Shown here: positions 1 to 52,782 of the stretch, piece after piece
Layout: each line of letters starts with the position of its first letter
How positions within the stretch are numbered: position 1 is the first letter of the stretch
Virus record (IMG/VR): IMGVR_UViG_3300017776_000018
Coordinates: 1-52,782 of that record
Length of the DNA stretch: 52,782 nt
Source: a virus
Lineage: Duplodnaviria; Caudoviricetes
Reading direction: 5' to 3' (one strand)
Notes under the pieces: generated by a model
Told to the model about the DNA's origin: nothing
The model's input: only the letters and a program-made list of their open reading frames with translations
The model's database searches: none
Translations under genes and position numbers: made by a program

Positions 1-169
1 AAAGCAAACCAATGGCTGCGTCTTGACAGAAGTTCTTTGCTTTCCCTTCATTTTCAGCGTATCTGGTGATCCACGAAGAAACGCTTTGTGGGTCATGTGC
101 CATACCAGTCAAAGCCAAGTTGTAAGAACGCAGGGTGTGAACGGCTTCAATCAAATTGGCTTCGCCCAT
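1..169 (-). CDS. Partial hypothetical protein, divergently transcribed, runs off the window edge
   Basis: ATG at 169 on the minus strand preceded by GGTGGAGG; open to position 1 (MGEANLIEAVHTLRSYNLALTG...). Not in the ORF track. Confidence 0.5.
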   Translation of the reverse strand, partial: MGEANLIEAVHTLRSYNLALTGMAHDPQSVSSWITRYAENEGKAKNFCQDAAIGLL

Positions 170-218
170 GCCTCCACCACAATTACCCTGCTATTTGGCT
201 TTGTTGATTGTGGGATAG

Positions 219-226
219 TTCATATA
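219..226 (+). promoter_or_regulatory. Putative archaeal TATA-like box (TTCATATA)
   Basis: Lies 30 nt upstream of ATG 249; the identical octamer occurs at 22247, 32 nt upstream of the protease ATG. Confidence 0.45.
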
Positions 227-248
227 CGTGGGAGACATGGGAGGGATA

Positions 249-395
249 ATGGGCAAGCACGTTTCAGTTGTTATGCGTGATGCCCTCTTTGAAAAAATGG
301 AGAATGAACGAGGGCGAGAGTCCAAATCATCCTTCATCAATCACGCCATTGCGTTTTATTTTCAAAACAAAGACAAGGTGAAGCATGATGAATAG
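249..395 (+). CDS. Ribbon-helix-helix (CopG/Arc/MetJ-like) DNA-binding protein
   Basis: Manually translated, below the ORF-track cutoff: MGKHVSVVMRDALFEKMENERGRESKSSFINHAIAFYFQNKDKVKHDE. Beta-strand VSVVM, helix, G-x-x-S-K-S turn and helix FINHAI fit the RHH pattern. Alternative start at 237. Confidence 0.7.
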   Translation: MGKHVSVVMRDALFEKMENERGRESKSSFINHAIAFYFQNKDKVKHDE

Positions 396-834
396 ACCTG
401 AAGAAGAACAAAACCAGCAAGCGTTTTATCCTCCGCCATATATGGCTCAAGACACAAACCGAATTGACATTAACCTCATTGCTATGTTGCTATGGCAATC
501 ACTTTTGACGGGCATTTCAGTTGCCGTATCACACATGGGTTGGTATCTCCCTGATGCTGGACCAAGCGAAATGGGGCTTCAATACGGATTGATTACGTTT
601 GGTTTCCTTTGCACCGCTATGGTTCTGTTCCATGTTGGCGGTGTTCGAGACTCCCTCGCAATGCGAGCCGAGTTCACAAAGGAGAACCAAGTGGACAAGT
701 GGCATCGCCAACAACACAGGTTGCAGCAACGACGGGCGCAAAAGCAACAATACTGGCAAGGCAACGGCCAGAATCCCCAATATCCATCTCAGGGACAAAC
801 CTTTGGAGTCCCTAACAACAAAAAAGAAGAATGA
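385..834 (+). CDS. Membrane protein with 2 predicted TM helices and a Q-rich C-terminus
   Basis: Hydrophobic stretches LIAMLLWQSLLTGISVAV and LQYGLITFGFLCTAMVLFHV; AAGGTGA RBS upstream. Confidence 0.75.
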   Translation: MMNRPEEEQNQQAFYPPPYMAQDTNRIDINLIAMLLWQSLLTGISVAVSHMGWYLPDAGPSEMGLQYGLITFGFLCTAMVLFHVGGVRDSLAMRAEFTKENQVDKWHRQQHRLQQRRAQKQQYWQGNGQNPQYPSQGQTFGVPNNKKEE

Positions 835-842
835 TTTGAGGT

Positions 843-1073
843 ATGTTCATGTGGCCTTTCACGACGCAGCAGGAACGACAAACAGAAGCCATGTCAATGA
901 TATTGGCTGAAAACGCATACGAAAGAAAAATGGAAAGGGTCGCAGGATGGGTTCGAACATTTTTAGCATTGCTCGGTGGAATCGCATTGACTTTTGGAAT
1001 CCTATTTGGTTTGGAAATGCTGAACATTTCACCATCCGATGTTTGGAGTTGGATAAAAGGCATTTTCAACTGA
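843..1073 (+). CDS. Small single-pass membrane protein
   Basis: TM segment FLALLGGIALTFGILFGL; amphipathic C-terminus DVWSWIKGIF. Confidence 0.7.
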   Translation: MFMWPFTTQQERQTEAMSMILAENAYERKMERVAGWVRTFLALLGGIALTFGILFGLEMLNISPSDVWSWIKGIFN

Positions 1074-1092
1074 AAATCAATGGGGGGGCATA

Positions 1093-1827
1093 ATGGCTTC
1101 CGCTTTGGTTGCAGGACACATGTTGATGGCCTCCGCTTCCGCATTTTACGCACTTTACCGTATTTTGAGGCCATATCGGGTTGGGATTTACGGGCCATCA
1201 ATGGTCGGTAAAACAACACTTGACCAATACCTCACCGTTCCTGGCGATATTGACCCAATCCCACGTGAGATGAGGACGGCACATGCAAAAGCCGACACCG
1301 CCACAGGCTTTCGAAGTCCACGTGGAACACGAAAACAGGTTCGTATGGTCAAAGAAAAGAAGCCAATAAGAACCACCGATCTTGCTGGCGACCCTATGTT
1401 TCGCAACCTTTGGATTGAGGATATGTTCGGAAGAAATGTTGAATTGGTTATTTTTATGGTGGATCACCGAGCCATGATTTTCAAACAGTTTGCTATGGAT
1501 GCTTCCGCCAGTCTTTCGTATTTGGTGGACAACATGATAAAGAAAGACGTGTCAAAAAACATTTCACGCAAAGCAAAAAAGAACTCAAAGAACTACACGC
1601 CCAAGTTGTTTTGTTTGATGATAAACAAAATGGACTTGTGGTGGGATCCTCAAGCAGCAAGATTGTGGCAATTGGGGCTTCAAAAAGAGCATCCAATTGT
1701 TGCGCCGTTTCGAGACTCGTTGAAGCGATTGCGAAAGGCAGGTATTCGGGCTGAGGTCATGGCTATGTCCTCACAACACGGCATCAACGTTCAAAAGAAC
1801 TTAGTTGATTTATTGGATTCTTTGTGA
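1093..1827 (+). CDS. Small Ras-superfamily (Arf/Sar1-like) P-loop GTPase with N-terminal hydrophobic helix
   Basis: G1 GPSMVGKT, G3 DLAG, strand LVIFMVD, G4 NKMD, G5-like MSSQHG; N-terminal hydrophobic or amphipathic helix. Confidence 0.85.
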   Translation: MASALVAGHMLMASASAFYALYRILRPYRVGIYGPSMVGKTTLDQYLTVPGDIDPIPREMRTAHAKADTATGFRSPRGTRKQVRMVKEKKPIRTTDLAGDPMFRNLWIEDMFGRNVELVIFMVDHRAMIFKQFAMDASASLSYLVDNMIKKDVSKNISRKAKKNSKNYTPKLFCLMINKMDLWWDPQAARLWQLGLQKEHPIVAPFRDSLKRLRKAGIRAEVMAMSSQHGINVQKNLVDLLDSL

Positions 1828-1864
1828 GAAAAGGCTTATGGGGGTGTGAGTTATGGGAGGGCTA

Positions 1865-2830
1865 ATGGCGTATAATCCGTTTGGAGGGTTTAACCCAATG
1901 AACATGCTCTATTCAAGAGGGGTCAAATTAAGTGGCCTTGATGATGAGCAATTGCGCCTCATGTCCACACAAACAGGAATCTCATACGAGTTGTTAAAAT
2001 CACAACAACGTGCTGAGATGGCAAGTGCTGGTTCAACTGGCGACATTGGCGAGGAACAATTGATTCCAACGGTGGAAATCCAACTCAAGTCCGACCCAAA
2101 GAACCCAAAGAAGGCACGTAAGAAAAACATCAAAATGCTTCGTAAGGCACTTCGGCCACCGAACTACAACTTGGGTCTTTTCAAGGTTTATCGCTACAAT
2201 GCAGCGCATGAATGCGCCTGTTGTGGCGTTGATATTCGCAGATTCCTTGAGGGCGACAACGCATACGCTCACATTGTTGATGAAAGAGTTGGACTTTCGC
2301 TGGCCGACATTTATTGGTTTGACGAGGACACAGGAAGTGCCAGAAAACCATTGGCTCGAACTCATGGAGATCACGGCGATGAAATGAACAGTTCACTTTG
2401 CCCTGCACACCTGCATATCTATCACACGCTCAAAACGTTGGTTCAAGAGCATGAGTTGGCTGAGGATGGTTTGCTTATGAAGCCTGTAAGCAAAGGAACC
2501 AAGTTCACCAAAATACCAGGAATGGGTGCGTTTAGAGGGACAAATGCAACAAAAAACCGAAGCACCCCCGAATCCTTGTTGAAATACGAGCAATTCTTTG
2601 CGATGATTCACAAAGACGCTCAACATTCCAAAGGTGTTCAACTGACACAACTTCCAAATCCAACAACAGGCATAGTGGACATTGTTCAAATTACGTTTGA
2701 CCTTCGAGCCTTACAATCGGAAACCGTTATGGCTCAAAGAAATACAATGGCAAACGGAGTTGCTATGCAAAACGCTATCAATGCACAAATGGTAGCACAG
2801 GCACAGGAAACAATTGCACAACAAAGGTGA
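1865..2830 (+). CDS. Hypothetical protein with putative Zn-binding motif
   Basis: HECACCG ... LCPAH ligand pairs; Q/M-rich C-terminus; alternative start at 1853. Confidence 0.7.
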   Translation: MAYNPFGGFNPMNMLYSRGVKLSGLDDEQLRLMSTQTGISYELLKSQQRAEMASAGSTGDIGEEQLIPTVEIQLKSDPKNPKKARKKNIKMLRKALRPPNYNLGLFKVYRYNAAHECACCGVDIRRFLEGDNAYAHIVDERVGLSLADIYWFDEDTGSARKPLARTHGDHGDEMNSSLCPAHLHIYHTLKTLVQEHELAEDGLLMKPVSKGTKFTKIPGMGAFRGTNATKNRSTPESLLKYEQFFAMIHKDAQHSKGVQLTQLPNPTTGIVDIVQITFDLRALQSETVMAQRNTMANGVAMQNAINAQMVAQAQETIAQQR

Positions 2831-2835
2831 GACAC

Positions 2836-3471
2836 ATGGGATGGTTTAGCAGAAACGAAAATACGCAAGGAAGCACACAGTTTGGTTCTCCAACTGGAAT
2901 GGGAATGGGAATGGGAATGGGGATGGGTGCAGGTGCGGCTGGCATGGGAATGGACCCAACTATGATGATGATGCAACAGACTCAGAACCCCATGATGCAA
3001 CAAATGGCGAATGACCCCATCACCGCAACTGCACGTTTGCTTCAACTCAACGATCCTGTTGCACAATTTATCACAACGCAAAACATTGGTTTGCTTATGG
3101 ATTTGGTCGGTGAAGTGGTTCGATTGTCAATCAAAGAGTTCTTCACATCTGTTCAGTTCGTGCAAGACGGGGATAACATCGTTTTGAACACGGCAACTTT
3201 ACCTGCTGCAATCAACACATTATCGCCTGAGAACTTGGGCTTGACAATGACTCGCCTTCAATCATCAGCACAACAAACGCTCGCAATGAACGAACAGCAA
3301 CGACAAATGTTCCTCCAAGCCCATTCTATGGGAATGACAATGAATCCACAACAACAACCAGGGTTCTTCGGTAGTCTTATCGGAGGTATGCTTGGAAACC
3401 AAGTTCAGCAACAGGGTGGATTTGGTCAAACAGTCGCCAAGGGCGCAACAATGGGGGCTGCTGTATTATGA
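2836..3471 (+). CDS. G/M/Q-rich protein with C-terminal glycine-zipper-like segment
   Basis: GGTGA RBS before ATG 2836 (MGWFS); (GM)n run; C-terminus GFFGSLIGGMLG...GFGQTVAKGATMGAAVL. Confidence 0.75.
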   Translation: MGWFSRNENTQGSTQFGSPTGMGMGMGMGMGAGAAGMGMDPTMMMMQQTQNPMMQQMANDPITATARLLQLNDPVAQFITTQNIGLLMDLVGEVVRLSIKEFFTSVQFVQDGDNIVLNTATLPAAINTLSPENLGLTMTRLQSSAQQTLAMNEQQRQMFLQAHSMGMTMNPQQQPGFFGSLIGGMLGNQVQQQGGFGQTVAKGATMGAAVL

Positions 3472-3713
3472 ACAGAAAAGACGAATCACCAAATCAACCC
3501 AACATTTACCACACGACAGTTGAGTTTATGAGTCCCAACAAAATGTTGGTTGAAAGTGCAACGATGATTTACATTATCGCCTTCATGCTTGCTATGTTTG
3601 TTATGTTGGTTTGGCGAGGTTCGAGCCTCAGTTCAACTCAAGTCCTCATGGGCGCATTTGGCTTGCTTTTCACTTTCGCAATTGCAGTTCGGCAATTTGC
3701 TTCTTTTCGGTAG
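3468..3713 (+). CDS. Small 2-TM membrane protein (holin-like topology)
   Basis: 81 aa, two hydrophobic helices; ATGA overlap with the upstream gene. Confidence 0.7.
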   Translation: MNRKDESPNQPNIYHTTVEFMSPNKMLVESATMIYIIAFMLAMFVMLVWRGSSLSSTQVLMGAFGLLFTFAIAVRQFASFR

Positions 3714-3724
3714 CCTCATCGGGA

Positions 3725-3937
3725 ATGAGGCGGTTTAATCCGATACCTTATTCTCCTGTTTTGACTCGTTTTGACCAAGACGGAGATGGCGACTTTGACA
3801 TGGATGATGTCAAAATCTTGCTTGGGAAAAAAAAGGTTAAGCAATGCGTTGCTTTGACAAAATCTGGCGACAGATGCAAGCGGAAGGGCGACCTTGACGA
3901 AAATAACTTGTGCTATTTGCATAAGAAGAAGGAATAA
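3725..3937 (+). CDS. Small protein with EF-hand-like loop and C-terminal C3H Zn-finger
   Basis: DQDGDGDFDMDD Ca-binding-like loop; QCVALTKSGDRCKR...LCYLH. ATG 3725 avoids a long overlap with the upstream gene. Confidence 0.65.
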   Translation: MRRFNPIPYSPVLTRFDQDGDGDFDMDDVKILLGKKKVKQCVALTKSGDRCKRKGDLDENNLCYLHKKKE

Positions 3938-3968
3938 CCCAATAAGCACAATAAGCGTGGGGCAAAGC

Positions 3969-4676
3969 ATGGCTGGTCGGCAGACTCGGAAGAATTGTCC
4001 GTTCTGTCAGCATCCAGAACGGGATTTAATCGAGAAAAAAATCCTTGAAGGCGCACTTGACGTTCAAGACTGTGATTTTGAGAATCAATGGCCTGAAGGA
4101 ACATCTCACCGCCACATGCGAAGGCATTCGGGAGAATACTATAACAATTCCAATTCGCATTGTCCTATTTGCACCGACCCAAACAGGGCAGATATAGAAG
4201 CAGCAATCCTTGAAGGACGTGCGGGTATTGACGACTTCGCAGTTGAGTTGGGGGTTGCCAGCAGCCTCGTTTCAACACACATGGAGAAGCACACAAAGCC
4301 AATCATTCAACAACACGTTCACATCGAGGCTTTGCCGAATGCCATGAAAACGGTGCATGAATCATTGGGTCGTGTTGAGAAAAACATGAACCGTTTGGAT
4401 CGGTTGTTGGGTCGGGTTCTTGACCATGTGGAGAATCAATTTGATGATGAAACCGAACCAATTGAAATGCGTGATGTTGAAACGGCATTGAAGGTTCATC
4501 GAGAAGTGCGTGATACGTTGGTTGAACTGGCAAAGTGGATGGAGAAGGCTGAAACCATTGAGGATAAGCAATCGGTGTCCATCATCAACGTTCTCCAACA
4601 ATTCTATTCCGAGAAGTCGCCCGAAGAATGGGTTGAACTCAAATCACGTTTGGTTGCGTCTGGGGTGATGAGTTGA
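3969..4676 (+). CDS. Tandem CxxC...HxxxH Zn/HTH protein with coiled coil; candidate small terminase or DNA-binding protein
   Basis: Two repeats: CPFCQHPERDLIE...HMRRH and CPICTDPNRADIE...HMEKH, followed by a helical region. Confidence 0.6.
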   Translation: MAGRQTRKNCPFCQHPERDLIEKKILEGALDVQDCDFENQWPEGTSHRHMRRHSGEYYNNSNSHCPICTDPNRADIEAAILEGRAGIDDFAVELGVASSLVSTHMEKHTKPIIQQHVHIEALPNAMKTVHESLGRVEKNMNRLDRLLGRVLDHVENQFDDETEPIEMRDVETALKVHREVRDTLVELAKWMEKAETIEDKQSVSIINVLQQFYSEKSPEEWVELKSRLVASGVMS

Positions 4677-5116
4677 AAATCACAGTTCGCCAATTGATGT
4701 GCAAGGATTCTCCTGAGCATGATGTGATTTTGAATAGCAAAATCCCAAAAGAGGATTGGTCTATTGAGGATTTGATGATGTTCACCAGTTCTGTTGATGT
4801 TGTGGTGCAACGGTGGGCAAATGCCGTTGGTGAACATATGGAATACCCAACTGAGATGATTGGTTCGATATTCGGCTCATTGATTACAACACGTATGCTT
4901 ATTGATGATTTGAAAGTCCTCAAACACAATCCACAGGCTGAGGTCATTTCACTTCTTGATGGAACGCAAATCATTACCGATTTAAAACAGAAAATGTTGC
5001 CCATGTCCAAATCCTATGCACGTGTTCCGTCGTTGGCCCAATGGTATATGGCTTTAGCAAATGAAATTGATTTGGCGTATCGTGTGATTCGAAGGGGGTT
5101 GAAGGATGGTCGTTAG
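4673..5116 (+). CDS. Hypothetical protein
   Basis: 147 aa ORF overlapping both neighbours in a compact operon. Confidence 0.65.
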   Translation: MKITVRQLMCKDSPEHDVILNSKIPKEDWSIEDLMMFTSSVDVVVQRWANAVGEHMEYPTEMIGSIFGSLITTRMLIDDLKVLKHNPQAEVISLLDGTQIITDLKQKMLPMSKSYARVPSLAQWYMALANEIDLAYRVIRRGLKDGR

Positions 5117-6611
5117 CAATCCACGTGAGCCTGTTCTTTGGACTCCAAGAACCCAAGAAATGATGGGAGGTTGGAATCCACGTGAGGTTCTTGACCACGA
5201 CATCAACCCAAATGAGGACGGCGACGGTTTATCTCATCATGGACGTGAAACCCAAGAGGACGCAAGAAGCCGTGATCAGCAAGACCCAAAAAAGCGAAGA
5301 GAACAGGCAATGCGAGAATTGGCGACTCCTATTCCTCATGTCAGCATTCGCCCTGAGAAAATAGACGATACGTTGGGAAGGTCGCCTCAATTTGAGCAAG
5401 AACAACGAATGCTTGAGGCTGGCGTTGGAATGGACTTGAACCGCAACGGCATTGGTTTGTCAAACGGTATGAATGCAGGTTCGGTGCGAAGTGAGGGTCC
5501 AAACATCAAATACGGGCAAAGCAATTCGGTTGTTCCAGCAATGCTTGGGAAGGCAATCAAGAATAATAAATGCAGCAAGTGTGGAAGGGCGGTGTTCATG
5601 GAGGACGACCCAAACAAGTTCTGCATGTTGTGTGAGGCGGGGGTTAAACAAAACAGAAGCCACCCCCCTGTTGAGTTTGACGAACAAATTGACCGACTTA
5701 AAAATAGCAACAATGTGAAAGTTCAGCAGAAAGATTTCAGCGAAGAATGGCAGAAAAAGAATGCCAGCGAGGACATTTTCGAGCAATCATGGGATAGCAT
5801 CAGCAAAGGCAAGCGACGATACAAAGGTCGCCACATGTATGATGATGAGGAATCCGATGAGGACGAGCGCAAGTCAAAGAAAAAGCGCAAGCGAAAGAAG
5901 AAGCGTGAGGGTAAGCGAAAGAAGGCAGCACGTGGAGGTCGCCAGCCCAAATCAATGACCACCAGACGAAAGGGCAATGTCGAAACCGATGTGGATCGTG
6001 GTTCACGTCGTCAAGCCTTCCACCCCAACCTTCATAGCGAGGCGATTAGGGGTGTCGGACGTTCTCGAACAGACCGAATCCCTCTCCGACTTCGTGATCC
6101 TATTGCATGGGAACGTAAGAAAGCAAACGAGCGATTGCGACGACAAGTGGGTTCACTACCAGCAGGTTTGACTCACCATGCTGATACAAGAGGCATGGGA
6201 ACAAAGCGTGGTGCAATTCAGGGCGGTTCTATTGGAAGCGGAACAAAAATGCCAACAGTTGCCCGTATGGGAACATCAACAAAGCGATTCTCAAGGGATG
6301 CCGTAGGCGACCCTCTCAGCACCCACGACCCATTGTTCAACAAATCGGATATTGAAAAATCAAAGTTGAGAATCACCCGTTCCGAACTCATGGCTATGAA
6401 ACGTAAGGTTGAGAAATTGATTCAACAACTCAACAAATTGACCAAGGCTACGCCAGAACTTGGCAACGAAGGCAAGGTTGGCGCACAGGCAAATAGCGAT
6501 ACGGCTTCATCCCCAACAGGCGCAACAAAATTGAATGAAGAGGAAGAACCGTATCGGGCTTTTGTTGATATGGCTTTGGCACAGGAGATGGGTCTTGTAG
6601 GCAAGAAGTGA
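5106..6611 (+). CDS. Modular basic protein, putative internal head protein
   Basis: Central CxxC...CxxC module, K/R-rich tract, FEQSWDSISKG motif and several xxK|A/S sites. Confidence 0.7.
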   Translation: MVVSNPREPVLWTPRTQEMMGGWNPREVLDHDINPNEDGDGLSHHGRETQEDARSRDQQDPKKRREQAMRELATPIPHVSIRPEKIDDTLGRSPQFEQEQRMLEAGVGMDLNRNGIGLSNGMNAGSVRSEGPNIKYGQSNSVVPAMLGKAIKNNKCSKCGRAVFMEDDPNKFCMLCEAGVKQNRSHPPVEFDEQIDRLKNSNNVKVQQKDFSEEWQKKNASEDIFEQSWDSISKGKRRYKGRHMYDDEESDEDERKSKKKRKRKKKREGKRKKAARGGRQPKSMTTRRKGNVETDVDRGSRRQAFHPNLHSEAIRGVGRSRTDRIPLRLRDPIAWERKKANERLRRQVGSLPAGLTHHADTRGMGTKRGAIQGGSIGSGTKMPTVARMGTSTKRFSRDAVGDPLSTHDPLFNKSDIEKSKLRITRSELMAMKRKVEKLIQQLNKLTKATPELGNEGKVGAQANSDTASSPTGATKLNEEEEPYRAFVDMALAQEMGLVGKK

Positions 6612-6616
6612 TTGTC

Positions 6617-8455
6617 ATGCCGTTGGTTGAATTAGATCGGTATCTCATTCGTAAGGGCTACGGTGTTTTCAACATTCACGATTTCATCAACGCCATGCTC
6701 GGTGCTGATAGCGTCGAAGAAGGATATTCTCAATTGCAGCAAAACCACCACGACCTCAGCCATGAGAACTTTGCTGGCGTTGAAGCCGATGCGGTTCAAT
6801 TGGCGTTTCAAATGCAAATGGGCGGATTAACCGAACAGGATAAAGAAATCATTGACCAAAACGGCCATCCTGGTCAAAAGGGTGATTTTAACCAATCATC
6901 GCAACTTTGGTTTCAAACGTTTCAAAAGGCTGTGAACATAGGTGCGCCTCTCGTCAATGAGGCCATCTCAAAAACAAATGCAATCAATCGCAAACGTGCT
7001 GCTGAGGCAGGACACCCGCCGCCAATTGACCTCCCAATGGCTTTTGTTCAAGACAACGGGAATTATGTCGCCGTTCCTGCATGGCGTAGTGCCGTTCAAG
7101 GCTACAAAGAGGATGGAACGCACAACAGGCAGGGTGCGCTTATCACCCAACGTCTTAGCCGATTGACTCACAAACCAGAAGCGTATGCTCGGCCTTACAA
7201 CATCGGTTTAGAAACGTTGAGATCGGAAAAATACCCAAATGTCAAGTTCAAAGACAAGTTCATGGATGAGGTGTTTCCAAACATTCTTCACGGTGATTCG
7301 TTATACATTCGGGACGATAACCTTCGAAATGATTTTGCTTTTGCAGTTCAAAGTGTAAAGCAAAAATACCCTTACTTGCCGTTTGAACAGTTGCAGGGTA
7401 TGGCCTTACAATCACTACGAAGCCTTCCTCAATTCAATAAGTTCGCTGGAATCCGTCATGGCGATGGCCTCAAATACGGAACGCATTCGGAAGAAGCGGT
7501 CAATCAAATGCAAGTTGAACAAAGGCAAGAAAACGCTAATTCGTATGATGAATTGCTCAATTTCATTCATCCTGATATGCGAGAACACGCATCGTTTAGG
7601 CTCACAGGCAACCAAGCATACCACACCGCTACGCCATCACGAAAAATGAAGCGATTGTTTGAACAACATCACGGTTGGGATGAAGAAACGACAAATAACG
7701 TGTATCAAAACGCATATTCAGGCAAGTTCTCTCATCTCAAAAACAGTCGTGATAAGTTGATGGCGGCAGTTCGTGAGCAAGAAATGTTAGATGGAAAGCC
7801 GCCTCAATGGGCGGGTGATGCAATCATGCCACAGGGAGCATCCATCGGTTCTCCTGTTGATGAACAACCATCTCCCCAAATGGAAGAAAGGCCACCTGTT
7901 CAAGAAGCCATTGCGACACCGCCACCTTATCCAGTTCGACCCGACCCAGAACCCCCTAAAATGAATCAGCACATGTCTGGTGCAACGCCAATACCTGTGG
8001 CGAGTCCAGCATCGCCGCCGCCTCAAATGCAACCACAAAACCGACCTCAACCCCCTATGCAACCCCTAAACGCTTATCCCTCAACCTCTCCTGCCGTTCA
8101 AAATACGGGACGTGGGGTTTTGAACAATTTAATGACAAGGCTTGGTTATGCCTACGAATCATTGTTTCCATCCTTCGGAAAAACCGACATGTCCAATGAA
8201 GAGGTATTGACTGAAATGCTTGAGAATGTTCAGTTGGAAATCGCAAAGAAAGAAGTGGTGCAAACCATTTTCACAAAATCTCATCAGTCAATCAGTTCTA
8301 TTGCCGATGTTTCAACTATTGCTAACAGAATAAATCGTCCCAATTCCGACATTGTTTCAATTTATCATAGCCGTGGCGATTGGGAGAACGTAGCAAAGAC
8401 GTTTGGAATGACGCATAAAGAAGTTCAAATGGTGAAGGTGATTTTCAATGAATGA
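6617..8455 (+). CDS. Hypothetical protein with Pro-rich linker and C-terminal HTH-like domain
   Basis: Long ORF; C-terminus GDWENVAKTFGMTHKEVQMVK is HTH-like; N-terminal YLIRK|G. GTG 6608 is an alternative start. Confidence 0.7.
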   Translation: MPLVELDRYLIRKGYGVFNIHDFINAMLGADSVEEGYSQLQQNHHDLSHENFAGVEADAVQLAFQMQMGGLTEQDKEIIDQNGHPGQKGDFNQSSQLWFQTFQKAVNIGAPLVNEAISKTNAINRKRAAEAGHPPPIDLPMAFVQDNGNYVAVPAWRSAVQGYKEDGTHNRQGALITQRLSRLTHKPEAYARPYNIGLETLRSEKYPNVKFKDKFMDEVFPNILHGDSLYIRDDNLRNDFAFAVQSVKQKYPYLPFEQLQGMALQSLRSLPQFNKFAGIRHGDGLKYGTHSEEAVNQMQVEQRQENANSYDELLNFIHPDMREHASFRLTGNQAYHTATPSRKMKRLFEQHHGWDEETTNNVYQNAYSGKFSHLKNSRDKLMAAVREQEMLDGKPPQWAGDAIMPQGASIGSPVDEQPSPQMEERPPVQEAIATPPPYPVRPDPEPPKMNQHMSGATPIPVASPASPPPQMQPQNRPQPPMQPLNAYPSTSPAVQNTGRGVLNNLMTRLGYAYESLFPSFGKTDMSNEEVLTEMLENVQLEIAKKEVVQTIFTKSHQSISSIADVSTIANRINRPNSDIVSIYHSRGDWENVAKTFGMTHKEVQMVKVIFNE

Positions 8456-9419
8456 TGATTTGATTTTGCGAGCAAGGCTACATCAGCAAGGATGGTCGGA
8501 CGATCAGATTGAGAAATACATCGGACAACGCTTTGTTCAAGGGGCTAAAAATCTGGCTGGTAAATACAACCAATCAAGAGCCGCAGGGCATCAAGGTGCA
8601 TCGCTTGGGCAACGTTTCTTACCTGGTGGCAAACAACGCTACATGGACGCATCAGGTAAGGGCGTAAGGGATTACAACAAAGAGATGAAAGACCAAGCCG
8701 CAACAAAACAACAGGAGGCTCGAAATGCACAAGCCGCCCGTATGCAAGGAAAAGGCGTAGTTCCATCAACAAGTGCGGAAGCCCCATTGATGAGAGATCC
8801 AGTCAAAGACCCTGCAACGGGGCAAGGAACAACTCGCACCGATCTTGCGGCAGCAACCGTAGGAGATGGTTCACAAAACGGCTTATCAAATGTGCCTGAT
8901 GAAGTCAAAAACACAACAACAACTCAAACCATGCCTGATGGTTCCCAAAACGTGTCAAACGTTCAAGACATCACGATGAACGCAAACGCAAACGCAAACC
9001 CACAACAACCTGCCGCACCACAACAACCTGCCGCACCTCAACAACCTGCCGCACCTCAACAACCTGCAACGGGTGTTGATTCAAATGCACGTGCGGCTGC
9101 TCAACAGGCAATGGTGCAACAGGATGCGGCTACAATCCAGCAAGGCGAAGGTGGCCCTAAGCAATCATGGTTGAAAAACCGTTCTTTCGGAGGGAAAATA
9201 GCAGATATTTTTTCGGGTGGCCTTACGGCGGGTTTTGGTGAAACAGGCGTTATTGGACGAAACAAAGCAAATCAACAGTCGCAACAACAAAACCAAAAAT
9301 ACCAAGACGCACTACGACGACAAACCAACATGGCAAAATCAATGGAACTTTACCGTGATGTGATTTCACGCCGTCAAATAATCCAAGAACGCAACACGAC
9401 TCATAATCTCCGACGGTGA
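8448..9419 (+). CDS. Q/A-rich low-complexity protein
   Basis: AAGGTGA RBS; PQQPAA repeats. Confidence 0.75.
   Translation: MNDDLILRARLHQQGWSDDQIEKYIGQRFVQGAKNLAGKYNQSRAAGHQGASLGQRFLPGGKQRYMDASGKGVRDYNKEMKDQAATKQQEARNAQAARMQGKGVVPSTSAEAPLMRDPVKDPATGQGTTRTDLAAATVGDGSQNGLSNVPDEVKNTTTTQTMPDGSQNVSNVQDITMNANANANPQQPAAPQQPAAPQQPAAPQQPATGVDSNARAAAQQAMVQQDAATIQQGEGGPKQSWLKNRSFGGKIADIFSGGLTAGFGETGVIGRNKANQQSQQQNQKYQDALRRQTNMAKSMELYRDVISRRQIIQERNTTHNLRR
9000..9068 (+). repeat. 18-bp coding tandem repeat (PQQPAA, about 3.8 copies)
   Basis: CC(A/T)CAACAACCTGCCGCA units. Confidence 0.9.
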
Positions 9420-9423
9420 TACG

Positions 9424-11751
9424 ATGGAAGATCGTGAAGAGGCGTTGGATTTCATTTACAAAGGTTGGCGTGAAGGTCGTCAGCAACGAAGAAATCTGGT
9501 TCGACAACGTGGGATAGACCGAACACGTGCAATGCTTTACCCTACCTTGGCGCAACGTGCAAGAGGTTCAATGGCTTCTATGCCTCCTTCAATGCCAATG
9601 CCCACCGAACCACCAATTGTCCCTCAAGAAGCACCACCAATGACGGAAGTTCAAGAATCAGTATCATCTCCGCCAGCACCGCCAGCACCGCCAGCAAATG
9701 ATATGACGAATGACATCATGGACCCAAACGACCATCCCGATGATGCGACAGGGGCATTTCCTGGTCCACACAACAATTTTCAACGAAATAACCCAAAAGC
9801 ACGTATCGCAGCAGGGTTTCCACCAGTTGGAGAAACACGCCGCCCTGCCGCCCTTCCAAGCCCTGAGCCACAACCGGTTCAACCATACGCTGGCCCAGAA
9901 GATGAAGCACGACGTATTCAAGAGGCAAAGGAAAAGCGTGAAAGCCAACTCGCAAATCTGAGAGCAAAGGAGGCTCAATCACCGAATGAACGGAAAGAAC
10001 CCATTCAACGTGAAGAAATGCCGCAATCCGAAGGACAAATGCCTGTCAAAGAGGAAGAAAAACCTCCTGAGCATGAGGCAGCGTTTGAACCTGCTTTCAA
10101 CGAAATGGTTGAGAATCCAGTTGAAACGACCAAGCCGGAAAAGAAGGCTACGGAAAAGAATCCAAAAGTTGTTGAACAAACCAAGAAAACACCCGACCCT
10201 AACCCCGCTAAAGCCGTTGTTGAAGCAACAAAGCCCAAGAAGTCAAACATTGATTTCATGGACTCCGCCGAAGGAGAAGATTCAAAATCACCTTACGTGA
10301 AAGTTGGGAATAAATATGTTCAAGGAGTTGCCGCAAGCAGAATGGTGAGAGAAGGAACTCACAAATGGGGAAGAAAGACCCCTGATGGTCGAAACACACT
10401 TCAAAAGGTAAAGGGTTCCAAAAAGGAAACCACGTCAAAGAAAAAAGACCCTGTGGTTAAAGTGGCGGCAAAAAAAGACAAGGAAGCCAAGGAAGCCAAG
10501 GAAGCCAATTCAACGGACGAAAGACCTAAGCCAATCAAGCCTGAAGGCAAGGCATCCGACAAAGGCAAAGAAAGAGCAAGGCGAGCATCCGATGGATTGG
10601 CGGCAATTGGGATGGGCGATGCCTCCCCCAAAGAAAACAAAAAAAAAGCCAATAAGAAAACGCAGGACTTGAAAGGAATCACAAAGCCCAATCAATCGGA
10701 TTTGCGACGTTCAGCCGACCAGCAAATGCTCGCAGATGTCCTTCTCAAGAAATTGCCTGTCGCTGATTTGAGAATGTTTCGTCAAGCCACGGGTATTGAG
10801 GACATAGCCCCCCTTTTGGATGATAAAGGATTCATGACTCAAGTTTTGGGTGTTGATCCTTCACAGGTAAGGATGATGGGGTTAAGTGATACGCCAACAT
10901 TCAACTATCCTGTTGATCCAGCAATTGGGTTTGATTTGAATAATTTGAAGTTCAACAACGCATTTACGGGTTTTCCTCAAACAACAAAACCTCACATTGA
11001 GGATTTGTATATGCCGCCAATGAAAACCAGTCCTGTTTTGGACGATAAAGGAAAGAAAATAAAAATTGGAATGACAAAAAACAAGTTTGGTGAGAATAAA
11101 CCAACTTATCAAACGGAACAGATTGAGGATGAGGACATTGGCTATTTCATCCGTGATGGCAAAGAGCGACGAAGAATGACCAAAAAAGAAGCCCAAGAAA
11201 TCTTGGGTCAAAAAGTCAAACGTGGAGGTTTCAAACCTCCAACGGGACTTGGTTATGCCTCCCCATACTTCGAACCTAAATCTCGACTTTGGCAATTGCC
11301 TATGATTGAATCAAGAGGAAAACAAACAACGTTGCCTAAATCTCCTTGGAATAACTTTTCATTCGTGAATAGGCGACCCATTGATGCAAGCACAGTTCCT
11401 ATACCAAAAATGCCTATTCTTGACAACATGAAAGAAATTGCTTCCTTTTCGCCAAAAGAACTCAAAGCACGTTTCAAAGGATTGAACCCAAAGAAAGACT
11501 CATTGACACGGGTTGGCGATAGCGCATATGCAACAGAATACCTCAAGGATTTAGTTTTGAGTATGAATCCAAGCAACATGACTGATGAGGACATTCGTTT
11601 TAGCAGCAATGCAAATTATCCACTTCAAACCGAAGGGAGGGGGGTTGTGCGCTATGATGAGGAACCGTCGTATTGGAAACATTTCTTAGCCCCTCATCAA
11701 GACCCATATAACGACAATGTGTGGGAAAGCATGAATGATTTGTTCGAATGA
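9424..11751 (+). CDS. Large, mostly disordered P/E/K-rich protein upstream of the terminase
   Basis: 775 aa ORF; CGGTGA RBS; N-terminal ALDFIYK|G. Confidence 0.75.
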   Translation: MEDREEALDFIYKGWREGRQQRRNLVRQRGIDRTRAMLYPTLAQRARGSMASMPPSMPMPTEPPIVPQEAPPMTEVQESVSSPPAPPAPPANDMTNDIMDPNDHPDDATGAFPGPHNNFQRNNPKARIAAGFPPVGETRRPAALPSPEPQPVQPYAGPEDEARRIQEAKEKRESQLANLRAKEAQSPNERKEPIQREEMPQSEGQMPVKEEEKPPEHEAAFEPAFNEMVENPVETTKPEKKATEKNPKVVEQTKKTPDPNPAKAVVEATKPKKSNIDFMDSAEGEDSKSPYVKVGNKYVQGVAASRMVREGTHKWGRKTPDGRNTLQKVKGSKKETTSKKKDPVVKVAAKKDKEAKEAKEANSTDERPKPIKPEGKASDKGKERARRASDGLAAIGMGDASPKENKKKANKKTQDLKGITKPNQSDLRRSADQQMLADVLLKKLPVADLRMFRQATGIEDIAPLLDDKGFMTQVLGVDPSQVRMMGLSDTPTFNYPVDPAIGFDLNNLKFNNAFTGFPQTTKPHIEDLYMPPMKTSPVLDDKGKKIKIGMTKNKFGENKPTYQTEQIEDEDIGYFIRDGKERRRMTKKEAQEILGQKVKRGGFKPPTGLGYASPYFEPKSRLWQLPMIESRGKQTTLPKSPWNNFSFVNRRPIDASTVPIPKMPILDNMKEIASFSPKELKARFKGLNPKKDSLTRVGDSAYATEYLKDLVLSMNPSNMTDEDIRFSSNANYPLQTEGRGVVRYDEEPSYWKHFLAPHQDPYNDNVWESMNDLFE

Positions 11752-11761
11752 GGTGATATGA

Positions 11762-13198
11762 ATGTCCGAAGCCATGAATCAACTTGCAGCACAGGTTGAT
11801 TTTGAAATGGGGCGGAAGGACTTCAAATACTTCTTCGAAGAGATTTGTGGAAAGTTTGATGAGAAGTTCCCTTGGATTCTCACCAAGTTTCATCAAGAAT
11901 GGTTTGATATGTCCGAAAACAACAGCAAAACCTGTATCATTGCCAGCCGTGATCATGGCAAGTCCGTGTTTTACCGTGTTTATCTCCTATGGAAAATGGC
12001 TTACAATCCAGGCACAGAAGTTCTGTTTTTCTCACACAGTCAGCACCAGTCCATTGAACACATGGGCAAAATGAATGAACTCATCGAAGCCATTCCTGCA
12101 CTACAACATCTCAAACCAAAGCGAGGATGGGCGAAGCAGAAGTTCAAGTTCACCAACAAATCATCCATCTCGGCTATGTCCGTCGGCAAAGCAGTTCGTG
12201 GGGCGCACCCTCAAATCGTAGTGCTTGACGATATTTTGTCAAGTGAAGCCCAAACGCAACTCAAGCACATATCATCATGGTTTTACACGGCACTTCTTCC
12301 TGTTCTCCACCACACCGCCCAACTGTGCATTGTTGGAACTCCGTTTTCCTACACCGATCTTTACGCTGAACTCAAGAAGTTGAAGTCCTATGCGGTTCGT
12401 GAATATCCCGCCATCAATGAACAAACAGGCGAACCATTGTTCCCTGAACGCTGGTCGTTGGAAGCATTGAACAACCGTCGAAACGACATGACCTCAATTG
12501 CATTCACACGTGAATACCTGTGCAAACCGATTGCCAGCGAAGCGAGTCTGTTCCCTGAAGAGGTGTTGAATAAAGTCAAGGATGAGGAATTAGCATTGTC
12601 CTATTATCCACATGATGGTGAATCCTACAACTATTACATCGGTTGGGATCCTGCAATCTCAGCAGATAGGAGAGCCGACTACACGTGCATGATGGTTGTT
12701 GCCGTTGATGAAAACAAAAACAAACACATTATCCACACACACCATGAGAAGGGGATGGACTTCTCATCTCAAATTGACAAAATCATTGAACTTAACGCCA
12801 GATTCAATCCAGTTATCATTGAACTTGAGACAAACAACTTCGCATTGGCGTTTAATCAAGTGCTAAACGAAATCAGCGATTTGCCGATAAAACCCTTCAA
12901 TATGAGCCGAATGAAGAAAGAGGCTTTAATTCATACCCTCCAACTGCAATTTGAACAGGGCAAGTTGTCAATACCCTACAAAGACGAAGGAGGGACACGG
13001 AGATTGATGAACACTTTATTGACTGAACTCTCCACGTTCACCATGTTGGACAACGGACGCATGGAAAGTTTAGGGGGCCACGACGACATGGTTATGGCAC
13101 TTGCATTGAGCGTTCAAGCAACCAAGGAATATCGAGATAGTATCGTGATTTTAGATGCTGATGTTTGGCAAAACAGGTTAGGGTGGGCAAATGTTTGA
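11762..13198 (+). CDS. terL: Terminase large subunit
   Basis: Walker A ASRDHGKS, Walker B IVVLDD, coupling motif VGTP, nuclease IGWDPA and HDDMVMALAL; GAGGTGA RBS. Confidence 0.95.
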   Translation: MSEAMNQLAAQVDFEMGRKDFKYFFEEICGKFDEKFPWILTKFHQEWFDMSENNSKTCIIASRDHGKSVFYRVYLLWKMAYNPGTEVLFFSHSQHQSIEHMGKMNELIEAIPALQHLKPKRGWAKQKFKFTNKSSISAMSVGKAVRGAHPQIVVLDDILSSEAQTQLKHISSWFYTALLPVLHHTAQLCIVGTPFSYTDLYAELKKLKSYAVREYPAINEQTGEPLFPERWSLEALNNRRNDMTSIAFTREYLCKPIASEASLFPEEVLNKVKDEELALSYYPHDGESYNYYIGWDPAISADRRADYTCMMVVAVDENKNKHIIHTHHEKGMDFSSQIDKIIELNARFNPVIIELETNNFALAFNQVLNEISDLPIKPFNMSRMKKEALIHTLQLQFEQGKLSIPYKDEGGTRRLMNTLLTELSTFTMLDNGRMESLGGHDDMVMALALSVQATKEYRDSIVILDADVWQNRLGWANV

Positions 13199-14429
13199 GG
13201 GTCGAATTGAGGGCGTGTTTGGCGTTGAGTCGCCAGAAGATGTGCTAAAGTTGCTTGATGAGAAGTTGATTTCACAGGAAATCAAGAATAATCAGCAAGA
13301 GGCCAAGTTGCTTCAACAAAAAAAGAAGGCGGCGGCAAAACAACCCCAAGAAGGGGCAGGAAGCCCACGTGAGGATGCGGCCATTGAAGGTCTTGATGCA
13401 GATAACATGGGTGGGGGAGATACCCAACCTGGAACTCAGGTTCAAACAGAATCCTCGCCTTTGCCCATGACAAAGACTTGGTTTGCTGATAACTTCGGAA
13501 TGCAAGGCAACGAGATTGTTGATTTGCTCATCAAGTCTGGGCGTGATGAATTGGTGTCAATGATTCAGCCCTTGATTGTCCAAGAACGAATGGCTTTGCT
13601 CAAATCATATCCCTCGGTTTCACCAGATTTAGTTCATACCTTGCCCTTCACCGATTTTGATTGGGAGATTTTGCAGAAGAACCACGAATCATTGGCGATA
13701 CCATTCCGAAGGTTTGTCAAGAGTTGGACGGATGGCAACATGGATGCGTATGAGATTTGGGCGAGCCGCATATCAAAATCGGAACGCCTCAGCATCAATG
13801 AGCGCAAGGTGTTGGAGAAAACACAAGCGGTTCTTGACAGTCATGGAAGCATGAACGCTCAAGCCCTGCAAACACATGGAGTTCCAGAAACCACCCGAAA
13901 AATTGCGATGCTGATTAAATCACACGGTTTCCTCTATGACATTGAGCCATTTGGTTTAGGGTCAAAGCACAATGACAAAGGATTCTTTTACGGACTCAAA
14001 AAGCATGATGTGTTCGTCAAAGACGCAGGGGCTTTGGTTGGAGATCTCTATGAGATGGGCGGCTCAATTGAAATCAGTCCACGTGGAACTCCACGCTTGA
14101 TTCTCCCTTTCAATTCAAAAGTCTGTAAGGAATATGCTCATGCCCTCAACAATGAAATGGGCGTGAGAGGAATTATAGCCGAAGGCGATGGGTTGGTGAT
14201 TGAGGGGGAAGCCTCAGTCGTTAAGGCGATTGATGTTTCTTTGCCTCATTTGAAGGAAAAGAAGGGAGAAGTGAACATTTTGCGAAAGGCACTTGAGGAT
14301 GATGAAAAAGCCATCATGTGCTTGACTTACGCCCATTCAAAACCACAAAAACAAGTTCGCTTGTTGAAGTCTTGGAACCTATCGCTCGAAGCATTTGAAG
14401 AGATGAAGGAGGCCGTAGCAAATGGCTGA
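13191..14429 (+). CDS. Protein with wHTH-like region and degenerate LAGLIDADG-like C-terminal domain
   Basis: VGDLYEMGGSIEISPRGTPRL...LVIEG...SLPHLKEKK resembles the LAGLIDADG fold; the catalytic Asp position is Gly. Confidence 0.6.
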   Translation: MFEGRIEGVFGVESPEDVLKLLDEKLISQEIKNNQQEAKLLQQKKKAAAKQPQEGAGSPREDAAIEGLDADNMGGGDTQPGTQVQTESSPLPMTKTWFADNFGMQGNEIVDLLIKSGRDELVSMIQPLIVQERMALLKSYPSVSPDLVHTLPFTDFDWEILQKNHESLAIPFRRFVKSWTDGNMDAYEIWASRISKSERLSINERKVLEKTQAVLDSHGSMNAQALQTHGVPETTRKIAMLIKSHGFLYDIEPFGLGSKHNDKGFFYGLKKHDVFVKDAGALVGDLYEMGGSIEISPRGTPRLILPFNSKVCKEYAHALNNEMGVRGIIAEGDGLVIEGEASVVKAIDVSLPHLKEKKGEVNILRKALEDDEKAIMCLTYAHSKPQKQVRLLKSWNLSLEAFEEMKEAVANG

Positions 14430-16236
14430 TAAGGAGAGGATGGAACGTCTATTTTCCGCCATTGGCGTTGATATGGAGAGGCACACAACGCCTATGCCGA
14501 CAATGCCATTGTTTCAATCTGGCATCCAAGAACCGCCTTTGTTGCAGGGTATTACCATTCCCGCCCTATACGCTGCAACATTTGAATGCGTAGTTCTCCG
14601 ATCCATTCTCAACCACCTTGCAGTTGAAACATTCCGTAAAGGGTATGGATGGAAGCCAAAGTTTGTTGTCAAGTGCAGGGAATGTGATGAAGAATACCAT
14701 CAAGAAGTTGAAACCTGCAAGTCCTGTGGCGGTGAGGTTCGCAAAGCCGACAAAGGGCAAATTGAATACGCTCAAGCGTTGCTTGAGAGCAAGAACGGCA
14801 TGATGCAGAACTTCGTGGAAATCATGAAAGAAATCGAAATGGATTTGAACGTCGTTGATGATGCTTACCTTATCCTCACAAAAGAATACTTTGTGGACCC
14901 AGATACGAAGAAGGTCATGTTTTTCCGTGTTAAGGAGATTACACGTGCCGACCCTATTTTCATGCGTATGCTTGCCGATAAGCGAGGTGTGCGTGGCGGA
15001 AGCCAATACACCAGCCTTGTTGATAGGACATTCCGCACCAGCGACCCAAAGGACAAATGCCCCACAACGGGAATGCCTGTTGTTCCTATTCACTACATGA
15101 ACCTCGCTGGTGTTGGAAAAGGACAAGTCTATACCGAAGGCGAAGTTATTCACGTCAGCAAATGGTCGCCATCCAAATTGTATGGCCGTAGCCCTGTTGC
15201 GACGATGTGGCGACAGGTGAACACACTTATTGCGATGGATAACTACGTCTATTCGGCATATCAAAAGAAGCGTATGCCCCGTGGCGTGATGGTCATTAAA
15301 TCGTCCAACATGGAAACCGTTGAGCGAACCGCACGAAACATTCAGGAACACCTTGAGCGTGATCCTTCTTACATTCCAACCATCGGTGTTGAAACCGAAT
15401 CTGGGCGTGGCGGTCTTGAATACGTGCGAATGATGGACACTCTCGAAGAACTGCAATACATCCCTATCAAAGACGACATTCGCCAGCGTATCGCTGCATT
15501 CTTTGGCGTGTCCAACGTATTCATGAATGACGTTTCAGGTGGTGGCCTTAACAATGAGGGTATGCAAATTGTTGTGAGCAACCGAGCCGTTGCCTACGCT
15601 CAATCTATTTACAACCGCATTTTGTTCCCTCAAATTGTTGAAGCATTTGAAGTGAGCGAATGGGAATTGATTCTCAACCCGCATGAGGAAGAAGATGAAA
15701 TCATGCAACTCCGACGTGATGAGATGGCTATTCGCAACATGATGCAGATGAAACAGGCTGGATATGATGCAAGCCTACGCGATGGTATAGACGATAAAAT
15801 CCTACACTTTGACTTCAAGCAACCCGATCCGCAGGAAGTTGCTGCCGCCCAAGCCGCCCAACAACAGGCGCAACAGGGTGGCGGTGGCGGTCAAGCACCA
15901 CCAGTTCAAAAGACGGATGAATTGATTGACGACCCAGAATTGATGTTCAAGCGAACCAATTTTGATGCAAGCAGGGGGTCAATTCCATTCTCGGATTCCC
16001 TCGCTACAACTGCTGGAACAGGTTTGCCTCCTTTGAGAACCATTAGCCAAAACACCAGGAATAGCGGGGGTTCAAGCCCCGATATGGTTCGAAGGGTTGA
16101 TGGTGCGCCAACGGGGGCATCCGTGAAAACCGATAAACGAGAACACAAAACGCCTCAAGAAAAAGCCATTGACCACCAAATCAAGGAAACAGAAAAACGC
16201 AAAGGTTTGGGCGGTTCAAGGGGCAATAGTCAATAA
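14422..16236 (+). CDS. Portal protein with Zn-ribbon insertion
   Basis: Position after terL; EVIHVSKWSPSKLYGRSP, PRG and IAAFFGVSNVFM portal motifs; CRECD...CKSCGG insertion. Confidence 0.9.
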   Translation: MADKERMERLFSAIGVDMERHTTPMPTMPLFQSGIQEPPLLQGITIPALYAATFECVVLRSILNHLAVETFRKGYGWKPKFVVKCRECDEEYHQEVETCKSCGGEVRKADKGQIEYAQALLESKNGMMQNFVEIMKEIEMDLNVVDDAYLILTKEYFVDPDTKKVMFFRVKEITRADPIFMRMLADKRGVRGGSQYTSLVDRTFRTSDPKDKCPTTGMPVVPIHYMNLAGVGKGQVYTEGEVIHVSKWSPSKLYGRSPVATMWRQVNTLIAMDNYVYSAYQKKRMPRGVMVIKSSNMETVERTARNIQEHLERDPSYIPTIGVETESGRGGLEYVRMMDTLEELQYIPIKDDIRQRIAAFFGVSNVFMNDVSGGGLNNEGMQIVVSNRAVAYAQSIYNRILFPQIVEAFEVSEWELILNPHEEEDEIMQLRRDEMAIRNMMQMKQAGYDASLRDGIDDKILHFDFKQPDPQEVAAAQAAQQQAQQGGGGGQAPPVQKTDELIDDPELMFKRTNFDASRGSIPFSDSLATTAGTGLPPLRTISQNTRNSGGSSPDMVRRVDGAPTGASVKTDKREHKTPQEKAIDHQIKETEKRKGLGGSRGNSQ

Positions 16237-16264
16237 ATAGAAGGTTATGCGAAAGGTGAGCGAG

Positions 16265-16891
16265 ATGTCATTTGCACACGATTTGTTATTGCGAGCGTAT
16301 CAAGGTGTGGACCATGACGCTCGAATCACAAGCCATATCGCACAAGGGCGGGAGTCGTCTGGGATTCCTGAAACAACACGCCATGACGAATTACAAAATC
16401 GCCCTCGCGATCCGCAATCCCCTGAAGCACAACACAGCCGACATGTGCGGCGCAAATGGGGGGGTCGCAAGTCGGGTGAAAAGCCGAATGCCCCAATGGT
16501 AAGCGGCGACGAAGAATACGCAAAACAAAAAGAGATGAGAAAAATGACAGATGAAAACCAAATCATTGCGAAAATGGACCCAATGGCTCGACGTGCGTTG
16601 GCCGCAATTGAAGGCGTTCAAAAAGCCATCAAAGCAAACGACACCGACGGTATCAGCGCAGGAATCATGGCTGCTGAGAACGCTTTGGCTATGCTCAAGT
16701 CCGACCTTGACCTACACGACCAAATCACAAAAGCCATGTCCAAGACTCAAACCGCAGAACGTTTCATGGGCGTTATCCCTCAATATGACAACAACGCATC
16801 CGACTACAACGGGACTGAAAACGCAGTTGCTATGGGTGTGAGCCGTCATGGTCGTGCGACTGGCTTCTTTACGCCTCATAGGATTGTGTGA
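16265..16891 (+). CDS. Hypothetical head-region protein; possible second start at 16544
   Basis: AAGGTGA RBS before ATG 16265; internal GAGATGAGAAAAATG resembles the MCP leader. Confidence 0.65.
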   Translation: MSFAHDLLLRAYQGVDHDARITSHIAQGRESSGIPETTRHDELQNRPRDPQSPEAQHSRHVRRKWGGRKSGEKPNAPMVSGDEEYAKQKEMRKMTDENQIIAKMDPMARRALAAIEGVQKAIKANDTDGISAGIMAAENALAMLKSDLDLHDQITKAMSKTQTAERFMGVIPQYDNNASDYNGTENAVAMGVSRHGRATGFFTPHRIV

Positions 16892-16896
16892 TAACG

Positions 16897-17337
16897 ATGT
16901 GGAAAATGGATGGTTGGAAAAACCCCCGTGAAAGGGCGCATATCTATGATATGTTCGTTAAGCAAGACCCTATTACGTCTGTTTCAACCGCCCCTGCTGC
17001 ACAACTCATCAACGCAATTGATGAAGGAATCCAAACGCTGGCATCTCAATGCAATGAGATGAACCAACTCATGTCGCAAGCACGTGCAACCAATGTTGCA
17101 TCCGAGCCAACAATCTCTCTCCAAAAGAACATGGAGGCACTTCGCCAGAAAATCCTTTCATTGTCCCAAGACATTTCAATGATTCGAGAAGCACACGCTT
17201 CAATTGCACAAATGCAACCTCTTGCACCAGTCCAGCCTAACGACCCAATGATGGCTTCGCAAGAGCAACAACCACCAATGAACCCAATGGGTGGCGGCAT
17301 GGGCGGTATGGGCGGCATGGGAGGCATGGGCGTATGA
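16897..17337 (+). CDS. Coiled-coil protein with GGM-rich C-terminal tail
   Basis: Heptad region; ends GGGMGGMGGMGGMGV. Confidence 0.7.
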   Translation: MWKMDGWKNPRERAHIYDMFVKQDPITSVSTAPAAQLINAIDEGIQTLASQCNEMNQLMSQARATNVASEPTISLQKNMEALRQKILSLSQDISMIREAHASIAQMQPLAPVQPNDPMMASQEQQPPMNPMGGGMGGMGGMGGMGV

Positions 17338-17648
17338 GCGATGAACAAGAACACATTGACATTCTCAAAGAATTGGTTTCCGAAGTCCGTGTGCTAAACC
17401 AACGTGTTCAAGCACTTGAGGCCGAGAACAATACGCTGGCAAAAGCCATGAACGACCCTGAGATGCTTATGCGTAAGCAGGGTTGGAAGAAGTTCACAAC
17501 CCCTCATGCTGAGGAAACCTTTGACCCGTTGAACCGTCAAGTTCCAATTGATAACACGCCCTTTTCAGGAAGTGGCGACCTATTCCTCAAGTCAAGAGAT
17601 CAAGTTCTTGAAGAATGGAAAGATGCTGAAAAGGCGGTGAGGGCATGA
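17334..17648 (+). CDS. Small coiled-coil protein
   Basis: ILKELVSEVRVLNQRVQALEAENNTLAK|A; DLFLK|S; ATGA overlaps on both sides. Confidence 0.75.
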   Translation: MSDEQEHIDILKELVSEVRVLNQRVQALEAENNTLAKAMNDPEMLMRKQGWKKFTTPHAEETFDPLNRQVPIDNTPFSGSGDLFLKSRDQVLEEWKDAEKAVRA

Positions 17649-18796
17649 GCGCACAATGGTTTAACCCACTTGAAGAAACCGCAGAAGGTCGTTTGTTGAA
17701 AGACGTTCAAGACCTCTTGAAAGAAGTCAAGAACAAGGATAAAGCCGATCTTGACAAAGACGGCAAATTGTCTGGCTACGAAAAGAAACGTGCAAAGGCG
17801 ATTGAGTCCTCAATGGCTAAGGACGGCTACAAATCAGATCGTGGTCAAAAGCCAGCACCCAAGTTGCCGAGTTCAAAGGGCAGCAAGACGGTGATAAAGT
17901 TTGACATGTCCGACAATTGCCCCAATTGTGGTGCAAACCCGCATGAAGAATGTGGGAAAATGGGCATGAACCATGAAATGCGAGCAATTGATTGCATGAA
18001 GAATCCTATCGCCTTTGACTCTCGATTTGATGATGCAAGGCAGCATTCCATCCTTGAACACGTTGATGAAGGACATGGTTCAATGCTCATCGCACGTTCC
18101 GATTCAAAGAACACCGAATGCTCAATGTGCATGAGCGAGATTGGAAAGAACCAAGACTGTTCAATGTGCATGAGCGAAGTCTCAAAAGCCGACATGGATG
18201 AGAAGAACAAATACTGTCAAAAGCACTTTGGATGCAATTATTCCCAATGCACATCTAAACAAAAGGCACAATGCGACAGGGAATGTGGCAAGGAACTCAA
18301 AAAATACAGTCAAGAGTCAAGCGTTGAGAACCTATTCCCTCGCTTCCAAAACGTGGATGGCGGAATGCCAGTCAATGCACATGGATTCACAACCAGGGGA
18401 ACATACCCCGCAACCAATGACGGCCCTAAGAAATCCATTGTGAGCGAAACGGCAAAAATGCCAGCATTCGCTAAGACGGAATACACCCCAAAGGGAAGCA
18501 GCCTACACATGCACTACAACGATGCTGGCGGCACACGTGCTAATCCACCAAACATTGACACCATCGAGCAACGCCTTGCATCCTTGACCAAACATGCTGG
18601 TCGCAACAATTTGGGAATGATCGGTGAAATTGAAGGGTTGTTGAAGCAGGTTAAAGACCATCTCGCCAAAGCCGAAGGTTGTAGGCGTTGCCAAGATGAA
18701 TCCGACGATTTTTTCGATACGGTGGACTTTGGGCGAATCTGTTCCGACTGTTATGAGGAATTGGATGATGAGGGACGCATCAAAACGTATCGTTGA
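17645..18796 (+). CDS. Modular Cys-rich protein (several small Zn-binding modules and an EF-hand-like motif)
   Basis: DLDKDGKLSGYE; CPNCG; duplicated CSMCMSE; CQKHFGC..C..C..C; terminal CRRC...CSDC. Confidence 0.75.
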   Translation: MSAQWFNPLEETAEGRLLKDVQDLLKEVKNKDKADLDKDGKLSGYEKKRAKAIESSMAKDGYKSDRGQKPAPKLPSSKGSKTVIKFDMSDNCPNCGANPHEECGKMGMNHEMRAIDCMKNPIAFDSRFDDARQHSILEHVDEGHGSMLIARSDSKNTECSMCMSEIGKNQDCSMCMSEVSKADMDEKNKYCQKHFGCNYSQCTSKQKAQCDRECGKELKKYSQESSVENLFPRFQNVDGGMPVNAHGFTTRGTYPATNDGPKKSIVSETAKMPAFAKTEYTPKGSSLHMHYNDAGGTRANPPNIDTIEQRLASLTKHAGRNNLGMIGEIEGLLKQVKDHLAKAEGCRRCQDESDDFFDTVDFGRICSDCYEELDDEGRIKTYR

Positions 18797-18810
18797 AGGT
18801 GGTCTTTTGC

Positions 18811-21800
18811 ATGACAACAGAATTGGATAGGATTCGCACCGACGCAATCATTTCAATTCACAAAGCATCCGATTTTGATTTCAAAGAATACGTCAAGCAC
18901 CTCCCTGCTGAAAACATCAGCAAAGAGGACATGGCGACTATGCTTGGGGGTATGCAACCCCAAATGCCTGAATACCGAATGACGGATTTATCAGCACCAA
19001 TGGCTGTTTCACAAATGAAAATACCTTCACACAATGACTTCTTGGCTGGACATACAAAGGTTTCAAACAACCCGTTAGCGGATTGGCCTTCGGCATCACC
19101 TGAAAACCAATTTGGAAAACACCACCCATTCGGCATGGAATCAAACAGTTGCCCTTTGTTGCATGGTTCGGCATGGGGAAAACCCGCCTATGCTGAACAA
19201 CTGGCAAATCTCATGCCTGAATTGAAAAACATCGCTGAACGTGAAAGGAGGCTTGCATTTGAACCTTCTCGATATGGTGAGCCAAAGGAGAGCCTACATG
19301 ACTTGATGATTCGTGATCGCAACCGATACCGCAACCATTCGGATGAAGAATATACAAACGGCAAAATTACCGAATGGGAAAAACGATTGGGATTGTTGCC
19401 GTATTTGTTTGGCCTTGAATATCAAACAGAAGATCAACGTGAGCAATTTCTTGGCATTTTGAGAAACATGGCTACAAAGAAGAACATGAACTCACCAGAT
19501 TCAAGATTCCTCCAAAACAAAATGCAGGAAAAAGCGGGTATTTCATGGGGTCGTGCAATGCGTTCCTTCCGAGCCAGATTCATTCCTCTCCTTCAATGGT
19601 GGCAACGTGCAAGTGATCGGCATGGCCCTATTTCCCCTGCTCAAATGCAAAGCGATTTGTTCAAATCGGAAAGTGCCGACTTACACTTTGTCAGCCCTTA
19701 TGTGGTGATACCTCCCTCTCAAATTGAAGAATCATTCACGCACCATTGGTGGGACATTTACCAGCCTTGGGGTGGTGTTGGCCGTGATTACAAATCATTG
19801 CATGATATTTTGAAGCAATCATACCCAAAGGTGTTTGATAGCGACTGGATGGACGAAACCTTGGTGGGTATTTCAGCATCCATGCTTGATTCCTACAACA
19901 CCGATGGAGGAAGCCACTTTCCACACCTCATTAACAATGATGAGGCGCAGGGGCATCCATCTCATGCCGCTTTGAAATCTAATTTCAAGGATGCTAATTT
20001 CTTTGAGAATCGAAGGGCAAATTGGAGTCATGCTTCAAATCTCCACTTCCTACACCCAAGCGAGGTTCAAGGTCAAGGTGGACGCATGATAGTTCCATCC
20101 GATCAAATGATGATGAGTCGGCTTGGACGTTCATTAGCGGGTCAAGCCGATATGGGTTCTCCGAGAATTGGAATGTTCCGTGAAGAACACCCCTCATCAA
20201 GTTCAGGTTATTGGGATAGCCACAACGCTTTGTTTGCCGCAAACGACATGCACATGGGCAAAGTTATGAACAACATGGCGCAACAAGTTATGAAGCAATT
20301 TGGTTCTGGCATCATCAACCCTGCTGATCCAACCAACATGGAACAGGCAACGTTGGCACGTGGAAACCTTCAACAATTGGCTGCTGCCGCCGACTTCGCC
20401 ATGAAGAAAGTGAACATGGGGGAGGAATACCGAGCCTTAGCACCGATTGTTGAGAACGGCAATGTGGGAATGAAAATCAAGAACATTGGCCCCGTTCATC
20501 CTACTTCATTTGCTACAACTCCCCCCACCTACAACACAGGCAACACCCACCTTTGGGGCCATGAAATGCCAGCGAGTCTCACATGGAAACATGACCCTCA
20601 AAGCGGGGGAATCTCCTTTGGAATGGCCGAGGAACCGTTCAACATTATGCAACGAACAGTCCATGAAAACAAAATCAAGGCGGTTTTGCCCTCTTTACTT
20701 GAAAGCAACATCATGCCTAAGCAAAAGGACATTCATGCACTATCGGCATTGGATAGCCGAGGACTTTCACCTATCGCCACAGGAAGTCTGTTGAAGGCTG
20801 ATGATTATAAGCCAACAGGTGTGTTCACAACCAAAATCATTCCCGCCTACACCATCCACAAGTTGGACGATATGGAAAAGTTGCGTGGATTTTCAGGTGA
20901 TTGGGTCGTTCAAAAAATGCCGAAGGGTGAACGGGTCTTTGTTGAAAAGAAGGGCAACCACTTGAAAGGTGGCAAGTTGCCTGGTGGCGTAAAGAAGGAA
21001 TTGCGTGATATGACTGGCGATTTCACCTTTGATGCGTATTTGGATGGCGACACTTTACACGTTGTTGATTTGCTGGTTCACAAAGGAACAGACCTACACC
21101 TTGAACCGCTTGACGACAGAATCAATGCCCTTCGAACACTTTACGACTCAACAGAACACGTTCACTTCCCCATGCCAACCAATTGTGTTTCCACCGACCA
21201 TGAGGGGTTGGATAAAGCCATCAGCAATTTTGATGAGGACGAATTGTTGATTCGTGATTCATGTTCAACTTTCATGAAGGAAAAGGAAGTTCACCCAAAG
21301 TGGATTCGCTATGCTAAAGAATCAATCGCTAAGGCGTTTTATCCTCCAATGCCAGAAGTGGTTGTTTATCCAAACAAAATCAAGTTGTGTTATCCTTCCA
21401 TTCTTGACCCTGTGATTGTAAAAGGGTCTTTTGATGGAATGGGCTTTGACATTGAAGGGCTTGAAGGCAATGATTCCATCATGTCAAAGGCAATCCGTGA
21501 TATGCCCCTTTGGAGTCCAGTCGCAATCAGTCTGTTGAAAGAAGGTGCGGCAGCATCGGGTGGTGGCTCAAGTGGTGGTGCATTTACCTCAAGTGATACA
21601 GGAGGTTTCAATCCAATTCATTCAAAACCGAAGCGAAAGCGACCACGTGAGTTGAAAATCGCAAAAGAAACCATCCTACGTGCGCCATCAATTATTGGCG
21701 AGGATGAGGAAGGCGATAATGTGGCTCACACCATGAAACACGCTCGACGTGCTATCACCGAAGATGATACGGCAAAAACAACTGAGCAATTGTTGGAAAA

Positions 21801-22236
21801 GGTGAAAGGACTCAACAAAAAAATGCTTGAGATGTTCTCAGGTGAATATGGCCTTGAGCGAACCGAAGAAGGCAAGTGGACTGTCAATGAAGCAATTGAC
21901 GACGACATCATAGAGAATATGTTTCCACGTATGAATCGCATTTCACCTGATGGTGGGGCGTGGGCTGGAATGCAAGCCGACATCACCGCACCAAGAGGAC
22001 CAACTGAACTGATTGAGGATAGCGGAACTACGTTTTACGATCCCAAAGAAGGTGAAGAGGTTGAAGAAATCCCAATGAAGCATTTGCGAGTCAAAGATGA
22101 GGCAAATGGAGAAGAAGCCACAATTGACATTGAGAATGGTCAAGCCACCCTTCGTATGCCGTTGAAAACGCAACAGGAAATGGCTGATGAGCAAGAAGTT
22201 CAACCAGATGATAGGTCCGAAGCCGAAGAGATATGA
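18811..22236 (+). CDS. Large head-region protein containing a degenerate ATP-dependent DNA ligase adenylation-like domain
   Basis: WVVQKMPKGER / FTFDAYL / LHVVDLL / PLDDRINAL / DELLIRD / KWIRY follow the order of ligase motifs I, III, IIIa, IV and V; located directly before the protease gene. Confidence 0.65.
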   Translation: MTTELDRIRTDAIISIHKASDFDFKEYVKHLPAENISKEDMATMLGGMQPQMPEYRMTDLSAPMAVSQMKIPSHNDFLAGHTKVSNNPLADWPSASPENQFGKHHPFGMESNSCPLLHGSAWGKPAYAEQLANLMPELKNIAERERRLAFEPSRYGEPKESLHDLMIRDRNRYRNHSDEEYTNGKITEWEKRLGLLPYLFGLEYQTEDQREQFLGILRNMATKKNMNSPDSRFLQNKMQEKAGISWGRAMRSFRARFIPLLQWWQRASDRHGPISPAQMQSDLFKSESADLHFVSPYVVIPPSQIEESFTHHWWDIYQPWGGVGRDYKSLHDILKQSYPKVFDSDWMDETLVGISASMLDSYNTDGGSHFPHLINNDEAQGHPSHAALKSNFKDANFFENRRANWSHASNLHFLHPSEVQGQGGRMIVPSDQMMMSRLGRSLAGQADMGSPRIGMFREEHPSSSSGYWDSHNALFAANDMHMGKVMNNMAQQVMKQFGSGIINPADPTNMEQATLARGNLQQLAAAADFAMKKVNMGEEYRALAPIVENGNVGMKIKNIGPVHPTSFATTPPTYNTGNTHLWGHEMPASLTWKHDPQSGGISFGMAEEPFNIMQRTVHENKIKAVLPSLLESNIMPKQKDIHALSALDSRGLSPIATGSLLKADDYKPTGVFTTKIIPAYTIHKLDDMEKLRGFSGDWVVQKMPKGERVFVEKKGNHLKGGKLPGGVKKELRDMTGDFTFDAYLDGDTLHVVDLLVHKGTDLHLEPLDDRINALRTLYDSTEHVHFPMPTNCVSTDHEGLDKAISNFDEDELLIRDSCSTFMKEKEVHPKWIRYAKESIAKAFYPPMPEVVVYPNKIKLCYPSILDPVIVKGSFDGMGFDIEGLEGNDSIMSKAIRDMPLWSPVAISLLKEGAAASGGGSSGGAFTSSDTGGFNPIHSKPKRKRPRELKIAKETILRAPSIIGEDEEGDNVAHTMKHARRAITEDDTAKTTEQLLEKVKGLNKKMLEMFSGEYGLERTEEGKWTVNEAIDDDIIENMFPRMNRISPDGGAWAGMQADITAPRGPTELIEDSGTTFYDPKEGEEVEEIPMKHLRVKDEANGEEATIDIENGQATLRMPLKTQQEMADEQEVQPDDRSEAEEI

Positions 22237-22246
22237 ACCATATCCC

Positions 22247-22254
22247 TTCATATA
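22247..22254 (+). promoter_or_regulatory. Putative TATA-like box for the protease-capsid operon
   Basis: TTCATATA in an intergenic gap, 32 nt before ATG 22279. Confidence 0.5.
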
Positions 22255-22278
22255 GGACTACATTAAATCGAAAGGACA

Positions 22279-23643
22279 ATGGCGACCACACTCGACCTTC
22301 AAACGGCATCGTGGAATGCCGAAGGTTCGGACTTCTTGTTGAAGTCTGTTGGAAGTGCTGGTGAACTTTACGTCGCTGGCTACGCATCTGTTGATATGGT
22401 GGACAAGCAAGGAGATAGAATCCCTACCGCCGCACTAAAGAAGGCATTCGGCCAATTCATGGATAACAAAGCGTTTCGAAATGTTCAGTTGGCTCATTCT
22501 GGTATTCAAGTTGGTGAGGTCGTTGCAGACCACACCGATTCCCAAGGTCGTGTTTGGAAGTCCGAAGTGGACGACCACGGCCTGTTCGTCGTGTGCAAAA
22601 TCCGCAACGACATTCAAAAAGCACGTGAAGTGCAAAAGCAAATCCGCAATGGCGATTTGCGAGCGTTCTCGATTGGCGGTCAAGCCTTGTTTCGTGTTAG
22701 CAAAACGACACCAGAACTTGGAAGCCATCGAGAGATTACCGATCTTGAATTGCATGAAATTACGCTATGCAAGAAAGGTATCAACCCCGAATCAACCTAC
22801 ACAATACTGAAAATGGAAGATGATAACATGAGCAACACAGAAGTTTTGAACGAAATTAAGGCTGGACTGAGCGAAGTTCTCAAAGAACTGAGCGAAAAAG
22901 AAGAAACCAAAGAGGACAAATCCTACAAAGAGGACAAATCCTACAAAGGCGACATGATGCGAGAAGAGGAAGAGGGACACACCCAAAAGTCCGAAGAAGC
23001 AGCCCTTGACTACATCACCACACTTGAGAAGTTTGCTCACGAATCTGGTGTGGACTTGAACGGCCTTCGTGATCACTTCGGTTTGGAGAAGGCTTACCTT
23101 CTCGAACAAGGTCGTGGCGGCTACTCTCACCGTGGACAAGGTGATGAAGTCGGGTCTGGCGAGGATGCTTCCGAGCCAGCATACCCCTCCCTTCCAAGTC
23201 CTGGTGGCAACCAATACGTCATCAAATCCCCAAGTGTTCCAAACATGAACATGAATGCACCTTCTGGCAACCAAAACGTTGTGAAGTCCTTGACTCCTGA
23301 GATGTTGGAGAAGGGCTACCGCACCTACGCTGCTCTCCGTGATGAAGAAGCAGTTAAGGGACTGGTTGAGAAGGAATGGCAAGACCGCTACCACGCTGAA
23401 ACGGCTCACGCTCTTGAAGTTCGCAAGCAAAACGATGTTGGAGTCCAACTGAACTCCCTACGTGAAGAGATTGCTATGCTCAAGTCCGAGAACGCATCCC
23501 TACAAAAGAGCGAAGTTGCACCTTCGACTCCTTCCACCTCCATTCGTGTGCCAACACATGGCGAGTTTGCCCAGATGGGCAATGACCTTGATGGCTGGCG
23601 AGCAGCAGAAGCACTTGCTCAACGTGCGTTGCGAGGCGAATGA
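22279..23643 (+). CDS. HK97-type prohead maturation protease fused to a scaffold-like C-terminal region
   Basis: VAGYASVDMVDKQGD, catalytic His (LAHSG), Ser (AFSIGG) and LHEITL...INPES; acidic coiled-coil C-terminus; directly upstream of the MCP. Confidence 0.9.
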   Translation: MATTLDLQTASWNAEGSDFLLKSVGSAGELYVAGYASVDMVDKQGDRIPTAALKKAFGQFMDNKAFRNVQLAHSGIQVGEVVADHTDSQGRVWKSEVDDHGLFVVCKIRNDIQKAREVQKQIRNGDLRAFSIGGQALFRVSKTTPELGSHREITDLELHEITLCKKGINPESTYTILKMEDDNMSNTEVLNEIKAGLSEVLKELSEKEETKEDKSYKEDKSYKGDMMREEEEGHTQKSEEAALDYITTLEKFAHESGVDLNGLRDHFGLEKAYLLEQGRGGYSHRGQGDEVGSGEDASEPAYPSLPSPGGNQYVIKSPSVPNMNMNAPSGNQNVVKSLTPEMLEKGYRTYAALRDEEAVKGLVEKEWQDRYHAETAHALEVRKQNDVGVQLNSLREEIAMLKSENASLQKSEVAPSTPSTSIRVPTHGEFAQMGNDLDGWRAAEALAQRALRGE

Positions 23644-23652
23644 AACAACAAC

Positions 23653-23671
23653 ATGGAGATGATGAAAAATG
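23653..23671 (+). repeat. 19-nt leader/RBS repeat, copy 1
   Basis: ATGGAGATGATGAAAAATG, identical to 24831-24849. Confidence 0.85.
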
Positions 23672-24817
23672 ACGCAAGGCTACATTCGAACAATTGAAGA
23701 TATGGAACGGCTCTATTACGGGGCTGGCGCAGGAACCAACGCATGGGCTTATTCGGGAACGGATTTGCTCAAGGCCGACAGTCCCTTGATGTCCTCCACT
23801 TCTGGAACCTACCAAGCGATCTTTGGCCGCAAGGTCTGGTCGCAACTGAACCAAGAGTTCAACGCATTCTCCATTCTCCCCAAGAAACCTTGGGAGAAGT
23901 CGGGATGGCGTGTCGTGACGGGCAAGCCCGATGATGCCGTCGGACTTCCTGAAAACGGAACGCTACCAGACTCCACCAAGCCAACCTTCGAAGAGGTTTC
24001 CACGAAACCCAAGACGGTTGCTTCCAAGTTTGACCTCAGCGAAACCGCCATGTTCCTTGCCGACAAGGATGATGGTTTGGGCGATGCAAGAGCCGTTATC
24101 AAAATGGAAATGTCCAAGTCTCACGCCGAGAGCATCAACAAAATGCTTCTCAAGGACATTGACACGACGGCAGGAAACACCTTTGAGTCCATTGACCGAG
24201 CCACCTCGTCGTCTTTGACTGAAACCGCCGCTTTTGCCGACGTTTCGGCTCTTGCCGACCACAACATGTATTCCATCACCCGCAACTCAACGGGAACTCG
24301 AAGTTGGTTTGATGCAAACGTGGATGCTGGCGCAACTGGGGCCGAGCGACCTCTCACCCTCAACATTCTTGACGGCATGTTCCGTGAAGTCTGGGAACGT
24401 GGTGGTCAGCCCAAGGTCATTCTCACGGGCTACGACACCATCGAGAAAATCCAACAACTCTTGCAGCCTCAGCAACGATTCACCGAGATGAAGCGTGTTT
24501 CTCCATCCGTGAACGGCGTTCAAGGAATCCCAGGCATGGAGGGCGGCTTCGTTGTCGCCACCTACAACGGCGTTCCAATCATCCCTGCAAAGGACGTTCA
24601 CAACCCATCTGGCGGAATCAGCCGCATTTACATGCTCGACACCGACTACATGTATTTCTGCACCGCCAAGCCCACGCTTTACCATGAGTCGGGCATTGAA
24701 ACGGGCGACCCCTTCGGCATCAACCGTTTGGGACAGGTCGGCCTCTTCCACACGATGGGCGAACTTTGGCAACTCTTCTATGGCGCACACGGCAAAATCC
24801 GTGATTTGAGCGCATGA
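23669..24817 (+). CDS. Major capsid protein (HK97 fold)
   Basis: Position after the protease; 382 aa; VWSQLNQEFNAFSILPKKPW and YNGVPII motifs typical of archaeal tailed-virus MCPs; strongly biased codon usage. Confidence 0.92.
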   Translation: MTQGYIRTIEDMERLYYGAGAGTNAWAYSGTDLLKADSPLMSSTSGTYQAIFGRKVWSQLNQEFNAFSILPKKPWEKSGWRVVTGKPDDAVGLPENGTLPDSTKPTFEEVSTKPKTVASKFDLSETAMFLADKDDGLGDARAVIKMEMSKSHAESINKMLLKDIDTTAGNTFESIDRATSSSLTETAAFADVSALADHNMYSITRNSTGTRSWFDANVDAGATGAERPLTLNILDGMFREVWERGGQPKVILTGYDTIEKIQQLLQPQQRFTEMKRVSPSVNGVQGIPGMEGGFVVATYNGVPIIPAKDVHNPSGGISRIYMLDTDYMYFCTAKPTLYHESGIETGDPFGINRLGQVGLFHTMGELWQLFYGAHGKIRDLSA

Positions 24818-24830
24818 GGACAAAAAAAAA

Positions 24831-24849
24831 ATGGAGATGATGAAAAATG
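24831..24849 (+). repeat. 19-nt leader/RBS repeat, copy 2
   Basis: ATGGAGATGATGAAAAATG preceded by an A run. Confidence 0.85.
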
Positions 24850-25239
24850 GCAAGCGCAAATCTTACCGAAGCAAGCACCTCAGTTGTATTCAGCCTTCCA
24901 ATGTGGGCTGGTGTGGCTGATCAAGACAACACCGCATGGCTGCAATCGCCCATTGGCTCAAACGCAGCCATTGGTGCAATCAACATGGGTTGCGTGGATG
25001 TAGTGGCTACTGCTGCAACAACCACCACCACCCTTGACTTTGCAGACTCGGACACCCCAACTGCGGTCCTCAACCGAATTAACCCCACCCAGATTATTGC
25101 CGTCCTCTCGGTTGTCAATTCATCTGATGCGGCGGCTGGCGACATTCCCAACATCGGATTCGGTGCAAAGACCATCAGTTTTGATTCCGATACTGGCGGC
25201 GATGGCGACACCCACCGAATTGTGTTCCTTTACCGTTGA
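24847..25239 (+). CDS. Putative capsid decoration or minor head protein
   Basis: Immediately after the MCP and shares its leader; A/T/D-rich beta-type composition. Confidence 0.6.
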   Translation: MASANLTEASTSVVFSLPMWAGVADQDNTAWLQSPIGSNAAIGAINMGCVDVVATAATTTTTLDFADSDTPTAVLNRINPTQIIAVLSVVNSSDAAAGDIPNIGFGAKTISFDSDTGGDGDTHRIVFLYR

Positions 25240-25250
25240 GGTGTTCCCTG

Positions 25251-25619
25251 ATGGGAATTAAGGTCGAATACGTGGGCGCACGTTCATACACCGAGTTCCG
25301 CTATGGCGGCAAGTCTGTTGGCTTTGCACGTGGCATGGTTCGTGAACTCGATGATGAAGCAATCCCCACCATTCGCCAACTTGTGGATAGCGGTTCAAAC
25401 ATGTGGAGAATCATTGACGATGCACCTTCCCAGACAGAAGCCATGAAAGCAACCATCGAGCCTACGGTTGAAGAAACCGTTGTTGAAGAGGAAGAATCCA
25501 CCGACGTTGATTACGCTTCAATGACAAGGGCTGCTCTCATGTCCTTAGCAAAGGAACGTGGACACACCATCAAGAACACCACGAAGAAAGCAGATCTGGT
25601 TGAACTTTTGTCGGCATAG
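25251..25619 (+). CDS. Protein with C-terminal Rho-N/SAP-like helix-extended-helix domain
   Basis: YASMTRAALMSLAKERGHTIKNTTKKADLVELL; GAGGTG RBS. Confidence 0.7.
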   Translation: MGIKVEYVGARSYTEFRYGGKSVGFARGMVRELDDEAIPTIRQLVDSGSNMWRIIDDAPSQTEAMKATIEPTVEETVVEEEESTDVDYASMTRAALMSLAKERGHTIKNTTKKADLVELLSA

Positions 25620-25623
25620 GTAG

Positions 25624-26160
25624 GTGTCCGACATGACGAACAACCGTGAATCACTTACTGATGGCGACTTCTATTTGAGTCGTTGCCGTGTTAATCGCCA
25701 CGTCATTGAATTGACAGGGGGAGAAGCCAAACAGGTTTCTTTGAACGGCAAAATATCAAAAGTCGTTGTTGATGCCTCCGATGCTGCGTTGGCACTTGGT
25801 TCTGGGAATCATGGACGTTTCCAACTCTTGATGGACGTTGAGGATGGGGGCGGAAACGAAATCCCTTATTTTGACATAATCGGCAAATTGAATTACACAG
25901 GTGCGGGTTCGGGTCAAGTTGCCTTGCTTGAGGTATCGCCTGGTTCCAACAAAGGAACTGGTTCGACCAAGAACTCATTGCACTTCTCAATCACTACTAC
26001 ATCGGCTGCTGAGTCTAACGGTGTAGCGATAGATGAACCCGCCGCATGGAATGGTCTTGTGTGCGGGAAGGTAAGGGTCGTTTGCGATATTGACCCTGGG
26101 GCTGTTGGCGTGATTCTTGATCCTGCCGCAACTATTCGTGTCATAATCCTTCTTGAATAG
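25624..26160 (+). CDS. Putative virion structural protein
   Basis: Beta-rich 178 aa ORF in the head-neck region. Confidence 0.65.
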   Translation: MSDMTNNRESLTDGDFYLSRCRVNRHVIELTGGEAKQVSLNGKISKVVVDASDAALALGSGNHGRFQLLMDVEDGGGNEIPYFDIIGKLNYTGAGSGQVALLEVSPGSNKGTGSTKNSLHFSITTTSAAESNGVAIDEPAAWNGLVCGKVRVVCDIDPGAVGVILDPAATIRVIILLE

Positions 26161-26164
26161 AGCA

Positions 26165-26170
26165 TTTTTT
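26165..26170 (+). terminator. Possible archaeal oligo-T terminator
   Basis: T6 run 4 nt after the stop at 26160. Confidence 0.35.
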
Positions 26171-26172
26171 GG

Positions 26173-26186
26173 GGAAGGGATATAAA
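26173..26186 (+). promoter_or_regulatory. BRE/TATA-like promoter (GGAAGG-GATATAAA)
   Basis: Purine-rich BRE plus TATA box, with the box starting 31 nt before ATG 26210. Confidence 0.55.
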
Positions 26187-26209
26187 CAACCACACAATGA
26201 GGAATTAAC

Positions 26210-26524
26210 ATGGCACTAACCGTTTCTCAGCCACGCCGACAGTCCGTAAATGGAAGCATGATTACCGTTCACCTTGAAATCACCCCCGATACTTCGTGGT
26301 TGGCTGCTGGTGAGGCTCTTGACCTAACCACCTACGTTCCAATCCTTGAGTCAATTGTCCTCGATGGTAGCGCAACTGGCTATGTTTGGCAATACGACCA
26401 CACCAACAAGAAATTGCTTGCCTTTGAAGCGGGTTCTGATGGTGATGCTTTGGATGCCGTCGCTGATGCAACCAACCTTTCATCTCACACGGTTCGAATC
26501 ACCGTTTCAGGCCGACGTGCATGA
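26210..26524 (+). CDS. Putative minor head/structural protein
   Basis: 104 aa; GYVWQYDHTNKKLLAF; located in the structural cluster. Confidence 0.65.
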   Translation: MALTVSQPRRQSVNGSMITVHLEITPDTSWLAAGEALDLTTYVPILESIVLDGSATGYVWQYDHTNKKLLAFEAGSDGDALDAVADATNLSSHTVRITVSGRRA

Positions 26525-26537
26525 TGGGGGATGCCCC

Positions 26538-26852
26538 ATGCCACGATTTGAAATTGCAGATTTTGACCTTGAAACGTCAATTGAAATCAAGAAACGTCGC
26601 AACACACGTATGTTTGAACTCATGACCTCTCAAGGGTCAATTGCTGAGGATCAATCACCATTTAGCCGTGAGAACATGGCTAAGGCTCAATCTCGCTTTG
26701 TGAAGATAAACAAACATGAAGCGAGGGATATTCAAAATATCGGCTCAGGAACACGTTGCACATCATGTGGACTACTCCACTTTTTGTGGACTCCTGAATG
26801 TGCCGTTTGTGGAGAACCAATGCACTTCAACTTAGGAGGACATCACCAATGA
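26538..26852 (+). CDS. Small protein with C-terminal Zn ribbon
   Basis: RCTSCG...ECAVCG; ATG 26538 avoids overlap with the previous gene. Confidence 0.7.
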   Translation: MPRFEIADFDLETSIEIKKRRNTRMFELMTSQGSIAEDQSPFSRENMAKAQSRFVKINKHEARDIQNIGSGTRCTSCGLLHFLWTPECAVCGEPMHFNLGGHHQ

Positions 26853-27157
26853 GCGATGATAAACCATACGACGATGTAAAGCCGAAAGAGGACAAATACG
26901 GCATGATGAAGCCGAAGAAAAAGACTCCACGTGAAGTCATGATGGAAACCCCCCCTCAAAAAATGAAGAAGGATAAGCCTTTCACAAAAGCATGGGACGA
27001 TCTCATCAAGTTCGGTGATTGCCCCGTTTGTGTGGGCGACCCAATGGCTTGTCCTACTCCTGATGTTCCAGCATCGGCTTGTCCAACTCGAAGAAACGCA
27101 ATCAAACACATGATGCGAGGAAAGGGCGCACGACCCCCAATGGTTCTCCGTGATTAA
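26849..27157 (+). CDS. Small modular protein (F-x-x-A-W motif followed by Cys module)
   Basis: AGGAGG RBS and ATGA overlap; PFTKAWDDLIK|FGDCPVC...C...C. Confidence 0.7.
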   Translation: MSDDKPYDDVKPKEDKYGMMKPKKKTPREVMMETPPQKMKKDKPFTKAWDDLIKFGDCPVCVGDPMACPTPDVPASACPTRRNAIKHMMRGKGARPPMVLRD

Positions 27158-27170
27158 AGGGGGAACATAA

Positions 27171-28757
27171 TTGCCGCAATCATTCAATCCAGGTCATAGG
27201 CCAAGTTCACCATTACACCCTGATGAACTGGTTTATTGCTCGGTTGATGATGTGGCGAACTTTCTTCAACTTCCGCTTCCCGACCCCGTAGCGTTATCAG
27301 GAGATAGCATCGTTGATGGCGACAATTTGAAGTTGCCAATCACAGGTGCAAATTATCGTCGTTGGAAAATTGAGAAGGACACCTCAATTACCGTTTATGA
27401 TGATGCAAATGCACTTGGGGAAACCTACACCGTTTTGAACGTTGAAAGTGGTGGAAGTGGCAACGTCAATATCATTGTTGTCCAAGTGGCAAGTGAAACG
27501 TTCACAACCGCCAATAGCGCACAAATCCAAGTCAATTCAGCCTTTACCAACTCCAAAGAGCGAGGCTTAACCAAATCACAGGTTGAAACGCTCATTCGTG
27601 AGAAGCAAGATTACATAGACACGGTTTGCCGCATGTCATGGCGACCCCAATTGGTTTCCGATGAATACCAAAACTTCACTACATTCAAGCCATATCGCCG
27701 CAGGTATTACACGGATTATGTCGGTGCGGTCTATTTGAGGAACAGATCGGTTCAACGTATTCTTCGACTGAGCGTGTGGCAAGGCGACAAATACCGAGAG
27801 TTGGGTTCATCTGTTATTAGAATGGCCGTCAAGTCTGTTGAGATGGGGGCCAGCGATAAATTGTTCATTTGCCCTGCTGTGGTTCATACGGCCACGCTAC
27901 AACGTGGCAAGACCTCGACCACGTGGGACGGGGATTTTGGCGACAAAACAACCGCACAAAACATTGCGAACCTCATCAACAAGGATAAAGCCACCAGTCG
28001 TGGTGATATTGCGATTGGAACGCTTCAAGAGAACAGCAAGCAACTTAACGTGCATGATGAGTTCTTGGCAACCGCCAATAGCGATGAGGGGGATGGCATC
28101 GTTATGCTATCGTCCATGCGCTCAACCGAAGAAGGCGAGGACATCACCATCGCTACAAACAACCCCAATTCTTTTGAGTTCTCATTGGGGTTAGACATAG
28201 AAAGCACCATTACAAACGTTGCTGGCTCAACCTTTACCGTAAGCAATGGAGAAACGTTCACCAAGCGTGAAGGGCTGGTCTTTTACACCACAGGGGGAGG
28301 AACAACCTATGTTGCTCGATGTAGCCGTGTTGGAAACGTATTTACAGTCAATGACGACACCTTGACCACAGGTTTTGTAGCAAACCTCGCCAACGATCTT
28401 GTTGTGAAGCAGTTGAGGTTGAAAACCGATGTCATAGATGAAGCCCGTCAAAAGGATTGGTGGTCAATGGAGGACAACGGGGCAATTATGTTCAACAACC
28501 AATACCCGTTCTATGAAAACCATTCTTTGAAGGTGTCCTACATTTATGGCGAGCGTTATTTGGATAAGGTGATTAAAGAGGCTTGCATCAAGTTGGTGTG
28601 CATGGACATTTACCTTACCGATGATTACACGGTGCTTTTCCCAGAAGGAACCAGCAACATTGACCTTAATGCAAAAGTGCAGAAGTTGGATGAAGAAGTG
28701 AAGCGTATGCTCATTCCGTATCAAGAGTCCATCATCGTTGCAGGGATGGGTGGTTGA
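27171..28757 (+). CDS. Head-tail adaptor (SPP1 gp15/HK97 gp6-like) with large insertions
   Basis: YCSVDDVANFL, LIREKQDYIDTVC and VSYIYG...IKEACIKLV adaptor motifs spread over 528 aa. Confidence 0.7.
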   Translation: MPQSFNPGHRPSSPLHPDELVYCSVDDVANFLQLPLPDPVALSGDSIVDGDNLKLPITGANYRRWKIEKDTSITVYDDANALGETYTVLNVESGGSGNVNIIVVQVASETFTTANSAQIQVNSAFTNSKERGLTKSQVETLIREKQDYIDTVCRMSWRPQLVSDEYQNFTTFKPYRRRYYTDYVGAVYLRNRSVQRILRLSVWQGDKYRELGSSVIRMAVKSVEMGASDKLFICPAVVHTATLQRGKTSTTWDGDFGDKTTAQNIANLINKDKATSRGDIAIGTLQENSKQLNVHDEFLATANSDEGDGIVMLSSMRSTEEGEDITIATNNPNSFEFSLGLDIESTITNVAGSTFTVSNGETFTKREGLVFYTTGGGTTYVARCSRVGNVFTVNDDTLTTGFVANLANDLVVKQLRLKTDVIDEARQKDWWSMEDNGAIMFNNQYPFYENHSLKVSYIYGERYLDKVIKEACIKLVCMDIYLTDDYTVLFPEGTSNIDLNAKVQKLDEEVKRMLIPYQESIIVAGMGG

Positions 28758-29027
28758 ATGCTTTACAAGTTCATGGAGGACTACTGCAAAGAGTTGAAGA
28801 AGTCCTTCAAAGCCCTTGAAAAATCAACAAAAGCAGCCATCAAGGGTGAGCCAAAATATCGGGACGGCCTCAAAGAACGTGAAGAAAAGTTGGTTGAGAT
28901 TGACGGCATCTCTATGACTGATGAAGATATAGAGGTGAATGTGGCAACACAGGCGCAATCAAGCCCATACCGCCGAAAGGTGAATGAGGATGCTCAACGT
29001 GTTTTGAAGGTGATGAAGGATGGCTAA
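28758..29027 (+). CDS. Hypothetical neck-region protein
   Basis: 89 aa, abuts both neighbours. Confidence 0.6.
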   Translation: MLYKFMEDYCKELKKSFKALEKSTKAAIKGEPKYRDGLKEREEKLVEIDGISMTDEDIEVNVATQAQSSPYRRKVNEDAQRVLKVMKDG

Positions 29028-29457
29028 GGATGCACTTCTCGCTATTCGGGATTTGCTCGATTCCAATTGGAACGTATCGCCCAAGCCATCCATTGAGGAC
29101 ATCACGGTTTTGGACAAAGGCGAGGGGAAACGTGGTCGCCTTCAAGACCATGACATCATCCGTATTTTTGAAACGGCACATAACGAGGCTCAACCAGAAC
29201 TGTTGTTTGATTTTGTGAATATCAACGTCAATCTCACCATTGATATTCGCACCGTTAAGAGTCGAGAGCGACTATCTGCATTGAGGGATGAGGTTCGGCG
29301 CATCCTTCATAAGCACAGAAAGGGCAACAATAACGACTTTGACAGGGTTATATTCAAGACGAGAACGGATTTGTCGGACCGTAGCAAGAGGTTCTTTCGT
29401 TATACAATGCAATGCGAAGTTGCGATTTTTGCCGATACGTTAGAAACGATTACATGA
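29020..29457 (+). CDS. Putative tail terminator/completion protein
   Basis: 145 aa immediately before the tail tube gene; IRDLLDSNW...LTIDIRT...EVRRIL pattern. Confidence 0.6.
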   Translation: MAKDALLAIRDLLDSNWNVSPKPSIEDITVLDKGEGKRGRLQDHDIIRIFETAHNEAQPELLFDFVNINVNLTIDIRTVKSRERLSALRDEVRRILHKHRKGNNNDFDRVIFKTRTDLSDRSKRFFRYTMQCEVAIFADTLETIT

Positions 29458-29467
29458 GGAATGAAAC

Positions 29468-31888
29468 ATGGTTGGAACAATTTTTAAGGGCGACGTAGCC
29501 GAAGTGTCATGGGGCAAAGAAACGGGTCTTATGGCTCAAGGAACAGGTTCAGCGACAGGTTTTGCTCATACGACCACATCAGGCAACACCAGCCTTCTTA
29601 CAATCGGAACTGGCGTTTATTGGCACACAGGATCGGGAACTGATGTTGAGATTCCCGACAACGCATTGGTCGGTTGCATCCTTCGCATCACAGGCGGGGG
29701 CAATTTTACCGCCGACGACTACGCATCAACTCGACGCACGTATTATGTCATTGCGAATGACACCACGGCAGGAACAATCACCGTTCAACCAGCATTGGCT
29801 ACGAATGCAGCGACAAATGGTCTAACAACCGACATTTTGGTGCTTGACACCAACCGTTGCCCAACCTTTGAATCGGCCATGACTGATGCAGCACAACAGG
29901 TCAAGACCGACCAATTCTTCGGACTTCTTGACAATTTCTCCCTCCCTGAGCCTGAGATTGATGTTCGCAAGCAACACATTGTCGGCATGGGCCGTGATGT
30001 GAACGTCCTCACAAGTGGTCGTGAAACCCTTGCTGGCGGTTCTTTCACCCTCAATGCTCACACCCTGCGTTGGATGAAATATGCGCTTGGAGGCCACGTG
30101 GCAAAGAGCAAGGGTGAGTTCGCTGAGGTGAGCGACAATTCCGATGGTTCAATCACCGATGCTGAATTGCCTCTCAACATCAAACAAACAACGTCTTTGG
30201 TTTATCGTGTTCGTGCTTATGGCGGCGCAACTCAAGACGACTTGACAGGAATTACCGCCGCAAACAAATTGTCTGGCCTCAACGCAGCGACAATTTCAAA
30301 TGGCGATAACTTGCTAATCGGTAGCAAAACCGCCAGCGATACGGGAACTGAGATTACTTCCACCGTTGCTCTTGACTCAAGCCATGAAGTCATTGACTCA
30401 ACGAATGGAGGCATTTTCAAAACCTTGAGTTCTGGTGGTGAGCCTCTTTATGGTTCATTCTCAACGATTGCTGGTGATGTCCTCACAACTGACACCATCG
30501 TTGGTGGTTCAGGTTATTCGGGTGGAACAGGTGTAGCGACAACAGGCGGAACTGGAACTGGTTTGACTGTGAACACCACCGTTAGCACAGGTGCAATAAC
30601 TGGTATTGCCATCAACGCTGCTGGCTCAGGCTACACCGTAGGCGACATAATCACCGTATCTGGTGGTGGCGGGAATGGAACATTCCGTGTTGCGACAGTT
30701 GATGAAAAGGTCTTGAGAGGTGTTGCCGACATTGATACAAACGCAAAAACGCAAGGTCAAGCCGCAGATCATGTGGTCTATTTGCTCGCCCCTCTTCAAG
30801 CCGCAATTGCTCGACGTGATGTGCGAGTCAATCTCGGTTCAACAACTGCTGGAAAGTTCGTTGCTGGCGACTACATTCAAATCGTGGATAAGGACACGCA
30901 TTCAATCCCAGGTCAAGACGACACCCTCCCAACGGTGTTCAAGAATGAAATCCGCAGGGTTATTGCCGTTGATGGTGCTTACGTCTATGTTGAAGAACCA
31001 TTCTTCTTTGCACATTCTGTTGGATCGGTGGGCGTTGAAAGACTCCAATACGCATCCGATGATGCAAGAGGAAGCCCAAACATCGTTTCAACAACCAAAG
31101 AACTTCAATTTGGTGTTGAACACACCCTATTTGGCGATACTTCACTTCCAACGTTTATGATTGAGCAATCATTCCGAAGGGACAACGCAACGCCTGGAAC
31201 TGAGCAGTTGCTACGCCTTTACAATGGATGCAAAGTGGGCGGTATGTCCTTCTCAGCAAACACCGAAGGCGAGGTCAAGTTGCAGGTTGATTATGAGGGT
31301 GGCCGACACTATACCGACACGGCAAGTGCGTTCACCCCACACCGCATGTTTGAGAACACGGCAAACACCGCCATTAACCGCAAAGCATCTGGCATTGCCG
31401 TCAATGGTGAAAAGCCGTATCTATTCCAAGACCTCTCCTTTGAGGTGTTCGGACGGCCTGTGTTGCGAGCAACCCAAATTGAGTTCTCCATCAATAACTC
31501 CAACGCTGCCCGACACTTCATTCGTGGATATGAGGGCAACACCACCGATAATGACCAAGTTCAGTTGGGCGGTGTGCAGATGCCTCTTGACATCACCGAA
31601 GCACAACGAGAATACACCTTCTCCTTTAGCGCAATGATTGAGGACGACCAACTGTGGGAACAGATTCGAACCCGCAAGCACCATCAAAACACAAATGACA
31701 TCACCTTGACCATGAAGAAGCGTGGAAGCAATAGCACACGTGAAAACGCTACAATCACCATTGAGGACTACACTATCACAAAAGCCGACCACCAAATGCC
31801 TGATGATAAAGGGGCAGTTATCGTGCAAGTCGAATTGGTGGTTCGCCACCTAAAAGTTGTGGAGAACTCGATTTATTTCACGCTTTGA
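29468..31888 (+). CDS. Major tail tube protein with large inserted domains
   Basis: N-terminal GDVAEVSWGKE and C-terminal LPTFMIE...YNGCKVGGMSFS...IEFSINN...REYTFSF tube-like segments; upstream of the chaperones and tape measure. Confidence 0.7.
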   Translation: MVGTIFKGDVAEVSWGKETGLMAQGTGSATGFAHTTTSGNTSLLTIGTGVYWHTGSGTDVEIPDNALVGCILRITGGGNFTADDYASTRRTYYVIANDTTAGTITVQPALATNAATNGLTTDILVLDTNRCPTFESAMTDAAQQVKTDQFFGLLDNFSLPEPEIDVRKQHIVGMGRDVNVLTSGRETLAGGSFTLNAHTLRWMKYALGGHVAKSKGEFAEVSDNSDGSITDAELPLNIKQTTSLVYRVRAYGGATQDDLTGITAANKLSGLNAATISNGDNLLIGSKTASDTGTEITSTVALDSSHEVIDSTNGGIFKTLSSGGEPLYGSFSTIAGDVLTTDTIVGGSGYSGGTGVATTGGTGTGLTVNTTVSTGAITGIAINAAGSGYTVGDIITVSGGGGNGTFRVATVDEKVLRGVADIDTNAKTQGQAADHVVYLLAPLQAAIARRDVRVNLGSTTAGKFVAGDYIQIVDKDTHSIPGQDDTLPTVFKNEIRRVIAVDGAYVYVEEPFFFAHSVGSVGVERLQYASDDARGSPNIVSTTKELQFGVEHTLFGDTSLPTFMIEQSFRRDNATPGTEQLLRLYNGCKVGGMSFSANTEGEVKLQVDYEGGRHYTDTASAFTPHRMFENTANTAINRKASGIAVNGEKPYLFQDLSFEVFGRPVLRATQIEFSINNSNAARHFIRGYEGNTTDNDQVQLGGVQMPLDITEAQREYTFSFSAMIEDDQLWEQIRTRKHHQNTNDITLTMKKRGSNSTRENATITIEDYTITKADHQMPDDKGAVIVQVELVVRHLKVVENSIYFTL

Positions 31889-31927
31889 TGATGAGGCTTT
31901 AAGACAAAAGAATGCAACGGTGATATA

Positions 31928-32281
31928 ATGAGATTGACTGGAACTGTGAATGTTGATGGAAAGCGTGTGGCTTTGGATTGGAAAATTGATGGCGTGTCGG
32001 TAAAGGCTGGTCCTGGTCTTTCAGCCGACAATGTGAAGGTTCACACTTCACTACCCAACTTGGCAAAAGCAATGCCTGGTGAGCCAGCACCGATTGAAGA
32101 AGTTGTTTCACACCGATATGATGCAATGAACGTTTCCGAACTCCGCATTGAACTTGAACGTCGTGGCTTGCCTGTTTCTGGAAAGAAAGCCGATCTCGTT
32201 GGACTCTTGATTGAGTCGGACTCCATCGGTGAAGAACCCGAAGAAGTTGTTGAAGAAGGAGAGGAAGAGGTTGTCGAATAA
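31928..32281 (+). CDS. SAP-domain protein with acidic tail
   Basis: YDAMNVSELRIELERRGLPVSGKKADLVGLL is a SAP motif; CGGTGA RBS. Confidence 0.8.
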   Translation: MRLTGTVNVDGKRVALDWKIDGVSVKAGPGLSADNVKVHTSLPNLAKAMPGEPAPIEEVVSHRYDAMNVSELRIELERRGLPVSGKKADLVGLLIESDSIGEEPEEVVEEGEEEVVE

Positions 32282-32624
32282 TCCCTTCACCCTCAGCAGC
32301 ACACCTCAACGGCATGAATTGGAAACACCAGTCGGCACGTTGGTTGTTTTTGTCAAGCCTCTTTCATGGATTGAGCAGCAAGAGGCCATGTCCCAATTTG
32401 TTTCATTCAAGACTGGTGCTGATGGCGAAGTCGCACCCAACATTGACCTTGGCGGCTATTGGCGATACGTTCTCACCAACTGCATAACCAAGACTGAACC
32501 GACATTGAGCAAGAAGGATTTGCTCAACCTCACCCCTGAAGTGGGCGACGTTATCCGAACAGTCCTCCCTGACTTGAATGACATCATCGGGCAATTTGCT
32601 GGCGGTGCTGACCCTTTGGGCTAA
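32271..32624 (+). CDS. Tail assembly chaperone (lambda gpG-like)
   Basis: TTG start after a purine-rich RBS; lies between tail tube and tape measure; ends at a slippery site. Confidence 0.7.
   Translation: MSNNPFTLSSTPQRHELETPVGTLVVFVKPLSWIEQQEAMSQFVSFKTGADGEVAPNIDLGGYWRYVLTNCITKTEPTLSKKDLLNLTPEVGDVIRTVLPDLNDIIGQFAGGADPLG
32612..32618 (+). other. Programmed -1 ribosomal frameshift slippery site C CCT TTG
   Basis: X XXY YYZ heptamer in the correct phase, ending one codon before the stop; the -1 frame is open and continues into ORF 32636-32974. Confidence 0.75.
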
Positions 32625-32974
32625 CCTACGAGGATTTGGTCTTGTTCCTCGATGAAGAAACGCCCGAAAGCGAAAGGCCAGAACTCAACGTTCAACAGGC
32701 AACCATCCTGTCGTATCAGGCCATCACGTTTGGATTGGGAACTCATTTCAATTGCCCCCCTCACCTTTGGGACGACCAACCACCAGATCGCGTCATGCTT
32801 GACTACATGATAATGCGAGCAGCCAACGACAAAAAGGCTGAAATGCTTGACCGAATGAAAAAAGAGGCTGAAAGGCAAATGAAACACGGAAGAGGCAATA
32901 AGGGGCAACCACTACGCACAACAAGTGATGCTGACTTTTTCGAGCGTCATAATGCAAAAATGATGGGTGAATAG
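32612..32974 (+). CDS. Frameshift extension of tail chaperone (gpGT-like)
   Basis: The -1 frame reads PFGLTYEDLVLFLDEE...; it has only a weak TTG start of its own. Confidence 0.7.
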   Translation, partial: PFGLTYEDLVLFLDEETPESERPELNVQQATILSYQAITFGLGTHFNCPPHLWDDQPPDRVMLDYMIMRAANDKKAEMLDRMKKEAERQMKHGRGNKGQPLRTTSDADFFERHNAKMMGE

Positions 32975-32975
32975 G

Positions 32976-34400
32976 ATGGCTGACGAACTCAACAAGTTCC
33001 TTACGAGTCAAGCGAGGCTGAATACGCTTGCTAAGGAACAGGGGAAGTCAATGAACCTGTTGAACGTGCGATATAAATTGCTGAACAAGGTTCTTGGGCC
33101 ATTTTACACGAAATACATTGACCTCAAAAACGGAATGGAAACCGCAAGTGATGTTTTCAAAATGGCAATTGGACAGGTAGGGAAATTGGGCGAAGCATTC
33201 AAAATTGCCTTGAAGCCACTTACCGCAACGCTTGGTGTGTTCAAAAAAATAACGACGATAATGACGTTTGTTTTGGGCGCATTTGCCTTAGTTGGGGGGG
33301 CGGTGTTCCTGCTCACAAAACACTTTGGAGGCGGTGAACTTGCACTTTCAAGTTTCCAATCGGTGATTGAATCAGGGAAAAAGGTGCTTGAAACATTCAA
33401 AAGTGCATTTTTCGGATTGATTGAAACATTGGGGGGGCTTGACTACGAAAGCATTGTTGCGGCTCTCATGCCTTCACTTGAGGGGGCTATGGCGGTTCTG
33501 GCACAAATCATGATTCTTTGGCATTCGTTGATGAACGCAATGATTGAGGGCATTGGAACCCTTGTCGCAACCTTACAAGAAGCAGGATTTTTCCAAAAGG
33601 CTTCGGATGCTTTCAATGCGTTGATGGCGATTCTTGGTGCGGCGTTTGTGGTTGCCGTGGATGCCATCGAAAAAATAGGTGAAGTGGTGGTCAAAATCAC
33701 AAGAGGAATTATGAAGGTTGTCAATGGAATTATCAGTTTCCTTTTCAATAGCGGCCTCATTGACTTTGCGATCACGGTTGTGAAATACGTCGTGGTCATA
33801 AACGTCGCAATTGCCGTTCTTGCTGGTGCATTCCTTAAATTATTCTTCCGTGTTTGGGGGCAACTCGGACCGCCTTTGATTCGCTTTGTTGCGGCTTTCT
33901 TTGGATTCCTTGAGCCAATTATTCGCATTATCACAGGCATTTTGGGTTTGGTCATGGAAGCCATTATGGGGCTTATCATGTGGTTGTTGCCTTACATCAC
34001 AACCGCTATGGATGGGATGATGGTTATTCTTCAACCAATCATTGATGCTATCACGTTCATTCTTGATGGTGCAAGCAAAGCATTGGAGTTTGGAGGCAAC
34101 TTGATAGGCGGTGCTGCTGACCTCTTAGGATTCAGCGATGGTGGAGTCGCCACAGGGCCAACAAGTGGCTATCCTGTGGCTTTACACGGAACTGAGGCGG
34201 TTGTTCCCCTCCCTGATGGTCGAACCATCCCCGTATCAATCAAAGGCGATGTTGGCGGTGGAGGGCAAACAAACAACATCAACATCAGCGTAAGCGGTGG
34301 AGGCAACGCAAGGGAAATCGCAAAGGCCGTGAGCGATGAAGTGAGCAAGGTTCTTCGCAACCGTTCAAGAGGCGGCAACTTCACAAGGGGTGTGATGTGA
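32976..34400 (+). CDS. Tail tape measure protein
   Basis: Long amphipathic/hydrophobic helical repeats; C-terminal FSDGGVATGP...HGTEAVVPL...NINISVSG, typical of tape measure C-termini. Confidence 0.85.
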   Translation: MADELNKFLTSQARLNTLAKEQGKSMNLLNVRYKLLNKVLGPFYTKYIDLKNGMETASDVFKMAIGQVGKLGEAFKIALKPLTATLGVFKKITTIMTFVLGAFALVGGAVFLLTKHFGGGELALSSFQSVIESGKKVLETFKSAFFGLIETLGGLDYESIVAALMPSLEGAMAVLAQIMILWHSLMNAMIEGIGTLVATLQEAGFFQKASDAFNALMAILGAAFVVAVDAIEKIGEVVVKITRGIMKVVNGIISFLFNSGLIDFAITVVKYVVVINVAIAVLAGAFLKLFFRVWGQLGPPLIRFVAAFFGFLEPIIRIITGILGLVMEAIMGLIMWLLPYITTAMDGMMVILQPIIDAITFILDGASKALEFGGNLIGGAADLLGFSDGGVATGPTSGYPVALHGTEAVVPLPDGRTIPVSIKGDVGGGGQTNNINISVSGGGNAREIAKAVSDEVSKVLRNRSRGGNFTRGVM

Positions 34401-34401
34401 T

Positions 34402-35634
34402 ATGCCTATGATTCAACTTATTCGAAGAGATAGCACCATCATTGAACTTGAAGCAACGGACATTCAATTTTCTTTTCTTCGAAAGGTTTTGGTTCACACG
34501 GTTCCTCTTCTCGCTACACGTGCTGCTTTGGACTTGAACACGCCAGAAGTTGGAATCACGATAAATGGAATCATCACCGACGATGAACAGGCAAAAGGCG
34601 ACTCATCGGCTGAAATGACCCTTGACCTGTCGTTAGCGTTTGGATCGGCGGGTGCTGGCTCTTGGTATCAATCCCTTGATACGACATGGGCAAGCGTCAA
34701 GACTGAGATGGATGGGGCATCAATCAAGTTCTCAACGAAAGGACAAATTGATGCAGACCTTGGCGAAAGCATTGAGTTGCAGTTGAAGAATGGAAGTGGT
34801 TCAAACGTTGTGGCTACGGCCAGCATAATTTACGCCAACATTTCCTCCACCACCAACACAAGTGGGGTGTCGTCGGCAATCAAGACGGCTTTAGAAGCGG
34901 CCAGCATCAAGGTCAATGGCTCAACTGTGGCTTTTACAACTGAGGCTACGGTATCAACAAAAGCAGGGCAAGCGGCATCTGTTTCTTATCACAACCAAAA
35001 TGGTTCGACAGGTGCTTACACCGATGAAATGCTGGTTGTCAAAAACAAAGCAACAGGGGCAAACGGCAATTCCACCGTGGCGGTTCGGAAAATCGCCAGT
35101 TCAAGTTCAACCAATTGGACAAAGCAATTCTTTGTTTCCGACTTTTCAGGTGGCGTTGATGGTGTCAAAATGACACGTGGAGATAAATTGCAGGATTTAA
35201 TCAACTCAATTACAAATCCAAGTGCTGGTGGTGCGCTCATCAGTCCCAACGTATTGACAGGATCGCTGATTGACCTTCCAGATTCCATAGCCTCTTTTGA
35301 CTCAGCACAATTCCTCCGCATTGACCAAGCAAAGGCCGTCAAAAAATACATCATCGGTGTTCGCATACCGTATGAGTCCATTGTTTCATCAACGTCTGGC
35401 AACAGGGAGTTGCGACAGTTCTTGATTCCAGCAGGACCAGGAACAGACCATAGCGCAGAATCAAACACACAAGACTTTGACCCTGTGGAAATCATCAACA
35501 ACAAACCAGTTCGACCAAATCCATTCTTGCAGCAAGGCGTTGCCATTCCTTGTGTTGTTCAGGGTTTTGATCCAGGCTATGAAGCGGGTGATTCCGTATG
35601 GACCTATCAAATCACCTTGATGCCTGTTGAATAG
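34402..35634 (+). CDS. Putative distal tail (Dit-like) protein with insertion
   Basis: Directly after the tape measure gene; ITINGII and WTYQITL terminal strands; S/T/G-rich central insert. Confidence 0.55.
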   Translation: MPMIQLIRRDSTIIELEATDIQFSFLRKVLVHTVPLLATRAALDLNTPEVGITINGIITDDEQAKGDSSAEMTLDLSLAFGSAGAGSWYQSLDTTWASVKTEMDGASIKFSTKGQIDADLGESIELQLKNGSGSNVVATASIIYANISSTTNTSGVSSAIKTALEAASIKVNGSTVAFTTEATVSTKAGQAASVSYHNQNGSTGAYTDEMLVVKNKATGANGNSTVAVRKIASSSSTNWTKQFFVSDFSGGVDGVKMTRGDKLQDLINSITNPSAGGALISPNVLTGSLIDLPDSIASFDSAQFLRIDQAKAVKKYIIGVRIPYESIVSSTSGNRELRQFLIPAGPGTDHSAESNTQDFDPVEIINNKPVRPNPFLQQGVAIPCVVQGFDPGYEAGDSVWTYQITLMPVE

Positions 35635-35650
35635 TTGGTGGGATTGTGAA

Positions 35651-38011
35651 ATGGGCTTGCACAAAATACGAAGCAAGGCCATTCGTTTCAATGGTTTCAC
35701 CGATGGAATAATCGTTCCAACAGGGCAGAACAAAGAATCAGGGGTGAACCTTCTCCGACCAACCTATGCGGGTGGTGCGGCGACAACAAAAAGCGATGCA
35801 ACCAAAATCGGCAGGTTGCACCTTCCAACCGAAACAAATCCGTTGAACCGCATTCTTGGGCCGTTCACCATTGATGCCTTCATTGTTCCCAATTATGGTG
35901 GAACCGTGGTGGTGAAACCGAAGTGCTTTGAGTTGAAAGTCGGCCACCCTTTCAAGAACGCACCCATTGAGTTCTCAATTCATTGCGTAGGACGTGTTTT
36001 CACGCTCACCACGCCCTTTGATGTCAATACCCTGCGTGAGTCCCATAGCGGCACGTATGGAGGCGGAGAACACCTTCCAGACGACATTTCCGAAGGGGCG
36101 CAACCGTTGATGCTGATAACGGCTCAATTCACAGGCGATGAAATGCGAATCTATGTGAACACAAATCTGGTCGCCTCCCTCAATTTGGTGCATCAGCGTG
36201 TGCTTGACAACGTTTCATCCGACTTTTTCATTGGTGGGCGTGGAGGTGAATATCGAGGCATCATTGAAAGCGTCCGTATTGACAGGGGAACAAACGCACC
36301 TTTGCTCAGTCCATTGACCACCACCGATCAAACCGTTGGACTTTGGGACTTTGAAGATGATTTGGACGTTCCAAACCTACATTTTTTCAACAACAAAAAC
36401 GAATCATCGCCAACACAGGGCCGTGATGGAACGTTGGATGAAACAGGATTGTTGGAGCCTCCAATGGTTTTTTTGGGCTATGATTTTGTGAACGTGGGTG
36501 ATTTGGGGCATTTTCGAATCTATGATAAGCCAGACCACCCAGAAGAAAACGACGACACGTATTCTGCCTTAGAAAAGTTGGCTTCGCTTGCCACAGGCAT
36601 TCCGTTGGAGGACATTCAACGCCAAACGTGGTATTCAACGTCGCTTAATTTGAACGCCTACACCTATGGCACGAACACAGGAACGCTTGACTATTTAGAC
36701 TCAGGGCGCATCAAACATTCATCGTTAAACGCCGTTATCAACCAATCGGGAACTCACCCATTGACTGGCCTTACAAAGACGGCAAGCGGTCAAACACGTG
36801 ATTTGACAAACGATGCTGATTTTACCCTTTCAACAATTGACGATCTCGACCCAATGGTGAACCCCATTGAGCGTGTAAGGATTATTTCACTTGACTTCGC
36901 AAATAACCGTGTGGTGTGTCAATCAGTTCATTTACAAAATGACACCTCCGTTTCAGCAACCATTGAGAATCACCCAAAGGGACAGGGGTTGTTGTTTGAC
37001 CATGCCGACGGGACTCCAATTTGGTTGGTGTTGGGCAACGCTGATTTGGTGATTGATTCAGGAAACAAAAACACTTCAACTGCCGTCGCCAATCAATTAA
37101 CACGTCAAAAAGACGCATTTACAAGAGCCAGATTTACGCAAGGGCAACGATTCAATGACCGTAGCGGTAGCAACAACACCGCATATTTTGTTTCAAAACA
37201 AAGTCGGATTCCTTCAACAATTGGGGCTACGCCCCCAACTTCCGAAGCAACAGATCCAGACCCTCCGTTCTTTGACGCATTGAAATTGTGGCTTCCCGTT
37301 AATGGGTTGTCGGGATATTCCGACGGTGCTACGGTGTCCCACCTCCCTGATTTTAGCGGCAACAAATACGGCGTTTATTCCGTTGGGACGTGGGCGTATC
37401 AAGCGCAAAGTGCCAATTTCAACTCTCGACCATCATTGAAAATCACCTCATCGGATGGTGCATTGGTGAACATTGACACCAACGATGGCGAATCCGAAGA
37501 GTTTAGACATACCCTCAGCACAAATGGATTCACAGCCTTCTTTATGATTTACAACCCCACCGCATCAAGTTCTGGCCCGTTTGATTTAATCGGTGAAAAT
37601 GCAAGCACCAACAAAACGTTCTTTGGTCAAGCAGCAGACTCCAACGACTTTGCATTGACAAACAATGGGGCCACCACTACGGCATCCACTATAACCGCAG
37701 ACCTCACAAATGCTGGATTGCTGATTTTTGAGTTTAACCACACCACGAACAACGCCATTATCTATCAAAACAATGCGACAAAACACACTTTCGTTGGAAA
37801 GGTTGTTCAGGATTACCGCTTCGACAATCGGTTGTTTGGTTTGTTCGGCAGGGCTTTAACCACCGACCCTGCCGCAAAAACAGGAACGGCAAACAACAAA
37901 GCCCCCCAGAACTTTGAGGTCGCTGAGGTCATTTTCTATGAAAGGGTTCTTACGTCGGCTGAAAGACAACAGGTTCAAGGGTATTTCTTGAACAAATACG
38001 GGGTGATATGA
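35651..38011 (+). CDS. Tail protein with two LamG/ConA-like domains
   Basis: FTIDAFI...MRIYVN...FFIGG...YRGIIESVRI; LKLWL...AEVIFYERVLTSAERQQV. Confidence 0.75.
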   Translation: MGLHKIRSKAIRFNGFTDGIIVPTGQNKESGVNLLRPTYAGGAATTKSDATKIGRLHLPTETNPLNRILGPFTIDAFIVPNYGGTVVVKPKCFELKVGHPFKNAPIEFSIHCVGRVFTLTTPFDVNTLRESHSGTYGGGEHLPDDISEGAQPLMLITAQFTGDEMRIYVNTNLVASLNLVHQRVLDNVSSDFFIGGRGGEYRGIIESVRIDRGTNAPLLSPLTTTDQTVGLWDFEDDLDVPNLHFFNNKNESSPTQGRDGTLDETGLLEPPMVFLGYDFVNVGDLGHFRIYDKPDHPEENDDTYSALEKLASLATGIPLEDIQRQTWYSTSLNLNAYTYGTNTGTLDYLDSGRIKHSSLNAVINQSGTHPLTGLTKTASGQTRDLTNDADFTLSTIDDLDPMVNPIERVRIISLDFANNRVVCQSVHLQNDTSVSATIENHPKGQGLLFDHADGTPIWLVLGNADLVIDSGNKNTSTAVANQLTRQKDAFTRARFTQGQRFNDRSGSNNTAYFVSKQSRIPSTIGATPPTSEATDPDPPFFDALKLWLPVNGLSGYSDGATVSHLPDFSGNKYGVYSVGTWAYQAQSANFNSRPSLKITSSDGALVNIDTNDGESEEFRHTLSTNGFTAFFMIYNPTASSSGPFDLIGENASTNKTFFGQAADSNDFALTNNGATTTASTITADLTNAGLLIFEFNHTTNNAIIYQNNATKHTFVGKVVQDYRFDNRLFGLFGRALTTDPAAKTGTANNKAPQNFEVAEVIFYERVLTSAERQQVQGYFLNKYGVI

Positions 38012-41000
38012 TGGCGAATCTCAAAGAGTCCAACGACGACGGCTACGCTGGCATGTCGGGCATGACCGCATACAACCGAGTTGAAGGCGAGTTCTTCCTA
38101 CGTCAAATGCCCTCTCCTGATGAGCAGGTGGTGAAACAAACCATCCAAGGCGTTGTTGATGAGTTCATTTACAAAACCGATGAGGTGTCGCTGCAATCCA
38201 TCCTCAAAGAAAATGAAGAGGTGAGCCTCACCGAGAATGTCTATTTGGGTGAGTCCTCCGCTATCGTCAATCAAACGAAAACGTCCTTCGCAACTGATTC
38301 AGGGGGCGACCCATTCAATCGCATGGTGATTCAAGCAGGGGTTGGCTCTTACAATTCCGATCTTGCCGCCGACCTTTCAGCATCGGTGTTTGATGAAGTG
38401 ATTGCTATTGCTGTTGAAAACATTGAGCCTTTCATGATGAAGGGACTTGACATTGACTACACGGCAGATTTGGTGAGCAACAAACCAACAAACGACGGCT
38501 ACATCAAACACTTGACCCCCTCCGACGATCCTCACATCGCTTCGATTGAGTCTCCCTCCTTCTTGACCTCGGCTGGCGGTCCAAGCCGAGTCCTTGTGTT
38601 CTATGATGCCATAGACCTCACAGGAGAGGTCGTTGCAGGGACTACGCTCGCCAGTTCAAACATCAACCCACATCAACGCCCGTATCACGTTCAAAATAGC
38701 AACAAAGGGTATTTGGTTGTGAAGAAAATGATTCCTTCTGCCTCGACCCTTTATGAAGTCTCAGCAGGAACTTGGCGAAGCCTGTCGGACATTTTGTTCA
38801 AGCCGTATTCCTCAGCACCAGCCGTTGATGCCGATGTTCAACTCACAATCACCGCCCCTGGTGGTTTGATTTCACTTCCTACAAAGGATTTCAAGCGACC
38901 TGTCAAATCGCACACCCTCAAAACACACGGCTTTGGTGGCGCATTCCCCTCACCATTCATTGATGTAAGCGATTGTGTCATTGTCAAACAAAACAACAAA
39001 GGCGGCTATGGTCGCCCTCGTAGGGTTTTGAATCCAAACACCCCCGATGAAACGGCAAATCCAACTCATCACGTTATGACCATCACTTCAAACACAGGCA
39101 ATGACTTGAAATCGTTTGATGGGACAAAGCGAACCCCCCCTGAACTATCCCGATCCACACTTCAAGTGTTCAACGTTCTTGATAACGTGGTGAAGAGAAA
39201 CGAGCATGTGGTGTTGGTTGCCCCCGCCAACAAAAACCGATATGCCGTCTTTGAGGATTTCTTGACAAACGTTGATTCAAGCAATGCTGCTTTGGTGTCA
39301 ATTGAAATTGCGTTGCTCAATGGTCGAGCAGAAGAGTTCAACACGGAGATTTCCAATGGCGAAGCCACGCTTGAAGTGCGTGGTCGGTCAAAGTTGATGG
39401 ACATAACCGACAAAGAAACCAAGCGAAACCTCAACCTTGGCGAAAGCGTTCCAATCAAGGAGATTGGCGACATGGGAACGCCAACGGTTTCTCTTACATT
39501 GGGCGGTGTCGGTCAAGGTGGCGTTGATGCAAAGCCTGAATGGAAACAACACACTTTCCTTGAAGGATGGAAAGACAGAACGGTAAGCGGAGGAAATGCT
39601 TCGGTTCGCAACGACCACCAAACGTCCACCGACTATGCTTCAACACGTGCGCTGGTTGAATTGCCGTTGTTCCCTTCAATGTTCTATGACGTTGAAGGTA
39701 TCTATGAAATCACAGATTCAATCACCGACGGAATACACCCGTTCAACAAAGAAGTGAAATTGACGGTTGATTGCACTATGACGGCAAAAAACCGTGTTCA
39801 AATGGAGAAATACGAAGCAAGGAGTTCCGTTGATTACGGAATGCGGGATAGTTGGTCTGCGATTGAGATTTCAAATATCGCAAGCCTTGGAAATGATTAC
39901 TCCTTCGCTTTTCGAGCGCAAGTTCCCTCAATCCAAGCCGTCATTACGGGCATGGATTTAACCGCAGGGACGGCGAACTCCTACATTGAAGTGGACGACA
40001 CGGAGGCTTTTGTGAATGATACGCTGCAAGGGCCAAACGGACCAAGTATTGACGGTTCAACGGGTGTGTTAGGGCGACAATTTTACATCACGGTGGGCGA
40101 AGGAATGGTCGCACCGACTACCGACCCAACCTTGAATTATTGCACTTTCTTGATGTTCCGTGTTCACAAAATTAACAACTCAACAAACCGCATTTATGTG
40201 GATGAAGCATTCTTACGATACCCACGAAACGATCTTGCATTAAACCTTTCAACTTCAAGCCCACGTGCAGACTCATTCGCTTTCGTGAGCGCACCTGTGG
40301 TTTTAGGTGGGGTGATTGCTTCAACAGCGCATACTCAAGGATTGAAGTTCAACTACATAACAACAGGTGCAACATCGCCAGCAGAAACCTTTGGAGATCG
40401 TTTGAAAGCGCAGTTAGCATTTTGTTTGGGGCTTAATTCGGCATACGGGACGTGTTTTGACAACTCATTGTTGAATCAAGGAAAGAGAAGGTATCTCATT
40501 ATGAAAAATCACGCTGAGGCGGGGGGTCTTGAATGGGACATTTTCAACGAATACGGCTACGATAACAACCGTGAACTGAAAGAACCAATTGTCTGCATCC
40601 CCAACTTCACAGGTTTGAAAGGAATCAAATCGGACGGAAGCGGTTTGGCCTACGTTCTTCCGAGCATCTATTCGTTGCGTGATGTTGCTTTGGCAGGTGA
40701 TGGTTTCAATGAAGCCGTCAATGAGTTGATTCGAAGAATAAACATGAATGGACACCCCAAAGCCAAGAACAGTTCTGGTGGAAGTGCCTTTGACCCAATC
40801 ACGGAGGATTCCAACGGCACAGGAGGACACATGGGATATGTAAGGGCATACCGTGGAAAAGAAGTGGAATCACGAACAGGTGAGAAAGGACTTACAATCG
40901 TTATCCATTCCACCGTTCCAGGTGCGACAGGGCGTGAGTTTGCCGTGTGGATTACAAATGATAGCGTCTATCCCTATCAACCAATTCAAGCGGTTGGTCA

Positions 41001-43029
41001 TGGTGGATTGTTGGCAACCAATAGCCGTTCCTACCAATCAAGTTCATTCCCTGCACCTATGCCGATTGGGGCTGATGGTGAAACGTTTGTTCCAATCACC
41101 ACATTTACAGGTGCAGTTCACGGCCCTATCACGCACAGGCACGATACTTCAAACAACCTTCGAGAATACAACGGCATTGGTTCTCGATTCAAGGTTTTGA
41201 CAAAAAGTGAAACAGGTGCGCTTACACGGTCATATCAATGGGATGCAGCAGGTAAGAACTTCCTTCACATTACCGTTGATGGAACGGCAATGGACGTTTA
41301 TTTGCGCTCACGTAGCGAATACGCAAAAATGTTTAACTCCGTTTCAGGTAGTTTTGAAGGGGGATTAGTCCGTATCAATGGGGTGCTTTGCACATATCGG
41401 AATATATTCGTGGATTATGGAAGTGGTTCGGTGCTTGGCGAATGCCAACTGCAACGTGTCCAAGCCTTGACCGACCCAGATAAATTGGTTGAGATGTTTT
41501 ACGTTGATGGCGGGACGGCGAACACGAAGGCCGATGAAGTGCATGGAATAGAGATTGATTTCCTTTACCCCTTGTTGGACTCCGAAGGTATTCTGTTTTT
41601 TGGTGGAGGCCACACAGGTTTGACACTTGACATCAGCGATGGAACGGATAACGTCTATTCCGATCATTACAAACACCCTCTCGCCAAAGGACCAACTGGT
41701 TTTGCTGGATTCCAAAACGTGGGTGAGATTTCAGCACCAACCGCTATTTTGGACTTCACCGATGTTTTGAATGAGGACACCATCAATGACGACACGCTAC
41801 GTGGATTTCACCATACTACCGTTCTCAACTCAAACAACGAACCAGAAGGAAAATGTGCGTTCTATGGTCGCCTTCAAAATGGGATTTACGGAACTGATGA
41901 GGACTTGGGAACAGGGGCGGTATCGCAGGACAACACCAAATGGCGAGAAGATCTCTATAATCGAAAGGTTCGGATTACCTCAGCAAATGGAATGGCTACG
42001 GCAGGAAACGGGCCAACAAACGGTGTTGAAACCACCCCGACAGGTGCAACACCAACTATGAAATTGTTCCATCATGGCGACGTTGTGGCTCTTTTCAACA
42101 ACAATTCAGGAACGGTTGAAGCCGAACATGGAGAGGTGAAGGAGTTTGACCCGTCGGGCGAATGGTGCGTTTCAGCCGTTTGTCGTGCGCCAGCCTCAAA
42201 CCCAAATTATGCCACAGGGCCAATTTTCCATGCGATTTATGATGATGGGACACCAAACGGAAAACCCTACGGTTTGCATCTTGGAGGCTCGGCTTACATC
42301 ACCCCCCCTGTTTCGGGAAAAAGTGCAATTTCAATCGCAATCTCTTTTCCAAACGGCTCTTTCCCCGCAATTCCAGGCGCAAGTCCCTTAGCCGTATCTG
42401 TTCTTGTTCCATCAACCGTCCCTGGTGGAACAGTTGAGGTTAGCAGCATTGGTGAAACATTCATCATGGCTGGTCGAAACCCAAGCGGTGGCAGACCTTC
42501 ATTCCTTTACATAGGGAATACCGTAGGCATCACCGATCCAACATCAGGTGCTTATGGAGGTCCAGCCATCCACGATTTCAGCGATTTTCTCATCAATGTT
42601 GGAGATGAGAATTATGGGGCTATCGGCACGTCGCCAAACGTAAAACCACTTTTTGAAACAGAAACAAGTGGATATGCAGGTGGAAGTCCAGACCATCCGA
42701 ATGTTCCAACAGCACTACAAACAATTCGAGATAAAAATATGGCGGCAATTGGGTGTTCATTGATTGGCTCTCCATTTGTCAATATATTGCCTGGTATGAC
42801 GGTTCAAGGCGGAGGGTCAATTTCTGCCCCAACAAACGACTATTTCACCGCCCTTCAAACAGGGACGGCAACCTATGGAGTTGTAGGGACTGGCGGCTCA
42901 TTTGGAAATGGAAACAATTCAGCAGGTCCAATTCATTTTGCGGGGTATTTGGCCGAAGTTGCTTTATGGAAGCGAGCCATGACGTTTAGCGAGGCAACAA
43001 CTTGGTTTGCGGGACGTAGCAAGTGGTGA
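38008..43029 (+). CDS. Giant tail-tip protein (1673 aa) with hub-like N-terminal segment and C-terminal LamG
   Basis: LLNGRAEE...LEVRGRSKLMDI; C-terminal FAGYLAEVALWKRAMT; GGGGTGA RBS. Confidence 0.7.
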   Translation: MMANLKESNDDGYAGMSGMTAYNRVEGEFFLRQMPSPDEQVVKQTIQGVVDEFIYKTDEVSLQSILKENEEVSLTENVYLGESSAIVNQTKTSFATDSGGDPFNRMVIQAGVGSYNSDLAADLSASVFDEVIAIAVENIEPFMMKGLDIDYTADLVSNKPTNDGYIKHLTPSDDPHIASIESPSFLTSAGGPSRVLVFYDAIDLTGEVVAGTTLASSNINPHQRPYHVQNSNKGYLVVKKMIPSASTLYEVSAGTWRSLSDILFKPYSSAPAVDADVQLTITAPGGLISLPTKDFKRPVKSHTLKTHGFGGAFPSPFIDVSDCVIVKQNNKGGYGRPRRVLNPNTPDETANPTHHVMTITSNTGNDLKSFDGTKRTPPELSRSTLQVFNVLDNVVKRNEHVVLVAPANKNRYAVFEDFLTNVDSSNAALVSIEIALLNGRAEEFNTEISNGEATLEVRGRSKLMDITDKETKRNLNLGESVPIKEIGDMGTPTVSLTLGGVGQGGVDAKPEWKQHTFLEGWKDRTVSGGNASVRNDHQTSTDYASTRALVELPLFPSMFYDVEGIYEITDSITDGIHPFNKEVKLTVDCTMTAKNRVQMEKYEARSSVDYGMRDSWSAIEISNIASLGNDYSFAFRAQVPSIQAVITGMDLTAGTANSYIEVDDTEAFVNDTLQGPNGPSIDGSTGVLGRQFYITVGEGMVAPTTDPTLNYCTFLMFRVHKINNSTNRIYVDEAFLRYPRNDLALNLSTSSPRADSFAFVSAPVVLGGVIASTAHTQGLKFNYITTGATSPAETFGDRLKAQLAFCLGLNSAYGTCFDNSLLNQGKRRYLIMKNHAEAGGLEWDIFNEYGYDNNRELKEPIVCIPNFTGLKGIKSDGSGLAYVLPSIYSLRDVALAGDGFNEAVNELIRRINMNGHPKAKNSSGGSAFDPITEDSNGTGGHMGYVRAYRGKEVESRTGEKGLTIVIHSTVPGATGREFAVWITNDSVYPYQPIQAVGHGGLLATNSRSYQSSSFPAPMPIGADGETFVPITTFTGAVHGPITHRHDTSNNLREYNGIGSRFKVLTKSETGALTRSYQWDAAGKNFLHITVDGTAMDVYLRSRSEYAKMFNSVSGSFEGGLVRINGVLCTYRNIFVDYGSGSVLGECQLQRVQALTDPDKLVEMFYVDGGTANTKADEVHGIEIDFLYPLLDSEGILFFGGGHTGLTLDISDGTDNVYSDHYKHPLAKGPTGFAGFQNVGEISAPTAILDFTDVLNEDTINDDTLRGFHHTTVLNSNNEPEGKCAFYGRLQNGIYGTDEDLGTGAVSQDNTKWREDLYNRKVRITSANGMATAGNGPTNGVETTPTGATPTMKLFHHGDVVALFNNNSGTVEAEHGEVKEFDPSGEWCVSAVCRAPASNPNYATGPIFHAIYDDGTPNGKPYGLHLGGSAYITPPVSGKSAISIAISFPNGSFPAIPGASPLAVSVLVPSTVPGGTVEVSSIGETFIMAGRNPSGGRPSFLYIGNTVGITDPTSGAYGGPAIHDFSDFLINVGDENYGAIGTSPNVKPLFETETSGYAGGSPDHPNVPTALQTIRDKNMAAIGCSLIGSPFVNILPGMTVQGGGSISAPTNDYFTALQTGTATYGVVGTGGSFGNGNNSAGPIHFAGYLAEVALWKRAMTFSEATTWFAGRSKW

Positions 43030-43033
43030 TTGA

Positions 43034-46000
43034 ATGGCTGATGTTTATTCTCGATACATTGACCCCGCCGCAACGGGTTCATGGGGTGCAACATCAACAG
43101 GTGAGTTCGCATCAGGCATTTTTGCTATGCACATCACCTATCCTGATACCGAATATGGCGATACGGTGGAGAACTGGCAATCAGGGGTCAATTCAGTTGA
43201 TTGGAGGCAAGGTGTTTCACTTCTTATCCGAACCCCTTTGGCATCAGCATCAGCAACAATCAGCGAAGCAACAAACGTTATCGCTATTGATTTGAAACAG
43301 GCTAAAGCCAACCATGCAAACCCAAATTACACGTATGATCTTGGGACGGAAGAAGCAGCCCGTTTTATCGCCGCTAAAATCAATTCACGACGAATCAAAA
43401 TGAAGGGCGAAAACGATCTAACGAAATACCTCCGAGCAAGGTATGTTCGTCAATCATTGCCACACAAATACGAAGTCGAGGTAGTTCGTTTTCAAGCACA
43501 GGGAGGTGGGACAACTACACTTGAAGTTGAGTTGCCGACAAAAGACAAATATGGTTTTCCATCGGAACTCCCCAATGATTTCACCTTAAAAGTTGAATCA
43601 AGTGGCGTAAGCCCACACATCGCCGCAGGTTCGTATTCAAACCCTTCAATAAAAGCAACAAAACACGGAGTAAGCGGCGATTTTGGAGAAGTTGAAGTCA
43701 TTTTAGATTCAACCCCCACGATAACAGGAAGCCCATCGGCTGGCGATGCTTTGACAAATACGTTCACATTGATTGGCGAATCACCAAAACACACAATCGC
43801 AATCACGTGGGACAACTACACGCCAAGCACCAATGATGGCTATTGGGGTGCAGCCAATTGCGGCCCTGTGGTTCAAGGCATGGGGGCTATTGGCGTTCAT
43901 CGTTTGGTGGCAAAACCAATGGATGGTGGCAACATGGGGTTGCCAGCGTTGAACTACGACTCTCGAAGCGGCATTACCGCCGTTGAGCATTCAAGCAATC
44001 ATGGCTACAACCGTTTCAGCATTGAAGGCTTGAACTCATGCGTGATGGCTGAAATGCCACCTCCTGATCGGAAAACACGATACCCCGTAGTGCAAGGAAT
44101 CACCACGCTTCATCCAGATACCGAAGGCGATTTAGCATCAAATCGTTTGAGAATCCAAGAATTGGAATACGGAACAGAAGTGTTCTCCGACAGTAGCACA
44201 TCAGGTGAGGTGAATGTTGAGAATGGGAGATACCCCCAAACATTCACCAATTCGGTTGCAGTTGAACACTACGTTCCTACGGGTTCAAATGGGGTTCACC
44301 TCAAGAACATTAACAACGATTCAACCAGCATCAAGCATGGGTTGAATGACAGTTCGGAGAAGGCTTATGCCCGACCATTCCGAATCACACAGGATTTGAA
44401 CGCAGAACGTGTTCAAGGGCTTCAAATCACAAACGAGCATTTGGTTTTTGAATCAATGAATGTTGTTGATGATTTGGGCAACGAATTGATTTTGGAAGGC
44501 GGGTCGCCCTTTGGAACAATCATTCGTGATTTTGAAGTGCAAAATGCAAGAGAGAATCCCGCAACTGGTGAAATGGTTGTTGGACCCTCAGCACCAAGCG
44601 ATACCGTTCCACCAAACCTTCGCATTCAACTTCCAAAGCAAGAAGAAATCCCAGGAGGCATTTTCGTGCGTAGCGGCCATGACCGAGTTCAAGCGTGGTC
44701 AAATCAAACATGGGGGATGGGTGGCCTCACCGCCCCCGATCCACGTGCAGCAGGTGAGCCAGAAAGTGCAAGCCCATACGACCCCTCCCAATACGAAACA
44801 CATGACCGTTCTTTGGTTTTTCATTGTGAACGTATTTTGCATGATGGCTTGGAGTCCGTCTTTGGCCTCGATTTGAGCGTAAAGGCAGGGGCAGTTCCAA
44901 GCGGAACTACACGCCTGTTCTCAGCACACCGTATGTCGGACCACACCGAGCGTGGAAGCCTTTTGAAACAAACAAACAATGGGGCTGAAACAGGAAACCC
45001 AATCCCCCATCATCGTATTCGTTTTGGCCGTCAAGGACATTCCTTCGTGATGCCTCTTTGCCACCGAGGAACGCCAATGTCCATGAGGCGGCAATTGCAC
45101 CGTTCACACGGTTCGGCGTATTCCCTCATGTTTGAGGGTGAAACCGAATACAAACACTTTGGATTTGGCAACACCAATTCAACAAACAGTTCTTCGGTTT
45201 TCCAACTTGATTCATTGGACGTAAAAACAGCCTCAGCCGTCCATTCAACAGGTTCATTTTCCTCAGATGGTTTGCCTTTGGATGAACTCAAAGGGATGAG
45301 GGGTTATGACGTGGATGGCGCATATACGAGCGCAACACATCGAAGCGTTCCCGATTATTTGTTCGCACCTGGTCAAACACACACCAGCGTTGAAGGAACG
45401 CCTCAAGACGTGGCTTTTGCATTGGCTGAAATTGACGGTTCGATTTCAACAGGCGCAGCAACCAAATTGTCATTGCAGGGAAGCACCTTAACGGCAAACA
45501 ATCGTTTCACCACGGCAAGTGAGTTCATGGTGAACGGATTCTTTCTCAACAATTACCTCGGCATTGGAGGTCGCCCTGAGCCGATTCGGAGAGTCGCTAT
45601 TGACTCAGGCGGCAACTGGTTTGTGAGAGGCTATCATGAAGGCGTGATTCGCCCACGTGTAGCAACTGAATTGGCGACTGTTCCTCCATTGGTTTGCCAT
45701 GACCCCGCTTTGCTCAACATGGCGGGGTCGCCTTATGCAAATCACGCAACGGTTCCAGCAACCAGTTGGATTCAAGCAAGTTCAAGTGAAATTGACATGG
45801 CTTTGGTGAAAGCGAGGGACACCTCAACAGGTGGAACGCCAGATGCTTTCCTTTGCACGTGGTTGGCGGAATACTCCCACCCTGCATTCTTTGGAACCAT
45901 GCGAGAACATTTCATGTCCTTCCGATACCGTGAGGCAGGAATGCCAAGATCGTTGAATTATCCCTCCACACGTGGTCTTTTCCTTCGCAATCAATCAGTT

Positions 46001-49000
46001 GATGGGAATTATGGAACAACAGGCTCACCTGCCGTTTCCTTGCCCTTTGAACGCATTTACGTTGCACAATGGATGCAGAACTACGCCTACAACGGTTTGA
46101 ATGCTGGCGGTCATGGGAACGTGGAGGGGCTTCGAGGCGTTGGTGCGGTGTTTATGGGGCATACGACCCGACGTGAGGCACATGGAACAATTCAACTCTA
46201 TAACCAAAATGGAACGGCAAGGTATTCACGTGGAGAAGGGATTGGAGACTCTTTGAACCCACGAAGTTCAATTGCCGTTGTTCAAGGAATTGACGTTGAT
46301 GGCGACAGCGAGGACTTGAACAAACAATTCTTTGTTCTTGACCCTTATGTGGCAATAGATGTAAGCCGTCGGCTTCCTGTTCGTGCATGGGGTATTCGTA
46401 GCGGTTCAAGTGCGCCAAACATGCTGGCTGGCGATCCAACCGAAACCCAAAACACCTACGCCATGCTAAATAGTGGCCGCTTTGACGGTGGAAAACACGA
46501 CTCAATGGAGGACATACCGCAGGGCGTTGATGCTTTCACCAATGACACCAACATTCGGTCAAATACCGCCAATCGTGGGGGAATCACCCGTTCAATTCCT
46601 GTTGGATTTGTAGCAAACGATTTCACGACTGAGGCGCACCCGTTTGAAAGAAACACACGTCAAGCAAATGAACGTATCAAAGCACAGGATGAACAACTCG
46701 GCATTGGTTCAAACCTTGGAATCACCAGCAACGGCCAGTTATCGCCACACGCTCAAGCGGCTGGTTCTTGGGACTATGAAACAAATGATACGAGGCCAAC
46801 AACTTTGCCTGTAAGCGGCCCCGTATTGTGGCTAAAAGGCGATTCTTTGGGTTTAGAAGATGGTGCAGCAGTTTCCTCTTGGGTTGATTCCTCAGCAAAC
46901 AATTGGGAGTTCACGCAGGGTTCGGCTTCTGCTCAACCAACATTTATCAAACGCGATCCAATCGTGAACAATCATCCCGTTATTGACTGTGATGGCAACG
47001 ACTTTCTGCAAATTGATTTCCAAGAGGAATTAAACCCTGTTGAAATGACGTTGTTCACCGTTGCCTACGTTGATTCCGACGATGGAGGGATTCACGGCAT
47101 CGTTGAATCCCGTTCTGGCTCGCCAGTTGCACGAAGCGGTTTCAACCTCTATGGGCGTATGGATTCGGGGAACAAGTGGCAATTTTGGATGGGTGGGAAC
47201 ACGGGCTGGCCTAATGTTGAAACGGCAACGAACTCATTGGAAGGTAGTGTTCCCGACATCATCACGGGCAAGATCTATGGAGGGAATGGGAACGGCAGCA
47301 ACGCAACTCAAGAAATCTATGAAAACGGGTATCTGGCCGATTCCCAAACGGCTTTGTTTTGGCGTTCAACTGCTTCAACCTACATGGTGGGGCGTGTCCC
47401 AGGTTCGTTTTATCTCAATGGAAAAATTGCTGAGGTCATTCAATACAACCGAAAATTGACTACTCAAGAGCAATATGAGGTTGAGGCTTACCTTTCCCGA
47501 AAATACGCAATTTCAATCTCCACATCAGCCAGTTTAAGTCATTCAGGAAGAATCAATAATGCCGACAAAATACCGCTTAACAAAGGAACCGATCCATTTA
47601 TTGATTTGGTTCAAAGAAGCGGCAGCACGTCTTACTCGCAAGAACATTCGTTAGGTGGAATAATAACGACCACGCTTGATGAAAGGTTTGGCGCATCTTC
47701 CAATTTTTATCACCTAAAAGGAAATGCACTTCACACAAACGGACATGCGATTACTGAGTCAAAAGGTGAAATCTCCTATCCGCCCAACGGATATTCAACC
47801 GCCGTTGTTTCAAGTTTGACTGTTGATGATGCCCGACCTGATTTGGTGAACGAAATCAGCGAAACACGTCAAATCCAATCGAGAAGTGAGCCACGCCTTG
47901 GCCTCATCATGGAGGTTGAAAGTGAGCGAAACGACAACAAAGACGTGAATTATTCAATCACAGGGACAAGAGCGTTGTCGCTACACACCGATCTTATGTT
48001 GGGGCATCACTTCCCTGTTCTCCCATCGCACGTTGTCAAAAGCAAAATGGCGAACATTGGATTTAGCAAGGACGGGACGGGTTCGGCAGCGACAGTCCCA
48101 GACTACGACATCAAGCCAACATGGAGTCCCGACTCCAACAACTCAAAAGGTGCGGTTGCATTGTCTGGCGACACCGTGAAAACGGCCTACAAAACCCACG
48201 CATTGGACGCTTGGGCTGTTCGAGGCGTGTCGGACCTTCCAGCATGGGGAGGCGTGTTTATCCTCCGCAAAACATACCTCAACCGTGAGGACTCCGAGGA
48301 TGCACCATTGAACACCGAGATTGACTCCAACACGAACAGGGCGACCACATCACACCCCCGACGTAAATACGTGGACTACATCGTGCGTCCTGTTCGCCCG
48401 TTGAAATTGTTTGGATTCGCTTCGGATTTGCTACAAGACGGTTGGACAATGGGGCCGCAAAGTTCGGTAAGCACCGCAACCCTCGCATCTCAAGCCTTTG
48501 ACCGTGATAAGCGATATGGCGTGTTTGAAATGAATTATTCAAGAGGGGTGAACGGCATTGAACCCATCACCTCGGCAGGTTCAACATTCGCCATTGATTA
48601 CCCCGATTCCAACGAATACGACGTGGTGTGGCACATTATCCCCACCGCCAATATGCTTCAATTCGCAAAAGCCGACGCTCACCGCATAGACGATGGAGGT
48701 TTCTTCAATCCCAAAATTGAAGCACGATATTCACAGGCTCAAACAACAGGTGGCGGCGAACCAATTTATCAGTCCGAAACACGATACGCCACTACAACTG
48801 GCATCATGGGCGACCATGCTCGACAGACCAAGCAACATGAAATCACACAGTCAAAAGAAGCCATGCGCTACTTCCCACGTGTCAAGGTATTGGCAAACAA
48901 AGGAAGTGGTGTTTTCTTGGTTGATGATTCCAGCGTTCTTCCAGCAACAGGCAAGTTGTTTGCTCTTGACCATTCAGGCGTTATCACCTATTCAGCCATC

Positions 49001-50608
49001 AACGACAACGATTTGACCACCACAGGAACATTGACCAATCTTGCTGGCGTTTCGGTATCGGATTTCACAGGGCTTGAGTTGTATTTCACCGACGTTTCCA
49101 GCATCCCATCATCAGCACCAGGTTCAATTCGCTATGCTCGAAGCCCATTGGTCAAGCAAGCAATTGCACCAACGCTGGTGGATAACGCCGTGATTGCTAT
49201 GCAACTTGTTTCACAAGCATGGTATTACTACGACGAAACCACCAACGTTGTGAGCAAAACGGCTTTGAATTATCGTGGACTTTTGCACTACGAACCTTCC
49301 GACTTCATCATGGCGACTCAACGGCCATTTGAAATCAAGAACGGCAGCAACCGTGGCGTGATTCAAAACAAGAACTCACTTGATGAAATCCGTTCCGATG
49401 GCCGCATTATTTCAAACGATTTCACCCCCCCGTATATCATTGATTCAAACAATATCAAATGGAGAGTCGTTGAGGTTATTCGTGAACAAAAGAACGCCGT
49501 CATGGTGTTCAAGGACATGTCGGGCAAGAGCCTATCGGATTCGGGCATGGCCGTTGGCGATGTGATCGCGGGTCAGGCTGGCTACATCGGCCTTCGAACA
49601 TCGGATGCAGCCATGCACCTTCTCAACGATGCAGGAGGAAGCGTTGCTGGAATCACAATCACGCCAACCTCCGCCATGCACGACAACTCAAAGGACATTG
49701 AAACGTATTTGGGCGCACACCCAATGCTACGTCAAATCAACGACCATTCCAAGCAATACGTTTCACGTGATACGAGAGGACTCAACACAATGGAGGTGTT
49801 GCGAAACATTTCACAATTGGATGGTCGCCAAATCATCAACGAGCGCAACGGAACAATCGTATTCTCGGATAAAGTGTTCAAGGAGAAGGGCATTCGCATT
49901 GGAATTGAGAATGGCGTTCAATCTGTCAAAGTCAGCAAGTTGTTTGATTCTCCAAACGAGATTGTCATTGTTGGTGATGTTATCGCTGGCAACGAAATTG
50001 TGTTCATCCGTGTTCGTGATAGCGAGAAAATACGTCAAGCCTCAGCAGGTGGCGAAGAGGAAGTTATCAAAACACTACGGCAACAGATTCCTGGTGTCAA
50101 GAGCGTGTCGGCTGCACGTAAGTTGGCAAAGACCCTCCTTGCGAGGGCTGAGAATGGCGCACCGATGATTTACATTCAAGGATTGATGAACGCTACGTCT
50201 GTTGAGGCTGGCGACATCATAGATGTCAATTTGCCAACTCAAGGCGTGGTCGGCAAGTTCGTTGTGTTTGAAGCAAAGCATCATTATCAATCGCTCAAAA
50301 CCGACCTCACCGTTGCTCAATACGAGAAGGGCATTGAGGGTATTTTGGCCGACATCAAAACCAGCACCGTTGATTCAAGCGGATTGAGCGCAAGTTCTGG
50401 CGATAAGGACATCAAAGAAAACCTTGCTATGTCAGCCTCAGTTGCCATCATCAGCGTTCATCGAGTCCGTATTCGCAACGTCAATGAAACAGGCTTCATT
50501 ATCGGTGCAAGGCACAAAAACGGGCTTGGAAAGATAGGTGTTCGGGATGGGAATAAAAGAGGCTTCCCCATCGGCATGAGTAAGAGCCGAAATTACGTGG
50601 TGAAGTGA
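43034..50608 (+). CDS. Giant tail-tip protein (2524 aa) with internal LamG and C-terminal baseplate-hub-like domain
   Basis: PVLWLKGDSL...KIAEVIQYNRKLT (LamG); MEVLRNISQLDG...NEIVIVG...AARKLAKTLL...VEAGDIIDV (hub/Tal-like). Confidence 0.75.
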   Translation: MADVYSRYIDPAATGSWGATSTGEFASGIFAMHITYPDTEYGDTVENWQSGVNSVDWRQGVSLLIRTPLASASATISEATNVIAIDLKQAKANHANPNYTYDLGTEEAARFIAAKINSRRIKMKGENDLTKYLRARYVRQSLPHKYEVEVVRFQAQGGGTTTLEVELPTKDKYGFPSELPNDFTLKVESSGVSPHIAAGSYSNPSIKATKHGVSGDFGEVEVILDSTPTITGSPSAGDALTNTFTLIGESPKHTIAITWDNYTPSTNDGYWGAANCGPVVQGMGAIGVHRLVAKPMDGGNMGLPALNYDSRSGITAVEHSSNHGYNRFSIEGLNSCVMAEMPPPDRKTRYPVVQGITTLHPDTEGDLASNRLRIQELEYGTEVFSDSSTSGEVNVENGRYPQTFTNSVAVEHYVPTGSNGVHLKNINNDSTSIKHGLNDSSEKAYARPFRITQDLNAERVQGLQITNEHLVFESMNVVDDLGNELILEGGSPFGTIIRDFEVQNARENPATGEMVVGPSAPSDTVPPNLRIQLPKQEEIPGGIFVRSGHDRVQAWSNQTWGMGGLTAPDPRAAGEPESASPYDPSQYETHDRSLVFHCERILHDGLESVFGLDLSVKAGAVPSGTTRLFSAHRMSDHTERGSLLKQTNNGAETGNPIPHHRIRFGRQGHSFVMPLCHRGTPMSMRRQLHRSHGSAYSLMFEGETEYKHFGFGNTNSTNSSSVFQLDSLDVKTASAVHSTGSFSSDGLPLDELKGMRGYDVDGAYTSATHRSVPDYLFAPGQTHTSVEGTPQDVAFALAEIDGSISTGAATKLSLQGSTLTANNRFTTASEFMVNGFFLNNYLGIGGRPEPIRRVAIDSGGNWFVRGYHEGVIRPRVATELATVPPLVCHDPALLNMAGSPYANHATVPATSWIQASSSEIDMALVKARDTSTGGTPDAFLCTWLAEYSHPAFFGTMREHFMSFRYREAGMPRSLNYPSTRGLFLRNQSVDGNYGTTGSPAVSLPFERIYVAQWMQNYAYNGLNAGGHGNVEGLRGVGAVFMGHTTRREAHGTIQLYNQNGTARYSRGEGIGDSLNPRSSIAVVQGIDVDGDSEDLNKQFFVLDPYVAIDVSRRLPVRAWGIRSGSSAPNMLAGDPTETQNTYAMLNSGRFDGGKHDSMEDIPQGVDAFTNDTNIRSNTANRGGITRSIPVGFVANDFTTEAHPFERNTRQANERIKAQDEQLGIGSNLGITSNGQLSPHAQAAGSWDYETNDTRPTTLPVSGPVLWLKGDSLGLEDGAAVSSWVDSSANNWEFTQGSASAQPTFIKRDPIVNNHPVIDCDGNDFLQIDFQEELNPVEMTLFTVAYVDSDDGGIHGIVESRSGSPVARSGFNLYGRMDSGNKWQFWMGGNTGWPNVETATNSLEGSVPDIITGKIYGGNGNGSNATQEIYENGYLADSQTALFWRSTASTYMVGRVPGSFYLNGKIAEVIQYNRKLTTQEQYEVEAYLSRKYAISISTSASLSHSGRINNADKIPLNKGTDPFIDLVQRSGSTSYSQEHSLGGIITTTLDERFGASSNFYHLKGNALHTNGHAITESKGEISYPPNGYSTAVVSSLTVDDARPDLVNEISETRQIQSRSEPRLGLIMEVESERNDNKDVNYSITGTRALSLHTDLMLGHHFPVLPSHVVKSKMANIGFSKDGTGSAATVPDYDIKPTWSPDSNNSKGAVALSGDTVKTAYKTHALDAWAVRGVSDLPAWGGVFILRKTYLNREDSEDAPLNTEIDSNTNRATTSHPRRKYVDYIVRPVRPLKLFGFASDLLQDGWTMGPQSSVSTATLASQAFDRDKRYGVFEMNYSRGVNGIEPITSAGSTFAIDYPDSNEYDVVWHIIPTANMLQFAKADAHRIDDGGFFNPKIEARYSQAQTTGGGEPIYQSETRYATTTGIMGDHARQTKQHEITQSKEAMRYFPRVKVLANKGSGVFLVDDSSVLPATGKLFALDHSGVITYSAINDNDLTTTGTLTNLAGVSVSDFTGLELYFTDVSSIPSSAPGSIRYARSPLVKQAIAPTLVDNAVIAMQLVSQAWYYYDETTNVVSKTALNYRGLLHYEPSDFIMATQRPFEIKNGSNRGVIQNKNSLDEIRSDGRIISNDFTPPYIIDSNNIKWRVVEVIREQKNAVMVFKDMSGKSLSDSGMAVGDVIAGQAGYIGLRTSDAAMHLLNDAGGSVAGITITPTSAMHDNSKDIETYLGAHPMLRQINDHSKQYVSRDTRGLNTMEVLRNISQLDGRQIINERNGTIVFSDKVFKEKGIRIGIENGVQSVKVSKLFDSPNEIVIVGDVIAGNEIVFIRVRDSEKIRQASAGGEEEVIKTLRQQIPGVKSVSAARKLAKTLLARAENGAPMIYIQGLMNATSVEAGDIIDVNLPTQGVVGKFVVFEAKHHYQSLKTDLTVAQYEKGIEGILADIKTSTVDSSGLSASSGDKDIKENLAMSASVAIISVHRVRIRNVNETGFIIGARHKNGLGKIGVRDGNKRGFPIGMSKSRNYVVK

Positions 50609-50609
50609 G

Positions 50610-51014
50610 ATGGACGGGAATTGCTACCAATGCGCTTATCGTGCGCTTTCAACAGGAAATCCCGAATGGCAAAACCCACGCTTAGTCCATGCCGACATCA
50701 CGCATTCACACACAGGCGATCCATATTCACACGCTTACGTCGTTTATGACAAAGCACTTCCTTTTCCAGAACCAATGCCCAAAGAATGGGGGGGCAACAT
50801 TCCAACAATGGAGTTCGTGCATGACCAGTCCAATTCATTCAAAGGATCGGATGATACGCCACGTGTGTTCTATGAAATGATGGCAAGACCAAATTATGAA
50901 ACAATGCGTGAATACACGCTGGAACAAATGATGGAACAGGCTATGAAACATGGGCATTACGGACCCTGGATTGATGATGAAAAACCGTTTAAAAAAGCAT
51001 GGAAGATGATGTGA
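50610..51014 (+). CDS. Papain/transglutaminase-like Cys-His-Asp fold protein
   Basis: GNCY...LVH...HAYV...D; ends with PFKKAWKMM. Confidence 0.6.
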   Translation: MDGNCYQCAYRALSTGNPEWQNPRLVHADITHSHTGDPYSHAYVVYDKALPFPEPMPKEWGGNIPTMEFVHDQSNSFKGSDDTPRVFYEMMARPNYETMREYTLEQMMEQAMKHGHYGPWIDDEKPFKKAWKMM

Positions 51015-51015
51015 T

Positions 51016-51357
51016 ATGCCAGTTCTTGACCCCCTAAAAGCCGCTTTGACCGACCACCTCCAAACGCTCATCAAGAAGTGTTCGCTTGGTTCTGGGGCTT
51101 CCGATGCCTCAAGCCGTGATGGAGGCGCAGGGAACACCAAAATGAGCCGTGATACGACCATTCAACGTATTGATGATCGGACAATCTCGGTGAGCGCATT
51201 ATTTGACACCCAATTATCCAGCGAACAGGACATCACCGAAGTTGTGCTTCATGGCACAAACCCTCTTGATTCGCCAAGTTTTAGGGCAACTTTCATGCCT
51301 ATAACAAAGAACGGCACAAATGAAGTCCGTGTGGATATTTTGATGGAGGTTCGATAA
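51016..51357 (+). CDS. Putative tail fibre/collar-associated protein
   Basis: LGSG...D...ITEVVL...RATFMPITK pattern resembling tail-collar fibre N-terminal domains. Confidence 0.5.
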   Translation: MPVLDPLKAALTDHLQTLIKKCSLGSGASDASSRDGGAGNTKMSRDTTIQRIDDRTISVSALFDTQLSSEQDITEVVLHGTNPLDSPSFRATFMPITKNGTNEVRVDILMEVR

Positions 51358-51791
51358 TGTCCGACTTGAAAAAGAAAAAATGTTGCTGCGGTGCAACTGA
51401 AAAGAATCCCTGCGCTTGTATGAAAAAGGGAATTATGAAATGTTCAGCAAAAGAGCCTATGTGCCAATGCTACAAGGACTTGAAGAAACAGGGCAAGCAC
51501 CCTGCTGATTTGAAGAAATCATTCAATGGTGCATGGTTGATTATGAAGGCTGATGAGGCCGACGTTGGCATTTGCGATGGTTGCATGGAAACCGCCTTAA
51601 TTGGTCGTCTTTCAACGGGTCAAGGCAATGCTTTGCTTTGCTACGATTGCTGGCGAAAGGAGATGCAATGGCGGCATTTAAGAAATGTGGACCTGGAAGA
51701 ATCAGGAGGCTACGTCCACCCCAACGATTATTTCGAAATTGAAACATGGCCGCATAGCGACATGGAACCTGGAATGGAGGGCTACCAATGA
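51357..51791 (+). CDS. Metallothionein-like Cys cluster plus Zn-finger modular protein
   Basis: CCCG..CAC..C..CQC; SFNGAWLIMK|A; CDGC...CYDC. Confidence 0.7.
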   Translation: MSDLKKKKCCCGATEKNPCACMKKGIMKCSAKEPMCQCYKDLKKQGKHPADLKKSFNGAWLIMKADEADVGICDGCMETALIGRLSTGQGNALLCYDCWRKEMQWRHLRNVDLEESGGYVHPNDYFEIETWPHSDMEPGMEGYQ

Positions 51792-52507
51792 GCGATTATG
51801 ACCCCTATGCGCCAAGACCACTTTCAGGATTGGCAAGAGGGCAACATGATTCATACGCTCCAACTTGGATGAACAAGGTGATTGAACCCGCAGAATACAC
51901 CGAGGACGGTCGAAGAATACGAATGAAAGGGCTTACTGAGGATGAAGCCAACATGGTGCGAGATGAATTGAAACATGGAAATGAGGTGAGGACGGCTCCC
52001 GATGGGACATTCATGCTGCTTCACGCTGATCATCCTCGATATAATGAAGGAACAGATTACTCACAGGGTTCGCCTAAACGCATTGCCATGATGGAAGCAT
52101 ACCAAAAAAGGAATGAAGAATACCGAAAAAAACACGGGTTGAAAAAAATGAACGATGAAACATTTGAGATTGCATGGGAACTGATGAAAAGCGACGAGAA
52201 GGGCGACAACGCCCCAACCAATCCTGGTCTTTGGGCGCAAGCCAAATCAAAGGCACGTTCTAAGTTCAAGGTTTATCCGTCTGCCTACGCCAACGGTTGG
52301 GCTGCTAAATGGTATAAATCCAAAGGTGGCGGCTGGAAGAAGAAAGGCAAGAGCAACAAGAAAGTGAAGAAATCCGACGATGAAGGATGGACTGATAACG
52401 ACCTTCAATGCCGAATGTGCAAATACGTTCAAACCCCTGAAGAATGGGAAGCAAAGAACTGTAAAAAGTGTGGGACAAGGAATATGCTTCATCCGTTTTG
52501 GCGTTGA
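51788..52507 (+). CDS. Three-module protein (unknown / basic YPSAYA module / Zn ribbon)
   Basis: TFEIAWELMK|S; PTNPGLWAQAK..KFKVYPSAYANGW; VKK|S...CRMC...CKKC. Confidence 0.7.
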   Translation: MSDYDPYAPRPLSGLARGQHDSYAPTWMNKVIEPAEYTEDGRRIRMKGLTEDEANMVRDELKHGNEVRTAPDGTFMLLHADHPRYNEGTDYSQGSPKRIAMMEAYQKRNEEYRKKHGLKKMNDETFEIAWELMKSDEKGDNAPTNPGLWAQAKSKARSKFKVYPSAYANGWAAKWYKSKGGGWKKKGKSNKKVKKSDDEGWTDNDLQCRMCKYVQTPEEWEAKNCKKCGTRNMLHPFWR

Positions 52508-52513
52508 TGCTTC

Positions 52514-52782
52514 ATGATTGACGTTCCCGTTTCCGATCTCATCTCAAAGGACTTGAGGCGATGGTTCAAGGAAAAGTGGGTGGACGTTTCACGTAAGGGC
52601 AAAGACGGCAAGCACCCTCCCTGTGGGCGTGGTGAAGCCAAAACCGATAGCAGGGGCTACCCCAAGTGCCGACCATCAAAGAAGGTCAGCAGCAAGACCC
52701 CTGAAACCACACGTGGCATCAGTTCGAAGGAGAAGAAGGCAATGACTCGCAGGAAGCGGTCAAAGCCACAGGGCGTTGGTGG
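52514..52782 (+). CDS. Partial basic protein (LRRWFKEKWVD...CGR...YPKCRP family)
   Basis: Manually translated: MIDVPVSDLISK|DLRRWFKEKWVDVSRKGKDGKHPPCGR...GYPKCRPSKKVSSKTP; open to the window end. Confidence 0.7.
   Translation, partial: MIDVPVSDLISKDLRRWFKEKWVDVSRKGKDGKHPPCGRGEAKTDSRGYPKCRPSKKVSSKTPETTRGISSKEKKAMTRRKRSKPQGVG

Follow-up and report, generated by a model that had tools for sequence, protein, structure and literature searches.

A conserved gene module with an Arf/Sar1/SRbeta-like small GTPase in tailed viruses of marine Poseidoniales archaea

Genes and features of the locus

The window, which is the whole 52,782-nucleotide stretch of IMG/VR record IMGVR_UViG_3300017776_000018 that we analyzed, begins with a series of small genes surrounding a gene for a small GTPase. 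All of the described open reading frames (ORFs) were confirmed on the plus strand, with starts corrected by comparison with relatives. An earlier interpretation made from the letters alone (the sequence-only reading) had placed the GTPase in a membrane-protein operon. The cluster is not a bounded operon, however: more than 52 kb of genes, all running in one direction and including the entire structural module, begin with it.

The first gene of this rightward block, g1 (249-395, plus strand, 48 aa), lies beside a divergent minus-strand ORF at 2-169 that is also found upstream in locus L001. Its beta-alpha-alpha pattern suggests a putative ribbon-helix-helix (RHH) DNA-binding protein. Family matches were sub-threshold (DUF6290, E 0.014, matched in one of 12 family members; RelB_antitoxin, E 0.018) and none was found in the PDB. 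The proposed RHH regulator stands at the head of the cluster, and its identification as an RHH protein is weak. Two predicted membrane proteins follow on the plus strand. From hydropathy and alignment (A5), g2 (385-834, 149 aa) is predicted to have two transmembrane (TM) helices, with hydrophobic 19-mer stretches in residues 27-50 and 63-88, and a basic, Q-rich C-terminal tail. In g3 (849-1073, 74 aa; hydropathy, alignment A6), a conserved N-terminal helix precedes one predicted TM helix, the only hydrophobic stretch, within the Kyte-Doolittle span 33-64 (numbering from the 843 start).

The GTPase itself (1093-1827, plus strand, 244 aa) was evaluated by alignment, an AF2 model, a PDB profile search, Foldseek, and VIA-align. 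The G1, G3, and G4 motifs of the sequence-only reading are intact, as is G2, and its G5-like motif was recovered: G1 at G34-T42 (GPSMVGKTT, nt 1192-1218), G2 at T62, G3 at D96-G99 (nt 1378-1389), G4 at N178-D181 (nt 1624-1635), and a G5-like SSQ at S226-Q228. An extra helix and a basic loop lie between G3 and G4 (approximately residues 124-171). G1, T62, D96/G99, and the NKxD motif are invariant among the 33 aligned sequences, and the AF2 model had pLDDT 84.4 and pTM 0.83. The usual catalytic Gln position is occupied by Asp100, a substitution found in 20 of 99 homologues, including the window's subclade. The switch II signature DxGGQxxFRNLW is present in 70 of the 99 relatives.

Structure and sequence agree on the assignment as Arf/Sar1-like. 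Arf6 (Z 17.4), Sar1 (17.0), and SRbeta (16.7) had the highest VIA-align scores, with the best Rab lower at 14.8, and the best PDB sequence match in the profile search was 8oun_A (E 1.1e-5), followed by Arl8/Arl10. This best match is an Arf-family protein from Asgard archaea, and the preprint bioRxiv 10.1101/2024.02.28.582541 names the entry. The Pfam Arf cut-off was exceeded by nine of 10 distant full-length relatives scanned; the window GTPase had no match at all to this model. That such GTPases are not standard parts of tailed viruses was borne out, with PHROGs yielding no match to a small-GTPase family from prokaryotic viruses and all 50 of the structural matches listed from BFVD coming from giant viruses of eukaryotes. 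The family is isolated: a set of 1.84 billion representative proteins yielded only 97 matches. We conclude that this is a genuine small GTPase of the Arf/Sar1/SRbeta type, virus-specific and very divergent. Its rate of evolution is far above that of the capsid and terminase proteins: in four relatives it is 45-60% identical, and the major capsid protein (MCP) and large terminase (TerL) are 75-81% identical.

The N-terminal helix (residues 2-25, nt 1096-1167) is hydrophobic, as had been noted. The Arf-type amphipathic character that had been associated with it was rejected, because residues 1-22 have a hydrophobic moment of 0.07-0.11, are uniformly hydrophobic, and contain no Asp, Glu, Lys, or Arg. 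Residues 2-19 are uncharged in 51 of 80 homologues. The helix, which precedes the G domain, is thus anchor-like.

Five plus-strand genes follow. The soluble protein g5 (1853-2830, 325 aa) is well conserved (alignment A2, 65% mean column identity), is always downstream of the GTPase, and has the highest identity to its window counterpart among the cluster proteins in 14 of 21 loci. Its C121, C124, C183, and H186 are invariant, align to the CxxC...CxxH of a divergent subfamily, and probably form a zinc site. Its 155 homologous clusters included none with a Pfam domain or informative name, and its AF2 model was unusable (pLDDT 47). The Q/M/G-rich g6 (2836-3471, 211 aa, alignment A4) starts with MGWF; it contains a low-complexity region rich in G, M, and Q, a conserved domain in its center, and a conserved glycine-zipper-like GxxxGxxxG stretch, and its C-terminal tail is small and hydrophobic. 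It had no match in PDB, Pfam, or Atlas. Neither g5 nor g6 had a recognizable fold or family in the searches made. The membrane protein g7 (3468-3713, 81 aa; hydropathy, alignment A7) is of approximately holin size and may be read as having two TM helices within one merged hydrophobic span (25-80). Family matches for g8 (3725-3937, 70 aa) indicate an acidic loop resembling that of an EF-hand (Asp-B-Hydro_N, 26.8 bits; cut-off, 23 bits) together with a Cys/His zinc motif (DUF5763, E 1.6e-4; GvpO_arch_Nterm, E 2e-7). This is a variable slot, with g8 detected in only nine of 21 loci. Lastly, g9 (3969-4676, 235 aa, alignment A3) has two tandem CxxC...HxxxH units and then a long helical region; it is probably a DNA-binding or oligomeric protein and had no PDB or Pfam match of note. 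Among g1-g10, nothing reached the Pfam threshold except the g8 loop, and OapB was not matched. The companions that the sequence-only reading had listed (two-TM, one-TM, Zn-binding, Q/M-rich glycine-zipper, two-TM, and EF-hand/Zn proteins) were all recovered as plus-strand ORFs.

Source virus and conservation of the module

The source of the window is a magrovirus-type tailed virus whose hosts are marine Poseidoniales (Marine Group II) archaea; the window covers about half of its genome. The virus is archaeal, as all 11 capsid protein matches were to archaeal tailed viruses. The stretch was present in 23 DNA runs from 14 coded studies, 22 of the 23 runs being labelled viral metagenome, and the same gene arrangement was found on many independent contigs. 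By these three observations, the GTPase is encoded by an archaeal tailed virus and not by host DNA or a chimeric assembly, which had been named as a possible objection. An extra copy of the module lies on a 106-kb contig in a Poseidoniales single-cell genome. No cellular homologue of the GTPase was found in 201 Poseidoniales genomes, the one genome that matched doing so through the viral contig itself. As had been stated from the sequence, no endolysin-like gene is visible; none of the 40 window ORFs scanned had an endolysin-like Pfam domain.

The block order (RHH-like, 2TM, 1TM, GTPase, Cys/His, Q/M/G-rich, 2TM, variable slot, and Zn/coiled-coil protein) is collinear in all 21 related IMG/VR loci and also in loci L025-L028, so the cluster is kept as a unit in related viruses; the first refuting outcome named beforehand, a cluster not conserved as a unit, did not occur. 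The genes g1, g2, and g3 are each present in 21 of 21 loci, but two divergent loci, L027 and L028, gave no g1. Both g7 and g9 are present in the 21 loci and in L025-L028; tight synteny ends with g9, after which several loci have variable insertions. The GTPase has 105 homologous protein clusters (E<=1e-3), and the GTPase and g5 clusters sit on contigs of up to approximately 117 kb. With this number of clusters and an order kept in 21 of 21 loci, the association is far beyond chance. From the 105 GTPase and 155 g5 clusters, the module is a core gene set rather than an accessory one. The GTPase, g5, and g9 were all without a match in cultured halovirus relatives sharing the capsid type.

Homologues of g5 were also found in the P0109-type group (HMM E 1e-14 to 1e-20), and a far more divergent P0115-type group, whose GTPase is only about 30% identical to that of the window, retained part of the block. 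A search with the P0115-type GTPase found 140 further viral stretches. The five-gene architecture of 2TM, 1TM, GTPase, g5, and g6 was present in 10 of 10 P0115-type loci. By profile comparison, homology is clear for g6 (hhalign 92%, E 5.8e-7) and probable for g5 (54%, E 1.3e-4, motifs aligned). The upstream membrane proteins are positional analogues only: the two-TM protein upstream of the GTPase in all 10 loci matched g2 weakly (E 0.0066, probability 5.7%), and hhalign gave no support for g3. P0115-type loci had no equivalent of g7 after g6. In the window's group the module lies upstream of TerL; in the P0115-type group it lies between the capsid gene and a homologue of the window ORF at 27171-28757, flanked by capsid and tail genes. 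Because the five-gene core recurs in this far more divergent group, it moves as a unit within the structural block. The portable core consists of 2TM, 1TM, GTPase, g5, and g6 only, with the RHH gene, g7, and g8 outside it.

Possible roles of the module

Our leading explanation, which we hold tentatively and which concerns a predicted function, is that the module is a GTP-switched late membrane machine for egress. The sequence-only reading had suggested a putative role in lysis timing, membrane deformation, or superinfection exclusion. Tailed virions lack a membrane, and membrane proteins encoded in the structural block would therefore be expected to work late in infection, on the membrane of the host. 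From gene position, expression would be late; phage lysis cassettes lie just before the terminase genes (lambda) or between the head and tail genes (P2). Its N-terminal helix and the two small membrane proteins would anchor the GTPase in the cytoplasmic membrane of the host, perhaps with help from its basic insert. In the GTP state it would recruit g5 and g6 to a membrane site, and late, alongside virion assembly, the assembly would perforate or remodel the membrane and so let progeny out of a host without peptidoglycan. Timing or triggering would depend on the GTP/GDP state, and with Asp in place of the catalytic Gln the rate or control of hydrolysis may differ in the window's subclade. The effector role of g5 and g6, which lack a recognizable fold or family, is a guess. 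Several observations weigh against egress: the fast evolution of the GTPase fits host interaction equally well, and the Asp at the catalytic position is a poor fit to a simple hydrolysis timer. If the module is an egress system, it is not general for archaeal tailed viruses, since the halovirus relatives gave no GTPase, g5, or g9 match.

Other explanations place the module at the membrane for different ends. It could be a membrane-bound platform to which capsid assembly, the packaging of DNA, or the joining of head and tail is tethered, on the inner side of the host membrane; GTP would serve as a checkpoint, and the membrane would stay unbroken. Consistent with this are its constant position inside the morphogenesis block (upstream of TerL, or after the capsid gene in the P0115-type group), its status as a core gene set, and the presence directly after it, in the window's group, of g9, whose Zn and coiled-coil product may bind DNA. 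However, the module evolves faster than MCP and TerL and is absent from haloviruses with the same capsid type, and we know of no tailed virus that requires a membrane platform for head assembly; we consider this explanation unlikely. Non-lytic remodelling in the manner of ArvA or Sar1, giving vesicles or tubules as decoys, for export, or as a virus-induced compartment, is more doubtful still. Vesicle formation is the role of Arf6 and Sar1, the nearest relatives by structure, and the probable zinc site of g5 recalls ArvC, the Zn-ribbon partner of the small GTPase ArvA, which is described as driving the formation of vesicles in Euryarchaeota (PMC10927574). A search of 61 Poseidoniales genomes gave no ArvB/OapB, although Haloferax volcanii and Methanosarcina acetivorans, used as controls, were both positive, and therefore the host may lack a vesicle system of its own. 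Yet g1-g10 had no OapB match, the helix is not amphipathic, unlike those by which Arf, Sar1, and ArvA bend membranes, and it is unclear what a lytic tailed virus would gain from vesicles.

Equally doubtful is host takeover or superinfection exclusion, in which the envelope would be altered, for example by blocking a receptor or DNA entry, against competitors or re-adsorption of progeny. Small membrane proteins and a fast-evolving GTPase would suit such a host-interface role, but exclusion genes are usually variable accessory genes, and this module occurs in all related contigs examined, keeps its five-gene architecture across deep divergence, and lies in the structural block rather than an early region. 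A comparison with 5027 defence-system models gave nothing beyond two weak matches to g9, at the level of chance. Finally, the GTPase may act alone, for example on a host target, among late genes of unrelated function. The absence of the RHH gene, g7, g8, and g9 from the most divergent group fits this explanation, and a physical link among the proteins is putative. The core order nevertheless survives a move to a different genomic position, which would be difficult to account for if the unit were not under selection, and we regard unrelated neighbors as very improbable. The egress explanation makes the module a candidate for the late action of such viruses on the host membrane; the egress machinery of archaeal tailed viruses is described as uncharacterized in a review (PMC10791045).

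Comparison with known systems

The Arf/Arl/Sar1 family, including Asgard ArfR (PDB 8oun, 8oum), has the fold of the viral GTPase and gave its best structural and sequence matches. Shared features are the switch II signature, in 70 of the 99 viral relatives, and a helix before the G domain. The viral GTPase differs in a longer stretch between switch I and G3, in the additional helix with a basic loop that separates G3 from G4, and, in the window protein, in a non-amphipathic helix, Asp for the catalytic Gln, encoding by a tailed virus, and the missing Pfam Arf match. SRbeta, the beta subunit of the SRP receptor, has an Arf-like G domain after an N-terminal membrane anchor and is the closest in architecture (structural Z 16.7, 15.9, and 15.2). 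However, Pfam SRPRB matched only five of 33 viral family members (best E 0.021), no SRalpha-like partner was recognized, and the setting is viral rather than a secretory pathway.

The ArvA-ArvB-ArvC system, as described in PMC10927574, likewise has a small GTPase at an archaeal membrane beside genes for a zinc-binding protein and a protein of uncharacterized function. The likeness is one of description rather than direct sequence comparison with ArvA; OapB was not matched among g1-g10, and the helix described there for ArvA is amphipathic, unlike the uniformly hydrophobic viral one. Giant-virus Ras, Rab, and Ran proteins are also virus-encoded small GTPases with the same fold (mimivirus Rab, Z 14.8), but those proteins come from viruses of eukaryotes and are near copies of host-type Rab, Ran, and Ras, whereas this family is isolated, belongs to a prokaryotic tailed virus, and showed no cellular homologue among 201 genomes of its host order. 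Compared with phage holin cassettes, the module has no endolysin or spanin, includes a GTPase and two large soluble proteins, and has a putative role in lysis; like them, it sets small proteins of one or two TM helices within a late gene block, and its positions mirror those of the lambda-like and P2-like lysis cassettes.

A divergent GTPase of the Arf/Sar1/SRbeta branch

The GTPase of the cluster is a 244-aa protein encoded at 1093–1827 on the plus strand. The G1, G3, G4 and G5-like motifs claimed for it by the sequence-only reading were all located: GPSMVGKTT at residues 34–42, DLAG at 96–99, NKMD at 178–181 and SSQ at 226–228, in addition to T62. In an alignment of 33 sequences, whose identity to the window protein spans 41–95%, G34, G39, K40, T41, T42, T62, D96, G99, N178, K179 and D181 are invariant, which covers residues of G1, G3 and G4. 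Of 99 full-length homologues, 94 have the Walker A motif (G1, GxxxxGK[ST]) and 95 the guanine-specificity motif NKxD (G4). The Walker A motif, switch I Thr, DxxG, NKxD and Ras-like alpha/beta fold that define the Ras superfamily (P-loop, TRAFAC) are present; the catalytic Gln directly after DxxG is replaced by Asp100 (DLAGD; nucleotides 1378–1392, residues 96–100). This position holds Gln in 70 of the 99 homologues, Asp in 20, Glu in two, and Ala and His in one each (the motif was not found in five), and all 20 Asp-bearing proteins share at least 71% identity with the window GTPase and form its subclade. The stretch from T62 to D96 is long, and an extra helix and a conserved basic loop, SRKAKKxxKKY, lie between G3 and G4. 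The loop may add a membrane-binding patch.

The AF2 model (pLDDT 84.4, pTM 0.83) has a Ras-like fold preceded by a helix at residues 2–25. In Foldseek, Rab, Rap and Arl proteins headed a list of at least 500 PDB matches at E ≤ 0.001. VIA-align, which is independent of Foldseek, favored Arf6 (Z 17.4, twice), Sar1 (17.0) and SRbeta (16.7), followed by a Lokiarchaeal RagA-like protein (16.5) and Arl2 (16.0), with the best Rab lower (14.8); because SRbeta and the RagA-like protein fall within 1 Z unit of Arf6 and Sar1, these scores cannot separate sub-branches. The family-profile search of PDB sequences placed 8oun_A first (E 1.1e-5), ahead of Arl8 and Arl10. This entry belongs to a preprint entitled "Arf family GTPases are present in Asgard archaea" (bioRxiv 10.1101/2024.02.28.582541).

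The nearest structural and sequence neighbors are therefore Arf-family proteins, as the Arf/Sar1-like label had implied, but the window protein itself falls below the thresholds of the corresponding Pfam families. Its Pfam scan gave sub-threshold matches only (GTP_EFTU best, E 6e-4), with none to Arf (PF00025) at E ≤ 1. Among the 33 family members, 17 matched Arf at E ≤ 0.1 (best 3.7e-4) and five matched SRPRB (PF09439; best E 0.021, below its cut-off), while nine of the ten distant full-length relatives scanned from the family-profile search passed the Arf cut-off. Against 1.84 billion representative proteins, the GTPase profile found just 97 matches at E ≤ 1e-3, one of them false. The 2180-aa repeat protein P0118 was rejected as a homologue, since its E-value of 2.7e-31 is the sum of 23 weak repeated matches; summed scores on repeat proteins are not readable as homology. 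NCBIfam had nothing for the GTPase or its neighbors except a motif in g8 (the eighth cluster gene). A search for a longer, fused GTPase found none, a result that carries little weight. We conclude that the GTPase is an isolated, very divergent family of the Arf/Sar1/SRbeta branch.

The N-terminal helix sets the protein apart from Arf. Residues 1–22 contain no Asp, Glu, Lys or Arg and have a mean Eisenberg hydrophobicity of 0.5–0.58 and a hydrophobic moment of 0.07–0.11; the moment averages 0.14 across 80 homologues, 51 of which are charge-free in positions 2–19. By hydropathy, residues 2–22 form an uncharged hydrophobic helix with a Kyte-Doolittle mean of only 1.2–1.5. The N-terminal helix of SRbeta is an inserted membrane anchor, and that of the window GTPase has a similar profile. 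Arf proteins, in contrast, have an N-terminal amphipathic helix, described in the Asgard preprint as their defining feature (bioRxiv 10.1101/2024.02.28.582541), whereas the window helix is uniformly hydrophobic with a low moment. The predicted helix has the profile of an inserted anchor, not of an Arf-type amphipathic helix; the hydrophobic helix seen earlier is retained.

The cluster and the viruses that carry it

The genes run on the plus strand in the following order, with starts placed by comparison with relatives: g1 (249–395, RHH-like), g2 (385–834, two TM helices by hydropathy), g3 (849–1073, one TM helix by hydropathy), the GTPase, g5 (1853–2830), g6 (2836–3471), g7 (3468–3713, two TM helices by hydropathy), g8 (3725–3937), g9 (3969–4676), g10 (4673–5116) and g11 (5106–6611). 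The left end of the window truncates a minus-strand ORF at 2–169, whose full-length, 169-aa homologue lies at 4580–5089 of the related locus L001. Because this divergent ORF lies upstream of g1 in both the window and L001, g1 opens the rightward block, preceded by a divergent promoter region that the minus-strand ORF marks. The proposed RHH regulator thus keeps its place at the head of the cluster, although its identity as an RHH protein is weak. Repeat scans of window positions 1–5200 gave nothing of note.

Conservation of the cluster as a unit was borne out by tblastn: g1–g7, g9 and g10 are collinear in all 21 IMG/VR loci found through the GTPase, which, allowing for near-duplicates, represent roughly a dozen independent lineages. 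Over the same loci, g11 is present in 20 and g8 in nine. Several loci have insertions after g9, which we therefore take as the end of the tight block. Genome collections added four loci in which the order is also kept. L027 and L028, the two most divergent of them, have a GTPase of about 40% identity that an AbrB-like ORF separates from g5, and no RHH gene was detected in either. The intervening ORFs (L027 3708–3911, L028 6767–6964) encode 65–67 aa and by eye resemble AbrB/SpoVT-type DNA-binding proteins.

The g5 protein has 155 homologues but no family, name or recognized fold, and its AF2 model (pLDDT 47) is too poor for a fold search; g6 also has many homologues and likewise no family, name or recognized fold. 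PDB profile searches with g5, g9, g6 and g1 gave no significant match, and the ESM Atlas gave no usable match for g5 or g6. PHROGs had nothing for the cluster proteins or eight downstream ORFs, and the GTPase, g5 and g9 had no match in 50,697 phage records. Complex prediction for g2, g3, g7 and the GTPase, run without controls, scored 0.00, which speaks neither for nor against an association. Within g9, a unit of about 50 aa is duplicated (CxxC.HP.R...E...G ... H...H) and followed by a long helical region; the protein resembles a small terminase subunit (a DNA-binding domain plus an oligomerizing helix), yet its gene lies 7 kb upstream of the large terminase gene. The 501-aa g11 protein, for which no family match was found, is conserved at both ends and extremely basic in its Lys/Arg-rich center.

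In the 52,782-base window every long ORF is on the plus strand, including those for the large terminase (11762–13198), portal protein (14422–16236), prohead protease (22279–23643) and HK97-type major capsid protein (23669–24817). IMG/VR estimates the completeness of the virus contig at 50%. Two giant ORFs, of 1673 aa (38008–43029) and 2524 aa (43034–50608, with a sub-threshold match to the concanavalin-like Laminin_G_3), are probably tail fiber or adhesin proteins. In the phage collection the capsid protein matched archaeal tailed viruses only: of its 11 matches, eight come from records of the Haloarcula viruses HVTV-1/HVTV-2, HCTV-1/HCTV-16 and HCTV-5, and the other three from viruses assigned to Methanofastidiosa and Methanomassiliicoccales. 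In a published capsid tree, Druskaviridae fall among marine archaeal viruses, magroviruses included (PMC8651126). A 106-kb contig in a single-cell genome titled "uncultured Candidatus Poseidoniales archaeon" carries a relative with the gene order of the window, with terminase 78% and capsid protein 81% identical; ON649702 is a reference Poseidoniales virus (PMC10768690). The host of the window virus is archaeal. We call the virus magrovirus-type because of this host link, the 80–117 kb contigs of its relatives and the capsid relationship.

That the region might be host DNA or a chimeric assembly had been raised as a danger to the sequence-only reading, and it is excluded, since numerous independent viral contigs, as well as metagenomes of the virus fraction, show the same arrangement. 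The 5-kb stretch is present in 23 DNA runs (four of which may be the source sample) from 14 coded studies, and 22 of the 23 are labeled viral metagenome; no RNA run is listed as containing it. The short contigs of L025 and L028 (MAG titled Parvibaculum sp.) and of L027 (MAG titled Promethearchaeati archaeon) carry the whole viral module; their presence in a bacterial and an Asgard MAG is most likely due to faulty binning and does not point to the true hosts. Among 201 genomes of the order to which the single-cell genome belongs, the family profile matched only the viral contig itself. ArvB/OapB, by which the euryarchaeal vesiculation operon is recognized, was not found in 61 genomes searched, with positive controls. 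In four relatives the GTPase is 45–60% identical while capsid and terminase are 75–81% identical, so the GTPase evolves faster than the core virion genes. Family B DNA polymerase was found in only two of five related long contigs and was not detected in a 108-kb member of this set rated 100% complete; replication modules therefore differ among the relatives.

A portable core in distant virus groups

Two more distant GTPase subfamilies, the P0109- and P0115-types, occur on viral contigs similar in size to those of the window's relatives. In the P0109-type, a g5 homologue follows the GTPase (HMM E 1e-14 to 1e-20), and one locus has weak g6 and g2 matches further on. The P0115-type, found in 140 IMG/VR stretches, has a GTPase about 30% identical to that of the window. 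All ten of its loci examined encode, in order, a 2-TM protein, a helix-plus-TM protein of about 74 aa, the GTPase, a Cys protein of about 225 aa and a protein of about 235 aa starting with MGLFG. By profile-profile comparison, the last is a g6 homologue (92%, E 5.8e-7) and the Cys protein is probably a g5 homologue (54%, E 1.3e-4), with KKxxKxxxKxLxP, YxYN..C..CG and C..H motifs aligned between the two; the membrane proteins match g2 and g3 by position only.

The P0115-type module lies inside the head-tail block, between the capsid gene and a homologue of window ORF 27171–28757. Because the core has moved within the structural block with its order kept, which is the strongest evidence in our analysis, we regard it as one functional unit. 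The divergent and very abundant virus group represented by L037, L084, L095 and L108 (about 6200–9100 in each) shows this location rather than one upstream of the terminase. In L037, an ORF with a SAP domain (Pfam E 4.4e-10) lies just upstream of the module.

A candidate egress device compared with known systems

The module is a candidate membrane switch of the Arf/Sar1/SRbeta kind in an unexpected carrier. The observation behind the sequence-only reading is confirmed and extended, whereas its interpretation as a system for egress or membrane remodeling is supported in part only. Tailed virions have no membrane, so the host membrane is the most likely site of action, late in infection, for integral membrane proteins encoded in a structural block. 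The best-known late membrane function of tailed viruses is release. An endolysin-like gene, which had not been visible to the sequence-only reading either, is missing as a domain from all 40 window ORFs scanned. For archaeal tailed viruses, a 2024 review calls the main players of egress "completely uncharacterized" (PMC10791045). We rank a GTP-switched egress device first, though tentatively, because of the late membrane role, the precedent of release, the lack of an endolysin domain and of host peptidoglycan, the cassette-like positions and the uncharacterized egress machinery. In its most specific and still more doubtful form, the GTPase, held by its anchor, would join two small membrane proteins, a zinc protein and a low-complexity protein in a device that, once triggered by GTP, opens the archaeal membrane or makes it bud to release magrovirus-type viruses, which rank among the most abundant viruses of the surface ocean.

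The same membrane proteins within a structural block could instead serve as a membrane platform for assembly, which we consider unlikely. Non-lytic vesiculation is quite improbable. We give a role in exclusion or host takeover the same low standing; the defense-system models of PADLOC found nothing relevant in the cluster.

If GTP-switched egress is correct, no GTPase-controlled egress system would have been known before in viruses of prokaryotes, and the module would be a relative, carried by a virus, of the switches that recruit coats in eukaryotes. The module offers a concrete, conserved gene set for testing egress of archaeal tailed viruses, and magroviruses have been reported as third in abundance in the ocean (PMC5434244). 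Arf-branch GTPases with a predicted membrane-inserting helix form an isolated, fast-evolving family in viruses of non-Asgard archaea, which bears on where such switches arose and how they spread. Some members already carry the automatic JGI label "GTPase SAR1 family protein". In the literature searched, nothing connected such a GTPase with magroviruses or viruses of archaea: the main texts examined on magroviruses and archaeal tailed viruses do not contain the word GTPase, though their supplementary gene tables may list one, and the ICTV profile of Aoguangviridae, the magrovirus family, has no word beginning with GTP.

Among known systems, ArvABC has neighboring arvB and arvC, whereas the ten cluster proteins gave no Pfam match to either (OapB/DUF2073 and DUF2072, respectively) at E ≤ 1. 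The holin-endolysin cassette differs in its adjacent cell-wall hydrolase, an enzyme that a host without peptidoglycan may not require. The likeness to such cassettes lies in small membrane proteins of one to three TM helices that belong to a late block, as with g2, g3 and g7 in the structural block of the window, and in location, as the module occupies two genomic positions that mirror those of the lysis cassettes of lambda-like and P2-like phages.

Follow-up and report, generated by a model that had tools for sequence, protein, structure and literature searches.

Exchangeable cysteine-rich mini-domains and Lys-ended sites in the structural gene module of a magrovirus-like archaeal tailed virus

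Several predicted proteins of the virus studied here contain small Cys-rich stretches that stand a few residues behind a Lys. The question raised by this locus is whether such placement marks a set of exchangeable units that are cut free from their carrier proteins. This had been proposed in a first-pass annotation, according to which seven distinct zinc-finger modules would be released by cleavage after Lys, and gained and lost as cassettes.

The window (the whole stretch of 52,782 nucleotides that was analysed) encodes TerL, a portal, an S78 prohead protease and an SU10-like major capsid protein (MCP); it comprises the structural half of the genome of an archaeal tailed virus of magrovirus-like type, without the replication half. 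The MCP is 31.6-31.8% identical to those of the haloarchaeal siphoviruses HVTV-1 and HCTV, the same level as the 33% reported for magrovirus MCPs (PMC5434244). The Magrovirales are recognized by an MCP, portal and protease nearest to those of haloarchaeal siphoviruses at about 30% identity, in marine genomes of about 100 kb (PMC5434244); the MCP of the window falls at this level of identity, and the contigs of its relatives reach 107 kb. A blastn comparison of the protease-MCP region with INPHARED gave no match, and 9 of 10 proteins had no PHROGs family, the sole match being phrog_27331 (function unknown) on a part resembling DUF5872. In the surface ocean, magroviruses count among the archaeal viruses of highest abundance.

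All seven Cys strings quoted in the first-pass annotation were found in the translations of the ORFs named, with their coordinates re-checked (Table 1), and their common placement was confirmed, with [LIVM]-x-K lying 4-13 residues before the first Cys in every case. Using a mechanical definition (at least four Cys, or three with a CxxC, and gaps of up to 25), we counted 12 Cys clusters in the 45 plus-strand ORFs of the window. A [LIVMF]-x-K ended at most 13 residues upstream of 9 of them, as compared with a background for random positions of 0.27 within the proteins concerned and 0.20 over all proteins (binomial P of 7e-4 and 7e-5, respectively, in a post hoc test). The carrier proteins are Lys-rich (10-12.6% K), and two of the nine Lys-preceded clusters are trivial cases, involving "DLKKKK" and an "LFK" 10 residues upstream.

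Table 1. Lys sites, Cys modules and associated features of the window (a site ends at the last K shown; h, hydrophobic residue)
Feature	Position	Strand	ORF	Remark
Lys site 1, MLGK	5541..5552	+	5106	degenerate leader motif
Module A, CxxC-x14-CxxC	5571..5633	+	5106	Zn-ribbon-like
Lys site 2, FEQSWDSISK	5778..5807	+	5106	10-residue form of leader motif
Portal Zn ribbon, CRECDEE..CKSC	14674..14727	+	portal	integral domain
TVIK site	17888..17899	+	17645	left edge of hypervariable middle
Module B, CPNCGANPHEEC..C	17918..17995	+	17645	
Module B2, CSMC-x9-CSMC	18119..18169	+	17645	
EVSK site and module C, ADMDEKNKYC..CDRECGKELKK	18176..18304	+	17645	5 Cys
HLAK site and module D, CxxC-x19-CxxC	18659..18751	+	17645	variable C-tail
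S78 prohead serine protease	22279..23643	+	protease	Pfam PF04586; fused to scaffold-like C-terminal part
DLLK site	23762..23773	+	MCP	N-arm (K35), followed by AD
26538-ORF Zn ribbon, CTSCG..CAVC	26757..26810	+	26538	integral; no Lys site
Leader FTKAWDDLIK and module E, CPVC..C..C	26981..27082	+	26849	
Module F0, CCCGAT..CAC..C..CQC	51381..51470	+	51357	8-9 Cys in 30 residues
Leader FNGAWLIMK and module F, CxxC-x19-CxxC	51522..51650	+	51357	PSSM 19.6
Leader FEIAWELMK and DUF5872-like module	52163..52363	+	51788	basic; PSSM 27.7, best of window
KVKK site and module G, CxxC-x14-CxxC	52361..52471	+	51788	C-terminal add-on

While the strings and their placement stood, metal binding, the count of seven distinct modules and the completeness of the list were not confirmed as worded. 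The distinctness of modules D and F is doubtful, since they agree both in Cys spacing (C-x2-C-x19-C-x2-C) and in their best, weak Pfam match; the list lacked B2, F0, the ribbons of the portal and the 26538 ORF, and the motifs of the 3894 ORF. The Cys motifs of the 26538 and 3894 ORFs have no Lys site within 13 residues. The stretches are probably for the most part Zn ribbons or knuckles. Two CxxC (or CxxH) knuckles about 10-25 residues apart are present in A, B2, D, F, G, the portal and the 26538 ORF; of the modules labelled as zinc fingers, only A, D, F and G show the canonical CxxC..CxxC form. CxxC pairs 14-19 residues apart, as in the Pfam ribbons and zinc knuckles DZR, Zn_Ribbon_1 and A2L_zn_ribbon, occur in A, D, F, G, the portal and the 26538 ORF, whereas C, E (CxxC-x6-C-x9-C) and F0 carry other Cys patterns, outside the knuckle spacing. 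No module exceeded its Pfam cut-off (best E values 6e-4 to 0.004, 16-20 bits against cut-offs of 22-29), and C, E and F0 gave no Pfam match of any kind. Module C is predicted to be a Cys-bearing helical hairpin.

The idea of gain and loss as cassettes was borne out by comparison of orthologues. The Cys stretches are small, independently evolving mini-domains, which have been inserted, lost, duplicated and moved between genes of related genomes, and which are strung like beads along Lys-rich and mostly disordered regions of head-side and accessory proteins. In the families of the 17645, 5106, 51357 and 51788 ORFs, modules are present, absent, replaced, duplicated or relocated, their edges mostly coincide with hydrophobic-x-Lys, and B, C, D, F0 and G also turn up in other genes of relatives.

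In the 17645 family (19 distinct aligned sequences) the conserved core begins after [LIV]-x-K in all 19 sequences, while the middle part and the C-tail hold differing modules, none, or tandem copies of one. Module B, which weakly matches Pfam Phage_zn_bind_8 (E 6e-4, below the cut-off), is present in 6 of the 19, and is found at the N-terminus of other ORFs in loci L075, L093, L105 and L109. Micro-inserts resembling B2 were seen in 4 of the 22 representative relatives, within the linker between protease and scaffold. Module C (C-x5-C-x4-C-x7-C-x3-C) closes with ELKK ahead of the conserved core; it occurs as a tandem duplicate in L001, L003 and L004, and at the N-terminus of the orthologue of the 26798 ORF in L069 and L072. 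A Cys tail is carried by four sequences, the tail of the others being absent or Cys-free, and a homologue of module D stands alone behind a leader in L090 (positions 2648-2884). In an AF2 model built with 15 orthologues (mean pLDDT 50), module C alone was modelled confidently, as a helical hairpin (pLDDT 74-83), with values below 50 across B, B2 and D. The 17645 ORF product has no similarity to gp114 ("head assembly") of HVTV-1.

Replacement is also evident in the 5106 family, in which the segment between the two Lys sites contains CxxC..CxxC in 5 of the 8 distinct orthologues; in the remaining 3 its place is taken by an acidic stretch of unrelated sequence that lacks Cys. Relatives carry FESVWGSIIK at the position of MLGK, and the second site, with h-x-K in all 8 orthologues, ends the variable segment ahead of a conserved basic C-terminal part. 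The Pfam matches of module A were all sub-threshold (A2L_zn_ribbon, E 0.0035).

At the other end of the window, module F0 keeps 8 invariant Cys in 9 of 9 sequences, occurs in at least four gene contexts, and in every case the F..[AG]W part of the leader comes next (F56 and W60 invariant). Module F was found in a single relative (L085); other relatives have a different payload, or none, after the motif. The VKK/SDDEG site quoted for the 51788 ORF (a slash follows the Lys) exists, but the strongest site of this ORF is FEIAWELMK/SDEKG (52163-52189). The module behind it (DUF5872, E 4.8e-4, below the cut-off) forms an ORF of 68-72 aa opening with the leader in L082, L084 and L085. Module G is missing from these stand-alone ORFs and turned up once elsewhere, closing a multi-module ORF of 290 aa in L167.

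Other Cys motifs do not behave in this way. The Zn ribbons of the portal and the 26538 ORF are integral domains, not cassettes: all four portal Cys are kept in 26 of 27 distinct portals, one having lost all four without an indel, and the K after the ribbon is replaced by P, D or R in six portals, while the 26538 ribbon is present in all 26 distinct neighbourhoods, with its nearest h-x-K 15 residues upstream. Module E, which had been counted among the cassettes, is an invariant part of its family, with no change of K54, C58, C61, C68, C78 or R81 in any of 18 sequences. The 26849 gene that encodes it is missing from 7 of 26 neighbourhoods, and its shortest forms (57-63 aa) open directly with the leader. 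In an AF2 model with 18 relatives (pLDDT 64) a helix of residues 44-54 ends at K54 and module E is a coil at pLDDT of about 70.

The Lys sites themselves are of two kinds, an amphipathic motif F-[DE]-x-A-W-x-h-h-K and a simple h-x-K, often followed by [AS][DE]. Four sites of the window end in the former motif, and only two of these are among the seven quoted earlier; according to a PSSM, the other five (MLGK, VIK, VSK, LAK and VKK) are not leader motifs. In relatives the motif is a 12-residue N-terminal leader (MTAFDTAWxLLK) of tandemly arrayed, otherwise unrelated genes. In L178, for example, consecutive genes whose stop and start codons overlap each open with MTAFDTAW.L.K and continue with unrelated sequence. 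As a strict W..h.K expression misses the 9-residue form, a pattern of two lengths and the PSSM were used instead. The four strict matches of the window are all in coding frames, with none in the other four frames; the DNA pattern gave 16, 12, 11, 12 and 3 matches in the records of five relatives, clustered and on the coding strand, and 0 in a backwards control. Among 11,225 distinct ORFs of 213 loci we found 264 instances (backwards and shuffled controls, 2 each), of which 209 are N-terminal (first 25 residues), 49 internal and 6 C-terminal. Per genome, leaders are borne by about 10-16 genes. HVTV-1 has no leader match, and in IMG/VR the exact MTAFDTAW pattern is limited to 32 stretches.

The 257 leader payloads fall into 107 clusters, 22 of which are Cys-rich. 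The Lys-ended signal is therefore not specific to Cys modules; cassette behaviour is real, but it is tied to this signal rather than to zinc fingers as such. One payload is a D12 N6-adenine methyltransferase and another has an ADP-ribosyltransferase-like lead; nine leader-bearing payloads of L178 gave nothing with Pfam. Other readings of the leader were also considered, as judged by sequence alone. A class III or Sec signal was rejected because no hydrophobic stretch follows, a PIP box because the pattern is wrong, and a membrane-targeting helix because the leader is net acidic.

The candidate enzyme for the Lys sites is the S78 protease (PF04586 over residues 25-183, E 2.4e-10, 41.2 bits against a cut-off of 21), which is 26% identical to the prohead protease of HVTV-1. 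The fused protease-scaffold has its own Lys sites: DF[LI][LM]K, Y[ST][IL]LK/M, VIK and [VIL]IK are common to all 22 representatives, within otherwise variable, low-complexity stretches; h-x-K/S near the C-terminus is also shared, in most of them in the form LQK. The HVTV-1 protease has VVSK/ADGD at the position of TILK/MED of the window, and in the MCP DLLK[AS]D is kept in 57 of 57 sequences and aligns with MSK/ADN of the HVTV-1 MCP (32% identity). The ending h-h-K is common to the leaders, the MCP (DLLK) and the protease-scaffold (FLLK, ILK, VIK). Moreover, h-x-K[ASG][DE] is enriched about four-fold in head-side proteins (16 observed versus 3.8±1.9 expected), with 5 versus 2.5±1.6 in tail-side proteins, 22 versus 6.9 over the whole window, and 23 versus 37.6±5.3 in 169 ORFs of unrelated phage loci. 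A complex prediction of MCP, protease-scaffold and a 40-residue leader segment scored 0.00 in two runs, in which the controls were not folded, and is neutral on binding.

Taken together, these patterns suggest an explanation to which we assign a probability of roughly 0.45. The leader would dock its protein into the assembling procapsid, and the S78 prohead protease would cut after Lys, at the leaders as well as at the simple sites. The leader would thereby be removed and multi-module proteins divided into separate pieces, which would remain in the head and pass into the host together with the DNA, the Cys modules being one class among many payloads. Payloads would be exchanged in frame by recombination, either between leader codons that are nearly identical or at the short linkers of the Lys sites, and this would account for the cassette behaviour.

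Several observations count against parts of this explanation. Because MCP residues 1-35 can be aligned with HVTV-1 and are conserved like the remainder, the mature protein may include them. The F0 proteins of L093 and L109 end in a motif without K, module G of L167 is preceded by SWDDLEEG, again without K, and VVK and VRK directly adjoin the portal ribbon on its two sides, although this ribbon is part of a conserved domain. For the 26849 family the motif could be an integral helix of the domain, given that its K lies 4 residues away from the first Cys and that module E never occurs without it (18/18). With regard to packaging, 10-16 leader genes per genome are a large cargo for a single capsid.

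Alternatively, the leader might be an uncut helix that docks onto a host factor or a viral non-virion hub, with intact beads-on-a-string proteins whose Cys fingers bind nucleic acids or proteins within the cell. The internal and C-terminal instances would suit such a position-independent binding peptide, the leader is an amphipathic helix in the AF2 model, the methyltransferase and the ADP-ribosyltransferase-like payload resemble intracellular effectors, and in the 26849 family K54 is as invariant as the Cys ligands. We nevertheless regard this possibility as unlikely: it leaves unexplained the enrichment of h-x-K[ASG][DE] confined to head-side proteins, the invariant Lys sites of the scaffold linker, and the borders that lack the F..AW part and still fall on h-x-K, and the motif-bearing 5106 and 26849 ORFs lie within the morphogenetic module. 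It is less probable still that there is no functional link at all, and that Zn ribbons, as frequent decorations of archaeal and archaeal-virus proteins that come and go easily, tend to lie in Lys-rich disordered linkers with many h-x-K, so that their "same placement" reflects composition and paralogy. The 9 of 12 clusters (P of about 7e-4 against the background of the carrier proteins), the duplicated units and indel edges exactly on K in the 17645 and 5106 families, the same modules in stand-alone ORFs directly behind a leader, and 264 motif instances against 2 in controls all oppose this interpretation. It draws on the chance rate of 0.27 itself, on the portal and 26538 ribbons as ordinary integral domains, on the Cys micro-inserts of the acidic protease-scaffold linker, distant from leaders, and on a K-to-first-Cys distance that varies from 4 to 13.

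We consider it very improbable that the leader is mainly a joint at the DNA level, i.e. a 36-nt start region for in-frame recombination, gene conversion or coupled translation, the peptide itself having no role. Such a joint would agree with the identical codons TTCGACACCGCTTGG in 6 of 11 leaders of one array, with the 4-nt stop/start overlaps of the array genes, and with Met after K in 54 of the 264 instances ("MP" in 48), a pattern that insertion of the leader just ahead of a pre-existing start codon might leave. However, all 11 aligned leaders keep F, W and K while differing at synonymous codons, which indicates selection on the peptide, and the internal, C-terminal and 10-residue variants have been kept where a role as start region is impossible.

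The preferred reading, capsid targeting followed by cleavage, has precedents. In phage T4 the internal protein (IP) genes lie in a variable locus, and the site of the protease gp21 ends in Glu. The T4 IPs and Alt carry an N-terminal capsid targeting sequence (CTS) of 10-20 residues, which is removed by gp21 (PMC7411985). We infer Lys-site cleavage and capsid targeting by analogy with this sequence: in both cases a short N-terminal peptide is found on unrelated proteins (small ones in T4, IPI-III and Alt; 209 of 264 instances and 107 clusters here), and in T4 it ends in a protease site (PMC7411985). Alt is an ADP-ribosyltransferase, which recalls the ADP-ribosyltransferase-like lead of one payload. 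The T4 payloads are carried in the head and ejected (PMC7411985); those behind the leaders are predicted to be. In contrast to the T4 CTS, with which it has no sequence similarity, the leader ends in Lys rather than Glu, may also be internal or C-terminal, and precedes far more families of payload (107 clusters), in viruses of an archaeal host. The protease also differs, belonging to the S78 (HK97-like) Pfam family; it matches Peptidase_S78, with no T4-type family among the matches listed.

HK97 gp4 belongs to the same Peptidase_S78 family; the match spans the protease domain only, the long scaffold-like fusion being a difference. In HK97, gp5 is cut after Lys by gp4, and the protease is targeted via a terminal tail. 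Encapsulin cargo-loading peptides are likewise short terminal peptides that dock diverse cargo inside an HK97-fold shell; their consensus differs from that of the leader, and they are usually C-terminal and remain uncleaved. Polymorphic toxin and MuF systems combine a conserved targeting part with variable C-terminal payloads swapped by recombination, the conserved part of MuF-type systems being a whole domain rather than a 12-residue peptide in front of payloads that are at most putative toxins. In giant phages (SPN3US gp245, phiKZ-like) many head proteins are processed at one short motif, and their propeptides have been proposed to target proteins into the prohead (PMC7411985). Those propeptides, defined by mass spectrometry, measure 111-130 aa (PMC7411985), as compared with the 12 aa of the predicted leaders.

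The main texts of the magrovirus papers examined do not mention zinc, cysteine, leader or N-terminal, and use "motif" only for helix-turn-helix; a literature search for "capsid targeting sequence" with "archaeal" returned only unrelated work. Even without cleavage, a 12-residue leader on about 10-16 genes per genome and over more than 100 payload families, and the free shuffling of Cys-rich mini-domains among head-module genes, both appear to be undescribed.

A broader proposition, which we regard as tentative and rather doubtful, is that magroviruses use MTAFDTAWxLLK as a universal procapsid ticket and protease cut site, co-injecting more than 100 fast-evolving families. If this were true, Zn/Cys micro-domains, ADP-ribosyltransferase-like and methyltransferase enzymes and cut polyproteins would enter the host together, and magroviruses would possess an archaeal counterpart of the T4 internal-protein system, more diversified and readable from sequence. 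A leader that acts as a packaging signal would also be a ready tool to load foreign proteins into HK97-fold shells. As a packaging or cleavage signal, it would allow the virion cargo of abundant uncultured archaeal viruses to be listed from sequence, and, if packaged, this cargo would be the likely set of first-minute effectors against their Poseidoniales hosts.

All seven strings of Lys site and Cys module quoted by the first-pass annotation were found in the window, and the Lys sites proved to be of two kinds: a leader motif, F-x-x-[AS]-W-x(1,2)-h-h-K (h, hydrophobic), and a plain h-x-K. Two of the quoted sites (26981 and 51522) carry the leader motif, whereas a PSSM assigned MLGK, VIK, VSK, LAK and VKK to the plain kind. 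The motif occurs at four sites of the window, all in coding frames, and the other four frames of the window contain none. Among relatives it forms the N-terminal leader of entire gene arrays: in locus L178 (G001:19500-28500), tandem genes whose stop and start codons overlap by 4 nt each start with MTAFDTAW.L.K, followed by unrelated sequence. Tandem arrays of the same type (MTAFDTAWxLLK, unrelated payloads after the leader K) are present in L179-L182. The back-translated pattern gave 16, 12, 11, 12 and 3 matches in five related records, clustered and on the coding strand, with 0 in a backwards control. That the motif is mainly a recombination joint at the DNA level seems improbable. Composition plus paralogy alone is a somewhat less remote but still quite unlikely explanation of the common placement of the Cys modules. 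In 11,225 distinct ORFs (213 loci) the leader was counted 264 times, versus 2 each in reversed and shuffled sequences. The best-supported reading, drawn from sequence, is that the leader would serve as a procapsid docking signal for the proteins that carry it, that the S78 protease would cut after the Lys, and that the payloads would be kept in the head.

Several observations speak indirectly for the putative cleavage step. The pattern h-x-K[ASG][DE] was observed 16 times in head-side proteins versus 3.8±1.9 expected, 5 times in tail-side proteins (2.5±1.6 expected) and 23 times in 169 ORFs of unrelated phage loci (37.6±5.3 expected). In the protease-scaffold, the Lys sites DF[LI][LM]K↓, Y[ST][IL]LK↓M, VIK↓ and [VIL]IK↓ (↓, putative cut point) are common to 22 of 22 representatives within variable, low-complexity surroundings, and a shared h-x-K↓S, mostly LQK↓, lies near the C-terminus. 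The end of the protease domain is aligned to VVSK↓ADGD of the haloarchaeal virus HVTV-1, and the DLLK[AS]D of the major capsid protein (MCP), present in 57/57, to its MSK↓ADN. The HVTV-1 MCP (annotated as 457 aa) has about 70 additional N-terminal residues and two h-x-K↓AD sites, LRK↓ADG at 70 and MSK↓ADN at 102, the latter aligned to K35 of the window. Against cleavage stand the fixed K-to-Cys spacing in the family of module E (26849 ORF; ORFs are named by their start), a G module (51788 ORF) with no preceding K, F0 proteins (51357 ORF) whose terminal motif lacks K, the integral portal ribbon directly flanked by h-x-K, and an MCP N-arm conserved equally to the remainder of the protein. The leader might be a docking helix that is not cleaved, which we consider possible, if rather unlikely.

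Leader motifs, leader-bearing genes of relatives and morphogenetic genes
Feature	Coordinates	Strand	Evidence
Leader motif	5778-5807	+	pattern match
Leader motif	26981-27010	+	pattern match
Leader motif	51522-51548	+	pattern match
Leader motif	52163-52189	+	pattern match
Two leader-bearing candidate enzymes (methyltransferase; K↓[AM]PYHGT family)	L082:3969-5207 and L178:6016-6645		
Large terminase	11762-13198		Pfam
Portal	14422-16236	+	Pfam
Peptidase_S78 prohead protease with long scaffold-like tail	22279-23643	+	Pfam, E 2.4e-10
SU10-type MCP	23669-24817	+	Pfam

The leader is N-terminal in 209 of the 264 instances, internal in 49 and C-terminal in 6. Its K is followed by A in 64 and by M in 54, often with P next; K↓MP occurs in 48, as though a leader had been added ahead of an older start codon. 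The 257 payloads of at least 30 residues fell into 107 clusters, only 22 of which are Cys-rich directly after the K. One payload is a D12-class N6-adenine DNA methyltransferase (Pfam E 1.3e-6). In the ESM Atlas the family starting K↓[AM]PYHGT lies nearest to DUF3990 and DarT/PARP-like clusters, which is no more than a lead towards ADP-ribosyltransferases. IMG/VR has 32 stretches with the exact MTAFDTAW coding pattern, several on contigs already recognized as those of relatives; HVTV-1 gave no match to the leader motif.

By a mechanical definition the proteins of the window contain 12 Cys clusters, and [LIVMF]-x-K ends at most 13 residues upstream of nine of them; these proteins are rich in Lys, and their background rate is 0.27 (binomial P = 7e-4, in a post hoc test). 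The ribbon of the 26538 ORF has no Lys site and is kept in 26 of 26 distinct neighbourhoods. The seven listed modules are present, but the list had passed over B2 (17645 ORF), F0, the portal and 26538-ORF ribbons and the motifs of the 3894 ORF. The N-terminal Zn ribbon of the portal (14674-14727) is retained in 26 of 27 distinct portals; the remaining relative, in which all four ribbon Cys are replaced with no indel and no change in length, is a case of classic ribbon loss. Both ribbons are ordinary integral domains.

Orthologues were compared for the 17645 ORF (19 distinct sequences) and the 5106 ORF (8 distinct). The 17645 family has a conserved N-part, a hypervariable middle and a conserved core, which starts after [LIV]-x-K in 19/19. 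Module B is present in six sequences and module C in eight, three of which (L001, L003, L004) contain a tandem duplicate with a repeat unit running from ADM to GKE[LV]SK; the L069 orthologue has zero Cys. The C-tail holds a Cys module in 4/19, a non-Cys tail in 2/19 and nothing in the remainder. In the 5106 family two Lys sites bracket a variable segment, which contains CxxC..CxxC in 5/8 and an unrelated acidic stretch without Cys in the other three, where the first Lys site is a full FESVWGSIIK. Modules also occur elsewhere: C at the head of the 26798-orthologue (L069, L072), B at the head of the 16247-orthologue (L075) and of other ORFs (L093, L105, L109), D alone behind a leader (L090), and F0 and G upstream of the 5106-orthologue (L167, L172-L177). 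The proposal that modules are indels bounded by Lys sites is supported in these two families, but not for module E, a fixed part of the small protein that contains it: K54, R81 and four Cys are invariant in 18/18, the gene itself being missing from 7 of 26 neighbourhoods. Four of 22 representative relatives (L024, L028, L039, L061) have a micro-insert, CS[VM]C..DC.GC, in the acidic linker that follows the protease domain; the protease-scaffold of the window lacks it.

Canonical two-knuckle patterns were recognized in modules A (5106 ORF), B2, D, F (51357 ORF) and G, while Pfam matches to the modules were all sub-threshold, with none for C, E and F0. AF2 modelled most of the 17645 ORF with low confidence (pLDDT 50); the only confident part, module C, came out as a helical hairpin. 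For these reasons the designation "Zn finger" is plausible for most modules, as judged by their patterns, but doubtful for C. F0 (51381-51470) is metallothionein-like (CCCGAT..CAC..C..CQC; 8 Cys per 30 residues), and its Cys are invariant in 9/9 relatives. In every case the F..[AG]W part of the leader motif comes next, so that the motif is here C-terminal to the module, and the F0 proteins of L093, L090 and L109 end at the motif or just past it. EF-hand-like Ca-loops occur in the 17645 ORF (DLDKDGKLSGYE, residues 30-41, 17732-17767) and in the ORF at 3611-3937 (DQDGDGDFDMDD). Since the former is an indel among orthologues (missing in L024 and L030, elsewhere in the protein in L080), Cys types may not be the only metal-binding mini-modules. 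In its conserved C-terminal half the 5106 protein (5106-6611) has both an acidic stretch, DDEESDEDE, and a strongly basic one, KKKRKRKKKREGKRKK; it might act as an internal protein that condenses DNA.

The window, 52,782 bases long, comprises an entire virus record, and nearly all of its long ORFs lie on the + strand. A DNA-level search of the INPHARED phage collection (blastn, protease-MCP region) gave no match. The MCP matched 11 records at the protein level, the best being the haloarchaeal siphoviruses HVTV-1 and HCTV (~32% identity); as the relevant section of Philosof et al. gives 33%, "solely" to haloviruses, for magroviruses (PMC5434244), we treat the window as magrovirus-like and infer that it is the structural half of such a virus. 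MCP relatives in IMG/VR number 253, on contigs of up to 107 kb. Upstream of the morphogenetic module lies a P-loop GTPase-like ORF (1093-1827; GTP_EFTU E 6e-4, below the cut-off), and low-complexity repeats occur within ORFs at 8448-9419, (PQQPAA)x4, and 2827-3471, (GM)n, with GGMGGMGGMG at the C-terminus of the ORF at 16888-17337. Neither a leader of this kind nor Cys or Zn modules came up in the main text of the magrovirus papers examined, though their supplements may list domain annotations, and a literature search combining capsid targeting sequence with archaeal returned only unrelated papers.

To conclude, the proposed scheme of leader, cut and retention would work like the capsid targeting sequence and internal-protein system of T4, as outlined in the pertinent part of PMC7411985. 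It does not belong to that system, however: homology is absent, the protease comes from another family, the P1 residue is different, and here the scheme is predicted from sequence alone. The Cys modules would be one class among the payloads retained in the head.
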